Origin: Candidatus Woesearchaeota archaeon
Lineage (GTDB): Archaea > Nanobdellota > Nanobdellia > Woesearchaeales > WJIZ01
Assembly (NCBI GenBank): GCA_018221205.1
Contig: JAAOYF010000017.1
Location: forward strand, 863 to 64,862
Length of the DNA stretch: 64,000 nt
Direction of reading: 5' to 3'
A model generated the notes under the pieces. The model had not been told where the DNA came from. It did no database searches and worked only from the letters and a program-made list of their open reading frames with translations. The translations under genes were made by a program, and so were the position numbers. Positions 1 through 64,000 of the stretch are shown here, piece by piece; positions within the stretch are counted from its first letter, which is position 1, and each line of letters starts with the position of its first letter.

Positions 1-352
1 CATGTCCTTTTCTAAGGTGAGGAAGGATTGCTTTGACGACTTTCTCCATCTGTGTAAGGTCTGGCACAAAATCAAAATCTAAAGGGGTGCCAGGAACAAT
101 GATGAGATACTCAGAATCATATATCTTTTTATCATCGGTTGTACAGGTAAAATTTCCTTCCTTCAGGACCTGCTCAAGAATAGGCTGGGCATGGGGCTCG
201 ATGAATGGCATCTTTCCCTTACAGACCATATCGACAGCAATCTCATTGATATCGAGTGCGACAACATCCTTCTTCTTCTTTGCAAAAGACAATGCTAAAG
301 GCAGACCGACATGCCCACATCCCCCTACAATACAAACATCATGCTTGAACAT
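1..352 (-). CDS. UDP-sugar dehydrogenase family (UDP-ManNAc/UDP-Glc dehydrogenase-like), N-terminal part; gene runs off the window start
   Basis: Reverse-strand translation from ATG at 352-350 gives MFKHDVCIVGGCGHVGLPLALSFAKKK...DINEIAVD, a Rossmann GxGxxG NAD-binding N-terminus typical of WecC/Ugd-family dehydrogenases. No stop codon before position 1. It is not in the ORF track because it is truncated. Confidence 0.55.
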   Translation of the reverse strand, partial: MFKHDVCIVGGCGHVGLPLALSFAKKKKDVVALDINEIAVDMVCKGKMPFIEPHAQPILEQVLKEGNFTCTTDDKKIYDSEYLIIVPGTPLDFDFVPDLTQMEKVVKAILPHLRKGH

Positions 353-427
353 GTCAACAGTGAGAGTCAGGAAATTTATATATGTTTCGAAGATATGTTT
401 ATATATCTCCTTCATTTGCTCAGGGGG

Positions 428-1120
428 ATGATAAAGTTCAGCATAGTGATTCCCACATTCAATGAAGAGAAGCATATCAAGGGAACGCTGGAAAGAATCT
501 ATAGCAATCTCAAGAGACACAAACTGCAGGCTGAGATCATCATCGTAGACGACAGCACCGATTCTACACCAAAAATCATACGCTCTCTGAATCTCAAGGA
601 CCTCACCCTCATATACCGAAAAAAAGCGAGAGGTGTCGGCTCTGCGATCCGTGAAGGCATCTCTAAGGCAAAGGAAGAATATATCATTGTATTGATGGCT
701 GACGCACCTGATGATGTAAAATATCTTCCCAGTATGCTCAAGAGACTAGAGCAAGGCTATGATCTTGTCCAGACATCCCGTTTTTTTAAAGGCTGTAAAA
801 TGGAAGGTTATCCTGCAAAAAAACGTGTCTGCAACTGGCTCTGCAACAGCTTCATTAGGGTCTCCTTTTTAGAATTCAGGCTGAAGGATTTCAGCAGCTT
901 ATTCAAGGGATTCAATAGGAAAAAGATCCAAGATTTGAATCTGACAGCAAACGAATTCGATCTTGGACTCGAGATTGTCCTGAAGGCCATGAAAAGAAGA
1001 TATAAGATTATTGAAGTGCCTGTCAATTGGAAAGAACGGGAGACTGGTGAGAGCAAGCTGAAGTTATCAAAATATGCCAAGAACTATTTCTATCGGGTCA
1101 TGAAGATTTGGTTAAGCTAA
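428..1120 (+). CDS. Family-2 glycosyltransferase (DPM1-like dolichol-phosphate sugar synthase type)
   Basis: MIKFSIVIPTFNEE...IIVDDSTDST...ADAPDD motif set of the GT2 GT-A fold. Start taken at the internal Met (428) rather than the ORF-track start at 311. Confidence 0.75.
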   Translation: MIKFSIVIPTFNEEKHIKGTLERIYSNLKRHKLQAEIIIVDDSTDSTPKIIRSLNLKDLTLIYRKKARGVGSAIREGISKAKEEYIIVLMADAPDDVKYLPSMLKRLEQGYDLVQTSRFFKGCKMEGYPAKKRVCNWLCNSFIRVSFLEFRLKDFSSLFKGFNRKKIQDLNLTANEFDLGLEIVLKAMKRRYKIIEVPVNWKERETGESKLKLSKYAKNYFYRVMKIWLS

Positions 1121-1901
1121 GGATGTCTTCTTTATGCAATTCGAGCTCAGCACTTTTGAGATTCTCCTTCACATGCACTAAAGATCTGGATAAAGGGATA
1201 GTGACGACATTCTCCTGGCTGACCAACCAAGAAAGCGCGATCTGTGCATTCGTCACGCCATACTTCTGAGCAAGAGCAGATAATCGTGGATCATCCAATA
1301 ATCTCCCTCTTCCCAACGGCTTATAGGCAATGGTCATGATATCCTGTTTCTGGCAGAACGGTATCATCTCTCGGAGAGGTTCCTGGTGCTGTATATTGAA
1401 TTCTATCTGATGTGCTGCGATTGTATAGTACTGTTGGGCTTCTTTAAGCTGTTGAAGAGAGAAATTGCTCACGCCGATATGCTTTGCTTTTCCCATATCG
1501 ACAAGCTGTTTCATTGCATTCATGGTCTCTTTGAGTGGAATGTCTGGATTGGGCCAGTGGACAAGATAAAGATCGACATATTCTGTTCCGAGTCTTTGTA
1601 AGCTTCTCTCCATTGCAGAAATGACCCCCTCATATGAAAGATTGTCCTTCCATACTTTTGTTGTGAGAAAAAGTTTTCCTCTCTCAGAATATTGGATTGC
1701 TTTCCCGACGATCTTTTCAGCCTGGCCCTGCCCATAGTATTCTGCAGTGTCTATGTGTTCAACACCGGCAACAAGGGCATTCTTGATAAGGTCTATCTCT
1801 TCTTTCTCGTGAGAATCATCAAGTTCATGATCTCCTCCTATGCCCCATGTCCCCAGGCCTATGTCCGGGATGCGCATACTGCCGGCAGTTTTATACTTCA
1901 T
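1098..1901 (-). CDS. Aldo/keto reductase
   Basis: IPDIGLGTWG...IDTAEYYG...LYLVHWP AKR signatures. The start Met is ambiguous: Met15 (1901) or Met23 (1877). Confidence 0.75.
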   Translation of the reverse strand: MKYKTAGSMRIPDIGLGTWGIGGDHELDDSHEKEEIDLIKNALVAGVEHIDTAEYYGQGQAEKIVGKAIQYSERGKLFLTTKVWKDNLSYEGVISAMERSLQRLGTEYVDLYLVHWPNPDIPLKETMNAMKQLVDMGKAKHIGVSNFSLQQLKEAQQYYTIAAHQIEFNIQHQEPLREMIPFCQKQDIMTIAYKPLGRGRLLDDPRLSALAQKYGVTNAQIALSWLVSQENVVTIPLSRSLVHVKENLKSAELELHKEDILSLTKSS

Positions 1902-3096
1902 GAGGAGAAGGCAACGGTACGATGAACGTTCCCTTATATCCAAATTTTTTCAGTTTCGGAATCAGCTCTTCAGCGATATTCCAGGAAAGAAGCAGTGCAT
2001 AATCTGGCTGTTCATCAAAGAGCAGCTTCTCATCTCTTACAGGGATATGTCTTCCAGGAGTAAAAAGTCCTATCTTCAGTGTGCTTTTCTCGACAAGATA
2101 ATCTAAGACATCAGTATCGATGGCGCAGTAGTTCAAAAGGGTGTTTCCTTTTGCAGGTGCCCCTATACCTACAATTTTCTTTCCCTCTGCTTTGATGCGT
2201 CTGAGCATATTCTGGATCTTGAATTTATGCTCCCTTACTTTATCACCGAACGCAAGGTAGGTCGCTTTTTTATCAAGCCCTTTCTTCCGTTCCTCATCTA
2301 AGAGCTTCTGTAGGCGTTCTGTCTTCTCATAGCTTCCTTTCATGCTGACATACGTCCTGATTGAGCCTCCATGTGTAGGGACAGGTTCAGCATCAAAGAG
2401 CTCCAGGTCAAATTGATCGAACAGGCCCTGGAGTGAGAGCAGTGAATAATAACGAAGATGTTCATGATAGATAGAATCCCATTGCATCTTCGTAAGAAGA
2501 TTGAGAAGATAATGCGACTCCTGGATGAATATCCCTTTTTCTGAAAGCAGTTCTTTTATTCCTTTCATCAATGATGAAACATCTTTTACATGCGCAAACA
2601 CATTGGTCGCAGTGATTATTCTTGCTTTGCCCCTTTCTTTTACAATCTTCTTCGCCAACTCATGGGAAAAGAAATCATGGACCGTATCCACTCCATTTTT
2701 TATCGCAATCTCGGCGACACTGCTCGGATCCACCCCTAATATCTTCATCCTTCCTTCATATCCCTTCAGCAGTGTGCCGTCATTCGAGCCGATATCCACA
2801 GCCAGCTCTTCCTTCTCAGGAGAGAATCGCTGTAATGCCGTTTCCACTAACTCTTTGAAGTTTTTGATCAGGCTGTTGTTGCTGGAAGTGGTGTAGACAT
2901 AATCTCTGAACAAGATCTCAGGGTCAACAGCATAGCCAAGTTGGACAAGATAGCAATGTTCACAGAAAAAGACGTCTAAAGGAAAAGTGTTCTCTTCTTT
3001 ATTCAGCTCCTCTTCTTTGAGGAAGGCATCACTAGGTGCATGATGCCCTAATGAAAGGAATTTCGTTGTTTGTTTTCCGCAAAGCGTGCAGTTCAT
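1891..3096 (-). CDS. NDP-hexose C-methyltransferase (TylCIII/EvaC-like; N-terminal Zn-ribbon plus SAM methyltransferase plus C-methyltransferase C-terminal domain)
   Basis: MNCTLCGK..FFCEHCYLVQL (Zn ribbon), VDIGSNDGTLL (SAM motif I), NVFAHV, DSIYHEHLRYYSL, THGGSIR. These match the hallmark order of the sugar C-methyltransferase family. The ATG overlaps the upstream stop (ATGA). Confidence 0.8.
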   Translation of the reverse strand: MNCTLCGKQTTKFLSLGHHAPSDAFLKEEELNKEENTFPLDVFFCEHCYLVQLGYAVDPEILFRDYVYTTSSNNSLIKNFKELVETALQRFSPEKEELAVDIGSNDGTLLKGYEGRMKILGVDPSSVAEIAIKNGVDTVHDFFSHELAKKIVKERGKARIITATNVFAHVKDVSSLMKGIKELLSEKGIFIQESHYLLNLLTKMQWDSIYHEHLRYYSLLSLQGLFDQFDLELFDAEPVPTHGGSIRTYVSMKGSYEKTERLQKLLDEERKKGLDKKATYLAFGDKVREHKFKIQNMLRRIKAEGKKIVGIGAPAKGNTLLNYCAIDTDVLDYLVEKSTLKIGLFTPGRHIPVRDEKLLFDEQPDYALLLSWNIAEELIPKLKKFGYKGTFIVPLPSPHEV

Positions 3097-4040
3097 CGGT
3101 ACCACCCAACACATTTTTTCAATCCGCCTGATAAATCAACCTCTGGTTTCCATCCAAGTGCCTTAAGTTTTGTGATATCAGGGCATCTCCGCTCGACACT
3201 TCCTTCTGGAGCAGATTGCTCATCAATTTCCAGACTGACTTCCATGACTGAAAAAAGTTTCTTGGCCAAATCCATGATCTTGATCTCATCATCCGTACCG
3301 ATATGATACGTTTCCCCTTTCTTGCCTGATTCCATGACAAGTTGGGTGGCGCGGACCGCATCCTGTACATAGCAGAAAGCCCGTGTCTGCTTTCCACCGA
3401 AGATCTTGAATGGCTTTTCATTCTTCACCACACGTTCGATGAATTGGGGGATGACATGGTCATGCCCCATTCTTGGTCCATAGACATTATGATAACGGAC
3501 AATGGAATAATCGATATCATGATTCTTCGCATATGAATGAAAAGCGACCTCTCCTAATATCTTTGAAGCCCCATAGCTCCACCTCACATTAGTGGGATCT
3601 TCAACAATCAAAGGGACATGTTCTGGAGTAGGAAGCGGAAAATCAGGCAGAAGTTTCAAACCTGCACTATAGGCCTCAGAGCTCGAAGTGAAAACAATCT
3701 TTCCTTTCTTGCCGATGATCCAGTCAAGGAGGTTAATTGTGCCCAAGGTATTCACTCTGAGCACCTTTTCAGGGATCTTATAGAAATTTCCTGTGCCGTT
3801 GATGGCTGCAAGATGATAGATATAATCATAATCAGTGTCTAGCTGGCTGAATGCTTCCGTTGTGGTGATATCAGCCTTGATAAAACCCACATTCTCTTGA
3901 GAAATCAGGGTATCGAACTCTTTGTCTTTCTCTGCCCTGCCGAAATTATCAAGAATATCGACCTGCATGCCTTGTTCTGAAAGGTGTGAAGCTAGATGCA
4001 GCCCGACAAAGCCTGCTCCCCCAGTAACTAGTGCTTTCAT
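3093..4040 (-). CDS. NAD-dependent sugar epimerase/dehydratase (extended SDR)
   Basis: [14 protein letters not shown]-terminus and YGASK catalytic YxxxK motif. Confidence 0.8.
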   Translation of the reverse strand: MKALVTGGAGFVGLHLASHLSEQGMQVDILDNFGRAEKDKEFDTLISQENVGFIKADITTTEAFSQLDTDYDYIYHLAAINGTGNFYKIPEKVLRVNTLGTINLLDWIIGKKGKIVFTSSSEAYSAGLKLLPDFPLPTPEHVPLIVEDPTNVRWSYGASKILGEVAFHSYAKNHDIDYSIVRYHNVYGPRMGHDHVIPQFIERVVKNEKPFKIFGGKQTRAFCYVQDAVRATQLVMESGKKGETYHIGTDDEIKIMDLAKKLFSVMEVSLEIDEQSAPEGSVERRCPDITKLKALGWKPEVDLSGGLKKCVGWYR

Positions 4041-4066
4041 ACCTCTTCAACAAACCGAATTGCCTA

Positions 4067-4107
4067 TTTAAATTTAATTATTCAATGAGTCAAAAAGCTT
4101 TTAAAAT
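4067..4107. promoter_or_regulatory. Divergent promoter region with two TATA-like boxes (tttaaatt at 4067-4074 for the minus gene, ttttaaaata at 4098-4107 for the plus gene)
   Basis: A/T boxes matching the archaeal TTTAWATA consensus lie 20-35 nt upstream of the two divergent start codons (4040 minus, 4129 plus). Confidence 0.45.
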
Positions 4108-4128
4108 AAGCCTATTCCTGTCTTTTGA

Positions 4129-4830
4129 ATGAGTATTTACGACGATACAGGTGAAGAATCATTAAACGTCCTGAAGGATTCTAAGATTAACAAATACCAG
4201 TATAGTAGCATCAGAAAATTCGTCGGGAAACGCGTCTTGGAGATTGGCAGCGGAATAGGGAATATCAGCCAGTATATCCTCAAGGATAAGAAGCAGCTCG
4301 TCGTTCTTTCTGATATTTCCCCAGATTATATCAAGCAGCTGAAGAAGACATTTCCGAAGAAAGCGAAGTTTGAAGTGTATGATTTAGAGGATAAAAAGAC
4401 CGAGAAGTTCAAGAAGCATCGTCTGGATACTATCATCTGTCTCAATGTCCTCGAACATGTGAAGAATGATAGGCAGGCATTGAAAAATCTCTATAATATC
4501 TTGATTAAAGGTGGAAAACTGATACTCCTTGTACCCTCTCTCAGATTTCTCTATGGGGCACTGGACAAGAACTTAGGCCATTTCCGTAGGTATGAAACAG
4601 GAGAGGTAGTGAAGAAACTAAATCAGGCTGGATTTACTATAGAAAAGAGATATTTTATGAACGGGCTCGCCATACCCGGGTGGTGGTGGCAAGGTAAGAT
4701 TATGAAGAAGAAAGCAGTGAGTCAGGGAGATTTGAAACTCTATGATGCATTCTTTCCCCTGATCAGCCTTTTCGAGAGATTCATCCGGCCATTTATTGGG
4801 TTGTCCATTATCTGTATCGCAAAAAAATGA
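4129..4830 (+). CDS. Class I SAM-dependent methyltransferase
   Basis: VLEIGSGIGN (motif I) ... LNVLEHV ... GGKLIL (Methyltransf_11/23-like). Confidence 0.7.
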   Translation: MSIYDDTGEESLNVLKDSKINKYQYSSIRKFVGKRVLEIGSGIGNISQYILKDKKQLVVLSDISPDYIKQLKKTFPKKAKFEVYDLEDKKTEKFKKHRLDTIICLNVLEHVKNDRQALKNLYNILIKGGKLILLVPSLRFLYGALDKNLGHFRRYETGEVVKKLNQAGFTIEKRYFMNGLAIPGWWWQGKIMKKKAVSQGDLKLYDAFFPLISLFERFIRPFIGLSIICIAKK

Positions 4831-6479
4831 AATTGAAACTGAATGCCATCCTAGAGGTCATGTTCCTTGCACTAGTTCTGGGAATGGTGCTTTATGCTGC
4901 GCTTGGCCCGCTTTGGCAGCAAAAGATAAAGCACGATTTCCCGACCGGTTATTTTGCTTCGGATACCTTCATCCACCTCACCTTCGCAGAAGAGATAAAA
5001 GAAAGGGGCCATTATCGTTATTATCCCTCCTATATGGCATGGGGATTTGATGATGTTATCGGCCATTATCCCCCTATTATCCATCATCTTGCTGCACTCT
5101 TCTCGCTCACAAGTTCGCTCCAGACCTATGATACAATCCTCCTCATGCTTGCTGTCCTTATTGCGCTTTCTATAGGGACATTATATTTCATCCTGAAGAA
5201 ATACAACAAGAACATCGCACTGATGTCATTGCCTCTATCTCTATTAGTTTTTACAGGAAAGGCGACAATAGGGTTCAATTGGGGACAATGGGGGTACCTT
5301 ACTGGTGCTGCATTCCTTATAGGGGTATTTTGGGCAGTCACTCAGCTTGATGTAAAACATTCATACATCCTTCTTGGATTATTTATCGGGATAGATGCTC
5401 TTGCTCACACCTCTGAAGCCATGATGGGTGTGCTCTTCACTCTCCTGTATATAGGTATTAAGCTTATCATTCGCAAGGGAACAAAAGAGAATATCTTTGA
5501 TGTCGTGAAAGCTGGAATAATTGCAGCCGTCATTTCAGGGTATTATCTTATTATTTTCTACTTCACGTGGTTCGCAGCAGAGTTCGAGATTAAAGTGACA
5601 AAGACACTGGTAAGCTTCGGCGTGCAAGATACTGCAGTGAGAATGGATATTTTTGGGTTCTTTTTGCCCCTCGTTATTATTGGTATGGTAGTAGCAGCAT
5701 TGTTCATCATAAGGAAAAAGATCAATGTTGCCTCCCTTATGGGATTCTTCATGCTGCTTATGGGCTACAGCTATCTTTTGGGAGCTGGAAGACGTGCTAC
5801 TCAGGCACGAATCTTTTGGCCGCTTTACCTCGCGGTCTTTCTCGGCATCACCCTGTATTTTGGGTTGAGGATCATCATAAGGAAATGGAGCATCATCTAT
5901 TCATATGCTATTGGTATAATCCTGCTTATGGTAATATTTACCCAATTCTACACGCCTAATCATTCACCAGGCCTGATGAACAATGAGCATTGGCAGTATT
6001 TCCAATGGGCAAGAGAAAACCTGCCAGAAAATAGTGAGGTATTTTACTTTTATAGTGATACGTGGATGCAGAATGCTATGCTCTACTTGGACCAAAGGAA
6101 TTCCTTCATCACTTCCCAATCATTTTTAGGAGAATCGTTGCAGAACAGGACTATTCCTCGTGAGTTCCGAGGAAAAATGGTAACTGAAGGGGGAGCCAGG
6201 CTTCCCTACAGAAAGGGCCTTTTTTCCTATGGATACCATAGTGAAGAAGTAGATAAATCTCCTTTTGTTGGATCGTTTGATATATGTAAATATGATTTTT
6301 ATGCTTTTGACAAGTTCAGTGCAGTGCCTGTATTGGCGCAATATAACCTGCTTATACGTCAGCAGTTGCTTCAAAACAGTTACATGGAAGAAGTGTATGC
6401 CAATAACTTGGTGACTGTATTGAAGAATAACAATCCAAGCGAGGATTGTCTGCCAAGGGAAGGTGTAGTCTTTGTATAA
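4827..6479 (+). CDS. Polytopic integral membrane protein, GT-C-like (putative Dol-P-sugar-dependent glycosyltransferase) with a C-terminal soluble domain
   Basis: At least 10 predicted TM helices followed by a ~150-aa hydrophilic tail. ATGA overlap with the upstream methyltransferase. No WWDYG motif, so it is not AglB. Confidence 0.45.
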   Translation: MKLKLNAILEVMFLALVLGMVLYAALGPLWQQKIKHDFPTGYFASDTFIHLTFAEEIKERGHYRYYPSYMAWGFDDVIGHYPPIIHHLAALFSLTSSLQTYDTILLMLAVLIALSIGTLYFILKKYNKNIALMSLPLSLLVFTGKATIGFNWGQWGYLTGAAFLIGVFWAVTQLDVKHSYILLGLFIGIDALAHTSEAMMGVLFTLLYIGIKLIIRKGTKENIFDVVKAGIIAAVISGYYLIIFYFTWFAAEFEIKVTKTLVSFGVQDTAVRMDIFGFFLPLVIIGMVVAALFIIRKKINVASLMGFFMLLMGYSYLLGAGRRATQARIFWPLYLAVFLGITLYFGLRIIIRKWSIIYSYAIGIILLMVIFTQFYTPNHSPGLMNNEHWQYFQWARENLPENSEVFYFYSDTWMQNAMLYLDQRNSFITSQSFLGESLQNRTIPREFRGKMVTEGGARLPYRKGLFSYGYHSEEVDKSPFVGSFDICKYDFYAFDKFSAVPVLAQYNLLIRQQLLQNSYMEEVYANNLVTVLKNNNPSEDCLPREGVVFV

Positions 6480-6855
6480 AGTAAAAAATGAATTAACAGG
6501 TCTAGGATTCTCCTTTATCATAGTATTCATAATATTCAAGATCGCCTTTTGGCAAGAAACCTTTTCTACTGTACTGAGAACTGTCCTTGCCTTCTATTGG
6601 CTGTTTATCCTTCCGGGTTTTGCTCTTCTCTCCAATTGGCAAGATACTTTCTCTTTTGTTGAACGCTTTATAGTGGGGGCGCTTTTGGGAGGAGGACTAG
6701 TGGCGTTGATAAGCTATTATCTGGGCATCAGTGGATTGCATATCAGATATCACATATGGATACTGCCTCCTCTGCTCATCATCATTGGGCACTCCAGAAA
6801 ACTCATTTCTTTCTTAAGAAATAGGCCAAAGCAGACAGAGCCGCAAAAACAATAA
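6472..6855 (+). CDS. Small integral membrane protein (3-4 TM), function unknown
   Basis: The ORF is hydrophobic throughout and overlaps the upstream gene end. Confidence 0.35.
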   Translation: MYKVKNELTGLGFSFIIVFIIFKIAFWQETFSTVLRTVLAFYWLFILPGFALLSNWQDTFSFVERFIVGALLGGGLVALISYYLGISGLHIRYHIWILPPLLIIIGHSRKLISFLRNRPKQTEPQKQ

Positions 6856-7117
6856 CAACAACCATCCTGAATGAAAATAATCTTCCTGGCCAGTAGGTGA
6901 GCGCTGGAAACAGGGCAAGGCCGATAAAGATGGAATAGATCGCTTTCTCCCCCTGGCTGAGATTGAAAGTATCAAGGATGAAGTAAAAAGGAATAATGAT
7001 GATGATCCATCCCAAGAAAGTAAGCGATCCGCTCATCCCGAAGAAGATGAGTCCGAACAGTGCAAAGAGGATAGCAACAATGCCGATTGTGGTCTTTTCA
7101 TTTAACGCAAGTTTCAA
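6803..7117 (-). CDS. Small integral membrane protein (3 TM)
   Basis: Hydrophobic ORF. It overlaps the stop of the upstream 515-aa membrane protein gene by 4 nt (7114-7117), with its ATG nested in that overlap. Confidence 0.4.
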   Translation of the reverse strand: MKLALNEKTTIGIVAILFALFGLIFFGMSGSLTFLGWIIIIIPFYFILDTFNLSQGEKAIYSIFIGLALFPALTYWPGRLFSFRMVVVIVFAALSALAYFLRKK

Positions 7118-8661
7118 TTTCTATACACCCTGATGAATTCTGATTCATATACTGCTGTCTTGTTTGAAAAAGTCAGCTCAAGATTCTGAAGCGCGGCGAT
7201 GCTCTGTTGGTCTCGGATAAGGGCAAAATCTGACAAGTCAATGACAGTGTAAATGGGTGGTGCTTCCGCCTGTATCGTGCTAGGATAATGGTATCGGTGC
7301 CCGATCATCCACAACCATCGTGTCTTTGCAAGTGATAATGATCCGACATGGACAAATGAAGCATCTTCCTCAAGATCGCTTGAACGGAGCCATTCAGTGT
7401 ATTCGGACTGATGACCATTGATCCTGCCCACTCCTTGATAGGCTCCCTCGAGAAATCCCTGTGCACTTGGTCCTGTCGCGCTCAATAGCAGGACAGCGAA
7501 GACAATGATTGCTCCGTTTTGAAGATGCCCTCTCCATTTCCCTAACGCAGGTAAGAAAGACAATGCATAAAGCAGGCCGATGCTCATGAGAGGATAGAAG
7601 ATATGTGCAGTGCCGCTCAATGATCGATGCACTCTACCTGTCCCGAAGACATCGAGGTGGATCATGATATAGAGGCTGGCGAGCCAGGCAAGAAGCAGCA
7701 GGTCTTTGGACGATCTGCGCAGCAGCAGGAGAGCTATTCCCAGGACAAGAAAAAGGATGCTCCATAAAGGCCCTATCATATCACGGTATGAAAAATAACT
7801 GTCTGGCACACCAGGATTATTTTGAGGTGGCTTGAACCAGGAAAAGAATCTGCTGAAATCTCCCTTCTCGGCAGGATTGGCACCAGAATCCTGGCTTCTT
7901 CCCAGGACATTGAGGGTCTGATAGGGGAACATGCTGATGATGAGGAAAAAAAGCACAACCACAATGGCCATGTGCTTGATAGAAAAAAAGATCTTCTTTT
8001 CTCTGATGAGGATGAAGAGGCTGAAAAGGATCAATCCCAATAAGGTATGGAAAAATACCATCGGATGGATGAAAAGATTGAGTGCGAGGAGGATTGACAT
8101 AAGATAGAGATAGATGGTATTCGGCTTTCCTTTGATGAACGACATGACGTACTGATAGAAACTGTAGAGCACCAAAGGAACATAGGCAAAGGCCATCCGC
8201 TCAGGCCACTGTCCCCAGATGTAGATGAGGATATCCCTGATAGAGAACATGAGAAGGATGCCTGAAAGCAGGGCTGCCTTGAATCCGAAAAGCCTTCTCA
8301 CAACAAAATACACGCTGAGAATGATGAGCAGACAGAAGACTGCATTGGTAAGATAGACTGGCACGGTGCTGCTTCCTCCAAGAAATCCCCCAGTTGCAAG
8401 GCCCATGTGAAAAGGAGGAGGATACCAAAGGACATGTTCCTTGAAGGTATTGTCACGGCCATATCTCATATCAATATAATCAGGCAGGATTTCAATCGAT
8501 CTGTCCAAAGACAGGGTATAATCAGCGACAGCATAATGAGAGGCAGCATCGACTTCTCCATAAGGTAGTGGATTCTGTTGGATAGGCAAGGTCCAGAAAT
8601 AAAGCGCAGTCAGATAAAGAAGCGCAACAATGATGGCTTCGATATACCTGTTTATTTTCAT
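7114..8661 (-). CDS. Polytopic membrane protein, GT-C-like (putative glycosyltransferase or polymerase)
   Basis: About 12 TM helices with a large first extracytoplasmic loop. Confidence 0.5.
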   Translation of the reverse strand: MKINRYIEAIIVALLYLTALYFWTLPIQQNPLPYGEVDAASHYAVADYTLSLDRSIEILPDYIDMRYGRDNTFKEHVLWYPPPFHMGLATGGFLGGSSTVPVYLTNAVFCLLIILSVYFVVRRLFGFKAALLSGILLMFSIRDILIYIWGQWPERMAFAYVPLVLYSFYQYVMSFIKGKPNTIYLYLMSILLALNLFIHPMVFFHTLLGLILFSLFILIREKKIFFSIKHMAIVVVLFFLIISMFPYQTLNVLGRSQDSGANPAEKGDFSRFFSWFKPPQNNPGVPDSYFSYRDMIGPLWSILFLVLGIALLLLRRSSKDLLLLAWLASLYIMIHLDVFGTGRVHRSLSGTAHIFYPLMSIGLLYALSFLPALGKWRGHLQNGAIIVFAVLLLSATGPSAQGFLEGAYQGVGRINGHQSEYTEWLRSSDLEEDASFVHVGSLSLAKTRWLWMIGHRYHYPSTIQAEAPPIYTVIDLSDFALIRDQQSIAALQNLELTFSNKTAVYESEFIRVYRN

Positions 8662-8706
8662 ACAGTCATGGGCATATGCCGAGTTAATAAAGATTTCCCT
8701 GACCGG

Positions 8707-8720
8707 AAATTATATAAAAG
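8707..8720 (+). promoter_or_regulatory. TATA-like box (aaattatataaaag) upstream of rfbF
   Basis: Archaeal TATA consensus about 36-49 nt upstream of the ATG at 8756. Confidence 0.4.
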
Positions 8721-8755
8721 GTTTCGAGCACCAGTCTAGTAAATTTTGGGTGGAA

Positions 8756-9523
8756 ATGAAAGTAGTCATTTTGTGTGGTGGAAAAGGAACTCGTTTAAAA
8801 GAAAAGACAGAGTTCATTCCAAAAGTATTGGTTGAGATAGGAGGCTATCCTATCCTTTGGCATATCATGAAGATCTATTCTCATTTCGGATTCAAGGATT
8901 TCGTCCTTCTTCTTGGCTATAAGGGTGAGATGATCAAGGAATATTTTGCCAACAACGAGACATGGAAAAAAGAGGATTTTAGGCTGGATATGAAGAAGAA
9001 AGAGATCTCATATATCGGGCAGGAACTGGAGGACTGGACAATAGAGTTTATTGATACTGGCCCCGATACCAATACCGGTGGAAGGATCAAAAAGATTCAG
9101 CACCTCATAAAAGATGATACCTTTCTCTGCACCTATGGCGATGGCGTGGCTGATATCGATATAAAGAAGACTATAGAGTTCCATAAAAAGCATGATAAGA
9201 TCGCGACCATGGCTGTCGTGAATCCTCTGAGCCAGTTCGGCATAGTAGAGATAGGGGATGATGATGTAGTCACTGGATTCAAAGAGAAGCCTAAATTAAA
9301 AAGCTGGATCAATGGCGGCTTTTTCGTGTTCAATAAGAAGATATTTGATTTCATCGGCGAGAATGATGTCTTCGAGAAGGATCCGTTGGAGAGGCTGGTG
9401 AAAAAGGGCCAGCTGGCTGCATTCAAGTTCCAGGGATTCTGGGAATGTATGGATACCTACAAGGATAATGAGATGCTGAATGATCTTTGGCACACCCATC
9501 CACCATGGAAGGTGTGGAAATGA
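8756..9523 (+). CDS. rfbF: Glucose-1-phosphate cytidylyltransferase
   Basis: [14 protein letters not shown]...[24 protein letters not shown] is the textbook RfbF/DdhA N-terminus. Start set at the internal Met (8756). Confidence 0.85.
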
Positions 9524-10491
9524 GTTTCTGGAAAGATAAGAATGTCTTTGTCACCGGCGCAACAGGTATAGTCGGCTCAACATTGGTAAGTTTTCTACTC
9601 GAAAAAAAAGCACACGTGACAATCCTTCTAAAAGATGACGTTCCTAACTCTAATCTTATCTTATCAGGAAACATCAAGAAAGTCAACATAGTGAGGGGTA
9701 TTTTAGAGGACTATAAGCTTCTTCACCGCACAGTGCATGAATATGAGATCGATACGGTCTTCCATCTTGGAGCGCAGGCCATAGTGCAGACTGCAAATAG
9801 GTCTCCTCTGCCGACGTTCGAGACCAATATCCGTGGAACATGGAATATCTTAGAGGCAGCACGTACATCTGCCTTGATCAAACGCGTTGTCATCGCTTCC
9901 AGCGATAAAGCATATGGCGACCAAGAGAGGCTTCCTTATACTGAAGACGCTCCGTTGATAGGAAGGCATCCTTATGATGTCTCGAAAAGCTGCGCTGACC
10001 TGCTCTCGCAGGCATATGCCCATAGTTATGATCTGCCAGTTGCGATTGCGCGATGCGCAAATATCTATGGCCCTGGTGATCTGAATTTCAACAGGATCGT
10101 CCCTGAGACCATGAAAGCCGTCCTCGATGACGAGAATCCTAAGATAAGGAGCGATGGAAAGTTCATCCGTGATTACATCTATGTCAAAGATGTCGCCAAT
10201 GCCTATATGGAGCTGGCAGAACAGCTCGATAACAAAGAAGTGAAAGGCCAGGCCTTTAACTTCTCTGCTGGAAATAAGCTGACTGTGCTCGAGATAGTAG
10301 AAATAATCTTAAAAATAGCCGGAAAAAAAGAACTCAAGCCGGTTATCCTGAATCAGGCGAAGAACGAGATAAGGGATCAATATCTGGATGCTGCAAAAGC
10401 GAAGAAGATCCTGAACTGGAAAGCCAAATATGGATTGGAAGAGTCACTGAAACAGACCTTTGATTGGTACAAATCTTTCTTGGACGCATAA
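9520..10491 (+). CDS. rfbG: CDP-glucose 4,6-dehydratase
   Basis: [20 protein letters not shown]...[11 protein letters not shown] is RfbG/DdhB-like. ATGA overlap with rfbF. Confidence 0.85.
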
Positions 10492-11147
10492 TGCCAAAAA
10501 AACTCAAAATCAGAGTAGCGATGCCTACAAAGAATGAAGAAGAGAATGTGGGCTATATGATAAAAAGCTTGAGAAAATACGGTTTCAGCGATATCTACAT
10601 CGTCGATGAGCAGTCTGAAGACCGCACTGAAGAGATCGCCAAGAGCATGGGTGTGCCCGTCTATCAGAGAAAAGGAAAAGGCAAGGGGATGGGTGTCATT
10701 GAAGCTATCGAGATAGCGAAGAAATCAAAGACAGATTATATGATTTTTCCTGATTGTGATCGTACCTATCATCCGAAATACATTCCCAAGATAATCAAAT
10801 TCATACCAAAATATGATATGGTTGTCGCATGCAGAGATATGAAAGATATCAAATTCTTCCATCGTCTGCCTAATATGATCCATACACTCTTCATCAATCT
10901 GTTCTACAACGGCCGCATGCACGACATCAACTCTGGGATGCGGGCGATAAATGTCAATAAATTTTATAAGAAACTGGATGCAAAGGGATTTGACATCGAA
11001 GCACAGATCTCTATTGTCGCCTTGAAAGAGAAGATGAAGATAAAAGAGCTTTCTATCCAATATGAAGAGAGAAAAGGCTTCTCAAAGATCCGCATCAAAG
11101 ATGGTTTCATCATCCTTGCAAGGATTTTCAAAGAACTATTTCGCTAA
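10491..11147 (+). CDS. Family-2 glycosyltransferase
   Basis: [20 protein letters not shown]...IVDEQSEDRT...PDCDRTY GT-A motifs. The start overlaps the rfbG stop by 1 nt (TAATG). Confidence 0.7.
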   Translation: MPKKLKIRVAMPTKNEEENVGYMIKSLRKYGFSDIYIVDEQSEDRTEEIAKSMGVPVYQRKGKGKGMGVIEAIEIAKKSKTDYMIFPDCDRTYHPKYIPKIIKFIPKYDMVVACRDMKDIKFFHRLPNMIHTLFINLFYNGRMHDINSGMRAINVNKFYKKLDAKGFDIEAQISIVALKEKMKIKELSIQYEERKGFSKIRIKDGFIILARIFKELFR

Positions 11148-12353
11148 TCCCTTCTTTACCTGGTCAAAAACTCCTTTTACTTGGATTGCCTTAAGGCATC
11201 GTGCATTGGTGCAAGATGTTTTTCTATGGTTGAATGCGCTTACGCAAGGAGAACAGGCAAAATCAGCATACAAACCATGACAGTTCTTGCTCAATGGCTT
11301 GTAGAGTTTAGGTGTCTCAGGCCCGAAGAACACAAAAATCTCAATATCAGTCAGCGAAGCGAAGTGTGCAGGTCCAGAGTCATTGGTGATCAATACTTTC
11401 GACACGTTGTAGAGGTCAACCAATTCTCTTAGGTTGGTTTTTCCAGTGAAATCAATGCACCGGTCATCCTGGACGTGGTTGCAGATGGCCTGAGCATCTG
11501 GTTTTTCAGACGCAACTCCTGTAATGACGATGAACGTATCCTTCAAAGAGAGGATGTTCTTCGCAAGCTGCTGATAATAGGCAATAGGCCACCGTCTGAT
11601 AGGTAGAAGCTCGCTTGCGTTAGGATTGAAGAGAACAATCTTACTGTTAGAGGTGATATGGTTATGTTCATTCTTCAGTTTCTTGAGCATGCTGCTCTTC
11701 TGTTCAGCGCTTGACTTCACTTTTGCGCTTATCATATCAGAAGGGATATGCTGCTTCAATAAAGGCAATTCTCTGACATCTGCTCCCAGCGCATGCACCA
11801 AAGACATGAAGCTCCTGCTGATATGGTAATGAGGATTATACTGCACCTTATGTGTCAGGAAATTTCCTCGATACAGGCCTTCCATGTGATACTTATAGAA
11901 TCCTGATATGGCCTTGGCTCCGCTCAGATACGATAAGATGCTCGTGAATCTCGAGAACAGCTCCAGATCGACGATAGTGTCGATCTTAAGGCTTCGGATC
12001 TTCCAGAGTGCTGCTAATGTATCAAGAGCAAGAAGGAAAAAGGACTTGCTCCGTATCGTGATGATGTTTTTTTTAGGGATGATATCCAAAACCTTTACGC
12101 TTTGGTCATTCTCTTTGAAGATCATGAAAAAGATCTCAGCATTGAAGAGCTGCTTGGCTTTTTTCATAGCAGGATATGCTAAGATGGTGCTTCCCATCTC
12201 ACTCAACTCAAGGAAAAGCATCTTTCTTGGTTTGAAACCCTTCTTTATCTTCCGGAAACCGAAAAGGCGTTGGATTGATGTGAAGATCGAGAAGATAAAA
12301 CAGATAGGGACGCCTATCCAGCGGTCTATCCTCCTCATGGTATCGGGTTTCAT
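11136..12353 (-). CDS. GT9-family glycosyltransferase (heptosyltransferase-like)
   Basis: The C-terminal half reads ...VLITNDSGPAHFASLTDIEIFVFFGPETP, the GT9 signature. Start at Met16 is supported by a TATA box at 12374-12385. Confidence 0.65.
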   Translation of the reverse strand: MKPDTMRRIDRWIGVPICFIFSIFTSIQRLFGFRKIKKGFKPRKMLFLELSEMGSTILAYPAMKKAKQLFNAEIFFMIFKENDQSVKVLDIIPKKNIITIRSKSFFLLALDTLAALWKIRSLKIDTIVDLELFSRFTSILSYLSGAKAISGFYKYHMEGLYRGNFLTHKVQYNPHYHISRSFMSLVHALGADVRELPLLKQHIPSDMISAKVKSSAEQKSSMLKKLKNEHNHITSNSKIVLFNPNASELLPIRRWPIAYYQQLAKNILSLKDTFIVITGVASEKPDAQAICNHVQDDRCIDFTGKTNLRELVDLYNVSKVLITNDSGPAHFASLTDIEIFVFFGPETPKLYKPLSKNCHGLYADFACSPCVSAFNHRKTSCTNARCLKAIQVKGVFDQVKKGLAK

Positions 12354-12373
12354 TGCCTGATTGAGGTGGAAAT

Positions 12374-12410
12374 GATTATATAAGGTTTTCCCAAGCAAAC
12401 TTTATAAATG
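12374..12410. promoter_or_regulatory. Divergent promoter with two TATA boxes (gattatataagg and ctttataaatg)
   Basis: Each box sits about 22-31 nt upstream of its start codon (12353 minus, 12431 plus). Confidence 0.45.
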
Positions 12411-12430
12411 AGCGCTTCTCCTCGGGACAG

Positions 12431-13483
12431 ATGAAAGTTTTGGTGACAGGCTCAGGCGGCTTGATTGGTTCACAGGCTGTGAAGTTCTACGCTGAAAAGG
12501 CAGATCAGATTATAGGTATCGATAATAATATGCGAAAATATTTTTTTGGCCAGGTTGCCAGTACACAATGGAATGTCGATTCCCTAAAAAAGACGCATGC
12601 TAATTACACCCACACTGATGCTGACATCAGGGATGAGAAGCAGATTGCATCATTGTTCAAGAAGCATGGGCCGTTTGATCTCATCATACATGCGGCTGCT
12701 CAGCCCTCTCATGACTGGGCTGCCAAAGAGCCATTGACTGATTTCACAGTCAACGCGAATGGTACGTTAGTGCTGTTGGAGAATTTCCGTCTTCATTCTC
12801 CGGATGCAGCTTTTATCTTCTGCTCAACAAACAAAGTATATGGAGACACTCCAAATAAACTGCCGTTGGTGGAGCAGGAAAAAAGATATGAGATAAAGGC
12901 AGGACACAGATTCGAGAAAGGCATAGATGAATCGATGAGTATCGACAACAGTAAACATAGTCTCTTCGGCGCGTCAAAAGTGGCTGCAGATATTCTCGTG
13001 CAGGAATACGGAAAGTATTTTGATCTTCATACTGCATCGTTCCGCGGCGGCTGCCTCACTGGCCCCGACCATTCGGGTGCTGAACTCCATGGCTTCCTTG
13101 CCTATCTCGCAAAATGTATCATTGAAGGGAAAAAGTATCGCATCTTCGGCTACAAAGGGAAGCAGGTGAGAGATAATATCCATGCCCATGACCTCATAGC
13201 AGCGTTCGATCATTTCTACAATGCTCCCCGAAAAGGAGAGGTCTATAATATAGGAGGATCACGTTTCGCGAATATATCGATGAAAGAGGCTATTGAGAAG
13301 ATTGAAGAGATGACGAAAAAGAAGCTTGATGCTGAATATCTTGAAGAGAACAGGAGTGGAGACCATATCTGGTATGTTTCAGATGTCTCAAAATTCCAGG
13401 GTCATTATCCTAAATGGAGATTCGAATATGATATCGACCGAACTTTGCAGGAGATAGTCGATGCATTAGAAAAAAGAAAATGA
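12431..13483 (+). CDS. NAD-dependent epimerase/dehydratase, CDP-paratose/tyvelose-epimerase-like SDR
   Basis: [14 protein letters not shown]...[15 protein letters not shown]. It is adjacent to the CDP-hexose genes; the specific activity is inferred only. Confidence 0.7.
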
Positions 13484-14595
13484 ACATTCTCGTGACTGGC
13501 GGAGCAGGTTTTATCGGTTCTTTTCTTACTGACAAGCTTATCGAAAAAGGCCATACAGTAAGGATATTCGACAATCTCGATCCTCAGGTGCATCTTAAAG
13601 GCAATCCTCCTAACTATCTCAATAAAGGGGCAGAATTCATCAAAGGAGACATAAGGAATAAAGAGGAGCTTGAAAAGGCGCTCAAAGGTATTGATGCAAT
13701 ATACCATATGGCCGCAAAAGTAGGCATTGCACAATCAAATTACGAAGTTGAAGAATTTATCGACGTGAATTGTCGCGGTACAGCAAATCTCTTCAACCTC
13801 ATCATCAATAACAAGCTCAAGATGAAGAAAATTTTCATCCCTGGCTCCAATACGAGCTATGGTGAAGGCATGTATCACTGCAAAGCATGCGATGAAGATT
13901 TCCATGCAGAGGTAAGGCCTGTTGCTCAGCTTGAGAAGAAAGAATGGGGAGTGAAATGTCCAGGATGCGGAAAAGACACCAAACCTGTTCCGATCAAAGA
14001 AGATGCTCATCTCAAATGCAACTCTATCTACTCGATAACAAAGAAGTTCCAGGAAGAGACTGTTATGATGCTGGGAAAGATGTACAGCATCCCGATAACA
14101 GTCATGCGCTTCTTCAACGTCTACGGCGCGCGCCAATCCATAAACAACCCTTATTCGGGGGTGTCTGCCATTTTTCTGAGCAGACTGAAAAGTGATAATG
14201 TTCCGTTGATCTATGAAGACGGCCTGCAGACAAGGGACTTTGTCTCAGTCCATGATGTAATAGATGCAGCTCTCCTTTCCCTGACAGACAAGAAGACTGA
14301 CTATGAGATATTCAATATAGGCTCAAGAAATCCAGTGAGTATGTGTGATCTTGCTGCGATTCTTGCAAAGCATCTGAAAAAAGACATCAAGCCTATGATA
14401 AGCGGAAAATTCCGCAAAGGCGACATACGGAATTGCTATGGGGATATATCAAAGGCCGAGAAGGTTCTTGGTTATAGGCCGAAAGTGAGCTTTGAAGAGG
14501 GGATAAAGGAAGCTATCGGGTGGTCTGAGACAGAAGAATCAGTAGATAAGTTTGACAAAGCAGATAAAGAGCTGAAGGAGAAAGGTTTGGTATGA
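13480..14595 (+). CDS. NAD-dependent epimerase/dehydratase with an inserted CxxC...CxxC zinc-ribbon
   Basis: [14 protein letters not shown]...YSITKKF (YxxxK), with [10 protein letters not shown]...KCPGCGKD inserted in the middle. ATGA overlap with the upstream gene. Confidence 0.75.
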
Positions 14596-15296
14596 TGGAA
14601 TTATCGATTATTGTGCCGTTGTATAATGAAGAGGCAAATGTCCCTAGATTATCAGACGCCCTTATGCAGTTCATCAAGAAGGAAAAGATAGATGCAGAAA
14701 TTGTGCTCGTCAACGACAACAGTTCAGACAATACGAGGATGATTATCACTGCTCTCGAGAAAAAACATGCCCTCATCAGATCTATCCATAAGAGAAAAGG
14801 GAATAATGGTATGGGTGCTGCTCTGAAGACAGGGACAAAAAAAGCAAGAGGAAAATTTATTCTCTGGACTATGGGAGATAACTCTGACAGTGTAAGTACA
14901 TACCCTAAGATCCTGCATAAGTTAAGGGAAGGATATGATATGGTATTTGGCTCTCGATATATGCCGGGCGGCTCAGAAGGAAAGCTCGATCCGATGAAAG
15001 CATTTTTCAGTTCCTCATACACAAAGGTCTGCAAGCTCCTCTTTGGCATAAAGATGCATGACATCACCAATGCATTTCGGGGGTTCAAGAAAGAAGTCTT
15101 TGATACGATAGCCTTGGATTCAAATGATTATGCCATCTCACCAGAATTCTCTATCAAGGCCCAAAAACGTGGCTTTAAGCTCGCAGAAGTCCCGACATAT
15201 TATCATTATAGGAAAGAAGGAGATTCTAATTTTAAGATAACTCAGATGGGTCTTCATTACGGTCTGAAGATGTTCAAGCTTCTATTCGTAAAATAA
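14592..15296 (+). CDS. Family-2 glycosyltransferase (DPM1-like)
   Basis: LSIIVPLYNEEANV...VLVNDNSSDNT. Confidence 0.75.
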   Translation: MMELSIIVPLYNEEANVPRLSDALMQFIKKEKIDAEIVLVNDNSSDNTRMIITALEKKHALIRSIHKRKGNNGMGAALKTGTKKARGKFILWTMGDNSDSVSTYPKILHKLREGYDMVFGSRYMPGGSEGKLDPMKAFFSSSYTKVCKLLFGIKMHDITNAFRGFKKEVFDTIALDSNDYAISPEFSIKAQKRGFKLAEVPTYYHYRKEGDSNFKITQMGLHYGLKMFKLLFVK

Positions 15297-16781
15297 GCAG
15301 GCATCAGAGGTTCTTTTAATAATGGTCAGATCGCATACGAGAAGCTCTTCGCAGTAGCTCCCGAATGTCACAAGTTGTGTTATTTTTTGCTCTGTCATGA
15401 GTGAGATGATCCTATCGCATTTGGTTTGTTGGACAGCTGAGATGATGTCCTGATTAAATACCAATACGTCTGGATCAGCATTCTGTGTGATCCATCCCAT
15501 GGTGGTGGTCGCATTATTTATTATGGTGATATAACTGACTAACGCATTGCGATGGATGGTCGGATAGTCTGGGTGAGGAACGACAATAAATCGTTCATCT
15601 GCTGCATCTGCAACATCGATGGCTTGGAGATCCATGGGATTATGGGTGAAAGATCCGAGATTTGCGAAAAAAGGGACATAAATGAGCAAAGGGATGAACA
15701 TCTGATAGACAAAGACCAGAAACACGATTTTTTTGAGGCGTGATATCCTCGAGAAATCCAATGTGAATAAGAGATAAAGAAAGAGGAACCAGAAGAAACT
15801 CACAAAGATAAGATGGTACATGATATTGATGACAGGAAGGAAATAGGTTATCTTAAAGAGATAGAGGACAGAAAGGATAACTGCAGGAAGGAAGAAAAGC
15901 CCTTCTTTTTTCTTCTGACGAAGCGTGATGAAGAAAACAAAGAGAAAGGCGAGTATGACAATATCATGATAGATGTTCTTGGTGAAAAGCAAGGGATTAG
16001 AGAGGGAGAAATTATTCTGGAGATAGCTCAGTCCATAGAACGAACCGATACGTGACTGGCTCCCGCTCAGAAAAAGAGGTATCCACCAGAAAGAAGTCAA
16101 TAATAGGCTGAGCAAGAATGTCGCTGTGATCCTGATCTTATCCCTGAAATTCCGGATAAGAAAGAATCCAGCTAAAAGGGTAAGGGAGAGAAAATAGATC
16201 ATCGTGTTGCTCACGATGAGTGCTGCACTGGTGAATGCATATCCCATGATGAAAGTTCCTTTGATTTCCTTCTTTTTGTGGTAAAAAAGGATGAATGATT
16301 GAAGTGCGAAGATAGTCCATCCAAGCGCTTCTGGTAACCTGCCGAGATTGAGAGTATCGAATAAAAAGATGGGATTAAAGAAGAAAAGCCCGAAGAAAAG
16401 CCATGTGTTCCGACCAGAAAACCCTTTATGGAGTGAAGAATAACGGAGGATGATAAAAAGTGAGAGGACATACATGAGGACTATAGTGATAAAGACAGTG
16501 ACAGGAAGATGATCAGTTAAAAGATAGATTGGAAGGGCAAAAAAATAATATCCAAAATAATATGCCTGGAAAGGGTGAAATCCGTTGTACCAGTTAGGGG
16601 CTTCTGCATATCCATACTCCCGAAGAAAATGGATCCTGCCCATATGAGAAGAATAATCCTGATGGGATGTAGAAAGAGGGAAATGGGTCATGGAAGGGAT
16701 AAAATTGAGGAACAATATAATAAATAAGACGAGTGCGATGAAAGCAGCGGGTGTGGACAAAGAAAAGAAGTCCTTCTTCAT
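15282..16781 (-). CDS. Polytopic membrane protein, GT-C-like, with a C-terminal soluble domain
   Basis: About 11 TM helices followed by a ~120-aa hydrophilic C-terminus. Start at Met5 gives an ATGA overlap with the rmd-like gene. Confidence 0.5.
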   Translation of the reverse strand: MKKDFFSLSTPAAFIALVLFIILFLNFIPSMTHFPLSTSHQDYSSHMGRIHFLREYGYAEAPNWYNGFHPFQAYYFGYYFFALPIYLLTDHLPVTVFITIVLMYVLSLFIILRYSSLHKGFSGRNTWLFFGLFFFNPIFLFDTLNLGRLPEALGWTIFALQSFILFYHKKKEIKGTFIMGYAFTSAALIVSNTMIYFLSLTLLAGFFLIRNFRDKIRITATFLLSLLLTSFWWIPLFLSGSQSRIGSFYGLSYLQNNFSLSNPLLFTKNIYHDIVILAFLFVFFITLRQKKKEGLFFLPAVILSVLYLFKITYFLPVINIMYHLIFVSFFWFLFLYLLFTLDFSRISRLKKIVFLVFVYQMFIPLLIYVPFFANLGSFTHNPMDLQAIDVADAADERFIVVPHPDYPTIHRNALVSYITIINNATTTMGWITQNADPDVLVFNQDIISAVQQTKCDRIISLMTEQKITQLVTFGSYCEELLVCDLTIIKRTSDACLFYE

Positions 16782-17671
16782 CGCGACCTCCAATATCCAA
16801 GGATGTCCTTTAGTGTCTGTTCAAAAGGAATCTCCGGCTTCCAGCCAGTATCATGTGTGACTTTTGAATTATCTCCTATCATCACTTGGATATCCTGCTT
16901 CCGGAATTTCTCTGGAGATTGCTGGATGGCGATCTTATGGCTGCTCAGTTCCAGCATCTGCTGGAGGATATCGACAATCTTCTGCCCCTTTCCAGAACAG
17001 AGATTATAGGTCTCTCCGTACCTTCCTTTGGTAGCGAGAAGATAATATCCTCTGACAATATCTCTCACATCAGAGAAATCTCTCACTGCTTCCAGGTTCC
17101 CTATCTGGATATTGGCCTTCTTCCTTCCCTTCTCGATCTCAGCAATCTGTTTCGCAAAATCCGAGATGACGAATTGCTCTCGTTGTCCGGGTCCTGCATG
17201 GTTAAAGCTTCGGGAGATGATAATGGGCATGATGTCCTGATAAGACTTGCATAACTCTTCCTGTTCAAGTTTTGATTCGGCGTAAGGATTGAGTGGCCGT
17301 AAGGAACTGCTTTCAGTGAGAGGGACAGTCTCGGGCTTGCCATATACTTCAGCAGAGCTGACAAGCAGAAAAAAAGGCTTGTATGGTGCACACGCCTCGA
17401 GCAGATTCTTCGTTCCTTCAACATTTATCTTTTTCGTCAATGCTGGTTGTTTCCAGCTCATCTGGACAGAAGATTGGGCAGCAAGATGGAAGACATAATC
17501 AGGCTGCGTTTCCTTGATGAGCTGCCCTACTTCTTCCTTATTCGTGATATCGACAGCATAGTCGACATCTTGAGATATCTCGCTCGTGCTGACAACAGAA
17601 AAATGGTTCTCGAGATGTTTCCTGAGATAGGGGCCCACAAAACCGTTGGCTCCGGTGATCAGTGCCTTCAT
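16778..17671 (-). CDS. GDP-4-dehydro-6-deoxy-D-mannose reductase-like SDR (Rmd/Fcl family)
   Basis: [13 protein letters not shown]...PYAESK (YxxxK). It lies immediately downstream of gmd with a 4-nt overlap. Confidence 0.7.
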
Positions 17672-18630
17672 TGTTCTTTCTTGAGCTTCTCCAAGTCAGC
17701 ATCGACCATGATCTTGACAAGCTCCTTGAAAGTCACGCGGGGCTTCCAACCTAGGACCTTCTCTGCTTTGCCATAGTCTCCTATCAGCTGGTCTACTTCC
17801 GCAGGTCTTAAGAATTTCTTGTCCAATTTGACGTAATCCTCATAGTTCAGTCCGAGATGGCTGAAAGCATGCTCACAGAATTCTCTGACAGAATGCACCT
17901 CGTTCGTGGCGACGACGAAGTCTTCCGGAATCTTATGCTGCATCATGAGCCACATCGCCTCGACGTAATCAGGTGCATATCCCCAATCTCTTTTCGCATC
18001 CAGATTGCCCAACAAAAGTTCTTTTTGCAATCCTAATTTAATCTTTGCGGCAGTATTGGTGATCTTTCGGGTGACAAATTGAAGGCCCCTTCTTGGACTT
18101 TCATGATTGAAGAGGATACCGTTTGTCGTGAACATATTATAGCTCTCTCGATAGTTTTTCATTATCCAGAAAGCGAACACTTTTGAGACTCCATATGGGC
18201 TCCGTGGATAAAAAGGGGTTTTCTCGGTCTGGGGGATCTCCTGGACTTTGCCGAACATCTCTGATGAAGAGGCTTGATACACTTTTATCTTCGGATTGAT
18301 ATGGCGTACTGCTTCCAGGATGCGTAAGGCGCCTACTGCTGTGACATTTGCAGTAAGTGCTGGTTGTGTCCATGACACTGGAACGAAACTCTGTGCAGCT
18401 AAATTGTATATTTCATCTGGCCCTATATCTTTGATGGTCTCATTGAGAGAATTCTGATCAGTAAGATCTGCAGTGATCAAATTGACTTTGTCTTTGATAT
18501 GGTTGATACGCTCAAACGTATCTACACTGCTTCTCCGATAAAGTCCATAGACGTCATAGTTCTTCTTGAGCAGAAATTCCGCTAAGTAGGAGCCGTCCTG
18601 TCCAGTAATGCCGGTAATTATCGCTTTCAT
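17668..18630 (-). CDS. gmd: GDP-mannose 4,6-dehydratase
   Basis: [21 protein letters not shown]...YNLAAQSFV...YGVSK...FNHESPRRG are Gmd hallmark strings. Confidence 0.9.
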
Positions 18631-18652
18631 GCTATTCCCGAAATATTCAGGA

Positions 18653-18683
18653 CCTTTTAAAACTTATGGTAAACTATTTAAAG
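18653..18683. promoter_or_regulatory. Divergent promoter with two TATA boxes (ccttttaaaac and ctatttaaag)
   Basis: The boxes sit 20-30 nt upstream of the gmd start (18630, minus) and the GT4 start (18706, plus). Confidence 0.45.
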
Positions 18684-18705
18684 AACATGACGACAATAGT
18701 GATGA

Positions 18706-19719
18706 ATGAAAATTGCGATTTTGACACCCACCTTCTCGCATTTCTCTGGAATCGATCGATTGGTTGAGATACAGGCAAAGAAATTTATCAAGCAAGGCCA
18801 TAAAGTTGATATTTTTGCATTGCAGGCCTCGCTGAAACTGCCAAATGTCAATGTTTTTGTACTCGGAATGCCCAAAAATCCATTTATGGAAAGGATATAT
18901 CGATTATTTATGTTCCTCGATAGGAAAAAAGTTGAGAAATACGCTAAGATGCTGCAATCCTACGACATCGTATACAGCCATTTCTATCCTATGAATATCA
19001 TTGCATACAAAGCGAAAAAAGAAGGCAGAAAGATAAAGTATGTCTACCATAATGCTGGGGTGGGCATCGTCTCCACTTATTCCTTCTTCGAACGACTCTA
19101 TCTTCATCTCTTCAATATATTCAGCAACTGGACTGTAAAGAACTGTGATGAGGCCATCTCGATCTCGGAATTCCTAAGAAAAACACTAAGAAAGGAGACT
19201 GGTATTGACAGTAAGGTCGAATATATCCCTGTCGATACGAAAAGATTCAACAAGAAAGTATCTGGAAAAAGGATACGGAAAAAGTTCGGTATCAGGGATG
19301 GACCTGTCTTATTATATGTAGGAAGGATCAGTCCTCATAAAGGCATCCATCTGCTTCTCAAAGCATTTGCATTGGTGCAGAAAGAATATCCGAGAGCAAA
19401 ATTGATCATCGCAGGCAAGCATACATTCAAGAAGTATTCAGAGAAGCTGAAAAGGCTCGCAGGCAGGAATGTGATGTTCGCCGGATTCGTCCCTGACAAG
19501 GATCTTCCTGAATATTATGCTGCATGTGATATCTATACCTCCTGCTCGTTATGGGAAGGTTATGATATCCCTATTGTCGAAGCCTTTTATTCGGGAAAGC
19601 CATCCATCGCTTTTGATGTGGGTTCTCATCCTGAAGTCCTCAAGAAAGGGAAGCTGGTGAAAGAAAGTGATGTCGAAGCGTTTGCGAAGGCAATAATGTT
19701 TTATGTGAAGAAAAAGTGA
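18706..19719 (+). CDS. GT4-family glycosyltransferase (Glycos_transf_1)
   Basis: The C-terminal domain reads ...LLYVGRISPHKG...FVPDKDLPEYYAACD...EG..IPIVEA, the retaining GT-B GT4 fold. Confidence 0.8.
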   Translation: MKIAILTPTFSHFSGIDRLVEIQAKKFIKQGHKVDIFALQASLKLPNVNVFVLGMPKNPFMERIYRLFMFLDRKKVEKYAKMLQSYDIVYSHFYPMNIIAYKAKKEGRKIKYVYHNAGVGIVSTYSFFERLYLHLFNIFSNWTVKNCDEAISISEFLRKTLRKETGIDSKVEYIPVDTKRFNKKVSGKRIRKKFGIRDGPVLLYVGRISPHKGIHLLLKAFALVQKEYPRAKLIIAGKHTFKKYSEKLKRLAGRNVMFAGFVPDKDLPEYYAACDIYTSCSLWEGYDIPIVEAFYSGKPSIAFDVGSHPEVLKKGKLVKESDVEAFAKAIMFYVKKK

Positions 19720-19764
19720 ACGTGTTCAGGAAATTTTATATAGTAACCTAGAAGTATCTCCGGC

Positions 19765-20337
19765 ATGGCTTATCCTGGTACGCATGAAGCAGTGGTCCGT
19801 CTGGTTGAATCTTTCGACAAGAATAAACATGTTGTTGATTTGGGCTGCGGTAAGGGTGAAGTTGTTCGTGCATTGAAGAAGAAGGGTTTCTCTCATATAC
19901 AATACGCCGATTTGGTGGACAAGTATGATGGGAAAGTGAAGATTATGGATTTCAATGAGGGGCTGAAGTTCAAAGATGATATGTTTGATATCGTTGTCTC
20001 TTCAGAGACCATAGAGCATCTTGAGAACAAATATTTCTTTTTCGATGAGGTGAAGAGGATCTTGAAGCCCGGAGGGACATTTGTGTTCACTACCCCTAAT
20101 CTGACCAATCTGCCGAACAGGGTACAGTATCTGTTCAAGAAAGAATTCATCGCATTCCATGAGGAGATACATAAACAGGGCCATGTCAATCCTTATTTCC
20201 CGTGGCAGATCCCCTCTTACTTCAAAGTTGAGAAAGTGACGTATAATCGAGGATTTCTTCCGATCCTGAGGATTCAGGTGAAGAACGGGCCGATGTTCGG
20301 CCAATCTCTGGTGACCCAGTGCACACTCAAAAAATGA
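19765..20337 (+). CDS. Class I SAM-dependent methyltransferase
   Basis: VVDLGCGKGEVV...DIVVSSETIEHL...PGGTFVFTTPN. Confidence 0.7.
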   Translation: MAYPGTHEAVVRLVESFDKNKHVVDLGCGKGEVVRALKKKGFSHIQYADLVDKYDGKVKIMDFNEGLKFKDDMFDIVVSSETIEHLENKYFFFDEVKRILKPGGTFVFTTPNLTNLPNRVQYLFKKEFIAFHEEIHKQGHVNPYFPWQIPSYFKVEKVTYNRGFLPILRIQVKNGPMFGQSLVTQCTLKK

Positions 20338-21353
20338 AAATAGGTATGCTCAGCAGATTCCCTCCTGAAAAGGATGGTATAGGTATCTACACAGAAGAAT
20401 TGGTGCAGGCATTGAGGAAAAAAGTCAAGGTCATCAAGATTGGCTCTCTTCATTCAGATGCAGATTACTGTCTTGACATGAAATCTTCCCTTCTCCATGA
20501 AAAACTGAAGCATATCATCAAGAAAGAACAGCTTGATCTGCTCCACATACAATATATCGCGCCTTTCTACAGCAAGATGCTCAACTATAATCTCCTGAAG
20601 GCGCTCAAGCAGGCCATACCGGTGATAGTGACCCTGCATGAAGTGCAATATCATACAGAGACGATTAAGCAGATGGCGCTCGCAAAGATAGAGGGATTGG
20701 TCGTGAAAAGAGCAAGCCGGGTTATCGTTCATACTGAAAGACAGAAAGCATTTCTTGAGAAGAAATATGCCGTAAAGAATGTGAAAAACATACTCATGGG
20801 TTTCAATATGGAAGAGATGTCAAGGAAAGGAAAGAATCTCCTCTTCTTCGGCATGATATCGAGAGAAAAAGGCATTCCTTATCTGCTGAAGGCAATGTCC
20901 CTTCTCAAAGGGTTTCATCTCACTGTCAAAGGGAATCCCATCAGCAACCAGATAGGAGAAGAGATACATAACGAGCTGAGAAGATGTGAGGAGGTAGACT
21001 ATGAATTGGGTTGGATCCCTGATAAAGAGAAACAGGCATCATTCAGAAAAGCAAATATCGTCGTCCTTCCTTATACCTGGGGACCATATCAATCTGCAGT
21101 TATTGCAAATGCTATGGAATATGGCCTGCCGGTAGTGGTGAGTAAAGTAGGGGCGATCTGGGAGCTCGTAGAGGAAAATGGTTTGGGAGAGGTCGTCTCT
21201 CCAAGAAATCCGAAACAGATTGCAGACGCGATCAAAGAAGTCTACATCAACTATCCGTCCTATCTAAAAACCATCGCAGCATTCAGAAAGAAGGCCAATT
21301 GGTCGCAGAGCGCAGAAAAACATTATCAGATCTATAAAAATGTCACAAGCTAA
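20334..21353 (+). CDS. GT4-family glycosyltransferase
   Basis: GT-B fold with a conserved C-terminal E-x7-E-like region. ATGA overlap with the upstream methyltransferase. Confidence 0.7.
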   Translation: MKIGMLSRFPPEKDGIGIYTEELVQALRKKVKVIKIGSLHSDADYCLDMKSSLLHEKLKHIIKKEQLDLLHIQYIAPFYSKMLNYNLLKALKQAIPVIVTLHEVQYHTETIKQMALAKIEGLVVKRASRVIVHTERQKAFLEKKYAVKNVKNILMGFNMEEMSRKGKNLLFFGMISREKGIPYLLKAMSLLKGFHLTVKGNPISNQIGEEIHNELRRCEEVDYELGWIPDKEKQASFRKANIVVLPYTWGPYQSAVIANAMEYGLPVVVSKVGAIWELVEENGLGEVVSPRNPKQIADAIKEVYINYPSYLKTIAAFRKKANWSQSAEKHYQIYKNVTS

Positions 21354-22758
21354 GACAGTCGCAAAAAATACGTTCTCATTATTTCTAGGAGAGGCCGTGA
21401 ATAAGGTCCTTTCTTTTCTCCTCATCTTCATGATTGCCCGCTCACTAGGAAGTTCAGAGCTCGGAAAATACTCTTTTGCGTTCGCATTCATCGGCTTTGC
21501 TTTGTTTTTCTCAAATTTAGGTGCGATAGAATATATGATAAGGGAGATCGCGAAATTCCCCAAACATGCGAAGAAGCTCTATGACCATGTCTTCACCTTA
21601 CGCCTGATGATACTTGGAGTGATGTCCCTCAGTCTGGTGGCTGTCGTATTGCTATGGGATAAGTTGACAAACATTTTTCTCATCGCATTCATGATCATCG
21701 GCATTGAAGTGCTGAGAAATCTCTCCCAAAATATTACTGCAGTGTTCCAAGGGAAGGAAAAGATGGAATATGTTGCGCTGGTGACGATTATCGAGCGCAT
21801 CCTTTCAGTCCTGTTTTCCTTCATAGTCCTCTGGCAGGGATTTGGCCTGCGGGCTGTTGTTGTTGTCTTGCTTTCATCACAGCTCATCGCATACATTATT
21901 GGCCTCGTGGTATTGAAAAAGACGTGCATCAGTCCAGGTATGGCAGTCAATCTGCCATATTACAAATCAATTATCCGCCACTCTCTCCCTTTTCTGGTCT
22001 CGAATTTTTTCTATATCATGTTATTCAGGATTGACACCATCATCCTAACGGCGTTTACGACCTATAGTATCGTCGGAGTGTATGCAGCTGCGGCAAAGAT
22101 CATCGAGGCGCTTGCCGCTATTCCCGTCATTCTCATCAGGCCTGTCTATCCTATCATGTCCCGTCTCTCTCTAAAAGGGGGTGTGAAAGATATTGGTAAC
22201 AAGCTTGTCTATTATATGGTGGTGCTTGCCGTTCCGATGGTGATTGGTACAATGATGTTGAGTGAAAGACTCATTCAGATTGTATATCCTGCAGACTTCA
22301 GTGCAGCCTCCCTCATCCTCCGTATTCTCATTGTCGGCGCTGGATTTGTATTCCTTAATTTCACGATGGGATATATGCTCAACTCCATTGGAAAAGAGAA
22401 AAAATTCACCCTCTCTAATACGATTGTAGCAGGTCTGAATATCCTCCTCAATCTCTCTCTCATCCCGTTCTTCGGCATGGTTGGTGCTGCTCTCGCCACT
22501 GTGATAAGTCAATTCACCAATTCTATTCTCCTCTTCCTCTTCACTGCAAGAGAAAAGCTTAAGGTCCGTATTTTCCACCATGTGCAGAAGCCATTGATTG
22601 CCTCTTTCGTGATGGGTGTTCTCATCTACTTGATAAGATCCTTCTCTATCTTACTGATCGTCCCTTCTGCGATGATAACATATGCGATCTTCTTCTATTT
22701 TATCGGAGGCATAGGTGAATTCGAAAAAAGATTTTTGCGCGAAGTGATGAAAAGATAA
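21340..22758 (+). CDS. Oligosaccharide/polysaccharide flippase (Wzx/MOP family)
   Basis: 12-14 TM helices, N-terminus KNTFSLFLGEAVNKVLSFLLIFMIAR typical of Polysacc_synt flippases. Confidence 0.75.
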   Translation: MSQAKTVAKNTFSLFLGEAVNKVLSFLLIFMIARSLGSSELGKYSFAFAFIGFALFFSNLGAIEYMIREIAKFPKHAKKLYDHVFTLRLMILGVMSLSLVAVVLLWDKLTNIFLIAFMIIGIEVLRNLSQNITAVFQGKEKMEYVALVTIIERILSVLFSFIVLWQGFGLRAVVVVLLSSQLIAYIIGLVVLKKTCISPGMAVNLPYYKSIIRHSLPFLVSNFFYIMLFRIDTIILTAFTTYSIVGVYAAAAKIIEALAAIPVILIRPVYPIMSRLSLKGGVKDIGNKLVYYMVVLAVPMVIGTMMLSERLIQIVYPADFSAASLILRILIVGAGFVFLNFTMGYMLNSIGKEKKFTLSNTIVAGLNILLNLSLIPFFGMVGAALATVISQFTNSILLFLFTAREKLKVRIFHHVQKPLIASFVMGVLIYLIRSFSILLIVPSAMITYAIFFYFIGGIGEFEKRFLREVMKR

Positions 22759-22848
22759 TACAATTTCACACTGAAGTGTGGGGTTTTAGACCCGGTGAGA
22801 TTTTCAATAACAAAAATTCTTATATAGGGAATGCCATCTCTGAACACT

Positions 22849-23985
22849 ATGAAAAAATTTGTCCAGGTCGTGATGGCTGTCGGCTCTGGCTGCCATTATC
22901 AAACCTCTCCAAAAGAGAAATATTTCTATAATAGTATCGATGTCATGAAGAAAAAAGGATTCACTCCAGAATTTTGGACACTCAGGCAAAAAGGAGAGAA
23001 GAAAAAAGAGATAGTGGATAGAGTCATGGTAAGAAGGTTCCAGAATCCTTTTTCGCTCGTGGCTACGCTCCTGCTCAAACCAGAAGTGAAGATGATCCAT
23101 GCCCATTTGAGGCCTTTTCTTCCTTCATTGCTATCTCCTCTTGCGATGAAGAGGTGTGTCCTCACTCCTCATACGTATGAGCTCGGCTCAACTTCCCTTA
23201 TAAGAAAAATGTCAGTATTTTTCATGAAACGGTTCACGAAAGTCATTGCACTCACTCCCTATGAAAAAGAACTGTATGAAAAACAGGGCATGAAGAACGT
23301 TGTGCTGATGCCCCACGCTATTGACATAGCTTATTTTTCAAAAAAGCCGAAAGATCTCTCGAAAATAAGGAAGCAGTACAACATCAAGTCAAAAGACTTC
23401 GTCATCACCTCAGTGTCGAATTTCAGGAAATTCAAGAACTTGGATACGATGATAGAGGCCTTCGGTATAATGTCAAAGAAGATAAAAGATGCGAAATTCT
23501 TTCTGGTAGGCATCAACCAACTTGACAACCCTCGCTATAAAGAGCAATCGGGGATGCGCTACAAGGACGTCGCCAATCCAGGGACTATAATAAAGAAATA
23601 TGGGATTCAGGACAGGGTGATCCTCACTGGAGGCCTTGATTACCAGAAAGTACGCGATATCTTGGCGGTAAGCCATGTATTCATCAATAGCTCAGACCCC
23701 GAGACCATGGGTCTTTCAGTCTACGAGGCTGCTGCCCACGGCGTCCCGCTCTGTCTTTCACGTATCGGCTCATTTACGACGGTTTTTGGCGACAGGGTGC
23801 TCTACAGCCCTCCTCGCAGTCCCGAACAACTCGCTCTGCAGTATCAAAAATATTATAAGCAACCATCATTGCAGAAACAGAATGGGCAGAGGGTGAAGAG
23901 ACTCATGAAGCAATGGGACTATCCTTTGTTCATGAAGAAATTGGATAAGCTCTATTCAGATGTGATAGCATGCCGGAAATCGTAA
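22849..23985 (+). CDS. GT4-family glycosyltransferase
   Basis: GT-B fold, ...GLSVYEAAAHGVPL... TATA-like ttcttatatagg at about 22822. Confidence 0.65.
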   Translation: MKKFVQVVMAVGSGCHYQTSPKEKYFYNSIDVMKKKGFTPEFWTLRQKGEKKKEIVDRVMVRRFQNPFSLVATLLLKPEVKMIHAHLRPFLPSLLSPLAMKRCVLTPHTYELGSTSLIRKMSVFFMKRFTKVIALTPYEKELYEKQGMKNVVLMPHAIDIAYFSKKPKDLSKIRKQYNIKSKDFVITSVSNFRKFKNLDTMIEAFGIMSKKIKDAKFFLVGINQLDNPRYKEQSGMRYKDVANPGTIIKKYGIQDRVILTGGLDYQKVRDILAVSHVFINSSDPETMGLSVYEAAAHGVPLCLSRIGSFTTVFGDRVLYSPPRSPEQLALQYQKYYKQPSLQKQNGQRVKRLMKQWDYPLFMKKLDKLYSDVIACRKS

Positions 23986-24650
23986 ACGGACAAAGAAAAG
24001 TATGGAACCCTCTCGCGAGGTATTATATAGAACCGATTGGAGAGTGGATCGCTGAAAGGCTGAAAAATACTATCGTCACGCCGAATTTCATCACACTGAT
24101 AAATACAATTCTCAGTCCCGTTGCCGGGTTGCTTCTCTTCTCAGACAATTATCTTCATCTGGTGCTGTTTGCGATCTGGGTACGGATCTTCCATATCATA
24201 GATATCATTGACGGCCACCTAGCAAGGATAACCGACAAGAAGAGTAAATTTGGCGGTCTATTCGATGGCATCAGTGACCGTTTTGTCGTCGGTTCATGGT
24301 TTGCCTTAATCGCTATCTCTCTCTATGTGAAGTCATCAAACCATGTCTTCCTGCTATTTGGCATTCTCCTGCTCTTCGGAGAGTTCATCTACACAGATAC
24401 GGCTATGCTATCCGACAAGATTTATGTAGGCCATATAAAGAAAGACAAGGTCAAGCAGCAGCTGAAGCGGAATGCCTTTGCGAAGATCTTTCTTACGTTC
24501 ATCGACAATGACATAAGCTGGCATCTTCTGACTCTTGCTGCGTTGCTCAACAGATTAGATATATTCCTCATCTTCTATGCAATATATGTGAATCTTGTCT
24601 GGATGAGTTATCTGGGCTATTATTTCCTAAAGCATATCACAGGTGGATGA
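23970..24650 (+). CDS. CDP-alcohol phosphatidyltransferase family membrane protein
   Basis: DIIDGHLARITDKKSKFGGLFDGISDRF fits D-x2-DG-x2-AR...G-x3-D-x3-D. Confidence 0.65.
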   Translation: MPEIVNGQRKVWNPLARYYIEPIGEWIAERLKNTIVTPNFITLINTILSPVAGLLLFSDNYLHLVLFAIWVRIFHIIDIIDGHLARITDKKSKFGGLFDGISDRFVVGSWFALIAISLYVKSSNHVFLLFGILLLFGEFIYTDTAMLSDKIYVGHIKKDKVKQQLKRNAFAKIFLTFIDNDISWHLLTLAALLNRLDIFLIFYAIYVNLVWMSYLGYYFLKHITGG

Positions 24651-24651
24651 A

Positions 24652-26520
24652 TTGTGTGGTATCGTCGGAATCTATAATGGTCCGGTCTCAAAAGCTGTCC
24701 TGAAGAAGATGACTGACTGTCTTGCCCATAGGGGCCCTGATGATTCAGGCATCTATACGGATAAGAAGATTGGTCTCGGCCATCGCCGGCTTTCTATCCT
24801 TGACTTGAGCAAAAAAGGTCATCAGCCCATGCTTGACAGAGAGAAAAGTGTTATCATTTCTTATAATGGAGAGATCTATAATTTTCAGAAGATAAAGGAA
24901 GACCTCCAAGGTAAAGGATATTCCTTCAGCTCAGATACTGATACTGAAGTCATCTTATATGCATACAAAGAATGGGGCATCGACTGCATCAAGAGATTCA
25001 ATGGTATGTTCGCTTTCGCATTGTATGATAAAAAGAAAGATGTCCTCTATCTTGTAAGGGACCGCTTAGGGATAAAGCCGTTGAGATATACTGTCCAAGG
25101 AAAAGCAATAATCTTTGCCTCTGAGATAAAATCGATCCTTCACCATCCAAGCTACAAGAAGCTGCCCGATTGGAAAGCATTGAGCAGCTATCTCTCTTAC
25201 CGCTATGTCCTTGGTGAAGGGACATTCTTCAAAGGGATCAATGACATATTGCCTGGTCATTATCTAGAGATAAGCAAGGGAAAGATAAAGAAAGTGGAAT
25301 ATTGGGATATCCCTCTTCCAGAGAAGAAAGATCGCGGAAAAAGTTTCTACAAAAAGAAAGTCAGAGAGTTGATGGCTGAGTCTGTCCGGCTGAGGATGAT
25401 CAGCGACGTCCCTGTTGGAGCCTACTTGAGCGGAGGCCTTGACTCAAGCATCATCGTCTCCTTGATGTCCAAGGCAACGAATGAGCATGTGAAGACCTAC
25501 TCCATAGGTTTCAAGCAGAAAGAGTTCAATGAGCTCAAATATGCCAATCTTGTCGCAAAGCAATGCAGGACAAGACATAAGGATATCATGATAGACAGCA
25601 GAAAATACCTTAAGACCATGGAGAGACTCATAAGATTCAAGGACGCGCCCCTCGCAGTGCCGAATGAGATACCCATCTACTTGATGTCGAAAGTGCTGCG
25701 GAAAGATATAACTGTCGTCCTGTCAGGAGAAGGCGCAGATGAGATCTTCTCAGGTTATGGCCGCCTGTTCAGGAGCCCATTTGACTATAAACGTTTAGCA
25801 TTCAGGACAGAATCATTGGGAAAAAAGTATGGCACCCGTTCCTTTACTCAGCTGGACCATTTTCTCTTCCAGTACAACTACTTTCCGGTCGAGGAAAAGA
25901 ATGCCATCTATAATGGATTCATGAAGGGGCTTACTAAAAACGATGCTGGTCTGAAGAGAATATTCCAGAAATACTTCACAAAGGCAAGCCGTCTGAACTA
26001 TTATGACAAGATAAGCTATGTGTTCGAGAAACTCCACCTCGTCGGCCTGCTGGAAAGGGTCGACAACCCGACAATGGCTACCTCTGTCGAGGCAAGAGTG
26101 CCCTTTGTCGATCATAAATTAGTAGAATTCATGTTTTCAGTGCCGATGAAATACAAGCTGAAATGGAAATCTCCTCTTGCGTTCCTCAAAGCCCTTTCTA
26201 AGAACACCGACGAGATAAGTGAGAATCTCGACATAACCAAATACATCCTGAGAGAGAGCTTCAAGAAAGACATTCCTGCTGCAGTCATCAAGAGAAAGAA
26301 GCAGGGCTTCCCTGTTCCTTTGGATTTTTGGTTCAAGAAAGATTTTATAGCATATGCAAGGAGGATTCTCTTAGATCCTAAGGCAAAGATAAAGAAGATA
26401 ATCGATCAGGCTAGACTCGATGGCTGGATCCAGAAGAAAAAACAGTCAGGCGACAATGCATTTGGCCAAAAGATATGGATGTTGGTGAATATTGAGCTCT
26501 GGCTTCAGAATTATTTTTAA
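24652..26520 (+). CDS. asnB: Asparagine synthase (glutamine-hydrolysing) family amidotransferase
   Basis: CGIVGIY... Ntn-glutaminase N-terminus plus SGGLDSS PP-loop. The catalytic Cys must be residue 2, which implies a TTG start at 24652 rather than the ATG at 24643. Confidence 0.8.
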   Translation: MCGIVGIYNGPVSKAVLKKMTDCLAHRGPDDSGIYTDKKIGLGHRRLSILDLSKKGHQPMLDREKSVIISYNGEIYNFQKIKEDLQGKGYSFSSDTDTEVILYAYKEWGIDCIKRFNGMFAFALYDKKKDVLYLVRDRLGIKPLRYTVQGKAIIFASEIKSILHHPSYKKLPDWKALSSYLSYRYVLGEGTFFKGINDILPGHYLEISKGKIKKVEYWDIPLPEKKDRGKSFYKKKVRELMAESVRLRMISDVPVGAYLSGGLDSSIIVSLMSKATNEHVKTYSIGFKQKEFNELKYANLVAKQCRTRHKDIMIDSRKYLKTMERLIRFKDAPLAVPNEIPIYLMSKVLRKDITVVLSGEGADEIFSGYGRLFRSPFDYKRLAFRTESLGKKYGTRSFTQLDHFLFQYNYFPVEEKNAIYNGFMKGLTKNDAGLKRIFQKYFTKASRLNYYDKISYVFEKLHLVGLLERVDNPTMATSVEARVPFVDHKLVEFMFSVPMKYKLKWKSPLAFLKALSKNTDEISENLDITKYILRESFKKDIPAAVIKRKKQGFPVPLDFWFKKDFIAYARRILLDPKAKIKKIIDQARLDGWIQKKKQSGDNAFGQKIWMLVNIELWLQNYF

Positions 26521-27020
26521 TGCTCCTTCAGTTCTTTCCGCAATTTCTCCAGATCTTTGCTTTTCCGTGCATACACTTTCAGTTTTGAGAGTTCCTCTCT
26601 CTCTTTGATCAAGAGTGTATTGAGGACAGTCGAAGAGACCCCTTGAGTATAAGGGAAATAGATGACTTTGACTCCCATTTTCTTGAATTTCTTTTCAATA
26701 GAAGTCCATTTTTTTGTCTTGAACCAATCATCACCGACAAACATCACATCAAATTTCAGCCGTTCCCATTGCTTGAACTTATCCATGTCCTTTTGAGGGA
26801 CAACAGAATCGACATATTTGATTGAACGGACAATCTCGCAGCGTTCATTGAAGGGGATGATGGGGCTTTTGAACTTGTATGCGACAAGTTCGTCAGTGGT
26901 CACGCCGACAACAAGTCTGTCGCACATCGATTTTGCGTTGCGCAGCACATTAAGGTGTCCGATATGGAATAAGTCAAAGACGCCTGCAGTGTAGCCGACG
27001 ATTTCCTTCTTCTTTTTCAT
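26517..27020 (-). CDS. tagD: Glycerol-3-phosphate cytidylyltransferase
   Basis: GYTAGVFDLFHIGHLNVLRNAK shows the HxGH cytidylyltransferase motif, and the 167-aa size is TagD-like. The stop overlaps the asnB stop convergently. Confidence 0.8.
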   Translation of the reverse strand: MKKKKEIVGYTAGVFDLFHIGHLNVLRNAKSMCDRLVVGVTTDELVAYKFKSPIIPFNERCEIVRSIKYVDSVVPQKDMDKFKQWERLKFDVMFVGDDWFKTKKWTSIEKKFKKMGVKVIYFPYTQGVSSTVLNTLLIKEREELSKLKVYARKSKDLEKLRKELKEH

Positions 27021-27058
27021 GATTCTCTAAGTTGCAACTCGATTTAAATATCTTTCCT

Positions 27059-28909
27059 TTAGACGACTCGGAATATGATTGCTCCTGCTGTCTGGAATGC
27101 GACTGGAAATTGAGGAGATGTTCCTATCTCTTCAATCCTTTGTGAAAGGAGTTCTTGAGTGACGTTCTCCCCGAAGGTCCTGCTTAAGAAATTAAAAGAG
27201 CTTCCATCGACAACCAGATATTCATATTCATTTTCCTTAAGGAACTGGGAAAGCTCACTCGCATTCTTATAGAGGATCTCCTTTCTGAACGCGACCACGT
27301 CGTCACACCAAAGACAGCTGAATTTATCCATACCGATCAGATGCTCATCATAGGAATACGCAAAAACCTTCGTACCGACAGGCAATTGTCCTAACCAGAT
27401 ATATCCTTGGATCTCCTCATTCGAGGTCCATCCTACTCCTGGCGGCCATTGTGCTGTATTGACAGCATACTTCTGCATCCCGGATGTCTGCCATAGGAGT
27501 ATGATTAAGATGATGATGGTGACAAATTGAGGTATCTTGAATTGTCTGCCTAATCTTACCAGGAACGAAAATCCCTCCGCAGCAAGAAGAGAAAGCGGCA
27601 GTGCGAACAGCATCCAGAATCTGAAAGCGAAAAGCCCGAATGGAAGATTAAAGGTAAGGCTGTTGATGCCTAGGAAAGTAAACAGGCTCCAGAGTATAAT
27701 GATGAGTGTCTTTGTCTTCTTGTCCTTATTCATCGACTTGAAAGTGAAAGCGATAAGGATGATAGAAAACAGAGCAAGCAAGGTTATGACAACACCAAGA
27801 CCGATAGGATTATTGATCATGTTAGCAGACTTAGCGACAAAAAAGTCATCGAAGGTATAGATGCGGGTAGCTGTTCCGCTGCCTGGCGGGAATGCTTTTT
27901 TGAGCGCTTGCCAGAGGTTGAATCCTCCTGACGATACATCCACTGCACCATCAGATCCTTTGAAGATGATCTGTTTCCAGTTCCATGCCCACCAGATAAG
28001 TGATAAAAGATAGCCTCCGGCAATCGCAGTAAAATGGGGCAAAGAGAATTTTCTGTTCATAATCCATCTGACGATAAAAAAGATGCCATACATGAATGCA
28101 TATTTGATAGGTTGTGTGGGTTGAGTGAGAGCAATGCCTGCAATGACCATCATAGTAGGATACATCCAGCGTTTATCCTTCTCAATCTGGACAAGGCAAT
28201 AGAGAGAGACGATGAAAAGGGTAGTGACTAGGGAATGTGCCCAGATGAAATGGCTCAGATAACTGGGTACCATCGCCAGCGCAATAGTGGCATACAATGC
28301 TTTTGAGCTCTGCAAGAAATGTTTAGCGAAGAAATAGAAAAAAAGAATGCCGAGCGAGATGAATAAGGCATTGAAGAATTTTAAAGTCCACATCAATGAG
28401 GCACTGGTCTGATGAAGTATGCCTAAGATTGCGTCAAAGGCAGGTGGATAAGGCAGGATATAGAAAAACTGGTCATGGGGATCATCAATCTTCTTTTCAA
28501 CAGCTACATATTTAGCACCCACCGCATGAGCCCAAGGATCATCATCTTCAAGATAGGGATACACAAAAGCCCCTTTGGTATACATGAAAAGGGTCGCCCC
28601 GAAAATTAAGAGTACGATAAGAAAATAGATATGTGACTTCTTGAGGATGAATGCATGCAATTTAAAATTTTTGTAGTTCTTGAAAGCCATCACCAAAGGG
28701 CCGATTATACTGAGCAAAAGAATGATTCTCCAATCCAGCATGATATGCAAAAAATCGAGAAGCACGACCAAAAAGGCCAGTACACCAAGGCCTATGCCTA
28801 TTCTCATGATATGCCGTTCGATGATATCTTGCTTCTTTAAGAAAAAGCTTGCACTGAAGCCTAATCCATAGGCATAGATGAAAAATAAGAGTATAGTGAA
28901 AAAGCTCAT
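27059..28909 (-). CDS. GT-C-fold membrane glycosyltransferase (ArnT/PMT-like) with a C-terminal soluble domain
   Basis: About 13 TM helices. The first extracytoplasmic loop carries an acidic YPYLEDDDPW motif like the GT-C DD/DE catalytic motif. Confidence 0.55.
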   Translation of the reverse strand: MSFFTILLFFIYAYGLGFSASFFLKKQDIIERHIMRIGIGLGVLAFLVVLLDFLHIMLDWRIILLLSIIGPLVMAFKNYKNFKLHAFILKKSHIYFLIVLLIFGATLFMYTKGAFVYPYLEDDDPWAHAVGAKYVAVEKKIDDPHDQFFYILPYPPAFDAILGILHQTSASLMWTLKFFNALFISLGILFFYFFAKHFLQSSKALYATIALAMVPSYLSHFIWAHSLVTTLFIVSLYCLVQIEKDKRWMYPTMMVIAGIALTQPTQPIKYAFMYGIFFIVRWIMNRKFSLPHFTAIAGGYLLSLIWWAWNWKQIIFKGSDGAVDVSSGGFNLWQALKKAFPPGSGTATRIYTFDDFFVAKSANMINNPIGLGVVITLLALFSIILIAFTFKSMNKDKKTKTLIIILWSLFTFLGINSLTFNLPFGLFAFRFWMLFALPLSLLAAEGFSFLVRLGRQFKIPQFVTIIILIILLWQTSGMQKYAVNTAQWPPGVGWTSNEEIQGYIWLGQLPVGTKVFAYSYDEHLIGMDKFSCLWCDDVVAFRKEILYKNASELSQFLKENEYEYLVVDGSSFNFLSRTFGENVTQELLSQRIEEIGTSPQFPVAFQTAGAIIFRVV

Positions 28910-28930
28910 ACCCTCGAAAAAATGGAAACC

Positions 28931-28940
28931 TATTTAAATA
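28931..28940. promoter_or_regulatory. Perfectly palindromic TATA box (tatttaaata) in a divergent intergenic region
   Basis: It lies 22-31 nt from the minus-gene start (28909) and 37-46 nt from the plus-gene ATG (28977). Confidence 0.45.
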
Positions 28941-28976
28941 GTTTACCTCTTATCTCCGATAAAGAATGGGGGTACA

Positions 28977-29540
28977 ATGGCTTTACTTTCAACCTATTTA
29001 CGTCACCAACGTCTCAATCGTACACGACAATTCGTGAAGCAAGGTTTGCTGGAAGGAGATGTGCTTGATATTGGCTGTTGGGATGCAGAATTGCTGCAGT
29101 TCATCAAGCCAAAAAAGTATGTCGGGATTGATATTGAAAAGGAAAAGATCATAAAGAACAAGAAAAGATATCCGCAGCATGAGTTCTACATTATGGATCT
29201 AGAAAAAGACCCATTTCCACCTATCCAAAAAGTGGACACCATAATCCTCACCGCAGTCATCGAACATATCAATAATACAGGAAATTTCTTCTCTCAACTG
29301 CACAAAGTATTAAAAAAGCAAGGTAACTGTCTCATTACAACACCTACTCCGATAGGAAACTGGCTCCATGGCCTAGCTTCAAAGATCGGCTTGATGAGCA
29401 AGGAAGCAGCGCATGAGCATGTAAGCATCTACAATATCAAGAAGATGAAAAAAGAATGCCAAAATTACGGTCTGAGAGTAAAGAGACATAAAAGATATCA
29501 GGGCGGATTGAATCAATACTTTATTGTGGGTATAAAATGA
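28977..29540 (+). CDS. Class I SAM-dependent methyltransferase
   Basis: VLDIGCWDAELL...ILTAVIEHI...QGNCLITTP. Confidence 0.65.
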   Translation: MALLSTYLRHQRLNRTRQFVKQGLLEGDVLDIGCWDAELLQFIKPKKYVGIDIEKEKIIKNKKRYPQHEFYIMDLEKDPFPPIQKVDTIILTAVIEHINNTGNFFSQLHKVLKKQGNCLITTPTPIGNWLHGLASKIGLMSKEAAHEHVSIYNIKKMKKECQNYGLRVKRHKRYQGGLNQYFIVGIK

Positions 29541-30403
29541 AAATAATCGTAACAATTCCGGCATATAATGAGGAAAAGACCATTGCCAAAGTAGTGAAAG
29601 AGATAAAGAGAAATGTTCAGGCCGCTATCCTTGTTATTGATGATGGCAGTACTGATGACACCGTTAAAGAAGCGAAGCAGGCAGGCGCTTCTGTGATCTC
29701 TCATCCGATGAACTATGGTCTTGCTCTTACCTTTAGGACAGAGATGAAAGAGGCGTTAAAATTGAAGCCTGATATCATTGTGCATACAGACGCAGATGGT
29801 CAATATCTCGCTTCTGACATCCCTCGGCTTATCAAACCAGTTAAAGAGAAAAGGGCAGATCTTGTGTTGGGCTCTCGATTCAAAGGAAAGATTGAACATA
29901 TGGCATTCATCAAGCGTTTTGGCAACAAGGCTTTTTCAAGGATAATCTCAAAGATAGTCGGAAAAAAGATAAGTGATGCCCAGACAGGTTTCAGGGCTTT
30001 TACGCCAGAGATTGCAAAACTCCTGATTACTTCTAATCATACTTACACCCAAGAGCAGATCATCCGCGCAATGAAGGAAAAATTCAGTATAGTTGAAGTG
30101 CCTGTCTATTTCGCAAAGAGAAAGGACAAGAGCAGATTGATGAAACATCCATTTGAGTACGCATTGAAGGCATGGATAAATCTCATGCGGATTTATCGGG
30201 ATTATGAGCCGTTGAAGTTCTTTGGTTTTTTTGGGGCATCTTCAATAACCTTGGGTTTGATTCTTGGTGTATGGATACTCTATACGCTGCTCCAGACAGG
30301 ACAGGTGGGTGGCATTCCAAGAGTGATTCTCTCTGCCCTGTTTATTATGACTGGGGTGCAGATTTTCCTCTTTGGTTTCTTGGCTGACATGCATCGAAAA
30401 TGA
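29537..30403 (+). CDS. Family-2 glycosyltransferase with a C-terminal TM anchor (Dol-P-sugar synthase, AglD/DPM1-like)
   Basis: MKIIVTIPAYNEEKTI...VIDDGSTDDT...TDADGQY...QTGFRAF plus two C-terminal TM helices. Confidence 0.8.
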   Translation: MKIIVTIPAYNEEKTIAKVVKEIKRNVQAAILVIDDGSTDDTVKEAKQAGASVISHPMNYGLALTFRTEMKEALKLKPDIIVHTDADGQYLASDIPRLIKPVKEKRADLVLGSRFKGKIEHMAFIKRFGNKAFSRIISKIVGKKISDAQTGFRAFTPEIAKLLITSNHTYTQEQIIRAMKEKFSIVEVPVYFAKRKDKSRLMKHPFEYALKAWINLMRIYRDYEPLKFFGFFGASSITLGLILGVWILYTLLQTGQVGGIPRVILSALFIMTGVQIFLFGFLADMHRK

Positions 30404-31329
30404 AGCTGACGATAGTTAAGGTGTTGATAAGCATCATTTTAATTGGAGTTGTTATGTATGTCATTGGATTGCAGGAGATTGCCCAAAGTGCGATGCAGAT
30501 AGGTGTCATTCCTTTGCTTATTGCTCTGGTGATAATCCTTCTGGTAATGGTGCTCTTTGCAGTAAGAATGTATGTATTGGTAAGGGCAGTCAAGAGGATT
30601 CCATTCAAGACAGTGTTCAGGGATGCTGTTGCAGCTCTTTGTTTAGGTACATTTTCTCCGGGAAAGATAGGTGAGCTCTCTTTTGTCTATTCTCTCACAA
30701 AAGAGAAAGTGCCGGCTGGCTCTGCAAGCGCGATTTTCATCATTGATAGGGTAAATTCTCTTCTGACCATCGCATTCTTTGCTTTGCTAGGTGTTTTCGT
30801 CATAACTCCCCTGAAGCAGAATCTCTGGCTTATTGTCCTCATTATTGTGCTGCTGATCACAGGGGCATTTATGGTGACATCAAGAAAAGGGATTTCTATC
30901 ATAAAAAAATTGCTGATGAGGTCGATAAGGGAGAAATTTGTGGGCTATACGAAAGCAATGAAAAAAATGAAGGGTTTTGCCTACATCGAGAATCTTGCGC
31001 TGAATATACTGAACATCATCATACGGTCTATTGCGATATTCATTCTCCTGCTGTCGTTGAAAGAGCAGGTTCCATTCATCTTATTGGTGGCAGTGAATGG
31101 CATTATGACTCTTGCATCTTTGATACCCATCAGCCTGAGCGGCCTTGGTGTCCGTGAGGGCGGTGCTATCCTCTTGCTCCATTTAGCGGGCCTTGGTAAA
31201 GAGAATGTTGCTGTCGCGTATATATTCATATCTCTTGCCACCTATGTTTTCTCTGCAATCCTGCTCCTTTTTTTTGTCAAAACCAAAAAGTCTATTAAAC
31301 CCTCTCAGTTAATGAAAAAGAATGGTTAA
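30400..31329 (+). CDS. Flippase-like membrane protein (lysylphosphatidylglycerol-synthase TM-domain family)
   Basis: Eight TM helices. It sits immediately downstream of, and overlapping, a GT2 gene (ATGA). Confidence 0.5.
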   Translation: MKLTIVKVLISIILIGVVMYVIGLQEIAQSAMQIGVIPLLIALVIILLVMVLFAVRMYVLVRAVKRIPFKTVFRDAVAALCLGTFSPGKIGELSFVYSLTKEKVPAGSASAIFIIDRVNSLLTIAFFALLGVFVITPLKQNLWLIVLIIVLLITGAFMVTSRKGISIIKKLLMRSIREKFVGYTKAMKKMKGFAYIENLALNILNIIIRSIAIFILLLSLKEQVPFILLVAVNGIMTLASLIPISLSGLGVREGGAILLLHLAGLGKENVAVAYIFISLATYVFSAILLLFFVKTKKSIKPSQLMKKNG

Positions 31330-32389
31330 GATCGCTATTATTTTAGGGACACGGCCTGAGATCATAAAGATGTCTCCGGTCATCAGAGAATGCATCAGAA
31401 GAAAAACAGACTTTTTTATCTTGCATAGTGGCCAGCATTATTCCTATCGTATGGATGCGAAGTTCTTTGAGGATTTGGAATTGCCTTCTCCTAGATATAA
31501 TCTCAATGTAGGCTCTTCGAGCCATGCCGCCCAGACAAGCGACATTTTGGCAAAGACAGAAAGGATACTCCTTAAAGAAAAGCCCGATGTTGTCCTAGTG
31601 CAAGGAGATACCAATACTGTATTGGCTGGGGCGCTTGCTGCTGCCAAGCTGCATATTCCTGTCGGCCATATTGAAGCAGGTCTGAGAAGCGGAGATAAGA
31701 ACATGCCCGAAGAGATCAATAGGATCATGGCTGACCACTGTTCTGATTTCCTTTTCGCTCCGACAGTGGAGACAAAGAAAAACCTGAAGAAAGAAAACAT
31801 CACGTCAAAGATCATTGTGACAGGAAATACGATTGTCGATGCTGTCCAGCAATCCCTGAAGATCAGCAAAAAGAAATCAAAGATAATGGGCGCCTTAAGA
31901 TTGAAAAAGAATAGGTTCATGCTCCTCACCCTGCACCGGCAGGAGAACGTGGACAATAAGGCACGATTAAAGCAGATTCTTTCAGGAATCCAAAAGATCC
32001 ATGATCAATTCAATCTATTGATAATCTATCCAATTCATCCCCGGACAAAGAAGAGGATACAGCAGTTCAAGCTGAAAATGCCTAAAGGTGTGAAACAGAT
32101 CAGACCCATAGGCTTCCTTGACTTCCTTCAGTTGGAGAGCAATGCCGCTTTGCTCTTGACTGACAGCGGAGGAGTGCAGGAAGAGGGCTGTATCCTGAAA
32201 GTGCCTTGCGTCACGATACGCGACAGTACAGAACGCCCAGAGACCGTGCAAGTGAAAGCAAATACCATAGCAGGTCATAATCCCAAGAATATTCTGAAGA
32301 GTGCAGAAAAAATGTTTTCAGTGAAGAGGATATGGAAAAATCCATTCGGAAAAGGGGATGCAGGAAAAAGAATTCTTAATTCCTTTTGA
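31322..32389 (+). CDS. wecB: UDP-N-acetylglucosamine 2-epimerase (non-hydrolysing)
   Basis: MVKIAIILGTRPEIIKMSPVI...LHSGQHY...VQGDTNT...GHIEAGLRS. Confidence 0.85.
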   Translation: MVKIAIILGTRPEIIKMSPVIRECIRRKTDFFILHSGQHYSYRMDAKFFEDLELPSPRYNLNVGSSSHAAQTSDILAKTERILLKEKPDVVLVQGDTNTVLAGALAAAKLHIPVGHIEAGLRSGDKNMPEEINRIMADHCSDFLFAPTVETKKNLKKENITSKIIVTGNTIVDAVQQSLKISKKKSKIMGALRLKKNRFMLLTLHRQENVDNKARLKQILSGIQKIHDQFNLLIIYPIHPRTKKRIQQFKLKMPKGVKQIRPIGFLDFLQLESNAALLLTDSGGVQEEGCILKVPCVTIRDSTERPETVQVKANTIAGHNPKNILKSAEKMFSVKRIWKNPFGKGDAGKRILNSF

Positions 32390-33497
32390 ACTGTTCACAT
32401 ATCTTCACTATTTTCTCCGCATTGATAGGCCAGTCGCATTCCTTCAGAACAAATTTTCTTCCTCGACCCGTAATTTCTTTACGGAGTGTGGCAGATTCAA
32501 GCAATCTGATGATGCTTTTCCCTAAATCATCTGCATCTCCTGCGCTAAAGATTAATGCCCTCTTTGTATCGCCTACTTCTCGCATCATTCCATTCAGATC
32601 CGGTGCGATAAAGGGAAGCTCCATAGCCATGTATTCATATCCTTTCAGCGGAAGGCAGATATCGGTGGCAAGGCTCCGAAGGTGGGTGACCAATCCTACT
32701 TTTGCCTGTGCGAGTATGGGTGGAATATTATGATGGGGTGTCCATCCTTTGAACACAAAATGTTTTTCCAGGCGCAGTCTCTTGACAAGCTGCCGTAGGT
32801 TCTCGAAGTCCCTACCATCTCCTATGATGATAAATGTCATTGTCGGAAATTTCTTCAGGACTTGTTGAGCAGCGTAAGGAATGAGCAATGTTCCGTCATG
32901 CGGTTCAACACCTCCCATATACACAACCATTTCCTTCCTTTTTCCTTTCCGTGGCCCGAACAGTTTCAGATTGACGCCGTGGCGGACAATGGTGATATTG
33001 TGCACATTTCGCTTGCGGAGCTGCCGCTTCAGCTCAGAATACGCTGCGATGACTTTATCAGAATGCCTCGCGACATAACACTCAAGCAGCGGTCCATACT
33101 TTTCAACCAGCTTATATTTTGATAAGCCCATAGTAAAATCATCAATATCATACACTAAAGGCACTTTCTTTAGTTTAGAATAGATGAGTGAAGGGAATGC
33201 GCTGACAACATTATGTGCTAAGACAATGTCTGCTTTACGTTTTCTCAGTTCTTTGAAGATTCGCAGCCCTGTCTTTAGATAGACCCACTCCTTTTTCTTG
33301 ACAAATCGTGATACCTTGCCGATATTCACCAAAGTAGCTTTTGGAAACTCTTTCTCAACCCCTTTCAGTGAAAGAAATGGTGCAATGACCGTAACGTCAT
33401 GCTTCCTCTCCAATAATTTCTTGACAATCCAATAGACTCTCAGCCCTCCCCCTCCTCGTAAAGGCCAGAAGCTGTCATGTGATACAACAATGATGTT
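32376..33497 (-). CDS. GT4-family glycosyltransferase
   Basis: MNIIVVSHDSFWPLRGGGGLRV N-terminus and GT-B C-terminal domain. Confidence 0.75.
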   Translation of the reverse strand, partial: NIIVVSHDSFWPLRGGGGLRVYWIVKKLLERKHDVTVIAPFLSLKGVEKEFPKATLVNIGKVSRFVKKKEWVYLKTGLRIFKELRKRKADIVLAHNVVSAFPSLIYSKLKKVPLVYDIDDFTMGLSKYKLVEKYGPLLECYVARHSDKVIAAYSELKRQLRKRNVHNITIVRHGVNLKLFGPRKGKRKEMVVYMGGVEPHDGTLLIPYAAQQVLKKFPTMTFIIIGDGRDFENLRQLVKRLRLEKHFVFKGWTPHHNIPPILAQAKVGLVTHLRSLATDICLPLKGYEYMAMELPFIAPDLNGMMREVGDTKRALIFSAGDADDLGKSIIRLLESATLRKEITGRGRKFVLKECDWPINAEKIVKICEQFKRN

Positions 33498-33512
33498 CAT
33501 AATGATCAAAAA

Positions 33513-34445
33513 CTAAGTGAGATTTTTAAAATATTCTATTGTATGCTTGAGACCTTCCTCCAATTCAATCTTCGGTTCCCAATTAAGATGCTTTTTTGCA
33601 AGTGAGATATCTGGCTTGCGTTGGATAGGGTCAGCCGCATGTAATTCTTTATTGATAGGTTTTGATTTTGATCCGGTTAAATGGATGATCTTCTCTGCTA
33701 GTTCTAGAATAGTGAACTCATCTGGATTGCCTAGATTAACCGGCCCGATAGCCTTAACTTGATTCATCATAGCAACCATCCCATTGATAAGATCAGCAAC
33801 ATAACAAAAGCTTCTTGTCTGTTTGCCATCGCCATAAATGGTGATGTCTTTGTCTGCCAAAGCCTGAGAAATGAAATTTGAGACCACTCTTCCATCATTC
33901 CTCGCCATCCTCGGCCCATAAGTATTGAATATCCTGACAACCCTGATATCCAGTTTATGCTGACGGTGATAATCAAAGCAAAGCGTCTCCGCACATCTCT
34001 TCCCTTCATCATAGCATGCCCGTATGCCTATGGGATTGACATTGCCCCAATAACTCTCCTTTTGGGGATGCTCTTTCGGATCACCATAGACTTCCGATGT
34101 GCTTGCCTGCAGCATTCTTGCATTATGCTTCTTTGCCAGGCCGAGCATGTTGATTGTCCCTAGGACGTTCGCCTTGATGGTGCGGATGGCGTTGAATTGG
34201 TAATGGACTGGGGATGCCGGACAGGCAAGATTATAGATCTGGTCGATGTTCTCCTCAATAGCTAGGGGATCGATGATATCATGATTCATCATTGTGAAGT
34301 TTGGATTTTTCTTGAGGTGCTCTATATTCTTCTCATTTCCGGTGAAGAAATTATCGACGCAGATAACTTTATTCTCCTTGATAAGAACATCGCACAGATG
34401 GCTCCCTAAGAAACCAGCTCCCCCAGTGACAACGATCGTCTTCAT
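33513..34445 (-). CDS. uxs: UDP-glucuronate decarboxylase (UDP-xylose synthase)
   Basis: [19 protein letters not shown]...CVDNFFTG...[19 protein letters not shown]. Confidence 0.85.
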
Positions 34446-35164
34446 GAGAGGAACTCCTTCTCTGCAAGCTCTAATTGCTCGAGTGAACCGATATCAAACC
34501 ATTTTTTCTTGACTGGATAGCCGAAAACATCCTCTTTTGTATACAGCCACTCCAAGAAATCTCCTGCTTTGTCGCTTTTTTGGGTTGAATCGAGGAATTC
34601 GATGAGCTTTTGTATGGTTTGGGCAGGATAGAAGTAAACTCCTGTTGAAGAGAGGGTGGATCTTGGCTCTTGAGGCTTCTCTTCGAAATGGACAATCTTT
34701 CCGTTCTCGGCTATCGAGACTATTCCATAGAGTTTCGCTAGTTCCTTGTTCTGGACATCATAGAGCGCGACCACATTGTTCCTTTTTTCCTTGAAGTAAG
34801 AGTAGATCTCTTCCAGACCGAATTCAAAGAGATTATCTCCTGCGACAATAAGTAAATCCTCATTGAGGGAAAACTTGTCGATGACAAACCGGATATCTCC
34901 TAATGAACCGAGCCTGTCATCATTTGACATGGTGAGGTCATTCACGATAGTGATCGGCTTTGCTATGCTTTTCTTCCACTCCTCGAAATGGGAAAAGAAC
35001 TTATTGTTCGTAACAACATAGATATGATCGACTTCTTGAGGTATCTTCTCGATGATATAGTTGATGATCAGCTTTCCTTTGACATCAAGAAGAGGTTTTG
35101 GTTTGTCCTTAGTAAGAGGATATAGCCTGGTGGCATACCCTGCAGCAAGAATGATTGCTTTCAT
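34442..35164 (-). CDS. Sugar-1-phosphate nucleotidylyltransferase (short NTP_transferase)
   Basis: [26 protein letters not shown]. Confidence 0.7.
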
Positions 35165-36462
35165 CCTCTTCCTACCCCTACATAAGTGAAACCTTTCTTT
35201 CGCATCTCCCTCGGTTCATAGACATTCCTCCCATCTATCACTATGGGCTGTTTCATCAATGATTTTATCTTATCCTTATCCAGATCCCTGAACTCATTCC
35301 ATTCAGTGACGATGACCAATGCATCCACCTCCTCTAATGCTTCATAAGGTGTCTTTGTATACGTAATATCAGAGAGCATCTTCTTCGCCGTGTCCTCTGC
35401 TTCAGGATCAAAAGCGATGATCTCTGCCCCCTCTTTCTGCAGTTGCTCGATGATAACGATAGAAGGTGCTTCCCTCATATCATCTGTCTTCGGCTTGAAC
35501 GCCAATCCCCATATCGCGATCTTCCTCCCCTTCAGATCAGGAACTAACTTTTTTATCTTAGGCAGCAATGATTTTTTTTGTTCTGTATTCACTTTATCCA
35601 CTGCCCACAGTATCTGCCCTTCGACATTGTGGTCAAGCATAGTCTCCCTGAAGGCTGCGACATCTTTCGGAAAGCAGCTTCCCCCATATCCTACTCCTGC
35701 TTGAAGGAATCTCGTCCCTATACGTGTATCAAGTCCCATCCCCTTGGCAACTGCCTTGACATCAGCTCCGACCTTCTCGCACAATTGCGCGACTTCATTC
35801 ATGAAAGAGATCCTTGTTGCGAGCATTGCGTTGCTTGCGTACTTGATCATCTCAGCACTTTTGACATCAGTGAAAAGTATGGGTTTGTCTGTCCTCACAA
35901 CTCCCCTATATATCTCTTCCATTACTTTTTGTGCTTGTTCTAATTCTGTCCCCACAACAATCCTGTCTGGATTGGTGAAATCTCCTATTGCCTCTCCTTC
36001 GCGAAGAAATTCAGGGTTTGAGATGACATCAAAAGGGATCTCCCTCTTCTGGTGTTCACGGATGATGATGGCCACTCTCTCTGCAGTCCCTACCGGAACA
36101 GTGCTTTTGTCGATGACAACCTTATACTCATCCATATATGTACCTATGTCTTTAGCGACTGCATATATTGCTGTCAGATCTGCCTCGTGATTGGCTCCAG
36201 GAGGTGTTCCTACAGCTATGAAGATTGCCTTGGACTCATGTATAGCGTCCTTGATGGATGTGGTGAAGATTATCCTATCCTCTTTCTGATTGCGCTTGAG
36301 CATCTCTGCCAGGCCCGGCTCGTAGATAGGCACCTTGCCTTCATTCAGCATCTCCACTTTGGCCTTATCGATATCGGCACAGATGACATCATTGCCCAGA
36401 TCTGCTAAGCAGACCCCTGCTACCAGACCGACATATCCTGTTCCTATGACTGCGATTTTCAT
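35161..36462 (-). CDS. ugd: UDP-glucose 6-dehydrogenase
   Basis: MKIAVIGTGYVGLVAG...GGSCFPKD (catalytic Cys). Confidence 0.85.
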   Translation of the reverse strand: MKIAVIGTGYVGLVAGVCLADLGNDVICADIDKAKVEMLNEGKVPIYEPGLAEMLKRNQKEDRIIFTTSIKDAIHESKAIFIAVGTPPGANHEADLTAIYAVAKDIGTYMDEYKVVIDKSTVPVGTAERVAIIIREHQKREIPFDVISNPEFLREGEAIGDFTNPDRIVVGTELEQAQKVMEEIYRGVVRTDKPILFTDVKSAEMIKYASNAMLATRISFMNEVAQLCEKVGADVKAVAKGMGLDTRIGTRFLQAGVGYGGSCFPKDVAAFRETMLDHNVEGQILWAVDKVNTEQKKSLLPKIKKLVPDLKGRKIAIWGLAFKPKTDDMREAPSIVIIEQLQKEGAEIIAFDPEAEDTAKKMLSDITYTKTPYEALEEVDALVIVTEWNEFRDLDKDKIKSLMKQPIVIDGRNVYEPREMRKKGFTYVGVGRG

Positions 36463-36483
36463 ACAGCCGGATAGAGAAAGATG

Positions 36484-36522
36484 CTTTAAATATCTTACCA
36501 CTATCCTACCTTATCCGATATG
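36484..36522. promoter_or_regulatory. Divergent promoter with two TATA boxes (gctttaaatatc and tttatatac)
   Basis: Each box sits 24-38 nt upstream of its start codon (36462 minus, 36552 plus). Confidence 0.45.
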
Positions 36523-36551
36523 TTTATATACATATAATCTCTCCTATAAAC

Positions 36552-37349
36552 ATGAAAAGAAAGATCTCTGTGACGATCGATCAGGTCCTGCTCAAAGGAA
36601 TAGATTCCATTGTTGATAATATCTACATCAGAAACAGGAGCCAAGCCATCGAGCACTTGGTGAACCTTGCCTTAGGAGAGCATAAGACTGCTGTTATCCT
36701 TGCTGGTGGGCCCGAGGGGAAGATAAAGATAGACCGGAAGTTCAGGCCGACTGTGCAAGTCAATAAGAAAGCAGTCATAGAACGCGCTGTTGAGAGGTTA
36801 AGAGGGTCTGGCTTCAAGAATATCTATATCATCGCCCGACAGAATGTGCTTACGCAGATCTTCAATATCATAAAGGACGGCTCGATGTTCGGGGTAAACA
36901 TCAATTATGTTGAGGAGAAGAAGGCCACCGGGTCAGCAGATTCCTTGAGGCTCATAAAAGGTAAGGTAGACAATGATTTTCTGGTGGTCTATGGTGATAT
37001 ACTCTTCAAGAAGATTAATTTAGATGAGCTTTGGAACGATCATCTGAAGAATAATGCTATTGCCACGATGATGATGACCACTTCTTCAAGGCCCTCAGAG
37101 AAGGGTACCCTGCGTGTAGAGGGCAGTAAGGTGCTGACCTTCACCCAGAAACCGAAGGAATCTGACATCTATCTGGTATTCTCCCCCATATTTATCGCTA
37201 CGCCCGAACTTCTTGATTACCCAGGAACAAGCCTTGAGCGCAATATCTTCCCAGTATTGGCCTCGAAAGGCCTCTTGAATGGCCACCTAAGCTCAGAGAA
37301 AGAGCTCCATATACATACTACATCTGATGTGAGAAAACTGGAGAAGTAA
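36552..37349 (+). CDS. Ribbon-helix-helix (CopG-like) DNA-binding domain fused to a nucleotidyltransferase-like domain; putative regulator
   Basis: The N-terminal 45 aa (KISVTIDQVLLKGIDSIV...NRSQAIEHLVNLAL) are RHH-like. The rest is an NTP_transferase fold (AVILAGG..., GSADSL, VVYGDIL). Its G-loop lacks the canonical GxGTRL. Confidence 0.6.
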   Translation: MKRKISVTIDQVLLKGIDSIVDNIYIRNRSQAIEHLVNLALGEHKTAVILAGGPEGKIKIDRKFRPTVQVNKKAVIERAVERLRGSGFKNIYIIARQNVLTQIFNIIKDGSMFGVNINYVEEKKATGSADSLRLIKGKVDNDFLVVYGDILFKKINLDELWNDHLKNNAIATMMMTTSSRPSEKGTLRVEGSKVLTFTQKPKESDIYLVFSPIFIATPELLDYPGTSLERNIFPVLASKGLLNGHLSSEKELHIHTTSDVRKLEK

Positions 37350-37354
37350 AAAGG

Positions 37355-37470
37355 ATGGACAGCTTTCTTGGGTTCCCGTACGAAAGTACAGTACAACCAA
37401 AAACGGAAGCCGGTTTAACTGCCGAGTTCGAAATGGGATCGGGTGAACCCAGCCCCTATGGCCGTCCACT
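37355..37470 (-). rRNA. rrf: 5S ribosomal RNA
   Basis: The minus-strand read GGACGGCCAUAGGGGCUGGGUUCACCCGAUCCCAUUUCGAACUCGGCAGUUAAAC...GUUGUACUGUAC...GUACGGGAACCC...GCUGUCC has the universally conserved 5S loop sequences and a helix I that pairs 5' GGACGGC with 3' GCUGUCC. A T5 tract follows the 3' end and a TATA box lies 22-31 nt upstream. Ends are uncertain to ±3 nt. Confidence 0.8.
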
Positions 37471-37488
37471 CCTAAGAGATAGGAATCC

Positions 37489-37520
37489 CTTTATAAAGCT
37501 TACTAACAAACTATATAAAG
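37489..37520. promoter_or_regulatory. Palindromic TATA box ctttataaag (37489-37498, 5S promoter) and tatataaag (37512-37520, promoter of the downstream plus-strand gene)
   Basis: Both are positioned 22-31 nt from their transcript or ORF starts. Confidence 0.5.
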
Positions 37521-37541
37521 ACTCATGGGCATTTTGGGGAT

Positions 37542-38435
37542 ATGCGCGTCCATAAATTCGGCATTCTTTTAGCAAGATCATTATTGAGCATGTTCCTCTT
37601 TAGCCTTATTTTCATAAGCATCACTGACTTCAATAGTGATGCGGTCTTAGGTGGGTTATTCGGAGATATATTCGAATATGCTGATGCCCAGGCCCAGAAT
37701 CATGCAACAGGCCAGCTTGAGGAGATATGTGATGATTTCCTTATTGGTAATAAGAAAGACCTGCCTGAAGTGAGGAAAATCTGTGAAAATCAGGAGCTGA
37801 TAGATCAGATGGAGCAGAATTGCTTCACCTATTATGGACTCAGGGCAAAGAAAGAGACAGAAAGAAACCCTGATTTGGAAGAATCCTGCTTAGGGATCAT
37901 GGCAGGACAGTTCAGGGCCCAGTGCGAATCGATAACTTCTGTACAGGAGATCAATGTATCTTCGTTTGCATCCGTATGTGAGACGCATAGGAATAATCTT
38001 ATCAGCGACAGGGACTTTTTCCAGAATTTCATACTCGCCTCAGTGCCTTTCCAGAAATCGCTGCCGGTCAATCAGTTCATCATCCCCATTGCACTCATCG
38101 TACTCACCTTGATAGGCATTCTTTTGCTTCTCCATAAAGAAAGAAATTCTCAGCTGATGTTCACGCTTGGAAGGGTGATATTCAACGTGGGGATGATAGC
38201 GATGGCAGCCTTCCTCGTAGTCTTCATCTTTAATCAGGTCCGCCCTCCTGATACTACATTTATCCTCGAAGCGATCGGCGCCGAGCCGAGCCAGGATTTT
38301 GTGAAAAGGGCCCTACCGCTACTATTCCCTCTGGTCATCGCAAGGATTTTTACCATGAATTTCCTCATCATCGGAGGCATTCTGGCATTTGTGGGCCTGA
38401 TGATCAAGATAAAGTTCAAAAAGGGAAAAATATAA
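37542..38435 (+). CDS. Membrane protein with an N-terminal signal/anchor, a six-Cys extracellular domain and three C-terminal TM helices; function unknown
   Basis: Hydropathy pattern and Cys spacing only. No recognised family. Confidence 0.45.
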   Translation: MRVHKFGILLARSLLSMFLFSLIFISITDFNSDAVLGGLFGDIFEYADAQAQNHATGQLEEICDDFLIGNKKDLPEVRKICENQELIDQMEQNCFTYYGLRAKKETERNPDLEESCLGIMAGQFRAQCESITSVQEINVSSFASVCETHRNNLISDRDFFQNFILASVPFQKSLPVNQFIIPIALIVLTLIGILLLLHKERNSQLMFTLGRVIFNVGMIAMAAFLVVFIFNQVRPPDTTFILEAIGAEPSQDFVKRALPLLFPLVIARIFTMNFLIIGGILAFVGLMIKIKFKKGKI

Positions 38436-38460
38436 CTAGGTTCAGATATTCTTCATAAGA

Positions 38461-39918
38461 ATGAAATCTATGTATGTGAAGAAGGACATACAGCAGGCGA
38501 TGGTGGAGAACGCGAGGAATAGGGAGATCGCGATCCGCTATGGTAATCATTTCGGCAAAAGGCCAGATATTATAACCTATCCTGATGAGGTCCTTGATCT
38601 CATCAAACAAGGCGCGACAAGCTTCCATGCATCTGAAGAGCTATGGGAAAATCCGAAGCTGATTGTTTCGGATATGAGACCGGCTGATGTTGCAAAGCTG
38701 CGCAAAGGATGGGATCTTATTCTAGACATCGACTCCCCTGTCTGGAAAATATCAAAGATAACTGCCTGGCTCATCATTCAGGCGTTGAAAGATTTCGGCA
38801 TCTCCTCGATTTCTGTGAAATTCTCTGGCAACAAGGGCTTTCATATCGGCGTACCTTTTGAAGCCTTCCCCGAGACATATAGAGAACAGAAGACAAAGGA
38901 TCTTTTTCCCGATGCTCCGAGAAGGATCGCAACCTTCCTCTTGGATTATATCAACCAGACCTACATCGCTGTCAAAGAGAACCAGATCGTCTTCGGAGAA
39001 GGCCTGAAGAGAAGATTTCGTGTCCCCTATGAAAAGCTGTTGAAAGTGACCGGAAAGAGCATGGAAAAGCTGACATTTCGGCATTGTTCAAAGTGTAGAA
39101 AGAAGATTGATGTAAAGACAGAGAGAAAAGTCGAATTCTATTGTCCAAAGTGCAGCAATTCAATAAAGAGTGAAGATAAGCAATTCGAGAAATGTCCAAA
39201 ATGCAAGATACTGATGGAAAAATTCGAAGGGAAGAAAAGCTTATGCTCATGCGGAAGCAATGAATCCTATATCATGTTCAATCCATCTTCCATAATCGAA
39301 GTAGATACCATCCTTATCTCCTCAAGGCATCTCTTCAGGATGCCCTATTCGATGCATGAAAAATCAGGATTGGTTTCGATTCCTTTTAATCCAGATAAGA
39401 TTCTTGAGTTTGAGAAGAAATATGCCCGTCCAGAGATCATTAAAGTGTCGAAGCATATATTCATCGATAGGGATAAGACAGAAAGAAACGAAGCGTCCAT
39501 GCTGTTGGGAAAAGCATTGGCATTCTCAGATCAGAAAGAGGAAGTGAAGATAAAGAAAGAATATGAAGAAGTGGGTGAAGCAGTTCCCGAAACACTATTC
39601 CCTCCGACAATCAAAAAGATGCTGGAAGGATTGGAAGATGGAAGAAAAAGGGCATTATTCATCCTCATCAATTTTCTCAAATGTGTCGGTTGGAGCCATG
39701 ATCTGATTGAGAAAAGGATAAAAGAATGGAACAAGAAGAATAAAGGGCCCTTAAAAGAGCAAATAATCATAGGTCAATTACGTTATCAGAAGAATAAAGA
39801 AAGGGTTCCTCCTCCGAACTATGATAAAGACTATTACTCTGGAATCGGCATTACACCCGCAGAAGAGGAGATGCGTTTCAAGAATCCAGTACGGTATGCG
39901 CTTGCAAGAAGGGGATAA
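38461..39918 (+). CDS. priS: DNA primase catalytic subunit (archaeo-eukaryotic primase, PriS) with a Zn-ribbon insert and a C-terminal PriCT-like helical domain
   Basis: DLILDIDSP (DxD), FSGNKGFHIGV (SGxRGFH), RHLFRMPYSMHEKSGL, two CxxC pairs. The C-terminal ~110 aa (GRKRALFILINFLKCVGWSHDLIEKRIKEWNKKNKGPL) resembles a primase C-terminal (PriCT) module. Confidence 0.7.
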   Translation: MKSMYVKKDIQQAMVENARNREIAIRYGNHFGKRPDIITYPDEVLDLIKQGATSFHASEELWENPKLIVSDMRPADVAKLRKGWDLILDIDSPVWKISKITAWLIIQALKDFGISSISVKFSGNKGFHIGVPFEAFPETYREQKTKDLFPDAPRRIATFLLDYINQTYIAVKENQIVFGEGLKRRFRVPYEKLLKVTGKSMEKLTFRHCSKCRKKIDVKTERKVEFYCPKCSNSIKSEDKQFEKCPKCKILMEKFEGKKSLCSCGSNESYIMFNPSSIIEVDTILISSRHLFRMPYSMHEKSGLVSIPFNPDKILEFEKKYARPEIIKVSKHIFIDRDKTERNEASMLLGKALAFSDQKEEVKIKKEYEEVGEAVPETLFPPTIKKMLEGLEDGRKRALFILINFLKCVGWSHDLIEKRIKEWNKKNKGPLKEQIIIGQLRYQKNKERVPPPNYDKDYYSGIGITPAEEEMRFKNPVRYALARRG

Positions 39919-39940
39919 TTTTTTATAGTGATTTCGGTTC

Positions 39941-40678
39941 GTGAAAAAGATGATATTGGATAAATATATACAGACATATACTCTTCCTTCATTCCTGAAG
40001 CTTGTTCTGAATCGGCTTGGCATACATCGCTTATGGAAGCTCGGGCTGCGCAACAAGACAGTGATGTATGTGCGTGGAAGCACGCAGGACTCAGGGACAG
40101 TGAGTGAGACATGGATAGATAAGACCTACCTAAAGTGGATTAAAGGCATCTCAGGAACGATCATTGACATCGGAGCAAATATCGGCTCCTTCACAGTATT
40201 CGCAGCGAAGCAGAAAGAGACAAAGGTATTCTCATTTGAGCCTATGCCGGATAATTTCAGGATGCTGGACAAGAATGTAAAAGCGAACAATCTTCATAAC
40301 GTGCAGGTGTTCCCGACTGCCGTCTCTGGGAAGAAGACAAAAGTCAAGGTATTCAGAGGGGAAAAATCAGGAATGCATAGCATGTACGGATCAGGAAAAG
40401 AGTATGAGACTGTCCAGACAACAACCATTAAAGAGATCATGGATCATCATAATATTAAAAGATGTGGCTTTCTGAAATTGGATTGTGAAGGGGCCGAATA
40501 TGAGATTTTGATGAGCACTCCTAAAGGATATCTTAAGAGAATCAAGAACATTGCTTTAGAATATCATGATGTAGGAACTGCAAGAAGGGATGAATTGGTT
40601 GAATTTCTTAAGAAGGCAGGGTTTACCGTAAGGGCAAAGGGAAATGAGAAGATCGGCATCATGTATGCATCTATCTAG
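39941..40678 (+). CDS. FkbM-family methyltransferase
   Basis: IIDIGANIGSFTVFAA...FEP...LKLDCEGAEYEIL. Confidence 0.7.
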   Translation: MKKMILDKYIQTYTLPSFLKLVLNRLGIHRLWKLGLRNKTVMYVRGSTQDSGTVSETWIDKTYLKWIKGISGTIIDIGANIGSFTVFAAKQKETKVFSFEPMPDNFRMLDKNVKANNLHNVQVFPTAVSGKKTKVKVFRGEKSGMHSMYGSGKEYETVQTTTIKEIMDHHNIKRCGFLKLDCEGAEYEILMSTPKGYLKRIKNIALEYHDVGTARRDELVEFLKKAGFTVRAKGNEKIGIMYASI

Positions 40679-41168
40679 AGTATTCTTTCACCGACGTAGT
40701 TCCATCAGCAAGAAAAGTTGTCCTGTCAAACATCTCACCAAACTCCTTGCCCCAGGAATAAGCACCCCTCCTGCATACCTCAAGATATTTTTTGATAGGA
40801 GAGATGTTTTCAAGTAGGATTTTCTCACCCATGTTATTTTTCTCATTCGAGACAAAGATGACGCTTGTACCTATATGCTTTCTGGCTTCATAATCATAGA
40901 TTGGCACGGTGATGGTGTGATATTCGATCTCCCGCAACCTTAGTTCCTCATATTCCTTATCAGAGATATCATAACAGATAGCATTGAAAGAATCTCCAGG
41001 TGATTTCATGATATTCAGCACCGCACTCTCCTTTCCTTTAGGATTCCAATGTGACCTCATCGCATTTCTATTCAGGATGCGTTTCCAGTCTTTGATCATG
41101 ATTTTTTTAGGAGAAGAAGCTGAAAACTCTTTAGAATTCATCAGGCTACCATAGACGATGAGCTTCAT
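40671..41168 (-). CDS. Gamma-glutamylcyclotransferase-like (AIG2/GGCT fold) protein
   Basis: MKLIVYGSLM N-terminus (YGSL motif); size about 165 aa. Confidence 0.45.
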   Translation of the reverse strand: MKLIVYGSLMNSKEFSASSPKKIMIKDWKRILNRNAMRSHWNPKGKESAVLNIMKSPGDSFNAICYDISDKEYEELRLREIEYHTITVPIYDYEARKHIGTSVIFVSNEKNNMGEKILLENISPIKKYLEVCRRGAYSWGKEFGEMFDRTTFLADGTTSVKEYSR

Positions 41169-41198
41169 AAAGGCATTAAGAAGTCAGGATATATAAAA

Positions 41199-42215
41199 TT
41201 AATTCGGTTTCATCCGTGAAGAGCCATAATCCTCCATTGCCACTTCCTTCTTCTGAGAAAGCTCAAAAAACTTCTGAAAATCGATGAACCGATACTGCTT
41301 TTTGTCTTTTCTGATGAATAAGATGACGCGAGAGGGTTTGTGATCATCGACAATCTCATAATCAAGCATTATTTTCTCTAATTTTTTTGCAAACTCACTC
41401 ACATAAGCATGATAAGGCATATTTTCTTTCTTCAATATCCTTATAGACACTCCGACATGGACATATCCTTTGACTTCGATGAAATCTGGCTTACCGCGCT
41501 CAATCAATTCCTTATATCCTTCAAGATCACTATCATTCTGGCCTTTGATGATCGTCAATCTTATCGTGCTTCGATATTTTTTCTTAGCCATGATGTCCAG
41601 ACATTTCAGCAATCGCTCATAATAATCATCGAACAAAGGCCGATCGATCTTCTTCAGCAATTTTTTGTTAGGTGCATCCACAGAGATGTACATCTGCGTC
41701 ACATTTTTCACTTTCTCCATCTGTTCTGGATATTGGCCGTTCGTGACTAAGAAAGTAGATATCTTTCTTCTATGGAATTCATCAAGAATCTCATTCATCC
41801 GTGGATAGGTGATTGGTTCTCCAGTGAGAGACAAAGCAACATGGCGGACATCTTCCCAACTTCGATGAAGTTTTTTAGGTACTTTAGGATTTCCTCCCAT
41901 TCCTTGCAATAATCCAATCTGCTCGTCGATAGCATGTTCGACAATATGCTTAGGATCATCGATCGGCCCGTACCAATCCTTGCTTACAGGGGCCTTTTGC
42001 CCTCTCCAACAGAACGTGCATCGATTAGCGCAGAACATTGATGTGGTCATCTGTAAGCATTGATGGCTTCGGATGCCGTAGAAAGTGAATTTGTAGCATC
42101 CTCCCTCATTCCTAAGAAATTTTCGGGTCCAGAGGCATACTTTGACAGCGCTATGATTGCCTACGAATCGATACTGCTGCTTTATCAGGTTTTTTTTGGC
42201 GAAATCACTTAACAT
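41199..42215 (-). CDS. taw1: tRNA 4-demethylwyosine synthase (radical SAM, TYW1/Taw1)
   Basis: YRFVGNHSAVKVCLWTRK...CYKFTFYGIRSHQCLQMTTSMFCANRCTFCWR has the radical-SAM CxxxCxxC plus an upstream Cys cluster, as in archaeal Taw1. Confidence 0.7.
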   Translation of the reverse strand: MLSDFAKKNLIKQQYRFVGNHSAVKVCLWTRKFLRNEGGCYKFTFYGIRSHQCLQMTTSMFCANRCTFCWRGQKAPVSKDWYGPIDDPKHIVEHAIDEQIGLLQGMGGNPKVPKKLHRSWEDVRHVALSLTGEPITYPRMNEILDEFHRRKISTFLVTNGQYPEQMEKVKNVTQMYISVDAPNKKLLKKIDRPLFDDYYERLLKCLDIMAKKKYRSTIRLTIIKGQNDSDLEGYKELIERGKPDFIEVKGYVHVGVSIRILKKENMPYHAYVSEFAKKLEKIMLDYEIVDDHKPSRVILFIRKDKKQYRFIDFQKFFELSQKKEVAMEDYGSSRMKPN

Positions 42216-42915
42216 TTTCTAGTGCTTGTATCGGATCAAGTGCATCATTGATATTGATCAAAGGCTTTGGCATATGTGCAATATCATCAAACCCTATCCG
42301 TGGACAGGCAGTATTGACCCAGCATTCGATGAATGGGTAATTTTCCATCTCGCTGAAGTCAAAAGTATCGCCGACAAACACAAAATATTCTTTATCAGCC
42401 TTCTCTTTGAGCAAAAGTGCATTTTTCAAGTACTGCTGGCCTGTTTTTGTGCTGACAAGTATACCTATTTTCTTAGATGCGACATATCTTGTAAGATTTG
42501 CTTTGTACTTCTTCAATTGTTTTTCCAGATCTGCTTGTGTAAGCACACTCATTTCAGTTGTCCGAGGATTGAATTGTATGACATCGATCTTTTTCTGTGC
42601 CAATATCAATGCTTTAGGATGGAATAATCCGTCTCCGATATAGAGAATGGCGTCTGCATGAGAGATATCTTCAGAAAAAGAGTTAGCAAAACAGTCGCAG
42701 CCGAGCAATTGATATTTTCCAGAAGTTCGTTTGCCGTGTGCAGCGATGATTTTAATACTCAATTCTGTTAATTGTTCTTCGACTCTTTCCAATGTGATGA
42801 ATTGGACACTTCCAAACAAAGCAATCTTCTTGAAACACTTGATTCTGTCCAGAACTTCTTGAGATAGTTCTATCTTCTCCTTAAAATATCCTGGAACAAG
42901 CATGAATTCTACCAT
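42205..42915 (-). CDS. dph2: Diphthamide synthesis Dph2 (2-(3-amino-3-carboxypropyl)histidine synthase), C-terminal 236 aa, separated from the N-terminal part by a frameshift
   Basis: ...LLGCDCFANSF...YIGDGLFHP...ECWVNTACPRIGFDD are Dph2 domain 2-3 motifs. Confidence 0.6.
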   Translation of the reverse strand: MVEFMLVPGYFKEKIELSQEVLDRIKCFKKIALFGSVQFITLERVEEQLTELSIKIIAAHGKRTSGKYQLLGCDCFANSFSEDISHADAILYIGDGLFHPKALILAQKKIDVIQFNPRTTEMSVLTQADLEKQLKKYKANLTRYVASKKIGILVSTKTGQQYLKNALLLKEKADKEYFVFVGDTFDFSEMENYPFIECWVNTACPRIGFDDIAHMPKPLININDALDPIQALENVK

Positions 42916-43181
42916 CCTTTCACATCCTTCACATATTTATTATGGCCGAATGCAATGACCAGATCGACTCCAAGAGCCTGAACACTGATAGGAAGATCGC
43001 ATGCACCAAAATTAGTCCCATACCACACTAAAATGCTTGCGTTAGTCTCCTTTTCAAGCTTAGGAACTAAGTGTTCAACTTCTGTCTTAAGCCCATCAGG
43101 CAATTGCAGAAGCACTTTCTTATAGTTTCCACTAATAATCTTCTCGATTATCTTGCTTTCCTCTAAATCATAGACTGACAT
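42909..43181 (-). CDS. dph2: Dph2 N-terminal 90-aa fragment (domain 1)
   Basis: YDLEESKIIEKIISGNYKKVLLQLPDGLK...GACDL...LGVDLVIAFGH. It ends in a stop 7 nt past the start of the C-terminal ORF, in a different frame. Confidence 0.6.
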   Translation of the reverse strand: MSVYDLEESKIIEKIISGNYKKVLLQLPDGLKTEVEHLVPKLEKETNASILVWYGTNFGACDLPISVQALGVDLVIAFGHNKYVKDVKGW

Positions 43182-43203
43182 GTCCTTATGTAGTTATAAT
43201 TTG

Positions 43204-43240
43204 CTTTATAAAGGCTATGCCTGCACAACGTTTTTAAAGC
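43204..43240. promoter_or_regulatory. Divergent promoter with palindromic TATA box ctttataaag (43204-43213) and tttttaaagc (43231-43240)
   Basis: The boxes lie 20-32 nt upstream of the dph2 start (43181, minus) and the GGR-like start (43260, plus). Confidence 0.45.
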
Positions 43241-43259
43241 AAAGGAGATTAGTTTTAGT

Positions 43260-44339
43260 ATGATTTCCGTCATAGGAGCAGGACCAGCTGGCTGCTATTA
43301 TGCCTCAAAAGAAAAGGGAGATGTCCACATCTTTGAAGAGCACGCTTCAGTAGGCAACCCTATAGCTTGCACTGGGATTCTGACAGATTCGGTGTTGCAA
43401 TTTACTGATATTCCCAAAGATCTCATCATCAGCAAGATAAATAAGTTCAAGATGGTCGCCCCGAATGGAAAATCCCTCTATGTCGACCTGAATAAGACTA
43501 ATATGGTACTGCATCGTGCCAAATTCGACCAGTTTGTCTTGCAGAAAGCCCTTGATAACGGAGCAAAACTTCATCTGAATGAAAAATTTCTTGGTTACAG
43601 ACAAAATGGCACTGCCTACAAACTGAAAACATCAAAAAAGACGTATGATTCTGAAATGATTATCGGTGCAGACGGCCCTCATAGTGCTGTCGCAAAAGCA
43701 GCAGGCATCTATGGAAAGAGAAAGTTCGTCAAAGGCTACCAGGCAAGGTGTAAGGTCAAAGATTTAGAAGAAGGTGTGACTGAAGTGCATCTCAATCTGG
43801 GAGAATTCTCTTGGGTCGTACCAGAAGACGATAAGATAGCACGAATAGGTGTTATCGGTGTCGATGATGAGAAGCTGAAAGCAGATTATAAGAAGCTCAT
43901 AGGGAATAGTGAAGTGCTTGAGGACCAATCTGGCATAATTCCTCTCTATAACCCGCGCCAGAAGATAAAAAAAGGAAACATATTTCTGCTCGGAGATGCT
44001 GCAACCCATGTAAAAGCCTCGACGTATGGTGGGATAATCTATGGGATGATAGCTGGTGATTACTTGGCCAAGAATAAAGGGACATTCGTAAGCAATATCA
44101 ACAAGAAATTATCAAAAGATTTATGGATAAGCTTGAAGATGAGGAATATGATGAATGCCATGAACGAAAAACAGGCTAATGAATTGATAGATATCTTCGA
44201 AAAAAAGAGGAATAATAAGATTCTTTCAGAGTATGACAGGAATTTCCCGAGCAAATTCATCGTTCAGCTATTGATGAAAGAAGCAAAACTTTGGAAATTA
44301 GGTTTCAAGATATTCGCAAACAGGGCTTTAGGAAAATGA
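43260..44339 (+). CDS. Geranylgeranyl reductase family FAD-dependent oxidoreductase
   Basis: MISVIGAGPAGCYYA (GxGxxG FAD site)...IGADGPHSAVAK...LLGDAA. Confidence 0.7.
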   Translation: MISVIGAGPAGCYYASKEKGDVHIFEEHASVGNPIACTGILTDSVLQFTDIPKDLIISKINKFKMVAPNGKSLYVDLNKTNMVLHRAKFDQFVLQKALDNGAKLHLNEKFLGYRQNGTAYKLKTSKKTYDSEMIIGADGPHSAVAKAAGIYGKRKFVKGYQARCKVKDLEEGVTEVHLNLGEFSWVVPEDDKIARIGVIGVDDEKLKADYKKLIGNSEVLEDQSGIIPLYNPRQKIKKGNIFLLGDAATHVKASTYGGIIYGMIAGDYLAKNKGTFVSNINKKLSKDLWISLKMRNMMNAMNEKQANELIDIFEKKRNNKILSEYDRNFPSKFIVQLLMKEAKLWKLGFKIFANRALGK

Positions 44340-45520
44340 CAGTCGAAGTAAGAGTAGGAAAGATCGGCATTGGTGGAGATAATCCTGTCCGCATTCAATC
44401 TATGACCAATACCCCTACCCAAGACGAGAAAGTGACTGCTAAACAGATAATGGAATTAGCAGATGCTGGCTCAGAATTAGTCCGTTTTACGATAATGGAT
44501 GGTCATGGTGCAGAAAAAGTAGTAAAGATCAAGGAGATTCTTGAGAAAGAGAAATATGACGTGCCTTTGATTGGAGATTTTCATTTCAACGGCCATTTAT
44601 TGTTAGAAAGATTCCCTGATATGGCTCAGATTCTTGATAAATACCGGATCAATCCCGGAAATGTTGGCCATGGTGAGAAACATGATCCGAATTTCCGCAT
44701 CATGATCGAAAAAGCAATCGATAATAAGAAACCTGTCCGAATCGGGGTGAATTTCGGCTCTATCGACAAACAAGTGTATATGAAATTGATGGATGAGAAC
44801 AAAGAAAAAAGCTCTGAAGAACTTGCTATCGATGCGATGGTCGTATCAGCCATGCAATCAATAAAGAAAGCGATTGAATATGGACTAGGAAAAGATAAGA
44901 TAATTGTCTCAACAAAAGCAAGTAGTGTTCCATCGATGATCCGAGCGTATGAAGAACTCGCAAAAAGGACAGACCAGCCCCTGCATTTGGGCGTGACAGA
45001 AGCAGGTATGGGTGATAAAGGTATCATTGCCTCAACAGCTGGTCTATCAACACTCTTGCAGCAAGGGATTGGAGACACTATTAGGGTCTCTTTGACACCT
45101 GAGCCTGGCTCTTCTCGGACAAAGGAGGTTGAAGTGGCTCAACAGATCCTACAGCAGAATGGACTGAGACAGTTTATGCCCATAGTGATCAGCTGCCCGG
45201 GGTGCGGTCGGACAACCTCTATCTTATTCCAAGAAATCGCAAAGGAAATAACTGAATATCTTAAAGAAAATGCTCCAAAATGGAAAAAAGCCGGCTACAA
45301 AGGATTTGAAGATATGAAAGTAGCAGTCATGGGTTGCATTGTCAATGGTCCAGGAGAGAGCAAAGAAGCCAATATTGGTTTAAGTCTCCCCGGCGTAGGA
45401 GAAGACCCTGTCTCGCCGGTCTACATCGACGGCAAACCAGTAGAAAAGCTGAAAGGAGACAAAAGAATCGATGACTTCAAGAAGTTGATTGATGATTATG
45501 TGAAAAGTCATTACGGTTAA
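44336..45520 (+). CDS. ispG: 4-hydroxy-3-methylbut-2-enyl diphosphate synthase (IspG/GcpE)
   Basis: PVRIQSMTNT...INPGNVG...RIGVNFGS...GVTEAGMG...SCPGCGRT...GCIVNGPGE matches all conserved IspG blocks including the 3-Cys Fe-S site. Start at the internal Met (ATGA overlap). Confidence 0.85.
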   Translation: MTVEVRVGKIGIGGDNPVRIQSMTNTPTQDEKVTAKQIMELADAGSELVRFTIMDGHGAEKVVKIKEILEKEKYDVPLIGDFHFNGHLLLERFPDMAQILDKYRINPGNVGHGEKHDPNFRIMIEKAIDNKKPVRIGVNFGSIDKQVYMKLMDENKEKSSEELAIDAMVVSAMQSIKKAIEYGLGKDKIIVSTKASSVPSMIRAYEELAKRTDQPLHLGVTEAGMGDKGIIASTAGLSTLLQQGIGDTIRVSLTPEPGSSRTKEVEVAQQILQQNGLRQFMPIVISCPGCGRTTSILFQEIAKEITEYLKENAPKWKKAGYKGFEDMKVAVMGCIVNGPGESKEANIGLSLPGVGEDPVSPVYIDGKPVEKLKGDKRIDDFKKLIDDYVKSHYG

Positions 45521-45566
45521 AGTTCTTTTCGAAACATATAAGAACATAAGCTCTTCAAAAAGTTCA

Positions 45567-46544
45567 ATGCAAGCAAGTAAATATATTTGGGAAGTTCTAC
45601 CAGATATTTCAAGAACCTTTGCCTATACTATCCCCAAATTGCCTCCAGGACTTGATTTTGATACTGCACTGACCTACGCGATGTATCGTATTATAGATAC
45701 CATTGAAGATTCTCCGCTAGCACTTGCTAAGAAGACAGAATTAATGGATTTATTTTTCAGTCTTTTTGAGAGTGAGAAAAATTTAACCAGATTTCAAGAA
45801 GAAGTAAAATCAATTCCAAAAAACCAGTATAGTGGTCTGCTTGCAAACGCTTTTAAGATTGTTGAAGCGTTAAAGTCCCGACCGATAGATATCCAAAAAA
45901 CAATTCTCGGGGGTGGGAAAAAGATGGCTGGGGGGTTTCTCAGAGAGGAAGTTCAGCAAATTAACACCTTAGAGGATCAGAACATCTATTGCTATTATGC
46001 AGCAGGTCTGGTGGGAGAAGTTATGAATGAGTTGACCATGCATCACCACCTTATCACAAAGGAGAAAAGTGTAGAACTAAAAGAAAAAGCAAAAGGGATA
46101 GGTCTAGCTTTTCAAAAAGTGAACATCCTTAAAGACATTAAGGTTGATATGGACGAAGACAGGTTCTATTGGCCAAAAGATATCCTAGAAATGAATAATG
46201 TGACTTACTTGACCATCGGAAAAGATGGACATATGGAAGATTCGCTGTCGGTGATTGGTGATTTAACTAAAGATGTAAAACACTATTTTGATCAAGGCTT
46301 AGGATTCATAAACGGGCTCCCGCATAAGCCAGCAGGCCTGCGAATTTTTTGGGCAATCAATCTTATGATGGCAATAGCGACCGTTCGCGTTATTAGGGAT
46401 CCTGCATTATTTGATGATACTATCAAGATTACACGATTAGAAGTAATGGCAATTGATGCAGCAGTGACAAAATGTGTTGAAAATAAAGAAAGTCTAAATC
46501 AGTTAGCACATGCCGTTGCGAAATCAGATATATCCGTATCCTGA
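45567..46544 (+). CDS. Squalene/phytoene synthase family (head-to-head prenyl synthase, SQS/HpnC-HpnD-like)
   Basis: RIIDTIEDS (first Asp-rich motif of SQS), YCYYAAGLVGEVM, GLAFQKVNILKDIKVDMDEDRFYWP (second motif). Confidence 0.7.
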   Translation: MQASKYIWEVLPDISRTFAYTIPKLPPGLDFDTALTYAMYRIIDTIEDSPLALAKKTELMDLFFSLFESEKNLTRFQEEVKSIPKNQYSGLLANAFKIVEALKSRPIDIQKTILGGGKKMAGGFLREEVQQINTLEDQNIYCYYAAGLVGEVMNELTMHHHLITKEKSVELKEKAKGIGLAFQKVNILKDIKVDMDEDRFYWPKDILEMNNVTYLTIGKDGHMEDSLSVIGDLTKDVKHYFDQGLGFINGLPHKPAGLRIFWAINLMMAIATVRVIRDPALFDDTIKITRLEVMAIDAAVTKCVENKESLNQLAHAVAKSDISVS

Positions 46545-46559
46545 ATTGAATCAATATAA

Positions 46560-47480
46560 TCATTCCAAACCGGGGGGCATGATAAAGGTGACTTTCTCAG
46601 TGACGTGATCTAGGGTTTGTATTGTACAAGAAGTGTTTTTCTTTCTGATAGCTGTGATGACTCCTTCAACAAGATAATCAGGAACACTCGCACCAGAAGT
46701 TATCCCCAAGGTTTCGATATTTTCCAGCCATTCTTCTTCAATTCCCTTCTCATCCGGGATAAGATATGATTCCGTGCCAGAATATTTGGCAGTTTCCATT
46801 AATCTGACTGAATTCGAGCTTGTAGGGCTGCCGACAACAAGGATAAGTTCTGCCTGCTGTGCCATTTCCTTGACCGCACCTTGCCTGTTCGTTGTCGCAT
46901 AGCAGATATCCTCTTTCGGCGGTGCCTCGGCTTGGGGATATCTCGCTAAGATCTCCCCCATAATCTCCCTCATATCATCAATTGATAATGTTGTCTGTGT
47001 CAAAATGACGATTTTCTCATTATTCAGAGCAAGCTGCTTGACATCTTCAACATTCTCGACGAGATGCATCGGCGAAATGGCCGTAACACCGACAGCTTCT
47101 TGATGTCCTTTATGGCCGATATAGATGATGTCATACCCGTTTCTATGGAATCTCCGTGCCTCAACATGCACTTTCGTTACTAAAGGACATACTGCATCTA
47201 TTGGGAGGATGCCCATTTCAGCCGCTTTTTCCTTCAAAGCAGGTGGACTGCCATGTGCACTGAAGATGACTTTGCTTCCTTTAGGCACCTCATCCAAAGA
47301 TTCGACAAATATCACTCCTTTCTTCTCCAATTCCTTGACAACATGGGCATTATGAACGATTGCGTGCCTTACATAGATGGGTTTGCCGAATTTCTCTAGG
47401 GCTTTCTCTACAATATCGATTGCTCTGCTCACTCCGGCACAATATCCTCGTGGGCTTGCAAGAATGATTTTCTTGACCAT
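46560..47480 (-). CDS. ispH: 4-hydroxy-3-methylbut-2-enyl diphosphate reductase (IspH/LytB)
   Basis: PRGYCAGVSRAI...VRHAIVHN...SAHG...AVCPLVTKVH...ICYATTNRQ...VVGS.TSSNS shows all three Cys ligands and the conserved blocks. Confidence 0.85.
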   Translation of the reverse strand: MVKKIILASPRGYCAGVSRAIDIVEKALEKFGKPIYVRHAIVHNAHVVKELEKKGVIFVESLDEVPKGSKVIFSAHGSPPALKEKAAEMGILPIDAVCPLVTKVHVEARRFHRNGYDIIYIGHKGHQEAVGVTAISPMHLVENVEDVKQLALNNEKIVILTQTTLSIDDMREIMGEILARYPQAEAPPKEDICYATTNRQGAVKEMAQQAELILVVGSPTSSNSVRLMETAKYSGTESYLIPDEKGIEEEWLENIETLGITSGASVPDYLVEGVITAIRKKNTSCTIQTLDHVTEKVTFIMPPGLE

Positions 47481-47553
47481 ACTCCTTACGACTCCTCGAT
47501 AACTTATAAAGATTATGCATAGATTTAAAAGAAAAAAGCGAACTCAACAGTTC

Positions 47554-48822
47554 ATGAAAGTACAGTTCATAACACAAGGATGTAGTGCAAATCAGGCAGA
47601 TTCTGAGATAATGGCAGGACTGTTGAAGAGGAAAGGCTATGAGATAACAGATGATGCCAAAACAGTTGTCTTCAATACCTGCACGGTAAAAGGCCCGACT
47701 GAATCATTCTATAGAAGAAAACTGAAAAAACTGGAAGAGGAAGGAAAGAAAATCATCATCGCAGGCTGCATTCCACAAGCAAAAGGCCCTCTAAAAGATC
47801 ATTCTACTGTAGGCAACTTCCAATTAGAGAAGATTGAAGAGGCAATCAAAGAGACAGCTAAAGGAAATGTTGTTTCTTTCCTAGAAAGAAACCATAAATC
47901 ACGGTTGAATCTGCCAAAAATAAGATCAAGAGAGACGATTGAGATCGTTCCCATATCTGATGGCTGTTTGAGTTCATGTTCATTCTGCAAGACAAAGCAT
48001 GCAAGGGGAAATTTATACTCATATCCTGAAAAAGACATCGTAAGACATATCAGCAACGCAGTTCGAGAAGGTGCAAAAGAAATCTGGCTCACTTCTCAAG
48101 ACAGTTCTGCATATGGCCTGGACAATAAAACAAATTTAGCTGAATTATTGAAGAAAATAGTAGAGATTCCAAGAGATTTTCGATTACGGGTAGGTATGGC
48201 CAACCCCGATTACTTCAAATCTTTCTTAGATGAATTTATTGAAGTCATGAAAAATGAAAAGATCTTCAAGTTCTGCCATATTCCAGTGCAATCCGGCAAC
48301 AATTCAGTATTGAAAGATATGAAAAGGAATTATACCGTCGAGGAATATAAGCGAATTGTAAGAAAGATAAAGAAAGAGATTCCTGAAATAAACATCGCAA
48401 CAGACATCATCTGTGGGTTTCCGACAGAAACAAAAGAGCAATTCAACGATACGTTAAGATTAGTCAAAGAAACCAGGCCAGATATCATCAATATCTCCCG
48501 TTTTTGGCCTCGTCCTGGAACGCCGGCAGCAAGAATGGAGCAGATCGGAGGCAGAGAGATCAAAAAAAGGACAAGGTTGCTGACAGAACTCTTTCGCAAA
48601 GTCGCAGAAGAGAATAATAAGAGCTGGCTTGGCTGGAAAGGCAAGATCTGGATCAACGAAAAAAGAAAAAATAGCTCTATGCTAGGAAGAAACTTCGCCT
48701 ACAAGCAAGTGGTTGTTCCAGGAACATTCAAGATAGGCCAAGAACTGGATGTTGAAGTGATTGATTCAACATCCTTCTATCTGAGAGCAAAAATATTAGA
48801 GAAATCTATTTCTTCCGTCTAA
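47554..48822 (+). CDS. MiaB-like tRNA methylthiotransferase (radical SAM MTTase, archaeal/eukaryal e-MtaB type)
   Basis: MKVQFITQGCSANQADSE...NTCTV (UPF0004 domain), ISDGCLSSCSFCKTKH (CxxxCxxC), C-terminal TRAM domain. Confidence 0.75.
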   Translation: MKVQFITQGCSANQADSEIMAGLLKRKGYEITDDAKTVVFNTCTVKGPTESFYRRKLKKLEEEGKKIIIAGCIPQAKGPLKDHSTVGNFQLEKIEEAIKETAKGNVVSFLERNHKSRLNLPKIRSRETIEIVPISDGCLSSCSFCKTKHARGNLYSYPEKDIVRHISNAVREGAKEIWLTSQDSSAYGLDNKTNLAELLKKIVEIPRDFRLRVGMANPDYFKSFLDEFIEVMKNEKIFKFCHIPVQSGNNSVLKDMKRNYTVEEYKRIVRKIKKEIPEINIATDIICGFPTETKEQFNDTLRLVKETRPDIINISRFWPRPGTPAARMEQIGGREIKKRTRLLTELFRKVAEENNKSWLGWKGKIWINEKRKNSSMLGRNFAYKQVVVPGTFKIGQELDVEVIDSTSFYLRAKILEKSISSV

Positions 48823-49273
48823 AAATAACAAACTCCCATTCATCATGGTCTTCTTTCTTCTCGATTTCCCATTCAGTTTCATCCCATTGTGGAAAGAAAG
48901 TATCTCCTTCATACTCTTTTTTGATGAAAGAAAGGTACATCTTATCGAGTTTGTCAATAGTCTGCCTGTAGATCTCGGCTCCGCCAATGACAAATATTGT
49001 TTTTTCATACGATTTTGATTTCTCTAATGCTTCATCAACACTTTTAGCTGTTTCACAGCCCTCAATCTTGTCCATAGAACGAGAAATGACAATATTTACT
49101 CTGTTCGGCATCGGCCTATTGATGCTTCTATAGGTCTTGCCGCCCATAATCACAACAGAATCCTTTGTTTGCTTCCTAAAATGATCCAATTCTTCCTTGA
49201 TATCCCACGGCATCCAGTTATCTTTACCGATAACGTGTTTCTTCTTCGTCATTGCTGCAATTGCTATTATCAT
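48806..49273 (-). CDS. folA: Dihydrofolate reductase
   Basis: MIIAIAAMTKKKHVIGKDNWMPWDIKEELDHFRK..TKDSVVIMGGKTY...IFVIGGAEIY. Confidence 0.8.
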   Translation of the reverse strand: MIIAIAAMTKKKHVIGKDNWMPWDIKEELDHFRKQTKDSVVIMGGKTYRSINRPMPNRVNIVISRSMDKIEGCETAKSVDEALEKSKSYEKTIFVIGGAEIYRQTIDKLDKMYLSFIKKEYEGDTFFPQWDETEWEIEKKEDHDEWEFVIFRRKK

Positions 49274-50133
49274 ATGGCTATGGGGAATTTTATATGTGGA
49301 TGACTTTCATAATCCTCCACCGTACTATCAGTGTATTTCCAATCAAAGATTGATGTAAACTCTGTTTTTATCGTCGGCAATTTCTTCGGCTCTCTGCTGA
49401 TCTGCTCTCTTACGCCTTCGACATGATTATCATAGATATGTGTATCTCCCAGAAATCCAACGAGTTTTCCTTCCTCAAATCCAGATTCCTTAGCAAGGAG
49501 ATGCAACAACAGAGCATAACTCGCAATATTGAAAGGTAATCCTAACATAGTATCAACAGAACGCTGGTTCCACAACAAATTCAATTTGTTTCCTATGACA
49601 TTCACCTGGATAGACCAATGGCAAGGTGGCAAGGCCATTTTCTTAAGATCAAGAGGATTCCATGCTGACATGATCATTCTTCTGCTCGTCGGCTCTTCTT
49701 TAAGCAATCTGATGATTTCTTTAAGCTGATCAAATCCCTTTCCAGTATAAGAAGTATGTTGATCTTGATAGTCAGCACCGAAAAAACGCCATTGGAATCC
49801 GTAGACAGGTCCCAGATCCTTTTCTTCCATCATTTTCTTCTGTGCTTCTTCACTATGGCCGTAAGGCACTTTAGTAGGAGAGCACCATTCATCCCAGATA
49901 TGGTTCTTTCTCTCCTGCAGCCATGCTTTGTCAGTCTTGCCCTTGATAAAAAACTCCAGTTCAGAAGCAACTAACCGAAAAGGCACTTTCTTCGTCGTCA
50001 GAAGAGGAAATCCTTCACTCATATCATGCTCGAATTTCACTCCAAAAACTGCTTTATTCCCTACTCCGGTCCTGTCTTTCTTCGCCACCCCTTTCTCTAG
50101 GATGTGTTTGACAATATCTAAGTAACCCCTCAT
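49270..50133 (-). CDS. thyA: Thymidylate synthase (ThyA type)
   Basis: DRTGVG...PLLTTKKV...SAWNPLDL..MALPPCH...DTHIYDNH. ATGA overlap with folA. Confidence 0.9.
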   Translation of the reverse strand: MRGYLDIVKHILEKGVAKKDRTGVGNKAVFGVKFEHDMSEGFPLLTTKKVPFRLVASELEFFIKGKTDKAWLQERKNHIWDEWCSPTKVPYGHSEEAQKKMMEEKDLGPVYGFQWRFFGADYQDQHTSYTGKGFDQLKEIIRLLKEEPTSRRMIMSAWNPLDLKKMALPPCHWSIQVNVIGNKLNLLWNQRSVDTMLGLPFNIASYALLLHLLAKESGFEEGKLVGFLGDTHIYDNHVEGVREQISREPKKLPTIKTEFTSIFDWKYTDSTVEDYESHPHIKFPIAI

Positions 50134-50185
50134 AGGATTAGATAAAAGGAAAGGATTTTTAACAGTTATGGTTTACTCATAGGTT

Positions 50186-50956
50186 ATGGATATCCGTCGA
50201 TTCCAAAAGAAAATCTTCAGTCACTATGAAGAAAAAGGCCGTGATCTGCCCTGGCGACGTACTAAAGACCCCTACAAGATTCTTCTCTCTGAAATAATGC
50301 TCCAGCAGACCCAGGTAGACCGGGTCATCGACTATTATAAAAAATGGACAAAAAAGTGGCCCGCAGTGAAAAAACTGGCAAATGCATCAAGAAAGGATAT
50401 CCTAAAAGCATGGATGGGTCTCGGGTATAACAATCGTGCCATTAATCTGCATAAAACAGCTAAGATCATTTCAGACCATTTTAAGGGAAATATAATTAAT
50501 GCTGTTCAGAACCATGAAATTCTTCCTGGCATAGGTCCCTATACTTCTGCAGCAGTCCAGATCTTCGCTAAAAATGCCGATATCGTAACTATAGATACGA
50601 ATATCAGAAGGGTCCTGATGCATGAATTCAATATTATGGATGATAAAGTTCCAGAAATGGCGAAAAAATGTCTGCCAAAAGGAAAAAGCCGCATTTGGCA
50701 TAATGCCTTGATGGATTACGGCCAGATTCTATCGTCGAGAAAGACAGGAATCAAGCCAAAAACCCAACAAACTAAGTTCGAAGGCTCTGACAGACAAGTA
50801 AGAGCAAGAATTATGAGGTTATTGCTAAAAAAGAGTCACTCTTTTACCGAGTTGAAAGATTCTCTAACAGTTAAAACATCAAGATTAAATAAAATCATTG
50901 AAAAAATGCTCAAAGAAAAAGTGATAAAAGAAAAAAATAAGAGATATTCTATCTAA
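50186..50956 (+). CDS. HhH-GPD superfamily DNA glycosylase (MutY/Nth-like N-terminal domain, no Fe-S cluster loop)
   Basis: GRDLPWRRTKDPYKILLSEIMLQQTQVDRVI matches the MutY N-terminal signature. Only one Cys is present, so no C-x6-C-x2-C-x5-C cluster. Confidence 0.6.
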   Translation: MDIRRFQKKIFSHYEEKGRDLPWRRTKDPYKILLSEIMLQQTQVDRVIDYYKKWTKKWPAVKKLANASRKDILKAWMGLGYNNRAINLHKTAKIISDHFKGNIINAVQNHEILPGIGPYTSAAVQIFAKNADIVTIDTNIRRVLMHEFNIMDDKVPEMAKKCLPKGKSRIWHNALMDYGQILSSRKTGIKPKTQQTKFEGSDRQVRARIMRLLLKKSHSFTELKDSLTVKTSRLNKIIEKMLKEKVIKEKNKRYSI

Positions 50957-51978
50957 ATATCCTCAATACCCTTGCCAGTGATCACAAATCCGGCTTCTCC
51001 GTCTGGCAAGTAAGGACTATCTACAAGTTTAGCAACTCTCGTTCCTTTCTTACCTCTGCGAAGATATATCCTTGTCTGGGAATTGTGCCCGACGATATTT
51101 CCGCCGATAGCTTCTGTTGGATCACCGAAGAACTGGTCTGGCTTGGCCATCACTTGGTTTGTGACATACACACATAAGTTGTGGATGTCTGCAAGCTTTG
51201 ACAAGACATGCATATGCTTATTCAGCTTCTGCTGCCTGCCTGCAAGTGTTCCTCTGCCCACAAACTCAGCCCTGAAATGCGCAGTCAGTGAATCAACAAC
51301 AACAAGCTTGATTTTATGGCCGTCTTTCACGATAAGGTCCTCGATCTTCTCAGCAAGCAACATCTGATGGTCTGAGTTATAGGCTCGAGCGACCATGATG
51401 TTCTTCAGTACTTTATCAGGATCCATTCCTGCACCTTTGGCAATCTCGACGATTCTTTCAGGTCTAAAGGTAGATTCAGTATCTATGTAGACGACTTTGC
51501 CATCAGTTCCGCCTTTATCAGCAGGCAATTGTGCCCGGATAGCTATGATGTGTGCTATTTGAGATTTACCAGAGCCGTATTGGCCATATGTTTCAGTAAT
51601 GCCGTTGGTCTCTATGCCACCACCGAGCAATTTATCGACTTCTTTGCTTCCTGTGGTTATCTTCATCACATTTTTCCGTTTCTCGAGCAGATCCAATCCA
51701 GAAGAGAATCCCATATCGAGCATACTTCTGCCTGCTGCGATAATTTTCTTGGCAGCTACCTCAGTCATGCCTGTAGCATCGGTCAACTCGCCGGGTGTAG
51801 CGACAGCCACCCCCATCAGGTCATTAAAGCCCGCGATTTGCAACTTCTCTATAGTCGCTGCTCCGACTCCTGGAAGATCTTCTAATGTCTTTTCTTGTTT
51901 GATTTCCTTTTCCATCTTGATTTCTATGACTTTTGTTTCTTGTTTCATAGTTCCGTCCTCGTTTTTATGTTTTTTCAT
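50953..51978 (-). CDS. radA: DNA repair and recombination protein RadA
   Basis: N-terminal HhH (LEDLPGVGAATIEKL), Walker A GQYGSGKSQ, Walker B KLVVVDS. Confidence 0.85.
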   Translation of the reverse strand: MKKHKNEDGTMKQETKVIEIKMEKEIKQEKTLEDLPGVGAATIEKLQIAGFNDLMGVAVATPGELTDATGMTEVAAKKIIAAGRSMLDMGFSSGLDLLEKRKNVMKITTGSKEVDKLLGGGIETNGITETYGQYGSGKSQIAHIIAIRAQLPADKGGTDGKVVYIDTESTFRPERIVEIAKGAGMDPDKVLKNIMVARAYNSDHQMLLAEKIEDLIVKDGHKIKLVVVDSLTAHFRAEFVGRGTLAGRQQKLNKHMHVLSKLADIHNLCVYVTNQVMAKPDQFFGDPTEAIGGNIVGHNSQTRIYLRRGKKGTRVAKLVDSPYLPDGEAGFVITGKGIEDI

Positions 51979-52017
51979 TGTAAAGCCTCATTAAAAAATA
52001 AAAAAATAAGAGATAAG

Positions 52018-52302
52018 TTACATCACAATCTCTTCAAAGACCTCTTCTTCAGCTGAATCAGTATCTCGTAGGATGAGATACTCATAAGCCTTATTCAAGA
52101 CAAGTGCTGCCTTAGGCAGGTCATTAAGTCTCAGAGAATTAGTGCTCTGCCATTCGTCATTCTTGTCTTTATACCTTCGCTGTAAAGATATAGTTCTAAA
52201 CTCTACAGCCTGGCCGGTTTTACTAGTGCCAGAATTCTTCCATATAGCAGCACTGATAGCGCCAGTGCTAAATTTTTTTTCAGGTTTGTCCATTCTTACC
52301 AA
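52018..52302 (-). CDS. Small hypothetical protein (94 aa); possibly a PC4-like ssDNA-binding fold
   Basis: No firm family. A weak pattern resemblance (W...EF.tISL.RRY.D...EW...SLRL..L) to PC4/YdbC-like proteins. Confidence 0.3.
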   Translation of the reverse strand: MVRMDKPEKKFSTGAISAAIWKNSGTSKTGQAVEFRTISLQRRYKDKNDEWQSTNSLRLNDLPKAALVLNKAYEYLILRDTDSAEEEVFEEIVM

Positions 52303-52593
52303 CCTCCTTCCTTATCGGATCTTGTTTCAACATCCCCTTTATTATGGGCTGGTGCAAGCACTGCCCCAGGGATGGGATTTTCGGTAAGCGTGATTATGAT
52401 GGGGTGAGGGGCCGCTTGTGGGAGAGAACTCGCGGCCACTTGCCCAAGCAATACTATATAGGGCATGCTTCTTTATATAGGTTAGCCGCCCAGGAACATG
52501 TCCAGTGCCACCGAAATTTTAAGGAAGTAAGCAGGGTAATACTCAAATATTAAAGAATCTTGCCTGTCCAGTGCCGCAATATTTCCGACGATA

Positions 52594-53046
52594 TTAGAAA
52601 ACCAAGAGAATGATGCCTACAACTATCAGAAAGAAGAATATTTTCTCTAAAATCCCTCCTGTCTTGACAAATCCTTTGGCCTTGAAACCCAGAGGCCAGA
52701 ACGGTCTGATGCCTTTTTTTGTCAAAGCATCCAAAATAAGGTGAGATGCTGTTCCAAATAAGAATCCGAAAGCAACTTCTTGATAAGGCAAAAAAGAAAG
52801 CAGGATATATCCTGCCAAGACAAACCATATTGAATGAAAAAACGTCCGATGCCCGAAGATAAGCTTAAGGAATGAAGAAAGCATGCCAATTTTCTTGCCG
52901 GCTTTTGATTTCGGCTCATCAATATCTACAAAAGCAGTGAAGAGAATCAACGAAGCAAAGAATAAAATGTTGCTTTGAAAAGAAAAATAACGTAAAGAAA
53001 CTATACCGATAAGGATTGAGAACACTAAATGGGTATAAAATAGCAT
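52594..53046 (-). CDS. Membrane-bound metal-dependent hydrolase (YdjM/DUF457 family)
   Basis: Four TM helices and a HLILDALT motif. The start overlaps the rpa stop by 1 nt. Confidence 0.5.
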   Translation of the reverse strand: MLFYTHLVFSILIGIVSLRYFSFQSNILFFASLILFTAFVDIDEPKSKAGKKIGMLSSFLKLIFGHRTFFHSIWFVLAGYILLSFLPYQEVAFGFLFGTASHLILDALTKKGIRPFWPLGFKAKGFVKTGGILEKIFFFLIVVGIILLVF

Positions 53047-54050
53047 TATTGTACAGCTTCGGCTTCTTTCTCTAATCTTTTTAATTCTTCATCTGGATTT
53101 GGATCAGGAAACACTTGTTGGGAGATGAATTCAATCCTATCAAACATCTCGTTTTTAGTCACCCTGCCGACAATCTTGACAATTTTTCCCAATAATCCAT
53201 CTTTGATTGCTTGAAATTCTGCAGTATTCTCTTTTAATTTGAGAATTTCATCATTATTTTTTTGCAGGAGATTATTCATCTGATTCCTGAAGAAAATCGT
53301 CCGTATCGTCGAGGTTCCATCATCCAGGACAGTATTCATCACATACCCATATGCTGTTGCAACGCTTCCATGTGTCGGACATTCAAATCCGTTCTCTTTC
53401 TGCTTTGCTCTCTTCCCGCATTCCGGACACACTTCATAGAACCGAGGCTCAAAAGCCTGGACAATAGTGCCCAATAGCTCGATATTGCTCTCATTTTCCT
53501 TGAGATCAGCGATTTTTCTCCTACCTACAACGGGCTGGGCAACCTCACCGACAGTCTCACCCTCTGGATTCGGGATGATCTCTCCTTTTGTAGCAAGGTG
53601 TATCTCTAGATTATTATTATTATTCCGGGAATACGCACCAACAACCTTGACGATAATGCCCATTTTAAGATCCTTCACAATATCTGTCTGTTCATTCCAT
53701 AATACGACCCTGATAGTGCCTGTTTCATCTCCGATAGTAAATGCTAAGACCTTCCCGGCACTCCCATCTTTCCGATTGAACTCCTTGACATCGAACAATT
53801 GGGTGATTTTGCCGACAGTCTCAACACTCCTCATCCCTTCGAGAATACGTTTGATCTTGACTTTGGTCTGTGATTCATCAAAAAGCTTCACTCCCAATTC
53901 ATTGGCTATGATGTGGGCGGCTCCTTCTTTGGAGATCAGCCCAGAAAGCTGGTCCATCTTGGACTTGATCTTGGCATCGATCTCTCCGTCGCTGATCTTG
54001 GCCTGCTCTTTGATCTTCTCAACTAACATGTCAAAAGGTACTTTAATCAT
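53046..54050 (-). CDS. rpa: Replication protein A (ssDNA-binding, euryarchaeal RPA with OB folds and Zn ribbon)
   Basis: OB-fold blocks plus CPECGKRAKQKENGFECPTHG zinc ribbon. Its TATA box (ctttaaatag, 54082-54091) overlaps the last codons of the upstream gene. Confidence 0.7.
   Translation of the reverse strand: MIKVPFDMLVEKIKEQAKISDGEIDAKIKSKMDQLSGLISKEGAAHIIANELGVKLFDESQTKVKIKRILEGMRSVETVGKITQLFDVKEFNRKDGSAGKVLAFTIGDETGTIRVVLWNEQTDIVKDLKMGIIVKVVGAYSRNNNNNLEIHLATKGEIIPNPEGETVGEVAQPVVGRRKIADLKENESNIELLGTIVQAFEPRFYEVCPECGKRAKQKENGFECPTHGSVATAYGYVMNTVLDDGTSTIRTIFFRNQMNNLLQKNNDEILKLKENTAEFQAIKDGLLGKIVKIVGRVTKNEMFDRIEFISQQVFPDPNPDEELKRLEKEAEAVQ
53609..53623. repeat. (ATT)5 trinucleotide microsatellite inside rpa, encoding an Asn5 linker
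   Basis: attattattattatt, read on the coding strand as AAT x5 = NNNNN in RPA. Confidence 0.6.
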
Positions 54051-54082
54051 CCTGTTCTAGAACTTCCTATGCTTTAAATAGT

Positions 54083-55576
54083 TTATGGGATAGTTATCGT
54101 AGCTATTGCATAGAGTATGGGGAATTCATTGCGATATTCGGGCCTGACTCGTAAGATCGTTATTCCTTCTTTCTGGTCTTTTTCCACAGGATTCCCGGCT
54201 TTATCTGCCACAAGAACAGCGACACAGTAAGTTTTCCCTGGCATGAACAGCCCAAGAACATCATTCTTCTCTCTTCGTTGCCCGCCTAGGACCCCTTCAC
54301 CATCCATAGTGACAACGTCAGTGCAATCTCCTTCCTTGATATAATAGTAAACATCAAGATTTTCCTCAGCCAGATCCATAGTGATGTCGCTTACAGTTAA
54401 TTGAAGATTTGTTGCTGCCGGAGGAGCGAGCCTATCTTGTGGGGTGAATGTTCTGGTGAGAGGGTCTGCCATATTGCTGTTCTTATCGACTCCGGTGATA
54501 GTGAAGGTATATTCCTTGTCCTCAAGATTAGGGATAAGGTAATGATACAAAGAATCTGAATAAAGGAAAAATGATTTCATCTCTTTTACATAAGGTTGCG
54601 CATCTTTTATTGAAGCAGAAAGCGATGTTGAATCAAATTCGATGTTGAAATGATCAATGTCCTTATCATCGGCCTTCCATGAGAGAATGACTCCTTTGTC
54701 CAGTTTAGAGGCTATCTCTACAACCAATCCACCAAGCTGCGGTGCTGTGTCTCTGAAATAGACCGCAAATTTGACTTTTTGTTGTTTCTCTGAAAGCCCT
54801 TTCCCCTGAGGGATTAGATAATGGTTATTGGTCGAGGCGCAGAACAAGAATGTCCTGTCATCATCATTATCCTTCTTCTCACAATCGATTTCTAATAATA
54901 TGATTTGTCTCTTATTGAAATCATCGACTGCTTTGGTTACGCAGCTGGAAAGCTGCGCACTCCTCTCGCAATCTACAACATCAGAAAAGATCTGAGAGAA
55001 TTCTTGCCATAAAGTATCATAGATGGAAGTATCATAGGCAAGAGTGAGGTCAAAACTAGGTTTCAAAGTAAGATTCCCTATCTTATCGTTCTTGAATTCT
55101 ATAGGCTGCACAAGATTCTGCAATGCAATGCCTATGATCTGCAGTCCTCTATTCTCTCGGCTGTAGAATTCATAGTCGATATCCAAGCCTGCTTTATCCA
55201 GGTTGCTTTTGAGAAGCGGAAGAAGCGCTTGATGGAGGTTCTTGAACAGGATATTCTGTTCTGGAAAGCAGATGCTGTCTTTTGTCTGCCACAAGACATA
55301 TTCTACGCTGCCGCAGGGAAACGTTTGATAATATCCTCCTCTCTCCTCTAAAAGAGAGAGTGCCTGATAGGAAGAGAATTTCGCAGCGTGGTCAATATAG
55401 AACAAGGATTGCTGTTGCTTGCTTGAGATGTCCAAGATCTCAAACTGCAGTTCCCCTATCTTGGCAGAGAAATCCCCTTTCATGTTGTCGAGAGTGATGA
55501 ACAGGCTGGGAAAGATCATGCCGATCATGAAAAGTGACAGCAGCAGTATGAACACCATCCCTTTTTTTGATCTCAT
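54083..55576 (-). CDS. Secreted or cell-surface protein with a class-III (prepilin-like) signal peptide; function unknown
   Basis: N-terminus MRSKKG|MVFILLLSLFMIGMIF, the rest hydrophilic. Last gene of the long minus-strand operon. Confidence 0.5.
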   Translation of the reverse strand: MRSKKGMVFILLLSLFMIGMIFPSLFITLDNMKGDFSAKIGELQFEILDISSKQQQSLFYIDHAAKFSSYQALSLLEERGGYYQTFPCGSVEYVLWQTKDSICFPEQNILFKNLHQALLPLLKSNLDKAGLDIDYEFYSRENRGLQIIGIALQNLVQPIEFKNDKIGNLTLKPSFDLTLAYDTSIYDTLWQEFSQIFSDVVDCERSAQLSSCVTKAVDDFNKRQIILLEIDCEKKDNDDDRTFLFCASTNNHYLIPQGKGLSEKQQKVKFAVYFRDTAPQLGGLVVEIASKLDKGVILSWKADDKDIDHFNIEFDSTSLSASIKDAQPYVKEMKSFFLYSDSLYHYLIPNLEDKEYTFTITGVDKNSNMADPLTRTFTPQDRLAPPAATNLQLTVSDITMDLAEENLDVYYYIKEGDCTDVVTMDGEGVLGGQRREKNDVLGLFMPGKTYCVAVLVADKAGNPVEKDQKEGITILRVRPEYRNEFPILYAIATITIP

Positions 55577-56019
55577 GTATACCCCAGGATTGCTAGTCGT
55601 ATCGGTAATGGTCCTTCAGGACTCGCGATGTCCATCGATTGTTCAAGAAGCACCTGTTTTTTCTCACAATCTACACTGTACAGCGTCTGATCATCCTGCC
55701 ACAATGCCCAGCATATGGGCTGTGCCTGTCCATATACACTGTTCAATGCATGATTGATTACATTCTTTGCCAGATCCCTTGACGGATTTTCAATAGTGAG
55801 CAGGACTTCATCTGCAACAGTGGTTGATTCGGTCACAGGGGTCTGCAGGATGCTGATGAGGATGCCTTTGTCATCAAGATAGCCTTTCTGGATTGAGATT
55901 TCATACGTGATATCTCCGATAAGGAATGAATAAGCGACAAACCATGCTACCATCCCCAAAAAGAAGAAAAACCAACCTAGCATATCTGTAAATATGCCCA
56001 AAAATCCTTTCTTATTCAT
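55573..56019 (-). CDS. Small pilin-like protein (class-III signal peptide)
   Basis: MNKKG|FLGIFTDMLGWFFFFLGMVAWFV. 4-nt overlap with the downstream gene. Confidence 0.5.
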   Translation of the reverse strand: MNKKGFLGIFTDMLGWFFFFLGMVAWFVAYSFLIGDITYEISIQKGYLDDKGILISILQTPVTESTTVADEVLLTIENPSRDLAKNVINHALNSVYGQAQPICWALWQDDQTLYSVDCEKKQVLLEQSMDIASPEGPLPIRLAILGYT

Positions 56020-56473
56020 ATTCCACCGTCTTTATCTGCATCTTTCCCTCGCTTCCGTTGTGGCTGACGAGATATCTCCAGAAAAGATTATCATGAAATT
56101 TGCTGAATTTTGACAAAGGCTCATCTCTCTCAAACCATTTTTGATTGTAGAAGATCTCCTTCTGCTGCCCATCTCTCTCTAAGATGATCCGTGCGCTGAA
56201 CGTGTCCTCTGCATCGTCAGCCCTAATCAATTCCTCTGGTAACTTTTCCTTGATCACACCAGGATATGTCCGCAACGCGAGTGGTGATTCGTGGCTCAAT
56301 TCTCCATAGATCGCGCGATGAGAGAAGATCACAGCCCGAAGATCATAAAGTTCAATCTTGTTGTTGACATGCGTACTCACGAGCAGCCACAACGTGAAGA
56401 AGATGATGACTAGGAAAAGCATTCTCCAGAATCCATAATTCAGTATCTTGAATCCATCTCCTTTTTTGTTCAT
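56012..56473 (-). CDS. Small pilin-like protein (class-III signal peptide)
   Basis: MNKKG|DGFKILNYGFWRMLFLVIIFFTLWLL. Confidence 0.5.
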   Translation of the reverse strand: MNKKGDGFKILNYGFWRMLFLVIIFFTLWLLVSTHVNNKIELYDLRAVIFSHRAIYGELSHESPLALRTYPGVIKEKLPEELIRADDAEDTFSARIILERDGQQKEIFYNQKWFERDEPLSKFSKFHDNLFWRYLVSHNGSEGKMQIKTVEYE

Positions 56474-57477
56474 ATGAACCCCGAATGTAAGGCAATCTTC
56501 AAAGCCTGGAGCTTTTCTGTAGTGAACTCCTCTTTGATACTTATCTCTATGATAAGCTGTGCCGGATTTCCTATCTTTTCTTCAAGGGTGAATGCTGATG
56601 CAGGTATCGATGCAGAGATTTCTGTGCCGAATCCATCATCGACAAGGCCATTGACAAGGCTGCATGAAAGCCCGATCAGATCAGCATTATCAGCAAAGTA
56701 GTAGCTCTTGACTGAATCAGTGCTTTGTTTGTCAGAGAACAGAAGATAGGTGATTGTCCCTGAGGCAGCATCCCTTTTCTTGATCTCTCCTCGCTCTCCC
56801 AGGAAATTCTTGACATCAAGATAGGGATCATTATCCTCTGTGATGAAGACCAGATCAGTGATAGGCCTGGATTTAGGGCAATTAAGAAAGTTTGGCTGCT
56901 TTTCTTCAAGTGTCGAGCTCACGGTGAGTTGATTAGGCGTCTTATAGAAGTAAAGATTCATGCCTTCTTCTCTCTTCACTTTGTTTTTGCGCAGCACCTC
57001 AAGTATAGGCATATACTTTGAGATGAATCCTTTCTTCGGCGGCTGGATATTTGAAGTGAGCAGCGCTGGTTTGATGGTAACAGAAGGGTTCTGGATGAAA
57101 TGCTCTCGTTCTCTCTCTGTGGTTGGTTCATCTCTTTTCTCAAAGACCTCGATCCGGTCTGTCTTGAGTTCCAGTCCGAACCAATAAGTATCTTGAGGAT
57201 AATGCAAAAATGCATTTCCCGGAACCGAAAGTAAAGTATCTGTCAATAGCGCAGTATCTTTTGCCAATAGTCTCTTCTGATAGAATGATTGCTCTCCTAC
57301 TTCTCCGATATAGCGGAAGATAAGAAGGAGTATAACAAGAAGTATGAAAAGATCGATGAACCAAAAGATGGCCTCTCCCTCTACACCCTTTTTTCCCAGT
57401 AGTTTAGCAGTAAACATTGACTCCTTTCTCACTTTTCCGTAATGTGCATGTATAGGTAACAGCATTCTCTTCATCAA
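56470..57477 (-). CDS. Pilin-like or secreted protein (class-III signal peptide); alternative start Met21 at 57417
   Basis: ...MFTAKLLGKKG|VEGEAIFWFIDLFILLVILLLIF followed by a ~280-aa hydrophilic domain. Confidence 0.5.
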   Translation of the reverse strand: MMKRMLLPIHAHYGKVRKESMFTAKLLGKKGVEGEAIFWFIDLFILLVILLLIFRYIGEVGEQSFYQKRLLAKDTALLTDTLLSVPGNAFLHYPQDTYWFGLELKTDRIEVFEKRDEPTTEREREHFIQNPSVTIKPALLTSNIQPPKKGFISKYMPILEVLRKNKVKREEGMNLYFYKTPNQLTVSSTLEEKQPNFLNCPKSRPITDLVFITEDNDPYLDVKNFLGERGEIKKRDAASGTITYLLFSDKQSTDSVKSYYFADNADLIGLSCSLVNGLVDDGFGTEISASIPASAFTLEEKIGNPAQLIIEISIKEEFTTEKLQALKIALHSGFI

Positions 57478-57868
57478 GCTTCGGCTCTGCCCTGAAATCC
57501 TCGACTAAGGCCTTCTCCAGCTCAATGCATTTCTTCAGTGCCTTGTTCTGGCAGTTTGAATCCTTGATACAGATGCACACGCAGGATTTTGTTGACGTGC
57601 ATCCTAATTGGCTGATCCCTTTGGTGAATCCTTGGATTTCATGGATCTCATCGATGTACATGGGAATTTGCTCCTCGATCTTCACCATGTTATCGATCTC
57701 TATCTGTAATCGTTCAAGGCTGCTCCTCGTTCCAGTCTCAAGATCCTGGACCCAGTAGCCGGTGAGCATGATGAAGATTTTCCATGCGATGAAAGAAAGT
57801 AAGACAAAGAACAATACCTCGATGAACAGCTTGATGCCGAATCCTTTCTTATTGACAGGTCGAAGCAT
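57404..57868 (-). CDS. Pilin-like protein (class-III signal peptide) with a Cys-rich C-terminus
   Basis: MLRPVNKKG|FGIKLFIEVLFFVLLSFIAW. Seven Cys in the C-terminal half. The ORF track's longer start (57907) would overlap the upstream gene by 59 nt. Confidence 0.45.
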   Translation of the reverse strand: MLRPVNKKGFGIKLFIEVLFFVLLSFIAWKIFIMLTGYWVQDLETGTRSSLERLQIEIDNMVKIEEQIPMYIDEIHEIQGFTKGISQLGCTSTKSCVCICIKDSNCQNKALKKCIELEKALVEDFRAEPKLDEENAVTYTCTLRKSEKGVNVYC

Positions 57869-58136
57869 CCTTGGTCCGTAGACTCCATTCCTCTCCTTTG
57901 CATTCATACAAATCTTTCCCTCTGCATTCCGTTTGTCCTGATGTGCATTTTCGTAATCCTAATCCTTCTAAAGCCTCGTTATTGCCGTCTCCTGCCCCCC
58001 GAGTAAGCTCCTTGAACGCATCAGAGATGCCTCCCATCCTTCCGGTGAAGATCGCGATGATGACAAACAATACTACAAGCAGAATAGCCGCGACAATCAC
58101 TGTATTCATCGTTAATTCCATTCCTTTTTTCATCAT
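57849..58136 (-). CDS. Small archaeal type IV pilin-like protein (class-III signal peptide, Cys4 C-terminal domain)
   Basis: MMKKG|MELTMNTVIVAAILLVVLFVIIAIFTGR, then C-x7-C-x7-C-x13-C. Confidence 0.6.
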   Translation of the reverse strand: MMKKGMELTMNTVIVAAILLVVLFVIIAIFTGRMGGISDAFKELTRGAGDGNNEALEGLGLRKCTSGQTECRGKDLYECKGEEWSLRTKDASTCQ

Positions 58137-58870
58137 CTCACCATCATATATGTTATGTCTTGTTCATCTCCCCTCATGAGAGCAACCAAGCTTGATTGTG
58201 ATATCTCCCCAATGACGATGCCTCCTCTCCGTGCGCTCGCCTCATACCATCCTATATTCTCGATCTTATCGATATACACACCATTTTGGCCTGAAGAGAA
58301 ATCAAAAGGCCGTTGACTGATCTTTCCTCTGAAATCATTTGCCCAGAGGATATTCGTGAATTCCAGTTCTCTCTTCCAATCCTCATCGACAAAGATATAG
58401 AACACGAATCTACCTTCCTCTTCTCGTGCAAGAACAAAGCCGTTGATGATGCCGTCATGAGGATCAAATTCATGCCCGATGCTCATCGCAACTAATTCAT
58501 CAGCCAATGCCCTCTTTTCAGACAGGCCCATCCCTCGTGTCTTGTTAAAAAAATCAGCAGGCAGATATTCTGAATCGAATTCCTCTCCTTTGTACATCCC
58601 TTGATAGAAGAATGAAGTCAATCCTTCAGAGGTGAAATAATCCTGCTGTGATTTCAACGTCTTTAAGCTGCCTTCTGTCGCCAGATACGTGTCGACGACA
58701 ACCTCTGCAGGATCTGTCGGGCTTTCATACACCCAATCTGAAGGATTATCAGTGAAGAATACTTTCTCTCGAGTAGGCTTCGGTGTCAATTCAGATATTA
58801 AGAATATCCCGGCAACTACCAAAACCAAAACTAATCCTATAATGATGATTATCTTCTTCATATTAATCAT
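58133..58870 (-). CDS. Secreted or anchored protein (N-terminal hydrophobic anchor), function unknown
   Basis: MINMKKIIIIIGLVLVLVVAGIFLI, then a hydrophilic acidic domain. Confidence 0.45.
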   Translation of the reverse strand: MINMKKIIIIIGLVLVLVVAGIFLISELTPKPTREKVFFTDNPSDWVYESPTDPAEVVVDTYLATEGSLKTLKSQQDYFTSEGLTSFFYQGMYKGEEFDSEYLPADFFNKTRGMGLSEKRALADELVAMSIGHEFDPHDGIINGFVLAREEEGRFVFYIFVDEDWKRELEFTNILWANDFRGKISQRPFDFSSGQNGVYIDKIENIGWYEASARRGGIVIGEISQSSLVALMRGDEQDITYMMVR

Positions 58871-61847
58871 GACTCGGCCACTGGCTAGGTATATCGATAG
58901 CTGCTTCTTTCAATACTTCCCCACTCACTCCTGTCGCCATTCCTACCCCTGCCATACAAACAGGTATGAGGGGGGGTGCAGCAACAAAAACTACGCATGC
59001 AAAAGGTGCAAGAACCTCTGTTATACTTACAACGGCTTTGAAAGTGGTATCAAAATCGCTAATGCCATGATAACAGTAATTATCCTCTCCGAAATTCTCA
59101 ACTTGCGGATTTATTTGGATACAAAGAGGTGTATAGATCGGATTTGCAAAACTTACAGTTTCTACAAAGCTCTTAGGGTGACATTCTTTTATTGCATTAT
59201 GTTCATTGTCAATACTATAGAGCATTGTGCTATCACCATCAAAATGATCATAATCAAGAAATATTCCAGTTGGTTTCCCCTCTCCATCCTTTATCTCGTA
59301 TTTTTTCCCTGTTTTGTATACTCCTGATTCCTCATTTTCATCATAATAACATTCACAGCTACTTACTTCAAGAAGGATATCTGTTTGGCAGGGACTGACA
59401 AGATGGAACCGTTGAGGATCCTGATCAAACCATCCTTTATCTTTGGTTAGAGATAGATAATAGCGATTGGTCTCAGGCAACATGCCTTGTAAACCTGGTT
59501 CACCGTAATCTTCTAGGAATTGTTTTGCAAGTTCTTTATGACTTTCAACTTTTTTTGTCTGATCAGTCGATGCTATCCCATCAGTAAAGTTGTTGATATC
59601 AGAGTAACTCACATCAAGGAAGTTAAATTCGCCGTAGGTAGCAGTATGCAGATAGGGTGTTTTCAGTCCCATCGCATTGGTACCTATTGGATAATATTTT
59701 GCTTCCATACTTTCAAGTCTGGTTGCTATCACACCGACTGCCATAGCCAGAAGGTGTCTCTTCTTCATTAATGGATTTGTCATATCTAACCCCCTTGATG
59801 CAACGCTTAGATACATTCGTTCTGTTCTAGAAACAAGTGCCCGCACGTCAGTAGAGGTGACGAAGTTTTTTAATTCTCTCAACGCTTGCTTTTTTGCCTC
59901 GTCAGTAAATTCTCTCCCGGTTTGGCCAAGAATGAATTCCCCCGTCTCTTGATTTAGGATGAGTTTTTGTGCTTTCCTTTGATTTGCCAAGAATATTCGA
60001 AGTTCGTTAGGGCTCATTTTAGTGAGCATTGTCTCGCTATCTCTCAAAATGCCAATAAGAAACCCCTTTCTTTCTGCCTCACTCATATCTAATGCTGCAT
60101 GCTTGAGCATATTGTTTGCCCTATTAGCTGTCCTTTGGGTGTTTAGCGCAGCTCTTGCTAATAATTTCCAGGTGGCATCATACATCTCTTTGCCCATGGT
60201 GGTTCCTAAATCTCTAATCACACTATCAAAATTTGGGATATCTCGCTTAAGCGCATTCATGATCAGCCGGTCTTCTGCACTATCCTTAAATGTCCCTTGC
60301 ATCACTCGGCTGAATTCCCCACCAAAAGCTTCTCTGCCCTGGGTTGTTATCCTGCCTGCGCTATCAAACGCATCATCTCCTAGACTACCAAATGCCTCAG
60401 CAGCTTTTTTCTTCATAAGTAATATAGAGTCCTCTCCTAGCTCTTCGACTGCTTCCTTACCTAGTCTCTTTCGTAATGTTTCCTTGATGATGATCTCTCC
60501 TGCTTCTTCTATAGTATCGGCAGCTACACCTCTTCGCAGAATAAACCTGGCTGAATTCTTGATGGCTGTTAAGAAAACATCTCCTACAGCCCCCACCGCT
60601 GCACGCATCTGTTGTTTGAACGGTACAATCTTTCCTGCTAGCTTTACTGTTCCTCCGACTAATTTGCCTCCTACTTTTACAACGCCTACTAATGGTCGGA
60701 TAACTGGGGCCGCGATCCTTCCAAGGCCCATAGTGATTACACTTAAGGTGCTGATAGCGATTTCTGTACCGATAATAGCAGCAAAACCAACTTGATAGCT
60801 ATCCATTTCCCAGTAAGTTGCCTCCTCTTGTGGAAATTTCTCATAGAATAAGATATAATTAGGATCTCCATAAGCTGCTAACCATTCTTCAGAAAGATAG
60901 CCGATTGCTCCCCCAACCCCACTTCTCTCAGCAAATTCCTGCGGCAACGCAAAATTATTCACTTTATAGCCGAAAGATAATCTATTAGTATCAGCTTCAC
61001 AGGCATTTCCTAAAGAGTCGGCGTGAAAAAATACTTCATTAAGGCCATCATTATTTGCGCAGATGCTCACTTGCTGGCCTTCTCTGCTTGTAAAATAATC
61101 ATCCGGCAGTTTCTCCCAGTTGAGGTTCTCAGAATTGAAAATACTATACCAGCTTCCGCCTGTGATATCCTCGACTTCATTAGCGCAGGTATCTTTAGGA
61201 ATGTGTTTGAATCGCTCGCTGAGATAATAACAGATATTCCACTTCTCCTTTTCCAGATAGGAAAGAAAGTCCTTTTCAGAGAGTTTATCAATTGCAGGAA
61301 GATGTTTATACCCATCCTCAAAGACAATAGAATAACAATTAGTATTTTCAGTATCTTTATCATGGAAGATAAGCCAGCAGTTGATCGTACCGATAGCCAA
61401 TTCCCGTAATCCTTCATCATACGTAGCAGAAGGAGAGACAAACACCGTCTCCCTATCATAATACGTCGGCTTGATATCGACGCTGCCGAAAGATCTCATA
61501 TAAGGCTCCTGCAGTTTCTTCCGTTCTGCAGGTGTTTTGAACACATTGGGATCGAAAAGGCCAAGGACTTTGTCCTTCTCCTCTTTATAAGTATCAATAT
61601 AAGCCAGGCTATTGACAGCAAATATCAATCCATTGACAGAATTGACAGCATTCTGGTTCATCTGTTGGGTAAGGTTGAATCGTTCCTGCATCTCCTGATC
61701 GAATTGGCTGATATTCGCATTTCCCAGAAGATATTGCACCGGTGTGCTGCTCAGGTCAGCCATGATTCTCCAGCCCGATACGATGACAAAGAATACTATG
61801 ATTCCTTTTATAATCGTGGCCAGTGTGAATGCTTCTCCTTTTTTCAT
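58863..61847 (-). CDS. Giant (994 aa) surface or membrane protein with a class-III-like N-terminus, internal Gly-rich hydrophobic segments and a C-terminal hydrophobic anchor
   Basis: MKKG|EAFTLATIIKGIIVFFVIVSGW; central GFAAIIGTEIAISTLSVITMGLGRIAAPVIRPLVGVVKVGG; C-terminal FACVVFVAAPPLIPVCMAGVGMATGV. No known domains recognised. Confidence 0.5.
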   Translation of the reverse strand: MKKGEAFTLATIIKGIIVFFVIVSGWRIMADLSSTPVQYLLGNANISQFDQEMQERFNLTQQMNQNAVNSVNGLIFAVNSLAYIDTYKEEKDKVLGLFDPNVFKTPAERKKLQEPYMRSFGSVDIKPTYYDRETVFVSPSATYDEGLRELAIGTINCWLIFHDKDTENTNCYSIVFEDGYKHLPAIDKLSEKDFLSYLEKEKWNICYYLSERFKHIPKDTCANEVEDITGGSWYSIFNSENLNWEKLPDDYFTSREGQQVSICANNDGLNEVFFHADSLGNACEADTNRLSFGYKVNNFALPQEFAERSGVGGAIGYLSEEWLAAYGDPNYILFYEKFPQEEATYWEMDSYQVGFAAIIGTEIAISTLSVITMGLGRIAAPVIRPLVGVVKVGGKLVGGTVKLAGKIVPFKQQMRAAVGAVGDVFLTAIKNSARFILRRGVAADTIEEAGEIIIKETLRKRLGKEAVEELGEDSILLMKKKAAEAFGSLGDDAFDSAGRITTQGREAFGGEFSRVMQGTFKDSAEDRLIMNALKRDIPNFDSVIRDLGTTMGKEMYDATWKLLARAALNTQRTANRANNMLKHAALDMSEAERKGFLIGILRDSETMLTKMSPNELRIFLANQRKAQKLILNQETGEFILGQTGREFTDEAKKQALRELKNFVTSTDVRALVSRTERMYLSVASRGLDMTNPLMKKRHLLAMAVGVIATRLESMEAKYYPIGTNAMGLKTPYLHTATYGEFNFLDVSYSDINNFTDGIASTDQTKKVESHKELAKQFLEDYGEPGLQGMLPETNRYYLSLTKDKGWFDQDPQRFHLVSPCQTDILLEVSSCECYYDENEESGVYKTGKKYEIKDGEGKPTGIFLDYDHFDGDSTMLYSIDNEHNAIKECHPKSFVETVSFANPIYTPLCIQINPQVENFGEDNYCYHGISDFDTTFKAVVSITEVLAPFACVVFVAAPPLIPVCMAGVGMATGVSGEVLKEAAIDIPSQWPSHD

Positions 61848-61993
61848 GTTCCGAAAAGATTATCTAAAAGGGCAAACGAGCTCCCCTTGAATTTTCCGAT
61901 GATCAGTAGGATGACGATAAGTACTAAGAGTACAAAGAGGAACCATCCGATAAAGTCCCATGTTATTGCTTTCTTCAGGCGAGTACGTCGCAT
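61844..61993 (-). CDS. Unannotated small ORF (49 aa), single-TM protein, translationally coupled to the 994-aa gene
   Basis: Manual translation gives MRRTRLKKAITWDFIGWFLFVLLVLIVILLIIGKFKGSSFALLDNLFGT. Its TGA overlaps the ATG of the downstream gene (ATGA). Confidence 0.35.
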   Translation of the reverse strand: MRRTRLKKAITWDFIGWFLFVLLVLIVILLIIGKFKGSSFALLDNLFGT

Positions 61994-62820
61994 ATTTGAG
62001 CCACCTCACTGTAAAGTACTACATCCATCACATTGACAAATTCCTTTCCTTCCTCTGTCTCAATGCTTAGCCAATTCTCCTTGATATAATCCCATGCGCT
62101 AGATGAAAGAGCATCTACTTGATGTTGGTTTATTGCCTTGAACACAATAGCGTAGGATTCTTTCAAAGAATAATCATAATAGGGAAACTGAAACGCATCT
62201 ACGGGATCCAGCGTCAGTTCATAATAGCTGATCTCATGATACTTGGGTTTTTTCGACCGCATATAATTATCGAGTGTAAGATCCAGACCAGAGTATTCTA
62301 ATGGACCGAATTTTGAATAGCGGACTTCATTATCTATGATACCCTCGAATTTTTTCTGGACAGAAGTATCAAAGGTGAATTGCGCGCACATCACACATTG
62401 TCTGCTCGTGTCCCATGCATCCAACACTTGCAGCCTGCCTTGAGCAAATTGGTCCCAGCAGTCAAATATCAACCCAGAGATGACTTTATTGGAGGCATTG
62501 AGATAGCATTCCTGACCTTTCTCATTGTCGAGTTTCCCGCATTTGATCTTGTGCTCAGTATCTGTCTTCCTAGATTCAATAGTGTATTTATTCTCAAAGA
62601 GCGTGACATATCTGGTTGGACAATCAAGTTCAAAGCCTTCTGTATTGGCGACCGGCAACCTGCCTTTTGAGTTCCAGATGACTGATTGTACACAGGTCTG
62701 TTTATCATAGAAAGGGGATGTTCCCTGATCTATCTTCTTGATGAGCAGCATCCCTATTCCGCTCACTACCAAAGCGAGGATAAGCATAGCCAAAAACCCA
62801 GCTGCGATTCCTTTTTTCAT
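61975..62820 (-). CDS. Pilin-like or secreted protein (class-III signal peptide) with a Cys-rich domain
   Basis: MKKG|IAAGFLAMLILALVVSGIGMLLI. Eight Cys in the mature part. Confidence 0.5.
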   Translation of the reverse strand: MKKGIAAGFLAMLILALVVSGIGMLLIKKIDQGTSPFYDKQTCVQSVIWNSKGRLPVANTEGFELDCPTRYVTLFENKYTIESRKTDTEHKIKCGKLDNEKGQECYLNASNKVISGLIFDCWDQFAQGRLQVLDAWDTSRQCVMCAQFTFDTSVQKKFEGIIDNEVRYSKFGPLEYSGLDLTLDNYMRSKKPKYHEISYYELTLDPVDAFQFPYYDYSLKESYAIVFKAINQHQVDALSSSAWDYIKENWLSIETEEGKEFVNVMDVVLYSEVAQICDVLA

Positions 62821-62969
62821 GGTAGTCTAAGATAGGTTGAAGCATATCTATAGATGATGATGAGCAGAACAATGACAAAGATCCATATCCAGATCATATT
62901 GGTGCCGCTTTCAATAGGCTGACCCTCTGCCGCTAACTCTGCTCTCTTACCTAAAACTCCATTCTCCAT
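62817..62969 (-). CDS. Unannotated small ORF (50 aa), single-TM protein, translationally coupled to the downstream 281-aa gene
   Basis: Manual translation gives MENGVLGKRAELAAEGQPIESGTNMIWIWIFVIVLLIIIYRYASTYLRLP. ATGA overlap with the next gene. A/T-rich TATA-like sequence lies 15-35 nt upstream (62975-63005). Confidence 0.3.
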   Translation of the reverse strand: MENGVLGKRAELAAEGQPIESGTNMIWIWIFVIVLLIIIYRYASTYLRLP

Positions 62970-63008
62970 CCTAATCAGTATAAAAATTGCTATACTAGTA
63001 TATAAATA

Positions 63009-63263
63009 TTATCCTTCAATCAGGCAACAGACCTTATTTGGAGGCACATCATAGAATTGCCCATTGACAGGGCTTCCTTTCTCTAGACAATCAGACTTAG
63101 AAAGGGTGCTTTTATTCTCTCCGGCGCAAGACACGCTTGCTGTACTTTTTTCCAGATCATCAGTGAAGGAGATGATGCCTGAAAAGAAAAAGAGGACAAT
63201 CACAAGAAAGATAACAGCAGAGATAACAGCAAAGACTTTAGTGGGATTGACGGTTACCATCAA
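63009..63263 (-). CDS. Small pilin-like protein with an N-terminal TM helix and a Cys4 C-terminal domain (paralog of 63270-63572)
   Basis: Hydrophobic VFAVISAVIFLVIVLFFF, then C-x12-C-x20-CC. Confidence 0.5.
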   Translation of the reverse strand: MMVTVNPTKVFAVISAVIFLVIVLFFFSGIISFTDDLEKSTASVSCAGENKSTLSKSDCLEKGSPVNGQFYDVPPNKVCCLIEG

Positions 63264-63269
63264 CCCATG

Positions 63270-63572
63270 CTAACCCACTTTCTTCTTCGAACAGCAGATA
63301 TTATCGCCTTCCACATCAAGATATCTGCCTGGAAGCACCTGATCGCATTCTGATCTCAGTGTGGGTTCTCCACCTAATGAAACGCATTTTTGCGCTTCAT
63401 CTATTCCCAAGCCGAATAAACTGATCCTTCCAGTGAAGACAGCGATAAGAACAACAAGTACAATCAGAGCTATAGCAGCTACAATGATGACATTGATGGA
63501 TATGCCTTGTGCCTTCCTTGAAAATCCTTGATTTTCGAGGCGCTCGAACATCTTTGATGGTTGACGTTTCAT
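63270..63572 (-). CDS. Small archaeal type IV pilin-like protein (class-III signal peptide, Cys4 domain); alternative start Met8 at 63551
   Basis: ...SRKA|QGISINVIIVAAIALIVLVVLIAVFTGR. The pilin N-terminus and the FTGR motif are shared with 57849-58136. C-x10-C-x16-CC. Confidence 0.55.
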   Translation of the reverse strand: MKRQPSKMFERLENQGFSRKAQGISINVIIVAAIALIVLVVLIAVFTGRISLFGLGIDEAQKCVSLGGEPTLRSECDQVLPGRYLDVEGDNICCSKKKVG

Positions 63573-63628
63573 AGTATCCCTCTTTTAGTTTGTTTCCGGA
63601 TTTCTATTATATAAATATATCGATAAGT

Positions 63629-64000
63629 TCAGTCCCCCTCACAGATAAACAAGCTCAAATAAAGGGTATTGGGTGGGTTTAAAGGAAGGGGCTGCTGCTT
63701 CATCCTCCTATTGCCTGTGCAATCGTCGTCATCAAAAGTGAGTATGTCCTTGCTCGTCCCTTCAATATCATTAGGATCAAAGCTGGCATAAAAATTGTAA
63801 TTGATGTTCCATGAGTTGAAGGTGGACCCGAATAGCTCACCGAGCTTGTTGCGGAGATAAAAGCAGGAATACGCATCAGGATTGCTGCATCGTATTCTTC
63901 CATCTGGAGGATTGTTAGCACAATCCTGGAAAAGCGTGCTCATCTTGATATCTGAGCAATCTGGGTTGTTCGTCTCCATCATCGCATTCAGAAAGTTTGC
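63629..64000 (-). CDS. C-terminal fragment of a Cys-rich secreted protein; the ORF continues past the window end
   Basis: The reading frame is open from 64000 down to the stop at 63629. Cys-rich, Asn/Asp-rich, no TM segment. Confidence 0.35.
   Translation of the reverse strand, partial: ANFLNAMMETNNPDCSDIKMSTLFQDCANNPPDGRIRCSNPDAYSCFYLRNKLGELFGSTFNSWNINYNFYASFDPNDIEGTSKDILTFDDDDCTGNRRMKQQPLPLNPPNTLYLSLFICEGD

Follow-up and report, generated by a model that had tools for sequence, protein, structure and literature searches.

The first part of the window (the whole 64-kb stretch analysed) is a block of surface-glycan genes. Positions 1-37350 contain 38 ORFs and are 98.7% coding, and 36 of these 38 consecutive ORFs belong to glycan-biosynthesis families, as judged by Pfam, NCBIfam and PDB-sequence searches with curated cutoffs or gathering scores as thresholds. 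The block, already recognised in a preliminary description, is genuine, and its enrichment is well above chance. On the left it runs beyond the window edge; on the right it is bounded by an rRNA gene:

37354-37469, -: 5S rRNA gene (Rfam RF00001, 69.5 bits; gathering score 38)

Composition is uniform (tetranucleotide r = 0.97, island versus flank), so there is no sign of the chimeric assembly that had been considered. Repeats, tRNAs, integrases and transposases were not found for the block, and archaeal core genes share its contig, with RadA, RPA, Taw1, Dph2 and a fused PriS-PriL primase in the flank. The block is part of the host genome, and the organism is an archaeon, as had been supposed; its proteins find exact matches in a Candidatus Woesearchaeota MAG.

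Genes for nucleotide-sugar synthesis are found in several parts of the block, which encodes seven SDRs altogether:

8630-9523, +: g11, glucose-1-phosphate cytidylyltransferase RfbF (TIGR02623, 305.6 bits; cutoff 300.25)
9487-10491, +: g12, NDP-hexose 4,6-dehydratase, closest to CDP-glucose 4,6-dehydratase (RfbG)
12431-13483, +: g15, SDR, CDP-tyvelose 2-epimerase-like (9rl0, 117 bits; 1orr, 114 bits)
13480-14595, +: g16, SDR, GalE-like epimerase interrupted by an insertion (Epimerase/GDP_Man_Dehyd match in two pieces)
16778-17671, -: g19, GDP-6-deoxy-D-lyxo-4-hexulose reductase, Rmd (236 bits to 2pk3, 196 bits to 6x3b)
17668-18630, -: g20, GDP-mannose 4,6-dehydratase, Gmd (TIGR01472, 455 bits; cutoff 415)
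31322-32389, +: g33, non-hydrolysing UDP-GlcNAc 2-epimerase, WecB (TIGR00236, 424.7 bits; cutoff 210)
33513-34445, -: g35, UDP-glucuronate decarboxylase, UXS (human UXS1 4gll/2b69, 397 bits, E 5e-118)
34442-35164, -: g36, sugar-1-phosphate nucleotidylyltransferase, AglF/RmlA/GlmU-N-like (NTP_transferase, 137.5 bits)
35161-36501, -: g37, UDP-glucose 6-dehydrogenase, Ugd/AglM-like (three UDPG_MGDP_dh domains)
36552-37349, +: g38, nucleotidyltransferase with an N-terminal extension of ~45 aa (NTP_transferase, 68.6 bits, residues 47-223)

The searches show that the sugar routes proposed earlier are largely real, while correcting counts and some labels. The GDP-6-deoxyhexose and UDP-xylose routes are borne out by Gmd with Rmd and by Ugd with UXS, respectively. 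(For g37, the NDP-sugar dehydrogenase model scores 481 bits against a cutoff of 190, TuaD 561 and AglM 413.) No NCBIfam equivalog reaches its cutoff for g36, and the NCBIfam matches of g38 are generic sugar-1-phosphate nucleotidylyltransferases. In the CDP-hexose route, RfbF exceeds its cutoff, but RfbG (TIGR02622), although the best match of g12, reaches 207.5 bits against a cutoff of 278.45 (dTDP-glucose dehydratase model, 189.6 bits). The SDRs g15 and g16 are 74% and 54% identical to counterparts in the related locus L025, the top PDB match of g16 being the UDP-glucose 4-epimerase 4zrm, and Gmd is 71-77% identical in L028, L032 and L033.

At the left edge lies a second group of sugar-modifying genes:

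2-352, -: g01, NDP-sugar 6-dehydrogenase, WecC-like, N-terminal 117 aa, running off the window edge
1098-1943, -: g03, aldo-keto reductase, candidate NDP-ketosugar reductase (Aldo_ket_red, 232 bits)
1891-3114, -: g04, NDP-sugar 3-C-methyltransferase, TylC3/TcaB9 type (Methyltransf_13, Methyltransf_23 and Methyltransf_14 architecture)
3093-4040, -: g05, SDR, dehydratase/decarboxylase-like, C-methyltransferase partner (Epimerase, 165 bits)

The truncated g01 is an NDP-sugar dehydrogenase N-terminus (UDPG_MGDP_dh_N, 77 bits), and its earlier WecC/Ugd-like label holds (WecC model 70 bits versus 43 for TuaD, a Ugd). Its proposed pairing with WecB, 31 kb away, into a UDP-ManNAc route is not supported; the related locus L035 has this dehydrogenase type in a C-methyltransferase cassette. 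WecB itself is secure. That cassette is colinear (dehydrogenase, SDR, C-methyltransferase, aldo-keto reductase), with identities of 40% to g01 at its head, 59% to g05 and 43% to g03. The methyltransferase g04 matches the D-mycarose 3-C-methyltransferase 4rv9 (290 bits) and TcaB9 (241 bits), and its homologues, from Woesearchaeota and from CPR bacteria, are 55-68% identical. The dTDP-glucose dehydratase, UDP-4-keto-pentose/UDP-xylose synthase and ArnA models match g05, all below cutoff. The place of g04 is with the edge dehydrogenase, SDR and aldo-keto reductase, and not demonstrably with RfbF/G.

Nine Leloir-type transferases (four GT2, four GT4 and one GT9) were counted, rather than the approximately 11 first reported:

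311-1120, +: g02, GT2, polyprenyl-phosphate-sugar-synthase-like (Glycos_transf_2, 92.5 bits)
10464-11147, +: g13, GT2, AglJ/Dol-P-hexose-synthase-like (Glycos_transf_2, 66 bits)
14592-15296, +: g17, GT2, polyprenyl-phosphate-sugar-synthase-like (top PDB matches P. furiosus DPMS 5mlz, GtrB 5ekp and ArnC)
29537-30403, +: g31, GT2, AglJ/DPMS/ArnC-like, two C-terminal TM helices (AglJ model 174 bits, below the cutoff of 325)
18706-19719, +: g21, GT4 (Glycos_transf_1, 125 bits, and Glyco_transf_4)
20319-21353, +: g23, GT4 (Glyco_trans_1_4, 78 bits)
22831-23985, +: g25, GT4 (Glycos_transf_1, 80.6 bits)
32376-33509, -: g34, GT4 (Glycos_transf_1, 70.9 bits; Glyco_transf_4, 58.5 bits)
11136-12398, -: g14, GT9-like, N-terminal TM anchor (Glyco_transf_9, 74.6 bits)

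The best matches of all four GT2s are AglJ, Dol-P-hexose transferase, ArnC, PpgS, DPMS or GtrB. The top NCBIfam matches of g02 (AglJ, Dol-P-hexose transferase, ArnC) are all below cutoff, as is the AglJ match of g13 (129 bits); those of g17 are PgfS, AglJ and Dol-P-hexose transferase. DPMS and ArnC are full-length top PDB matches of g31, the one GT2 of the four with a C-terminal TM hairpin (residues 228-286). Counterparts occur for g02 in L035 (55% identity), g13 in L025 and L028 (47-50%), g17 in L025 (57%) and the GT4 g21 in L033 and L034 (52-56%). The GT9-like g14 is the most widely conserved protein of the island: its best 120 homologues are ~400 aa long, 49-68% identical and mostly from Woesearchaeota/Nanoarchaeota, plus Aminicenantes and Cloacimonetes. 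WaaF models match it below cutoff, and the match to 1psw is confined to its C-terminal half. In the relative L034 an ADP-heptose route (RfaE-II/GmhB fusion and PfkB kinase) adjoins the core; no such route is present in this window.

The membrane proteins include four polytopic GT-C-like proteins, in line with the four or five expected:

4827-6479, +: g07, polytopic, ~9 TM, weakly GT-C-like (DUF6541, E 1.1e-5)
7114-8661, -: g10, DUF6541-family GT-C-type glycosyltransferase (DUF6541, 44.5 bits, cutoff 29; PMT_2, E 3e-4)
15282-16793, -: g18, GT-C-fold glycosyltransferase without a Pfam family of its own
27059-28909, -: g29, polytopic, ~10 TM, weakly PMT_2/GT-C-like (PMT_2, E 6.5e-5)
6472-6855, +: g08, small 3-4 TM protein 3' of g07
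6803-7117, -: g09, small 3-4 TM protein 3' of g10
21340-22758, +: g24, Wzx/MOP-family lipid-linked-oligosaccharide flippase (Polysacc_synt, 102.7 bits; cutoff 28.2)
30400-31329, +: g32, MprF-type flippase-like protein, 8 TM (LPG_synthase_TM, 102 bits, cutoff 33.4; TIGR00374, 76 bits, cutoff 43.2)

For one of the four GT-C-type transferases, a structure model predicts a GT-C fold. A GT-C nature of g07 and g29 is weakly suggested by Pfam E-values of about 1e-5, below gathering cutoffs (24.4 bits against 29 for g07, 23.6 against 26.1 for g29); their TM numbers come from a TM scan, hhalign found no significant similarity of the two to the g18 family, and an AF2 model of g29 built from one sequence is unusable, at a pLDDT of 45.6. 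Counterparts of g07 (31-34% identical) lie beside the DUF6541 gene in L025, L032, L033 and L034, and g10 is 41-56% identical in five related loci, mostly next to the GT9 gene. Family searches gave no match for g08 or g09; similar-sized homologues of g08 adjoin GT-C genes in L025 and L034, and in both L028 and L033 a homologue of g09 comes after the DUF6541 gene. The Wzx and LPG-synthase-type assignments are confirmed, with weak Wzx_EPS and MurJ matches for g24; the g32 family shares a cluster with a GT2, at most ~5 kb away, in L025, L028 and L032.

The remaining genes would provide substituents:

23970-24650, +: g26, CDP-alcohol phosphotransferase, membrane protein (CDP-OH_P_transf, 52 bits)
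26517-27020, -: g28, cytidylyltransferase, GCT/ECT/CCT family (CTP_transf_like, 79.7 bits)
24643-26520, +: g27, glutamine-dependent amidotransferase, AsnB family (TIGR01536, 489 bits, cutoff 267; Asn_synthase and GATase_7)
4129-4830, +: g06, class I SAM methyltransferase (Methyltransf_12, _23, _11)
19765-20337, +: g22, class I SAM methyltransferase (Methyltransf_23, _11)
28977-29540, +: g30, class I SAM methyltransferase (Methyltransf_23, 64.7 bits)

The pair g26-g28 survives from the proposed CDP-glycerol route, but a glycerol specificity is not supported: TagD reaches 92 bits (cutoff 165; RfaE-II model, 77 bits), and among PDB sequences ethanolamine-phosphate cytidylyltransferase (ECT) scores higher than TagD (85.5 versus 71 bits). 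The HIGH and YTQGVSST motifs are both present in g28, and the catalytic motif D(x)2DG(x)2AR...G(x)3D(x)3D is complete in g26 (residues 78-103), whose top PDB match is AF2299 (4o6m); PIP-/archaetidylinositol-phosphate-synthase models remain below cutoffs. AsnB was correctly named. The block holds four SAM methyltransferases, g22 being 54% identical in L033; the fifth of the original count, of FkbM type (39941-40678), lies past the 5S rRNA gene and primase, outside 1-37350.

Is such a locus unusual for an archaeon, as was first thought? Clusters of comparable density, with cassettes in common, are present on at least seven further Woesearchaeota/Nanoarchaeota contigs, and the island is therefore a typical feature of the lineage, not a new kind of system. 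(Surface glycosylation may take about 10% of a nanoarchaeal proteome; PMC6142677.) One recurrent cassette comprises the GT9 (50-66% identity), the DUF6541 GT-C protein, small TM proteins and a polytopic protein of ~550 aa; in another, g18 is accompanied by SDRs and a GT2; Gmd and Rmd also recur. In the synteny comparison, the core common to other Woesearchaeota consists of Gmd/Rmd, the GT9-like enzyme, small membrane proteins and GT-C proteins, and lies within clusters that otherwise differ. A single super-island product is not supported: the locus is a mosaic of conserved core and variable periphery, its 38 ORFs falling into 14 short strand blocks.

Family and fold assignments and synteny are direct observations on the locus. 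What we infer is which lipid serves as carrier, how the steps are ordered, what the flippases do, and whether the final acceptor is a protein or a lipid. We consider it quite probable that this is a chromosomal, modular cell-envelope glycan locus of a Woesearchaeota (DPANN) archaeon, with a lineage-conserved core and variable accessory modules, and it most likely works in two compartments. In the cytoplasm, Gmd and Rmd would make GDP-D-rhamnose; the nucleotidyltransferase, Ugd and UXS would make UDP-GlcA and UDP-Xyl; and WecB would make UDP-ManNAc. RfbF, the RfbG-like enzyme and the TyvE-like and GalE-like SDRs may yield CDP-glucose-derived 6-deoxyhexoses, while the dehydrogenase, SDR, TylC3-type C-methyltransferase and aldo-keto reductase may convert an NDP-4-keto intermediate into a 3-C-methyl branched sugar. 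A CDP-alcohol (of glycerol-P or ethanolamine-P) would also be made there. On the inner side of the membrane, the four GT4s and the membrane-anchored GT9-like enzyme would assemble an oligosaccharide linked to polyprenyl phosphate, possibly modified by O-methyltransferases and the AsnB-type amidotransferase, and Wzx would flip it.

Single sugars would be loaded on polyprenyl phosphate by the four AglJ/DPMS/ArnC-like GT2s and flipped, the candidates being the MprF-type protein and the small TM proteins; the four GT-C-type transferases would then add them outside the membrane, and the CDP-alcohol phosphotransferase would add a phospho-alcohol substituent. An N-glycan or S-layer target, as originally suggested, is not supported: STT3/AglB was not found in the 64-kb window, and a WWDxG motif is absent from all four polytopic proteins. 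Likewise, an initiating phosphoglycosyltransferase (WecA/WbaP type), Wzy and Wzz were not found in the 64-kb window. Of the proposed assembly on dolichol, a polyprenyl- or dolichyl-phosphate carrier is plausible from the AglJ/DPMS/ArnC-like GT2s, the GT-C-type enzymes and Wzx. The MEP-pathway genes IspG and IspH are present in the flank and could be a source of isoprenoid precursors for a polyprenyl carrier (PMC8421398). The four GT2s match the four GT-C-type enzymes in number, and these counts, together with adjacency, make one-to-one pairing a candidate arrangement.

The island (positions 1-37350) is a densely coded glycan locus. Sixty-five plausible ORFs were found in the whole window, 38 of them within the island, where they cover 98.7% of the sequence in 14 alternating strand blocks of one to seven genes each. 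All ORFs were scanned against Pfam, and key ORFs also against NCBIfam and PDB sequences. The contiguous block of nucleotide-sugar and glycosyltransferase genes proposed in the preliminary description was borne out by these searches, since glycan-biosynthesis families account for 36 of the 38 ORFs; the other two, at 6472-6855 and 6803-7117, encode small proteins with 3-4 TM helices. The two ends of the island are as follows:

2-352, minus strand: NDP-sugar dehydrogenase gene (g01), inside which the island leaves the window on the left
37354-37469, minus strand: 5S rRNA gene (69.5 bits), which closes the island on the right

The 5S rRNA gene stands alone, directly after the last glycan gene; neither 16S nor 23S rRNA is present in the 64-kb window. 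The flank encodes RadA, RPA, Taw1, Dph2 and a fused primase, and the host is therefore an archaeon of the DPANN group.

Which sugars could the island supply? Gmd scores 455 bits (cutoff 415), and its gene overlaps by 4 nt that of an Rmd (g19) whose best match, at 236 bits, is the enzyme (2pk3) from the GDP-D-rhamnose pathway of the Aneurinibacillus thermoaerophilus S-layer glycan. (That pathway is bacterial, and the comparison covers its Rmd/Gmd part.) The expected GDP-6-deoxyhexose route is thus present with both enzymes, and its predicted product is GDP-D-rhamnose. The UDP-xylose route, described as nucleotidyltransferase-ugd-uxs, likewise stands: Ugd reaches 481 bits on the NDP-sugar dehydrogenase model and UXS 397 bits (E 5e-118) to human UXS1, and the two genes are neighbours within 33513-36501, with one generic sugar-1-P nucleotidylyltransferase in between. 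WecB (g33), called as the entry to UDP-ManNAc, scores 424.7 bits against a cutoff of 210. For the CDP-hexose route the result is mixed. RfbF is just over its cutoff (305.6 vs 300.25), but the dehydratase beside it, for which RfbG is the best match, is under its own (207.5 vs 278.45 bits); the SDR g15 is closest to CDP-tyvelose 2-epimerase (114-117 bits).

The proposed route to CDP-glycerol fared unevenly as well. Its phosphatidyltransferase half is well matched by g26, which has the complete catalytic motif D(x)2DG(x)2AR(x)n G(x)3D(x)3D (DIIDGHLARITDKKSKFGGLFDGISD at residue 78), scores 52 bits on PF01066 (cutoff 22) with AF2299 as the closest relative, and is a bona fide, polytopic CDP-alcohol phosphotransferase. 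The TagD label, on the other hand, is less certain for the cytidylyltransferase g28, which reaches 92 bits on the TagD model TIGR01518 (cutoff 165) and in the PDB search matches ethanolamine-phosphate cytidylyltransferase (ECT) at 85.5 bits, ahead of TagD at 71. CDP-glycerol is therefore one of several options. The HIGH motif of g28 is present, and its second signature, YTQGVSST, is the CCT/ECT/GCT-type variant (the TagD form being HxGH, RTEGISTT). We also considered g28 as an RfaE-domain-II orthologue supplying the island's GT9-like protein, and rejected this on its higher score to TagD than to RfaE-II (92 and 77 bits) and on the CCT/ECT/GCT-type signature; for contrast, the RfaE-II encoded on L034, a TARA contig from a marine Woesearchaeon, reaches 170 bits with the RfaE-II model and 39.5 with TagD. 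The nucleotidyltransferase at the right end of the island (g38; 36552-37349, plus strand) carries an N-terminal extension of roughly 45 aa (MKRKISVTIDQVLLKGIDSIV...) that looks like a ribbon-helix-helix DNA-binding domain.

A further cassette would make a branched sugar. The C-methyltransferase g04 matches TylC3/TcaB9-type 3-C-methyltransferases over its full length (290 and 241 bits), consists of a Zn-ribbon, a SAM-MT and a C-terminal domain (PF08421, PF13489, PF08484), aligns with 4rv9 over residues 8-405 (E 2.8e-85), and is predicted to be an NDP-sugar 3-C-methyltransferase of this type. On a contig of another Woesearchaeon (L035), a dehydrogenase, an SDR, a C-methyltransferase and an aldo-keto reductase are colinear (40% identity to g01, 59% to g05, 56% to g04 and 43% to g03, respectively), with a GT2 resembling g02 (55%) nearby and no RfbF or RfbG within 10 kb of the cassette. 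For this reason we assign the C-methyltransferase to the edge dehydrogenase and the SDR g05 and not to RfbF/G; the route possibly proceeds via a UDP-4-keto intermediate. The TylC3/TcaB9/EryBIII pathways of actinomycete antibiotics combine the same three-domain enzyme with an aldo-keto reductase and an SDR, but the island has no 2,3-dehydratase or aminotransferase, and its genes lie in an envelope-glycan locus, not in a cluster for secondary metabolism. The nucleotide carrier of the island's branched sugar is probably UDP or CDP, not dTDP.

Nine Leloir-type transferases are encoded: four GT2 (g02, g13, g17, g31), four GT4 (g21, g23, g25, g34) and one with a GT9 domain (g14). All three families that had been called are present, but the count is lower than the 11 or so first given. 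The best NCBIfam matches of the four GT2s are AglJ, Dol-P-hexose transferase, ArnC, PpgS and PgfS, all under the equivalog cutoffs; the AglJ or Dol-P-hexose transferase model ranks first or second for every one of them (70-174 bits, cutoffs 325 and 375). In the PDB, the best matches are P. furiosus DPMS, GtrB and ArnC, and g31 has a C-terminal TM hairpin of the GtrB/ArnC type. Both flippase calls are sound: a MOP-family Wzx scores 102.7 bits on Polysacc_synt (cutoff 28.2), and the LPG-synthase-type protein is an MprF-type family member (g32) encoded directly downstream of g31. Among the 38 island ORFs there are no matches to Wzy_C, Wzz, Bac_transf or Glycos_transf_4 (PF00953).

Four polytopic GT-C-like proteins were found, where four or five had been proposed, and two of these are supported. 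The first, g10, matches DUF6541 (44.5 bits, cutoff 29) and PMT_2 (E 3.2e-4). From this co-match we infer that DUF6541 belongs to the GT-C clan, and g10 would thus be placed in the GT-C superfamily via a GT-C-related Pfam family. The second, g18, has a GT-C fold in its polytopic N-terminal module, with an acidic residue in the first outside loop; it matches ArnT, AftA, AftD and PimE, and STT3 and PMT are equally close structural neighbours. The other two are supported weakly, by matches below the Pfam cutoffs: g07 to DUF6541 (24.4 bits, cutoff 29; E about 1e-5) and g29 to PMT_2 (23.6 bits, cutoff 26.1; E about 1e-5). Alignment of the g18 family profile with g07, g10 and g29 by hhalign was not significant, and a single-sequence AlphaFold model of g29 was discarded (pLDDT 45.6). 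No STT3 match was found by Pfam in any of the 65 window ORFs, and the WWDxG motif is absent from all four polytopic proteins; AglB is therefore not in the window.

The two small TM proteins (g08 and g09, 127 and 104 aa) are each encoded downstream of one GT-C-type gene, in convergent ORFs that overlap by 53 nt at their 3' ends (6472-7117). Similar-sized proteins occur beside GT-C genes on four contigs of relatives (L025, L028, L033 and L034). No Pfam or NCBIfam model, those for GtrA and SMR included, matches g08 or g09 even at E 0.1; they might act as subunits of a flippase or assist the GT-Cs as accessory subunits, and a GtrA/ArnEF-like flippase is conjectural. Methyltransferases are present as claimed, except that the fifth of the five lies just outside the island, to the right of the 5S rRNA gene and beyond a membrane protein and the fused PriS-PriL primase:

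39941-40678, plus strand: methyltransferase of the FkbM family (112 bits), whose members are often involved in glycan O-methylation

The GT9-like protein g14 scores 74.6 bits on PF01075 (cutoff 22), which places it in the GT9 family by domain. Its best heptosyltransferase match, heptosyltransferase II, reaches 83 bits against a cutoff of 134.6, and it is not equivalent to WaaC, WaaF or WaaQ, only residues 248-372 aligning to 1psw. Unlike the Gram-negative waaC/waaF products, it falls in a separate subfamily whose members are about 400 aa long and carry a TM helix at the N-terminus; only its C-terminal half aligns to WaaF. The conservation of g14 is striking: its top 120 database matches are 357-432 aa long (most about 404) at 49-68% identity. 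Woesearchaeota/Nanoarchaeota account for most of these, and the matches in Aminicenantes and Cloacimonetes bacteria are at 52-55%.

How might these parts work together? The best-supported scheme is an assembly in two compartments on a presumed polyprenyl (dolichyl) phosphate carrier. NDP-sugars would be made in the cytoplasm, and a lipid-linked oligosaccharide would be built from them by the GT4s and the membrane-anchored GT9-like enzyme and then flipped by Wzx. In parallel, the four AglJ/DPMS-like GT2s would form polyprenyl-P-monosaccharides that, once flipped, would be used outside the membrane by the four GT-C enzymes, and substituents would come from the methyltransferases, an AsnB-type amidotransferase and the CDP-alcohol phosphotransferase. 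Precedents for the pathway logic exist in Haloferax (AglJ/AglD/AglR/AglS) and in three further systems, ArnC/ArnT, Gtr and the PPM/GT-C enzymes of mycobacteria. What is observed directly is the synteny, together with the assignments to families and folds; from these we infer the carrier, the order of the steps, the roles of the flippases, the pairing of GT2 with GT-C enzymes and the acceptor. The product could sit either on protein, as an N-glycan transferred by an AglB encoded elsewhere, or on lipid, as a lipoglycan; pilin-like proteins encoded at 54-64 kb are among the candidate acceptors. The flank carries IspG and IspH, and the MEP pathway, documented in some Woesearchaeota (PMC8421398), could be the source of isoprenoid precursors for the carrier.

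The likeness to systems that combine a polyprenyl-P-sugar synthase, a flippase and a GT-C enzyme (ArnC/ArnEF/ArnT, GtrB/GtrA/GtrC and mycobacterial Ppm1-PimE/Emb/Aft) is one of architecture. The GT2s match structures of ArnC, GtrB and DPMS, g18 folds as the GT-C members do, two GT-C genes are followed by small TM proteins, and a GT2 gene is followed by one for a flippase-like protein. The island proteins do not, however, belong to these families at the sequence level, nor do the small TM proteins match GtrA or SMR.

Is such a locus peculiar to this archaeon? A set of 24 related loci, anchored on the primase and drawn from GTDB genomes and JGI metagenomes (40-57% identity), has no neighbours in common with the window, so the position of the island next to the primase and the 5S rRNA gene is not conserved at that distance; no close relative of the window was found in these collections when they were searched by primase. 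Homologues of g18 and of the GT9-like protein, on the other hand, sit in similarly dense glycan clusters on other Woesearchaeota/Nanoarchaeota contigs. By tblastn, a core recurs in which the GT9-like protein (50-66% identity) and a DUF6541 GT-C (41-56%) are joined by a polytopic protein of roughly 550 aa (31-34%) and by one or two small TM proteins, frequently accompanied by Gmd (71-77%), Rmd and the GT4 g21 (52-56%). L025 additionally has g15 (74%), g16 (54%), g17 (57%), g18 (50%) and g13 (47%). Gene order is rearranged, the window having RfbF-RfbG-GT2 between the GT-C block and the GT9 gene. No tblastn counterpart was found within 10 kb in the relatives for RfbF/G, AsnB, the CDP-alcohol pair, g29, g30, g32, g34 or g38, nor, except in L035, for the C-methyl cassette; Wzx has a partial match only, at the end of L035. 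Instead, the periphery in the relatives includes DegT aminotransferases, B12-radical SAM enzymes, GDSL esterases, NeuB and others. The synteny comparison that the preliminary description had called for thus reveals a conserved core and a variable periphery. (The B12-binding radical SAM genes, at 1132-6104 and 11600-14627 of L028, 7965-9347 of L032 and 11506-12939 of L029, adjoin g18-type GT-C, GT2 and flippase-like genes, a hint that the same glycans undergo radical C-methylation or are modified in some other way.)

The view that the island is unusual for an archaeon is not supported by this comparison. Dense or variable archaeal glycosylation has also been described (PMC6142677, PMC11407970): Haloferax has one conserved glycosylation cluster and another that varies strongly (PMC11407970), and for a nanoarchaeon it has been stated that surface glycosylation may take up about 10% of the proteome (PMC6142677). 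Glycosylation clusters that are large and variable are thus familiar from archaea, DPANN included. Since relatives have similar clusters and the island genes are already generically annotated in the public MAG, the island is not new in kind. No description of either the GT9/GT-C cassette or the dehydrogenase-SDR-C-methyltransferase-aldo-keto reductase cassette was found in the literature searched, and the recurring GT9/GT-C cassette appears to be previously undescribed. By itself the locus overturns nothing. DPANN archaea are thought to be host-attached, and surface chemistry may decide whom they attach to; for one Woesearchaeon, the locus provides a concrete, largely verified parts list (D-rhamnose, xylose, ManNAc(A), a CDP-hexose branch, a 3-C-methyl sugar, a phospho-alcohol substituent and four lipid-linked-sugar/GT-C modules). 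Comparative genomics or heterologous biochemistry could sensibly be directed at the GT9/GT-C cassette.

What, then, does the locus make? The whole block might serve one elaborate dolichol-linked N-glycan, which an AglB from elsewhere would transfer to the S-layer or to the pilin-like proteins at 54-64 kb, a reading that we consider possible but on balance doubtful. The parts do mirror those of the Haloferax volcanii Agl system (AglJ/AglD, AglF/AglM, AglP, AglR, AglS, AglB): the GT2s match AglJ/Dol-P-hexose transferase best, Ugd matches AglM (413 bits) and adjoins a nucleotidyltransferase matching AglF, SAM methyltransferases and an AglR-like flippase of the Wzx family are present, and Dol-P-monosaccharide-type donors are presumably made for outside GT-C enzymes. 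AglS, a GT-C enzyme that uses a Dol-P-sugar after flipping, is an archaeal precedent for the latter. In addition, the N-termini of at least seven window proteins have KKG or KAQG ahead of a hydrophobic segment, the pattern of archaeal class III signal peptides. However, the window lacks STT3/AglB, all Agl equivalog scores are below cutoff, and the island goes beyond the Agl system in its far larger number of sugar routes, its four GT-Cs (against one), its CDP-alcohol module and its GT9. To our knowledge, five or more donor routes and 13 transferases exceed the needs of any characterised archaeal N-glycan, and the 14 strand blocks and the core-and-periphery pattern favour several modules or products. 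The N-glycan or S-layer target of the preliminary description is thus backed by Agl-like parts and opposed by the missing oligosaccharyltransferase and the modular layout.

Alternatively, the conserved core (the GT9-like enzyme, DUF6541-type GT-Cs, small TM proteins and polyprenyl-P-sugar synthases) might make not a protein glycan but a glycolipid or lipoglycan anchored in the membrane, by analogy with LPS inner-core heptosylation followed by PIM/LM/LAM-type periplasmic extension. The CDP-alcohol phosphotransferase might provide its lipid, which could contain inositol phosphate or glycerol phosphate. Characterised GT9 enzymes mostly have lipid acceptors. In an Aminicenantes bacterium (L031) the g14 orthologue (51% identity) adjoins a GT87 (PimE-family) GT-C, and at 19360-21227 of L034 a fused RfaE-domain-II/GmhB (170 and 176 bits, just below the cutoffs) and a PfkB kinase flank the GT9/GT-C core, which would imply an ADP-heptose-type route, and such a sugar, in an archaeon. 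The best matches of g26 are the models for PIP and archaetidylinositol-phosphate synthases. All these matches are nevertheless under the equivalog cutoffs, g26 is not kept beside the core in relatives, and the 64-kb window has no genes for ADP-heptose synthesis (GmhA, HldE/RfaE, GmhB). The protein-directed GT-Cs STT3 and PMT are just as near structurally, and no lipoglycan is reported for Woesearchaeota in the literature searched. We regard a lipoglycan as unlikely.

A wider proposal takes the cassette to comprise a membrane-anchored GT9-like protein of roughly 400 aa, two polytopic proteins, one of them a DUF6541-type GT-C, and one or two small TM proteins, and sees in it an uncharacterised envelope glycoconjugate system, ancestral or widely exchanged in Woesearchaeota/Nanoarchaeota and some uncultivated bacteria. 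Its product could be a heptose-containing lipoglycan or a 'core' oligosaccharide carrying lineage-variable sugars. This is a speculative and rather improbable reading; if true, the product would be the equivalent, in archaea, of PIM/LAM or of the inner core of LPS.

That the island is a bacterial-style locus for a Wzx/Wzy-type capsule or exopolysaccharide, and arrived by recent horizontal transfer, is very unlikely. The island does recall Gram-negative LPS/O-antigen loci in its RfbF, RfbG-like dehydratase, CDP-tyvelose-2-epimerase-like SDR, Gmd and Rmd (a pair known from the P. aeruginosa common antigen), Wzx and GT9-domain protein; for many of its genes, close homologues exist in CPR and other bacteria (55-60% to Parcubacteria for the C-methyltransferase, 52-55% to Aminicenantes/Cloacimonetes for GT9), and GC3 is slightly higher in the island than in the flank (about 0.49 vs about 0.44). 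But the host is an archaeon without lipid A, Wzy, Wzz, Wza, WaaL and initiating phosphoglycosyltransferase families were not detected, and the nearest homologues of GT9, g18 and the C-methyltransferase are archaeal (65-68% identity). Tetranucleotide usage is also that of the rest of the window (r = 0.97). No tRNAs and no integrase or transposase families were found, the repeat scan gave short chance-level matches only, and a mobile island was rejected on these grounds. That unrelated contigs were joined by assembly or binning, as could happen in a metagenome-assembled genome and as the preliminary description had allowed, is hardly credible: each 8-kb chunk matches the rest of the window in tetranucleotide usage (r 0.95-0.97), codon usage correlates between island and flank (r = 0.92), one 'Candidatus Woesearchaeota archaeon' contig at NCBI encodes proteins matching three of the island's at 100% identity (one tagged GOV09_02255), and the same cassettes occur on independent MAGs and metagenome contigs.

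Several features of the flank deserve mention in their own right. The proteins with KKG or KAQG starts belong to a run of ten minus-strand ORFs at 54083-63982 (one of 994 aa) in which no significant Pfam match was found; those whose N-termini resemble archaeal class III (type IV pilin-like) signal peptides could function in pili or adhesion and could receive the glycans. Two non-coding gaps, at 51979-52593 (615 bp) and 62821-63269 (449 bp), are unusually long for a region that is otherwise 98% coding, and no Rfam family reached its gathering score over either. The primase (38461-39918, plus strand) combines DNA_primase_S and DNA_primase_lrg in one 485-aa protein; its relatives (40-57% identity) are in Woesearchaeota/Nanoarchaeota MAGs, several of the records being titled 'uncultured Methanosarcinales archaeon', probably a mislabelling. 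At 43260-47480, an SQS/PSY-family prenyl synthase is encoded between IspG (380 bits) and IspH (303 bits), terminal MEP enzymes of bacterial type, and a neighbouring gene specifies an FAD-dependent (geranylgeranyl-reductase-like) protein. Finally, the genes for the thymidylate synthase ThyA and for DHFR are adjacent at 48806-50133 (minus strand), with a 4-nt overlap, and make up a thymidylate cycle of bacterial/eukaryotic type in a DPANN archaeon.

Follow-up and report, generated by a model that had tools for sequence, protein, structure and literature searches.

What branched sugar is built by an archaeal operon in which a C-methyltransferase (MT) is coupled to an SDR and an aldo-keto reductase (AKR)? 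The operon lies on the minus strand of the window, by which we mean the whole 64,000-nucleotide stretch of woesearchaeal DNA analysed here. The range 1891-4040 given for it in the earlier note encloses the SDR and the MT, as claimed, while the AKR falls outside. The translational coupling described there is borne out by the DNA sequence: the SDR stop and the MT start share an ATGA at 3096-3093, and the AKR reading frame begins, with an ATG at 1901, before the MT gene ends, an overlap of 11 nt. The MT open reading frame spans 1891..3114 (minus strand, 407 aa), and the NCBI start at Met7 gives 401 aa from 3096. The genes considered are as follows.

3093..4040, minus strand: extended SDR ("SDR_op"), 315 aa, proposed NDP-hexuronate 4-oxidase/decarboxylase (PDB, motifs, co-occurrence, orthologue contexts)
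1891..3096, minus strand: NDP-sugar C-methyltransferase of the TylCIII/TcaB9/MtmC family, 401 aa (Pfam, PDB, model)
1098..1901, minus strand: AKR, 267 aa, proposed 4-ketoreductase after C-methylation (Pfam Aldo_ket_red)
1..352, minus strand: nucleotide-sugar 6-dehydrogenase, N-terminal 117 codons, proposed to convert NDP-hexose to NDP-hexuronate (translation)
428..1120, plus strand: GT2 of the polyprenyl-phosphate sugar synthase type, proposed to load the sugar onto dolichyl phosphate (Pfam Glycos_transf_2)
4129..4830, plus strand: class I SAM methyltransferase, 233 aa, tentative pathway member (Pfam Methyltransf_12/23/11)
4827..6479, plus strand: polytopic GT-C-like membrane protein, 550 aa, tentatively using a lipid-phosphate sugar donor (DUF6541 below cut-off)
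7114..8661, minus strand: polytopic GT-C-like membrane protein (ArnT/PMT superfamily), 515 aa, tentative (DUF6541, PMT_2)

The 401-aa protein belongs to the TylCIII/TcaB9 family of sugar C-methyltransferases. Its Pfam matches, Methyltransf_13 (2.2e-20, residues 9-69), Methyltransf_23 (6.5e-17, 88-239) and Methyltransf_14 (3.2e-51, 246-402), lie far above chance level, and the protein has the complete order of a four-Cys zinc domain, a SAM domain and a C-terminal Methyltransf_14 domain. The domain order read in the earlier note, which gave the protein 400 aa, therefore stands, and the DSIYHEHLRYYSL and THGGSIR blocks quoted there are both found in the translation. Sequence searches of the PDB returned MtmC (4.1e-85), TcaB9 (1e-69) and KijD1 (1.2e-68); because these C3-methyltransferases are the only solved full-length relatives, the protein sides with C-methyltransferases and not with O- or N-methyltransferases. 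Its predicted model (pLDDT 92.4) superposes on MtmC, KijD1 and TcaB9 over the full length with TM 0.96-0.97, and every other match has a TM of at most 0.37. C3, C6, C45, C48, Y68, H169, Y210, E212 and H213 are invariant across 29 aligned family members. The last five correspond to the TcaB9 residues Y76, H181, Y222, E224 and H225, which have been mutated according to PDB entry titles and sequence differences, and all five are kept.

The earlier note drew on the CDP-glucose 4,6-dehydratase route encoded about 5 kb away to predict a C-methyl-branched 6-deoxyhexose. Spelled out, the MT would methylate CDP-4-keto-6-deoxy-D-glucose from the RfbF and RfbG-like enzymes, and epimerisation and reduction by the SDR and AKR would yield a CDP-linked, vinelose-like C-methyl 6-deoxyhexose. 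The RfbF and RfbG-like genes do exist: RfbF passes the TIGR02623 equivalog cut-off (305.6 vs 300.25 bits), and the RfbG-like protein, with an S-D-K motif, is placed closest to the CDP-glucose 4,6-dehydratase family, at 207.5 bits against a TIGR02622 cut-off of 278.45. Azotobacter CDP-vinelose offers a chemical precedent, and some MT family members directly adjoin RfbF-RfbG, as in locus L013 (RfbF-RfbG-MT). However, in a neighbour-joining tree, rough and without support values, the CDP-linked MTs form a separate basal clade, whereas the window enzyme groups with the dehydrogenase/SDR-linked ones, as sister to that of L008 (dehydrogenase-SDR-MT-AKR). The CDP genes are also on the other strand, in a different transcription unit, with their own CDP-tyvelose-2-epimerase-like SDR downstream. 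Among related loci flanked on each side by 3 kb or more of sequence, in which genes within 5 kb were counted, an RfbG-like gene was found in none of the 16 SDR-linked loci vs 4 of the 19 others. Moreover, the association of the SDR with a 6-dehydrogenase and its apparent feeding of DegT aminotransferases in orthologous loci, described below, would be left unexplained. Judged from these genomic comparisons, the CDP route is disfavoured as the source of substrate, and a CDP-linked product of the operon is unlikely.

In the same 16 SDR-linked and 19 other loci, a nucleotide-sugar 6-dehydrogenase occurs in 12 and 2 (p=1.4e-4, with a similar result in a second count), a GT2 in 12 and 6 (p=0.018) and a GDP-mannose dehydratase (GMD) in 0 and 8 (p=0.004), respectively, the loci being phylogenetically non-independent. 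Given the 6-dehydrogenase co-occurrence and the absence of GMD, the SDR appears to fill the slot of GMD or RfbG, and since it and GMD exclude each other in these loci, it more probably forms a keto group than reduces one. Its orthologues (60-66% identity) lie in dehydrogenase-SDR-DegT aminotransferase operons (L096, L097, L098) or in a dehydrogenase-SDR-MT-AKR arrangement with a GT2 (L099); the next gene is thus either DegT or this MT with its AKR. Since an aminotransferase needs a keto-sugar, the SDR may be read as the keto-sugar supplier in the DegT operons, and in L096 it is the sole upstream candidate for keto-group formation. In L001 and L096 the dehydrogenase gene shares 4 nt with the SDR gene, and a gap of 2 nt separates the two in L099. 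The window holds the same set as the L099-type loci, comprising the dehydrogenase fragment and a GT2 orthologue.

The earlier note took the SDR for an epimerase or reductase, and its motifs point elsewhere. The family alignment reveals an invariant S-S/N-E triad, YxxxK and x-T-R-[A/S]-F, represented in the window protein by S-S-E, YGASK and QTRAF. A TSE triad with a conserved Arg marks decarboxylases (PMC10338323). Human UXS1, the best single-sequence PDB match (1.1e-37), has TSE and QTRAF, the oxidoreductase/decarboxylase Pcryo_0617 (8vr2) has TSE and IRAW, and the window's own canonical UXS-like SDR310 has STSEVY, YDEGK and QTRSF. S-S-T and RKSY are found in the 4-epimerase 8rdg, and R-D-[FWY] in the window's dehydratases. 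The family therefore carries, as far as motifs can tell, the signature of UDP-glucuronate decarboxylases, and does not stand out as an epimerase or reductase; the window SDR itself has a low identity, 26-32%, to the known 4-keto-pentose-releasing decarboxylases.

Alternatively, the SDR may use a non-uronate NDP-hexose, as a 4-epimerase, 4,6-dehydratase or terminal 4-ketoreductase, with the dehydrogenase serving another sugar and a C-methyl hexose as the product. Epimerases do rank among its top matches: the family profile scores 206 bits with PhGal4E, 204 with Pcryo_0617 and 195 with human UXS1, and Foldseek, in which epimerases and decarboxylases are not discriminated, places TmGalE first. 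Nor is S-S-E confined to the SDR, as the window's GMD has it too (SSSEMF) and the Rmd-like SDR297 has S-A-E. The SDR is also well under all curated cut-offs (NF008872 U4kpxs, 90.8 vs 294 bits; ArnA, 69 vs 777). However, the triad Glu and the R-A-F motif are missing in the aligned epimerases, and the tight dehydrogenase-SDR spacing, the L096 operon and the mutual exclusivity with GMD all argue against this assignment, which we consider rather unlikely.

The MT and AKR might instead act on GDP-4-keto-6-deoxy-D-mannose from the window's GMD (17668..18630) to give an evalose- or virenose-type GDP-6-deoxy-3-C-methylhexose, and the SDR would then have some other role. This GMD is a strong match (448 bits to PF16363), and a neighbouring MT subclade of CPR bacteria, at 55-57% identity nearly as similar as the SDR-linked enzymes, is arranged MT-AKR-GMD. 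Given that GMD and the SDR never occur together next to an MT in the loci counted, that the window GMD lies 14 kb off beside its own reductase-like SDR297, and that the MT is ATGA-coupled to the SDR, such a route is quite improbable.

The AKR (MBR9699238, "aldo/keto reductase" in NCBI) matches Aldo_ket_red at 8.7e-69, and the structures closest to it are those of generic 2,5-diketogluconate reductases (5dan, 3.3e-69). It directly follows the MT in 12 loci and, because it does so in SDR-linked and GMD-linked loci alike, it may be read as the reductase after methylation. Most bacterial SDR-linked loci have no reductase beside the MT.

Two genes beside the operon had been overlooked in the earlier note. 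The dehydrogenase fragment starts MFKHDVCIVGGCGHVG..., has a Rossmann GxGxxG, and continues past the left window edge. Against dehydrogenases linked to the MT or SDR elsewhere it scores 54-82 bits, compared with 43 bits for the window's own UGDH. PF03721 is present in its database homologues, and the family is nearest to the UDP-ManNAc dehydrogenases 4r16 and Cap5O. The divergent GT2 sits between it and the operon, and, unlike its relatives, it does not share a transcript with the SDR. The GT2 (Glycos_transf_2, 3.8e-26) has AglJ, dolichyl-phosphate hexose transferase and ArnC as top NCBIfam matches, each below cut-off, and the sole structures matched at E<1e-8 are those of ArnC and of the dolichol-P-mannose synthase from P. 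furiosus (5mlz, 6.7e-23). Orthologues at 251-312 bits occur in all five fetched DPANN loci of the operon's type (L001, L008, L016, L019 and L099, of which L016 and L099 are possibly one population). The SAM methyltransferase at 4129..4830 is divergent from the operon, has only weak homologues near SDR orthologues, and could tentatively be a glycan O-methyltransferase. The membrane proteins match DUF6541 at 1.1e-5 (4827..6479) and 8.9e-12 (7114..8661, also PMT_2 at 3.2e-4). Genes for PMT_2-type GT-C proteins lie beside the operon in L001, L098 and L099, and no sequence-level orthology was detected for 4827..6479.

We infer that the operon and the flanking dehydrogenase and GT2 quite plausibly, and on balance probably, constitute an Arn-like pathway to a C-methyl-branched pentose. 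The 6-dehydrogenase would oxidise an NDP-hexose, possibly UDP-Glc or UDP-HexNAc, to the uronic acid, and the SDR would oxidise C4 and decarboxylate it to an NDP-4-keto-pentose, as do ArnA, CalS9, RsU4kpxs and EvdS6. The TcaB9-type MT would then deprotonate the carbon adjoining the 4-keto group and add a methyl group from SAM, most likely at C3, since all solved relatives are C3-methyltransferases. NovU-like methylation at C5, likewise alpha to the ketone with acidic protons and the target of TylCIII/TcaB9-family enzymes known from aminocoumarin pathways, would give a rebuilt 4-keto-6-deoxyhexose or a 5-C-methyl sugar but is very improbable, as the catalytic residues of those C3 enzymes are fully conserved here and such rebuilding would be wasteful because 4,6-dehydratases are encoded in the same island. 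In the proposed pentose pathway, the AKR would reduce the 4-keto group, the DPM-synthase/ArnC-like GT2 would transfer the sugar to dolichyl phosphate, and enzymes of the GT-C membrane type would pass it to a cell-surface acceptor. The SDR signature, the co-occurrence, the orthologue contexts and the separate CDP clade thus make a C-methyl pentose a more probable product than the C-methyl 6-deoxyhexose predicted in the earlier note. The literature searched contained no 3-C-methyl pentose, so the proposed product is without chemical precedent; nor did it yield any account of C-methyl sugars from archaeal glycans, in line with the earlier note. A DPANN archaeon (Woesearchaeota) possesses a genuine sugar C-methyltransferase operon, whose suggested product is a methyl-branched pentose derived from a sugar acid.

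The MT shares its three domains, four-Cys zinc site and five catalytic residues with the NDP-hexose C3-methyltransferases TcaB9 (tetronitrose), MtmC (mycarose, mithramycin), KijD1 (kijanose) and TylCIII/EvaC, at 34-37% identity. In actinomycete antibiotic biosynthesis, these enzymes follow RmlA/RmlB and 2,3-dehydratases and methylate dTDP-4-keto-2,6-dideoxyhexoses, whereas the window enzyme resides in a cell-surface glycan island of a DPANN archaeon, with a UXS/ArnA-like SDR and a 6-dehydrogenase as partners. No dTDP route was found in the annotated 1-45.5 kb of the window. In the GDP- and CDP-linked routes to C-methyl 6-deoxyhexoses, Coxiella virenose and Azotobacter CDP-vinelose, a family MT follows a 4,6-dehydratase, as in the MT-AKR-GMD and RfbF-RfbG-MT arrangements; the window MT, in contrast, is coupled to a UXS-like SDR and belongs to a different clade from the CDP-linked enzymes. 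The only well-known branched-pentose route, UDP-apiose/UDP-xylose synthase, also starts from UDP-GlcA and employs an extended SDR and a 4-keto intermediate, and it is among the distant matches of the SDR (58-119 bits), but apiose arises by ring contraction in one enzyme, with neither SAM nor a methyl group.

CalS8/CalS9, AtmS9, RsU4kpxs, EvdS6 and Pcryo_0617 include extended SDRs with the [T/S]-S-E triad, YxxxK and conserved Arg seen in the window SDR. Such 4-keto-pentose-releasing decarboxylases are paired with a 6-dehydrogenase and supply the 4-keto-pentose for tailoring (PMC10338323). For everninomicin, C-branching of a 4-keto-pentose by a TPP enzyme has been proposed, and our literature search found no report of any of these systems feeding a SAM-dependent C-methyltransferase. 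The Arn pathway of Gram-negative bacteria (Ugd, the ArnA dehydrogenase domain, ArnB, ArnC, ArnT) has the same logic and protein families as the window: a 6-dehydrogenase, a decarboxylating SDR that yields a 4-keto-pentose, tailoring of the keto node, a GT2 acting on polyprenyl phosphate, and a GT-C transferase. The SDR orthologues followed by DegT mirror the step from ArnA to ArnB. Archaea lack lipid A, the Arn acceptor. The keto node, which is transaminated and formylated in the Arn pathway, would be C-methylated and reduced in the window.

The window is part of a contig of 67.6 kb from a DPANN archaeon, Candidatus Woesearchaeota, and the genes of the operon, with those beside it, are the following.

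4040..3093, minus strand: extended SDR (NCBI MBR9699240, 'NAD-dependent epimerase/dehydratase family protein')
3096..1891, minus strand: methyltransferase, MT (NCBI MBR9699239, 'class I SAM-dependent methyltransferase', 401 aa); the ORF reaches 3114
1901..1098, minus strand: aldo/keto reductase, AKR (NCBI MBR9699238, 'aldo/keto reductase', 267 aa)
428..1120: GT2, between the dehydrogenase and the AKR
352..1, minus strand: N-terminus of a nucleotide-sugar dehydrogenase, beginning MFKHDVCIVGGCGHVG, with an ORF that continues beyond the left window edge

An ATGA is common to the SDR stop and the MT start, and the AKR starts 11 nt inside the MT gene. The span 1891-4040, given for the three-gene operon in the earlier note, covers the SDR and the MT, while the AKR lies outside it.

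The same note had read the MT as a sugar C-methyltransferase of the TylCIII type with the full domain order, and our analyses bear this out. Pfam profiles matched the N-terminal zinc domain (Methyltransf_13, PF08421, 2.2e-20, above cut-off), the class I SAM-binding domain (Methyltransf_23, PF13489, 6.5e-17, residues 88-239) and the C-terminal nucleotide-sugar binding domain (Methyltransf_14, PF08484, 3.2e-51, profile positions 1-160 of 160), in that order. The only full-length solved matches, MtmC (4.1e-85, 37% identity), TcaB9 (1e-69, 34% identity) and KijD1 (1.2e-68), are sugar C3-methyltransferases rather than O- or N-methyltransferases. The AlphaFold model (pLDDT 92.4), with a Rossmann-like alternation of strands and helices in the SAM domain, superposes on MtmC, KijD1 and TcaB9 over the full length (TM 0.96-0.97, rmsd 1.5-1.7 A), and the remaining PDB matches cover the SAM domain only (TM <=0.37). 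Residues C3, C6, C45 and C48, aligned with the CxxC...CxxC of TcaB9 and MtmC, are invariant across 29 homologues. So are Y68, H169, Y210, E212 and H213, the counterparts of TcaB9 Y76, H181, Y222, E224 and H225, which are altered in the TcaB9 mutants of the PDB (Y76F, H181N, Y222F, E224Q and H225N, from entry titles and sequence differences). The MT matched no NCBIfam model; its family is large, with at least 8000 scored candidates, all at E <=0.001, and the closest members among the matches listed are from Woesearchaeota and CPR bacteria. Taken together, the Pfam domains, the full-length solved matches, the superposition and the invariant catalytic and zinc residues confirm, at the level of sequence and model, that the MT is an NDP-sugar C-methyltransferase of the TylCIII/TcaB9 family, and the protein itself thus belongs to a known family.

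The role of the SDR is less directly given. The top single-sequence PDB match is the human UDP-glucuronate decarboxylase UXS1 (hUXS1, 1.1e-37). A family profile built from 23 MT-adjacent members scores 206 bits against the Pyrococcus horikoshii GDP-sugar 4-epimerase PhGal4E (8rdg), 204 bits against 8vr2, titled 'Pcryo_0617 oxidoreductase/decarboxylase', and 195 bits against hUXS1. The motifs GGAGFVG, SSSEAY, YGASK and QTRAF are kept across 32 MT-adjacent members and align with hUXS1 and 8vr2, and the family invariants are an S-S/N-E triad (S-S-E also occurs in the GDP-mannose 4,6-dehydratase, GMD, of the window), YxxxK and x-T-R-[A/S]-F. The same signature is found in hUXS1 (TSE, QTRAF), in 8vr2 (TSE, IRAW) and in SDR310, the canonical UXS-like SDR of the window (STSEVY, YDEGK, QTRSF), while the 4-epimerase 8rdg has S-S-T and RKSY instead and the dehydratases of the window have R-D-[FWY]. 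The source organism of 8vr2 produces a pentose, 2,3,4-triacetamido-2,3,4-trideoxy-L-arabinose (PMC8040287). Decarboxylases have been described by GxxGxxG, a [T/S]-S-E triad, YxxxK and a conserved Arg that corresponds to R619 of ArnA; of these, TSE and the Arg are named as decarboxylase marks, and a 4-keto-pentose is released by ArnA, CalS9, AtmS9 and RsU4kpxs (PMC10338323).

The SDR scored below the cut-off of every curated decarboxylase equivalog model, and for this reason we do not file it in those equivalogs; it probably works like the UXS/ArnA-type decarboxylases. A Foldseek search with the SDR model did not tell epimerases, decarboxylases and dehydratases apart (all TM 0.76-0.86), so that the argument for a decarboxylase draws on motifs and context. 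We also considered a plain 4-epimerase, given that PhGal4E is the top profile match; this role is unlikely, because PhGal4E lacks the triad Glu and the R-A-F. The SDR sequence does not separate release of a keto product, as by ArnA, from its reduction, as by UXS.

The contexts of the SDR orthologues provide the strongest evidence for its role. In four loci of DPANN archaea (L096-L099), the orthologues are 60-66% identical to the window SDR. The dehydrogenase and SDR genes overlap or adjoin, and are followed by a DegT aminotransferase or by the MT and AKR. The order in L096 is dehydrogenase-SDR-DegT-SDR, with all genes overlapping; L097 and L098 have the dehydrogenase, DegT and SDR genes near one another; and L099 has dehydrogenase-SDR-MT-AKR together with GT2 and PMT_2-type GT-C genes. 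An aminotransferase requires a keto-sugar, the dehydrogenase yields a uronic acid, and in L096 the SDR is the sole upstream enzyme able to generate the keto group, which is the logic that leads from ArnA to ArnB. Oxidation of a hexuronate at C4 gives a beta-keto acid, and hence decarboxylation.

The neighbourhoods of MT relatives were surveyed in 95 fetched loci, the four around SDR orthologues being additional. A search of genome contigs with the single MT protein gave 8 loci, and a metagenome search with the MT alignment gave 80, which were used for the statistics; the proteins of the window served to score the neighbours. In 28 loci an orthologue or homologue of the window SDR adjoins the MT, immediately upstream and in the same orientation; the alternatives are a GMD, in the order MT-AKR-GMD, in CPR bacteria, and RfbF with an RfbG-like gene. 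Co-occurrence within 5 kb was compared by Fisher test in those 35 loci that extend 3 kb or more in both directions. A nucleotide-sugar 6-dehydrogenase accompanies 12 of the 16 SDR-linked MTs and 2 of the 19 others (p=1.4e-4), GMD none of the 16 and 8 of the 19 (p=0.004), and GT2 12/16 and 6/19, respectively (p=0.018). The SDR-MT pair is present in dozens of loci. Directly 3' of the MT stands an AKR gene in 12 loci, some of them SDR-linked and others GMD-linked, and a Gfo/Idh/MocA oxidoreductase gene in 9. In a rough NJ tree, the sister of the window MT is that of L008, a Woesearchaeote locus with the order dehydrogenase-SDR-MT-AKR.

Several further features of these loci were recorded. The MT-AKR pair of Woesearchaeota (window 1098-3096) shares 55-57% identity with its counterpart in CPR bacteria (Niyogibacteria, Saccharibacteria and Taylorbacteria; L005-L007, L009, L018, L023, L025-L027), more than with those of most other bacteria, suggesting that DPANN archaea and CPR bacteria have shared genes. 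B12-binding radical SAM genes repeatedly adjoin the SDR/MT operons of relatives (L008:4536-5969, minus strand; L005/L006:2015-3547; L098:1685-2983 and 5634-6959); they could encode further C-methylases, and the window holds no homologue of them. A marine Woesearchaeote locus carries a second Methyltransf_13/14 paralogue (L001:12793-14013, minus strand, 406 aa, 378 bits to the window MT) 3 kb from the first, adjoining another SDR and GT2 genes. Many bacterial loci (L010, L049, L082, L089 and others) group dehydrogenase, GT2, SDR and MT compactly in one cassette, which has no AKR but frequently includes a Gfo/Idh/MocA oxidoreductase (WbpB/WbpE-like) or a DegT aminotransferase. A cultivable candidate carrier of the dehydrogenase-SDR-MT cassette is Roseospira navarrensis DSM 15114 (L014).

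Judged by sequence, the window carries the same gene set as the SDR/MT loci of its relatives. The dehydrogenase fragment at 352..1 scores 54-82 bits against the MT-linked dehydrogenases and only 43 against the UDP-glucose 6-dehydrogenase (UGDH) of the window (35161..36501); a database search for its full-length form returned N-terminal fragments only. The MT-linked dehydrogenase family is nearest to UDP-ManNAc dehydrogenases (4r16, Cap5O), with CalS8 among the matches, and falls far under every equivalog cut-off. The sole solved relatives of the GT2 are the archaeal dolichol-phosphate-mannose synthase (PfDPMS, 6.7e-23) and ArnC, and its NCBIfam matches are all of the lipid-phosphate sugar synthase type, far below cut-off. 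At 230 aa against 322-374 aa for those structures, it is too short to accommodate the C-terminal regions by which they are anchored in the membrane. Each of the five DPANN loci of this kind that were fetched carries an orthologue of the GT2 (251-312 bits). Beyond the operon, on its other side, come two GT-C-like membrane proteins; these are counted as pathway members only tentatively, since no sequence orthology was detected between them and the GT-C proteins of related loci. The solved relatives of the AKR are generic diketogluconate reductases, none nucleotide-sugar-specific; TylCII and EryBII represent the AKR12 group of sugar ketoreductases.

The operon belongs to an island of glycan genes, about 37 kb long, which contains other sources of 4-keto-sugars.

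8756..10491: RfbF and RfbG-like CDP-glucose genes, with a CDP-tyvelose-epimerase-like SDR nearby
16778..18630: GMD and a reductase-like SDR
33513..36501, minus strand: operon of UGDH, a nucleotidyltransferase and a canonical UXS

The earlier note had proposed that a CDP-glucose 4,6-dehydratase route feeds the MT and leads to a C-methyl-branched 6-deoxyhexose. RfbF indeed exceeds its cut-off (305.6 vs 300.25), and the CDP route may supply the substrate; however, the RfbG-like protein falls below its own (207.5 vs 278.45), although this is still its best family, and the genes lie 5 kb away, on a different strand and in a different transcription unit. Moreover, CDP-linked MTs form a separate, basal clade in the rough tree, and an RfbG-like gene accompanies 0/16 SDR-linked loci, so that this route appears unlinked to the MT. 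A GDP route through GMD may also be envisaged, but the CDP and GDP genes each have partners of their own and neither set is a conserved neighbour of the window MT clade.

The island has additional features. The SDR at 12431-13483 (plus strand) is nearest to CDP-tyvelose 2-epimerase (9rl0, 1.3e-32; 1orr) and has Phe at the catalytic Tyr position (HSLFGASK vs HSPYGCSK), as does its nearest orthologue fragment (L042:3-587), Tyr being kept in the more distant L076 and L029. A GalE-like SDR at 13480-14595 (plus strand) contains, after the catalytic Ser/Thr region, a zinc ribbon-like CxxC...CxxC insert of about 35 residues (about 132-165), which is kept in its orthologues (L016:13175-14287, L076:14875-16008). 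A domain of the GT9 or heptosyltransferase family (PF01075, 9.9e-21) is present in the 420-aa protein at 11136-12398 (minus strand); GT9 proteins typically belong to LPS core synthesis in bacteria, and one would not be expected in an archaeon. In the operon at 33513-36501, the UGDH is a genuine UDP-glucose 6-dehydrogenase (560 bits to TuaD) and is accompanied by the nucleotidyltransferase and the UXS-like SDR (STSEVY, YDEGK, QTRSF); UDP-xylose or a related pentose is probably a further product of the organism. Decoration of the glycan with phospho-alcohols or amides is hinted at by a CDP-alcohol phosphatidyltransferase, an asparagine synthase homologue and a cytidylyltransferase-like gene at 23970-27020, together with an LPG_synthase_TM protein at 30400-31329.

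For the operon itself we prefer an Arn-like route to a C-methyl-branched pentose. The dehydrogenase would convert an NDP-hexose to the NDP-hexuronate, from which the SDR would form an NDP-4-keto-pentose and CO2; the MT would then methylate carbon, probably at C3, the AKR would reduce the 4-keto group, and the sugar would be transferred to dolichyl phosphate by the GT2 and to a surface acceptor by a GT-C protein. More broadly, and with somewhat less than even confidence, we propose that such a pathway, from NDP-hexuronate through a 4-keto-pentose and TcaB9-type C-methylation to a C-methyl-branched pentose, is widespread among DPANN archaea and in numerous bacteria that have not been cultivated, the methylated intermediate being reduced by the AKR in archaea and otherwise processed in bacteria, and the product reaching the archaeal surface by a dolichyl-phosphate carrier and GT-C.

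Our search of the open-access literature found nothing on 3-C-methyl-xylose or -arabinose, no 4-keto-pentose combined with a C-methyltransferase, and no description of the TylCIII/TcaB9-type family in DPANN or other archaea. Nor did it return the predicted C-methyl pentose, or the combination of a 6-dehydrogenase, a decarboxylating SDR, a TcaB9-type C-methyltransferase and an AKR. DPANN archaeal surfaces mediate host attachment, and to our knowledge there is no description of their glycan chemistry. Since every enzyme is small and soluble, the pathway is open to direct testing in vitro. If the CDP route were right instead, the finding would be more ordinary: 6-deoxyhexose chemistry that is already known, extended to an archaeon.

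The known exits from the 4-keto-pentose node are Ara4N, aminopentoses, xylose and eurekanate. The proposed pathway, if true, would add a branch at this node and a new sugar class, the C-methyl pentoses; it would also give archaeal glycans their first predicted C-branched sugar and put the ArnA-type keto node to a new use. TcaB9-type C-methylation, known from the antibiotics of actinomycetes, would then extend to the cell envelopes of archaea and of many bacteria from the environment. In contrast to the actinomycete antibiotic enzymes, the window MT is archaeal and lies in a glycan island. The likeness to the Arn pathway is in the keto node: the step from SDR to DegT in the orthologous loci would correspond to that from ArnA to ArnB, and the MT with the AKR would provide an alternative exit from it.

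Follow-up and report, generated by a model that had tools for sequence, protein, structure and literature searches.

Within the window, by which we mean the whole stretch of 64,000 nucleotides of a Candidatus Woesearchaeota contig analysed here, three genuine genes encoding a membrane protein of the CDP-alcohol phosphatidyltransferase family (CDP-OH protein), an AsnB-type amidotransferase (AsnB) and an HxGH cytidylyltransferase (CT) appear to form one module that would place phosphate-linked glyceric acid or glyceramide on a surface glycan of this tiny DPANN archaeon, a reading to which we attach a probability of about 0.55. Glycerate or glyceramide 2-phosphate is a likelier head group than glycerol phosphate because AsnB is conserved beside CT, genes for UDP-sugar dehydrogenases (UGDH) are rare near the pair, and the Escherichia coli O82 O-antigen presumably lacks uronic acid; D-glyceramide 2-phosphate is more likely than D-glycerate 2-phosphate. 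The initial annotation had described a CDP-glycerol module, of which a CT feeding a CDP-activated head group to the CDP-OH protein inside a glycan island stands, whereas glycerol phosphate seems the less likely head group.

Table 1. Features of the module and its immediate surroundings in the window
Feature	Positions	Strand	Length	Predicted role or remark
Wzx/MOP-type flippase	21340..22758	+		Polysacc_synt, 102.7 bits; context suggests export of a lipid-linked oligosaccharide
GT4 glycosyltransferase	22831..23985	+		Glycos_transf_1, 80.6 bits; 3' end shares 16 nt with the beginning of the CDP-OH gene
CDP-alcohol phosphatidyltransferase-family integral membrane protein	23970..24650	+	226 aa	Predicted transferase of a phospho-head group from a CDP-linked donor to an acceptor
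AsnB-type glutamine-dependent amidotransferase	24652..26520	+	622 aa from TTG 24652	Predicted amidation of the head-group carboxylate
TTAA common to the convergent TAA stops of AsnB and CT	26517..26520	.		Read from the sequence
HxGH cytidylyltransferase (CT), distinct COG0615 clade	26517..27020	-	167 aa	Predicted CTP:phosphoglycerate (or phosphoglyceramide) cytidylyltransferase
Polytopic membrane protein, weakly GT-C/PMT_2-like	27059..28909	-	616 aa	Directly downstream of CT

The three open reading frames are present where they had been annotated (Table 1), and Pfam confirms all three family assignments, with 79.7 bits for CT (PF01467, CTP_transf_like), 52.1 bits for the CDP-OH protein (PF01066, CDP-OH_P_transf, cut-off 22) and 283 bits for AsnB (Asn_synthase, accompanied by GATase_7 at 154 bits). 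AsnB also exceeds the cut-off of TIGR01536 (489 versus 267 bits) and displays an SGGLDSS PP-loop and an M-C-G N terminus, the nucleophile start being found in 15 of the 15 homologues examined. The GTG at 24643, given as its start in the list of open reading frames, is probably wrong. We favor the TTG at 24652, 1 nt past the point where the CDP-OH gene ends with TGA (24648-24650), because it directly precedes the Cys codon and yields M-C-G-I-V-G, which supplies the nucleophile that class-II amidotransferases have at their N terminus. This AsnB is of a long type, sharing 29% identity with the short AsnB of E. coli O82 (about 507 aa), and the two could differ in function.

CT had been annotated as a TagD-like enzyme that makes CDP-glycerol, an assignment that its scores do not support. 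Indeed, it reaches 92 bits against TIGR01518, the curated TagD equivalog model, where the cut-off is 165.4, and eight of eight relatives tested, the E. coli O82 enzyme among them, stay within 89-97 bits; furthermore, one Psychrobacter locus (L018) has both a member of the window CT clade and a true TagD (196.8 bits). In a neighbor-joining tree, CT and its ortholog from the O82 cluster (WP_053880134.1, 57% identity) fall into one clade with 96% bootstrap support, while TagD/TarD form a separate clade (100%), the nearest characterized one; CT groups neither with choline/ethanolamine enzymes nor with FAD synthetases, a check that the initial annotation had proposed. The signature of CT comprises H19IGH22, K49xK51, P75Q76xxM79D80K81 and P123Y124TQGVSST. 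The PYTQGVSST segment stands where TagD has RTEGISTT, the Arg of which is replaced by Tyr in 119 of the 120 closest CT homologues, and the clade carries PQxx(M/L)(D/N)K in place of the PExxW of TagD. On these comparisons, CT is best described not as a TagD equivalog but as a member of a separate and widespread sister clade. It is about 70% identical to Firmicutes versions, and such identity between a DPANN archaeon and Firmicutes suggests that the module has probably been exchanged between domains.

The foremost competing explanation, which we hold to be unlikely, is that the product of CT is ordinary CDP-glycerol (possibly with the sn-1 stereochemistry of archaea), that the CDP-OH protein adds glycerol phosphate and that AsnB separately makes a uronamide. 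While the position of TagD/TarD in the tree, the match of CT to 1coz (70.6 bits) and the conservation of HxGH, KxK and GDDW speak for it, the sub-threshold scores of all tested clade members and the real TagD of L018 speak against it. The closest solved relative of the CDP-OH protein, AF2299, was also reportedly crystallized with CDP-glycerol, in keeping with this alternative.

Gene linkage bears on the uronamide part, which the initial annotation had put as amidation of a uronic acid and which, as an independent step, is not borne out. In 19 of 24 nonredundant loci of the CT clade, CT has an AsnB homologue as its immediate neighbor, and in one further locus the two are about 1 kb apart; these 20 loci come from Firmicutes, Proteobacteria, Kiritimatiellae, and DPANN, the pairs often overlap by 4 nt (stop/start), and AsnB is the most conserved neighbor of CT across phyla. 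Genes for uronic acid synthesis are conserved near CT to a far lesser degree, since a UGDH occurs within 10 kb in only two (L005 and L019) of the 22 other loci tested, and in L027 AsnB is coupled to an unrelated nucleotidyltransferase. On the other side, the window island contains a UGDH of the UDP-glucose/GDP-mannose dehydrogenase family and a UDP-GlcNAc 2-epimerase 5-10 kb away, which would make a uronic acid substrate available to AsnB, and in L005 the gene for a long-type AsnB comes right after those for a dehydrogenase and an epimerase. Four CT-clade loci lack AsnB. No substrate-supply gene conserved near the AsnB/CT pair was found in the loci compared.

The third function is equally part of this linkage: 18 of the 20 loci with AsnB and CT encode a CDP-alcohol-dependent phosphotransferase, drawn from two unrelated families, TagF-like Glyphos_transf (10 loci) and CDP-OH_P_transf (8 loci, two of them with weak matches). 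The order AsnB-CT-wzx-Glyphos_transf-wzy of E. coli O82 is matched in L006 by AsnB-CT-wzx-CDP-OH-x-wzy, an in-place swap of one family for the other. The catalytic motif of the window CDP-OH protein is complete (D78xxD81G82xxA85R86x8G95xxxD99xxxD103); the protein has some 5-6 hydrophobic segments and falls far below all NCBIfam equivalog cut-offs (PIP synthase, AIP synthase, DIPPS, PgsA, and PssA). Its homologues, at 40-52% identity, adjoin the same CT and AsnB in L001/L007, L003, L025, and L031, and a search from the CDP-OH side recovers L025 and L031 (40-45% identity) with AsnB and a CT of the same clade. Its surroundings also recur, as homologues of the GT4 gene are found near the module in L003, L005, L007, and L020, and Wzx-type flippase homologues adjoin it in L003 and L006.

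That the same donor chemistry instead gives a new polar lipid, with archaeol, diacylglycerol, or polyprenol as the alcohol that accepts the head group, seems to us quite improbable. The products of all characterized PF01066 members are phospholipids or small solutes, inositol-phosphate lipid synthases give the CDP-OH protein its best NCBIfam matches and Caulobacter employs CDP-glycerate for a lipid head group, but the gene lies amid GT4/GT2 genes and a Wzx flippase (window, L003, L006, and L007), with a Wzy in L006, its 5' end overlaps the GT4 gene by 16 nt, and in L006 it takes the slot of the TagF-like glycan-modifying enzyme of E. coli O82.

The nature of the head group is suggested by bacterial glycans. 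The O-antigen cluster of E. coli O82 (NCTC9082) consists only of genes for an AsnB-family protein, a CT and a protein of the CDP-glycerol glycerophosphotransferase family, together with wzx, wzy and three glycosyltransferases. The O-unit, attributed to Vilchez et al. (2009), is reportedly Glc-Gal-Glc-GlcNAc with P-2-D-GroA on O6 of Glc, and we take this O-antigen to contain D-glyceric acid 2-phosphate and no uronic acid. The O82 cluster resembles the window in its orthologous CT, in the AsnB gene that lies just upstream and overlaps it by 4 nt, and in the presence of a CDP-X phosphotransferase, and differs in its short AsnB, its TagF-like transferase and its bacterial Wzx/Wzy context. Phosphodiester-linked glyceric acid is documented in an E. 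coli serogroup (PMC9912281), and D-glyceramide 2-phosphate in Providencia alcalifaciens O22 (PMC6222762). The S-layer glycosylation (slg) cluster of Paenibacillus alvei CCM 2051 contains wsfA (homologous to Asn synthase), tagD and wsfC and includes a Glyphos_transf domain, and the S-layer glycan carries GroA-2-phosphate and no uronic acid (PMC2943079). It resembles the window in having an Asn synthase homologue together with a cytidylyltransferase, described as a putative G3P enzyme, while it differs in using an ABC-transporter pathway and in O-glycosylating an S-layer protein. Paenibacillus sp. P36 (L004) has the order wzm-wzt-AsnB-CT-Glyphos_transf. The combination, in E. coli O82 (structure as reported) and P. 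alvei, of AsnB and CT with a glycan that has glycerate phosphate and lacks uronic acid argues against glycerol phosphate and a uronamide. Both glycans are reported as the free acid (GroA), which leaves the role of AsnB unexplained unless an amide was missed.

There is little probability that some other small phospho-acid, such as phosphoserine, phosphothreonine, phospholactate, or 3-phosphoglycerate, serves as the head group and is amidated and transferred alike: the substrate cannot be read from sequence alone, any central metabolite might serve where no supply gene is conserved near the pair, and a phosphonate pathway, too, relies on a related CDP-OH subfamily, but the only solved glycans from organisms with this type of trio have glycerate 2-phosphate (the CT clade being confirmed for E. 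coli O82 and not for P. alvei), L024 combines a CDP-OH homologue with a gene of the glycerate-2-kinase family, and glyceramide 2-phosphate is a known natural substituent.

With a glycerate or glyceramide 2-phosphate head group, CT would join CTP and 2-phospho-D-glycerate, or its amide, to give CDP-glycerate or CDP-glyceramide; 2-phospho-D-glycerate is a glycolytic intermediate, and a dedicated supply gene would not be needed. The N-terminal Cys of AsnB would hydrolyze glutamine and the carboxylate would be adenylated and converted into a primary amide, a step that could precede cytidylylation, act on the CDP donor or follow transfer. At the cytoplasmic face, the CDP-OH protein would place the phospho-head group on a hydroxyl of one of the sugars in a polyprenyl-linked oligosaccharide, freeing CMP and doing the work of the TagF/TagB-like enzyme of most bacterial versions, and the neighboring Wzx-type flippase may export the decorated unit.

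The proposed module recalls several known systems. As in wall teichoic acids and teichoic-acid-like capsules (TagD/TarD with TagF/TagB), a COG0615 HxGH enzyme would activate a small phospho-alcohol that a phosphotransferase passes to a membrane-anchored glycan, and a TagF-like Glyphos_transf enzyme is what the module employs in most bacteria that have it. However, the window CT, although of the sister clade, scores below the equivalog threshold and lacks the Arg of RTEGISTT, its clade has an obligate-looking AsnB partner, the window transferase is a CDP-OH_P_transf membrane enzyme, and the glycans associated with the module carry glycerate 2-phosphate in place of glycerol phosphate. An established phosphoglycerate donor is the CDP-glycerate that CpgD of Caulobacter crescentus makes from 2-phospho-D-glycerate and CTP (PMC12275187, PMC13228409). 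CpgD has an unrelated COG1213/NTP_transferase fold, and the CpgD/CpgA system serves a sphingolipid acceptor (ceramide diphosphoglycerate) and has no amidotransferase; yet IPCT/CpgD-like nucleotidyltransferases replace the HxGH CT beside CDP-OH homologues in L027, where one lies 1 nt upstream with AsnB, and in L024, where an NTP_transferase and an SDR accompany the glycerate-2-kinase-family protein.

AF2299 of Archaeoglobus and IPCT/DIPPS, archaeal enzymes with soluble CDP-alcohol donors, share the DxxDGxxAR...GxxxDxxxD motif with the window CDP-OH protein. They are its nearest solved structures, with only 52.8 bits for AF2299 and 32.7 bits for DIPPS; an AF2299-like extension of some 120 aa at the N terminus, which many relatives of the window protein carry, is absent from it, and its predicted acceptor is a glycan, not a small phospho-alcohol. 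Fom1 CyTase-PEP mutase fusions, which cytidylylate 2-hydroxyethylphosphonate, have PYTxGISST and VVPQ motifs in their CyTase domain, as in the CT clade, and a Fom1-like fusion adjoins close homologues of the window CDP-OH protein in L028-L030, with genes for a TPP-dependent decarboxylase-like protein and an Fe-ADH. However, the window lacks PEP mutase, phosphonopyruvate decarboxylase and Fe-ADH, and the CT clade is closer to TagD than to Fom1 in the tree.

Two minor observations concern the borders of CT. The 616-aa membrane protein beside it matches PMT_2 (23.6 bits) and TgpA_N (25.6 bits) below the Pfam cut-offs, and has no match in NCBIfam. The annotated overlap of the convergent AsnB and CT stops is real, the TAA of AsnB (26518-26520) and that of CT (26519-26517, minus strand) sharing 2 nt. 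It is incidental, since the convergent pair is 3 nt apart in a related Woesearchaeota locus (L003), and AsnB and CT are co-directional in most bacteria among the loci compared.

Three adjoining genes in the window encode a CDP-alcohol phosphatidyltransferase-family membrane protein (hereafter the CDP-OH protein), an AsnB-type amidotransferase (AsnB) and an HxGH cytidylyltransferase (CT), and the reading that we favor, at a rough probability of 0.55, is that they would decorate a glycan with glycerate or glyceramide 2-phosphate, glyceramide being the amide of glyceric acid (GroA). All three reading frames called in the initial annotation are present where it had placed them, and each of them exceeds the Pfam gathering threshold of the family then assigned. 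The overlap of the AsnB and CT stop codons is likewise read from the sequence, both TAA stops lying within TTAA at 26517-26520 and sharing 2 nt. A regulatory role for this overlap was ruled out, since it is a 2-nt coincidence absent from the DPANN locus L003 and from the co-directional bacterial loci. The true start of AsnB is probably TTG 24652 rather than the listed GTG, because this codon directly precedes the Cys and yields M-C-G-I-V-G, with the N-terminal nucleophile of class-II amidotransferases; it falls 1 nt past the TGA of the CDP-OH gene, whose own 5' end is overlapped by 16 nt by an upstream GT4 gene. This spacing suggests that the GT4, CDP-OH and AsnB genes form one tight transcription unit, convergent with the CT gene and that of a GT-C-like membrane protein. 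The module sits in a large glycan island (about 8.6-37 kb) containing nucleotide-sugar enzymes, GT2, GT4 and GT9 genes, a Wzx-type flippase and methyltransferases.

Features of the window and of comparison loci (positions in nucleotides of the respective locus)
Locus	Feature	Position	Strand	Remarks
Window	Large DUF6541-family membrane protein	4827-6479	+	
Window	Large DUF6541-family membrane protein	7114-8661	-	
Window	ORF, 503 aa	15282-16793	-	No Pfam match
Window	CDP-OH protein (CDP-OH_P_transf), 226 aa	23970-24650	+	PF01066, 52.1 bits (gathering threshold 22)
Window	AsnB-type protein, 625 aa as listed	24643-26520	+	Asn_synthase 283 bits; GATase_7 154 bits; listed start GTG 24643
Window	CT (CTP_transf_like), 167 aa	27020-26517	-	PF01467, 79.7 bits (gathering threshold 21)
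Window	GT-C-like protein, 616 aa	27059-28909		
Window	GT2 with C-terminal TM segments, then LPG_synthase_TM-family membrane protein	29537-31329	+	Stop/start overlapping
Window	Primase small subunit	38461-39918		
Window	TYW1-like wyosine enzyme	41199-42215		
Window	GcpE/IspG, full length	44291-45520	+	379.7 bits
Window	ORF, 497 aa	54083-55576	-	No Pfam match
Window	ORF, 994 aa	58863-61847	-	No Pfam match
L008	TPR-GT4-Glyphos_transf protein, about 1170 aa	4940-8455		Paenibacillaceae
L009	TPR-GT4-Glyphos_transf protein, about 1170 aa	4888-8433		Paenibacillaceae
L018	New-clade CT	10013-10432		TIGR01518, 96.9 bits
L018	True TagD (second CT)	13898-14299		TIGR01518, 196.8 bits
L024	Genes from GT4 to IPCT-like NTP_transferase	4199-8904	one strand	
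L029	CDP-OH homologue and flanking genes	574-3812		

The CT had been described as TagD-like, which stands as a family-level kinship and falls for TagD itself. Its membership in PF01467 and COG0615 is clear, it carries the HxGH nucleotide-binding motif (H19-I-G-H22), and its fold, as judged from PDB homologues (1coz, 2b7l, 3elb and 5x3d) at E about 1e-18, is not in doubt. Against the NCBIfam TagD/TarD equivalog TIGR01518, it scores 92.0 bits for a curated cut-off of 165.4, and eight clade relatives from Firmicutes and Proteobacteria, E. coli O82 included, reach 89-97 bits. The second CT of a Psychrobacter fozii locus (L018) is, on the other hand, a true TagD. This score gap and the coexistence of both enzymes in L018 indicate that TIGR01518 separates two families able to share one locus; L018, where no AsnB was found within 10 kb, is a natural case for comparing the specificities of a new-clade CT and a true TagD. 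In a small tree (22 sequences, neighbor joining only), the window CT and its orthologue from E. coli O82, 57% identical, fall into one clade (96% bootstrap), and another is made up of TagD from B. subtilis, TarD from S. aureus and the second CT of L018 (100% support), the two being sisters relative to human ECT, Fom1 CyTase and 3glv. The window CT groups with none of the choline, ethanolamine and FAD enzymes, the kind of kinship that the initial annotation had named as refuting a TagD. FAD synthetase (RibL), PPAT, NMNAT and RfaE-II identities were also dropped, the NCBIfam scores being far below the cut-offs.

Furthermore, the RTxGISTT signature of TagD with its conserved Arg (R113) is absent from the window CT, which has P123-Y124-T-Q-G-V-S-S-T, and a Tyr occupies the Arg position in 119 of its 120 closest homologues. 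The clade is marked by PYTxG(V/I)SST as against RTEGISTT, and by PQxx(M/L)(D/N)K as against the PExxW of TagD. In the CCT-CDP-choline structure, the W position lines the head-group pocket, and the E-to-Q and W-to-M changes would fit a different head group, possibly an anionic one or an amide. Judged on its sequence, the window CT is a TagD solely in a loose sense. The clade is very large (7962 matches at E <= 1e-3 among 8000 candidates scored, many about 70% identical), and its proteins bear generic names or that of glycerol-3-phosphate cytidylyltransferase in their sources. The CTs of DPANN and of Firmicutes are about 70% identical, which suggests transfer between the two domains. Three of the homologues (P0002, P0003 and P0006, 268-277 aa) are double CTs in which two HxGH domains stand in tandem. 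Their second domain belongs to the PYT clade, and the build recalls the eukaryotic ethanolamine-phosphate cytidylyltransferase.

The amidotransferase has the N-terminal Cys, both expected domains and an SGGLDSS PP-loop at residue 260, and scores 489 bits against TIGR01536 (cut-off 267). It is of a long type, 29% identical to the short-type AsnB of O82, and its best PDB match is the hydroxyamidotransferase 7ylz (230 bits), E. coli AsnB reaching 164 bits. This hints that the long-type clade includes enzymes acting on non-aspartate carboxylates. The AsnB-CT pair is the conserved core of the module. Indeed, in a set of 24 non-redundant CT-clade loci (the window; the DPANN loci L003, L007, L025 and L031; 18 bacterial loci obtained from a genome scan and contig look-ups; E. 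coli O82), an AsnB homologue directly adjoins the CT in 19 and lies about 1 kb off in one more. Such retention beside the CT within glycan clusters argues against asparagine synthesis as the role of the window AsnB. The bacterial AsnB is usually immediately upstream of the CT on the same strand, and the two often share a 4-nt stop/start overlap (L004, L008, L009, L020 and E. coli). The trio stays together in every DPANN locus, in variable orientation: CDP-OH and AsnB converge on the CT in the window, L003 and L031, and CDP-OH and CT converge on AsnB in L007 and L025. All 15 AsnB partners examined begin with M-C-G, which marks them as glutamine-hydrolyzing, amide-making enzymes.

The initial annotation had assigned this amide to a uronic acid, with AsnB working independently of a TagD that makes CDP-glycerol. 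We consider this model unlikely, even though TagD is the nearest characterized clade to the CT, the window island, which encodes a UDP-GlcNAc 2-epimerase and a UDP-sugar dehydrogenase, is able to make uronic acids, and the long-type AsnB of L005 comes after a dehydrogenase and an epimerase. A UDP-sugar dehydrogenase is present within 10 kb in only two of the 22 other loci tested, a screen that preceded the finding of L023-L031. A DNA search for TagD-type genes in E. coli serogroups with glycerol phosphate was uninformative, returning only 75-90-bp partial matches at scattered loci.

The third component of the module is an interchangeable transferase. A phosphotransferase using, by its family, CDP-linked donors is present in 18 of the 20 loci with the AsnB-CT pair, as a TagF/TagB-like Glyphos_transf protein in 10 (L004, L008, L009, L011, L013, L015-L017, L019 and E. 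coli O82) and as a CDP-OH_P_transf protein in eight (the window, L003, L006, L007, L025, L031 and, as weak matches only, L005 and L020). The gene order AsnB-CT-wzx-Glyphos_transf-wzy of E. coli O82 is matched in L006 by AsnB-CT-wzx-CDP-OH_P_transf-x-Wzy_C, a non-orthologous, in-place replacement of the transferase. In the window protein, the catalytic motif D(x)2DG(x)2AR(x)7-12G(x)3D(x)3D is complete at residues 78-103 (DIIDGHLARITDKKSKFGGLFDGISD) and reads D78xxDGxxARx8GxxxDxxxD103, D78, D81, G82, G95 and D99 being invariant among its relatives. About five to six hydrophobic segments (about 38-59, 61-82, 105-123, 122-147 and 184-216, from Kyte-Doolittle hydropathy only) agree with the polytopic core of about six TM helices. 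The protein belongs to the CDP-alcohol phosphatidyltransferase family and its closest solved relative is Archaeoglobus AF2299; it stays far below the cut-offs of all the named equivalogs (PIP synthase, archaetidylinositol-P synthase, DIPPS, PgsA, PssA, ClsA), the best being PIP synthase at 62.5 bits for a cut-off of 170. A lipid rather than a glycan as acceptor is improbable. In the two Paenibacillaceae loci L008 and L009, the protein encoded upstream of AsnB-CT combines TPR and GT4 domains with a C-terminal Glyphos_transf domain. It has close relatives in Clostridium botulinum and C. sporogenes, and these proteins may belong to a protein (flagellin or S-layer) glycosylation system.

The chemical anchor of the favored reading is E. 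coli O82. The AsnB-CT pair occurs in 7 of 5426 complete E. coli genomes, NCTC9082 included (DNA search with a gammaproteobacterial clade member as query), and the galF-gnd region of NCTC9082 holds solely an AsnB-family gene, a CT, an 'O82 family' wzx, a CDP-glycerol glycerophosphotransferase-family gene, an 'O82 family' wzy and three GTs. The O-unit, reportedly solved by Vilchez et al. (Carbohydr Res 2009), is said to be ->4)-a-D-Glcp6(P-2-D-GroA)-(1->4)-b-D-Galp-(1->4)-b-D-Glcp-(1->3)-b-D-GlcpNAc-(1->, that is, four common sugars and D-glyceric acid 2-phosphate without any uronic acid. Since the three GTs and WecA cover the sugars, the trio is left to explain the P-GroA group. The window resembles this O82-type module, a grouping proposed here and not a curated family, in its CT of the PYT/PQxxMDK clade, in the AsnB adjoining it (convergent, with the shared TTAA) and in a phosphotransferase for CDP-linked donors, which lies 1 nt upstream of AsnB and is of the CDP-OH_P_transf family, whereas that of O82 is TagF-like. 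Phosphodiester-linked glyceric acid is listed among E. coli O-antigens in a Chem Rev article from the laboratory of the O82 structure (PMC9912281). The S-layer glycan of Paenibacillus alvei contains Gal, Glc, ManNAc, Rha and GroA-2-phosphate, and its cluster comprises wsfA ('asparagine synthase homologue'), tagD and a Glyphos_transf domain proposed by its authors to add GroA-2-phosphate (PMC2943079). The O82 and P. alvei genes carry homology-based names only. A protein search with a WsfC-like query from Paenibacillus returned TPR-GT4-Glyphos_transf proteins from Paenibacillus and Clostridium, P. alvei not being among the matches. D-glyceramide 2-phosphate itself has been documented on the O-antigen of Providencia alcalifaciens O22 (PMC6222762). 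Caulobacter is established to form CDP-glycerate from 2-phospho-D-glycerate as a donor, and the enzyme responsible, CpgD, is of unrelated fold (PMC12275187, PMC13228409) and not homologous to TagD-type enzymes (PMC12275187); the CpgD-type (COG1213) NTP_transferase/IPCT-like fold is not that of the window CT, which is PF01467 only.

The sequences show the genes, their motifs, their linkage and the orthology to the O82 enzyme; what is activated, that it becomes an amide, in which order the reactions run and what accepts the group we infer as follows. The CT would activate 2-phospho-D-glycerate, or its amide, with CTP; AsnB would turn the carboxylate into the amide using glutamine and ATP; and the CDP-OH protein would move the phospho-head group onto a lipid-linked oligosaccharide before Wzx flipping. 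Activation and transfer of the head group are of the same kind as in TagD/TagF and CpgD/CpgA. What sets the module apart from these is its distinct CT clade, the coupling to an amidotransferase and, for the archaeal form, a transferase of the CDP-alcohol family. Another phospho-acid as head group is improbable. Most at odds with this scheme are the O82 and P. alvei substituents, which are reported as acid and not as amide. Glyceramide would be turned into glyceric acid by any component analysis based on hydrolysis, and NMR in D2O hides amide protons, so that, speculatively, an amide could have been missed in both. The acid form would be made by the four loci without AsnB and by L024. A wider proposal is held only tentatively, namely that a widespread, uncharacterized pathway makes CDP-D-glyceramide, an activated donor new to the literature, through a dedicated COG0615 CT clade and a coupled AsnB, that the group is installed on glycans either by TagF-like enzymes or by CDP-alcohol phosphatidyltransferases of a new branch that modifies glycans, that the pathway has crossed between Bacteria and DPANN, and that the 'glyceric acid phosphate' of O82 and P. 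alvei may be the amide.

A metagenome scan with an alignment of close relatives of the window CDP-OH protein returned eight loci, two of which (L025 and L031) hold the full trio. In L027, the CDP-OH gene precedes that of an IPCT/CpgD-like NTP_transferase, and 1 nt separates the stop of the latter from a 606-aa AsnB; the CT fold is exchanged here and AsnB retained. In L024, a GT4, the CDP-OH homologue, a DUF4147/MOFRL protein, an SDR and an IPCT-like NTP_transferase follow one another; the DUF4147/MOFRL protein matches solely glycerate 2-kinases in NCBIfam (166 bits, below cut-off), placing glycerate metabolism near the CDP-OH subfamily independently of the CT clade. L024 may by itself provide the whole path from glycerate, by way of 2-PG and CDP-glycerate, to head-group transfer, with no AsnB involved. 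In L028-L030, a close homologue of the window CDP-OH protein has as neighbors a TPP-dependent decarboxylase-like gene and an Fe-ADH on one side and, on the other, a Fom1-like CTP_transf_like-PEP_mutase fusion, a gene set that, from its annotation, is a 2-hydroxyethylphosphonate-type pathway and suggests transfer of a cytidylylated head group of that type. Taken over L024-L030, the subfamily would seem to serve generally in the transfer of small phospho- or phosphono-head groups activated with CMP.

Our literature search found no paper describing a glyceramide/AsnB-CT-transferase pathway. If correct, the model assigns genes to orphan glycan substituents (the glycerate and glyceramide 2-phosphates of E. 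coli O82, P. alvei and Providencia O22), predicts that TagD-like cytidylyltransferases include a substrate specificity new to the family, gives a concrete role to the 'asparagine synthase homologues' that are conserved in polysaccharide clusters, and suggests glycan modification, in place of phospholipid synthesis, for some enzymes of the CDP-alcohol phosphatidyltransferase family. Thousands of database entries named glycerol-3-phosphate cytidylyltransferase would then probably be misnamed. We know of no glycan structure from DPANN archaea, for which cell-cell contact with a host is a necessity, and the model is the first specific chemical prediction for their surface glycans. It is directly testable in E. 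coli NCTC9082.

Other genes of the window deserve mention. The GT-C-like protein adjoins the GT2/LPG_synthase_TM pair, and together they look like a lipid-phosphate-sugar synthase with an outside-acting transferase. The two DUF6541-family proteins lie at the edge of the glycan island and the 503-aa ORF inside it; the 994-aa and 497-aa ORFs are candidate surface or S-layer proteins, or something else. Finally, the contig encodes GcpE/IspG, the HMBPP synthase of the bacterial-type MEP isoprenoid pathway, the mevalonate pathway being the normal route in Archaea, and the same contig carries archaeal markers (the wyosine enzyme and the primase subunit).
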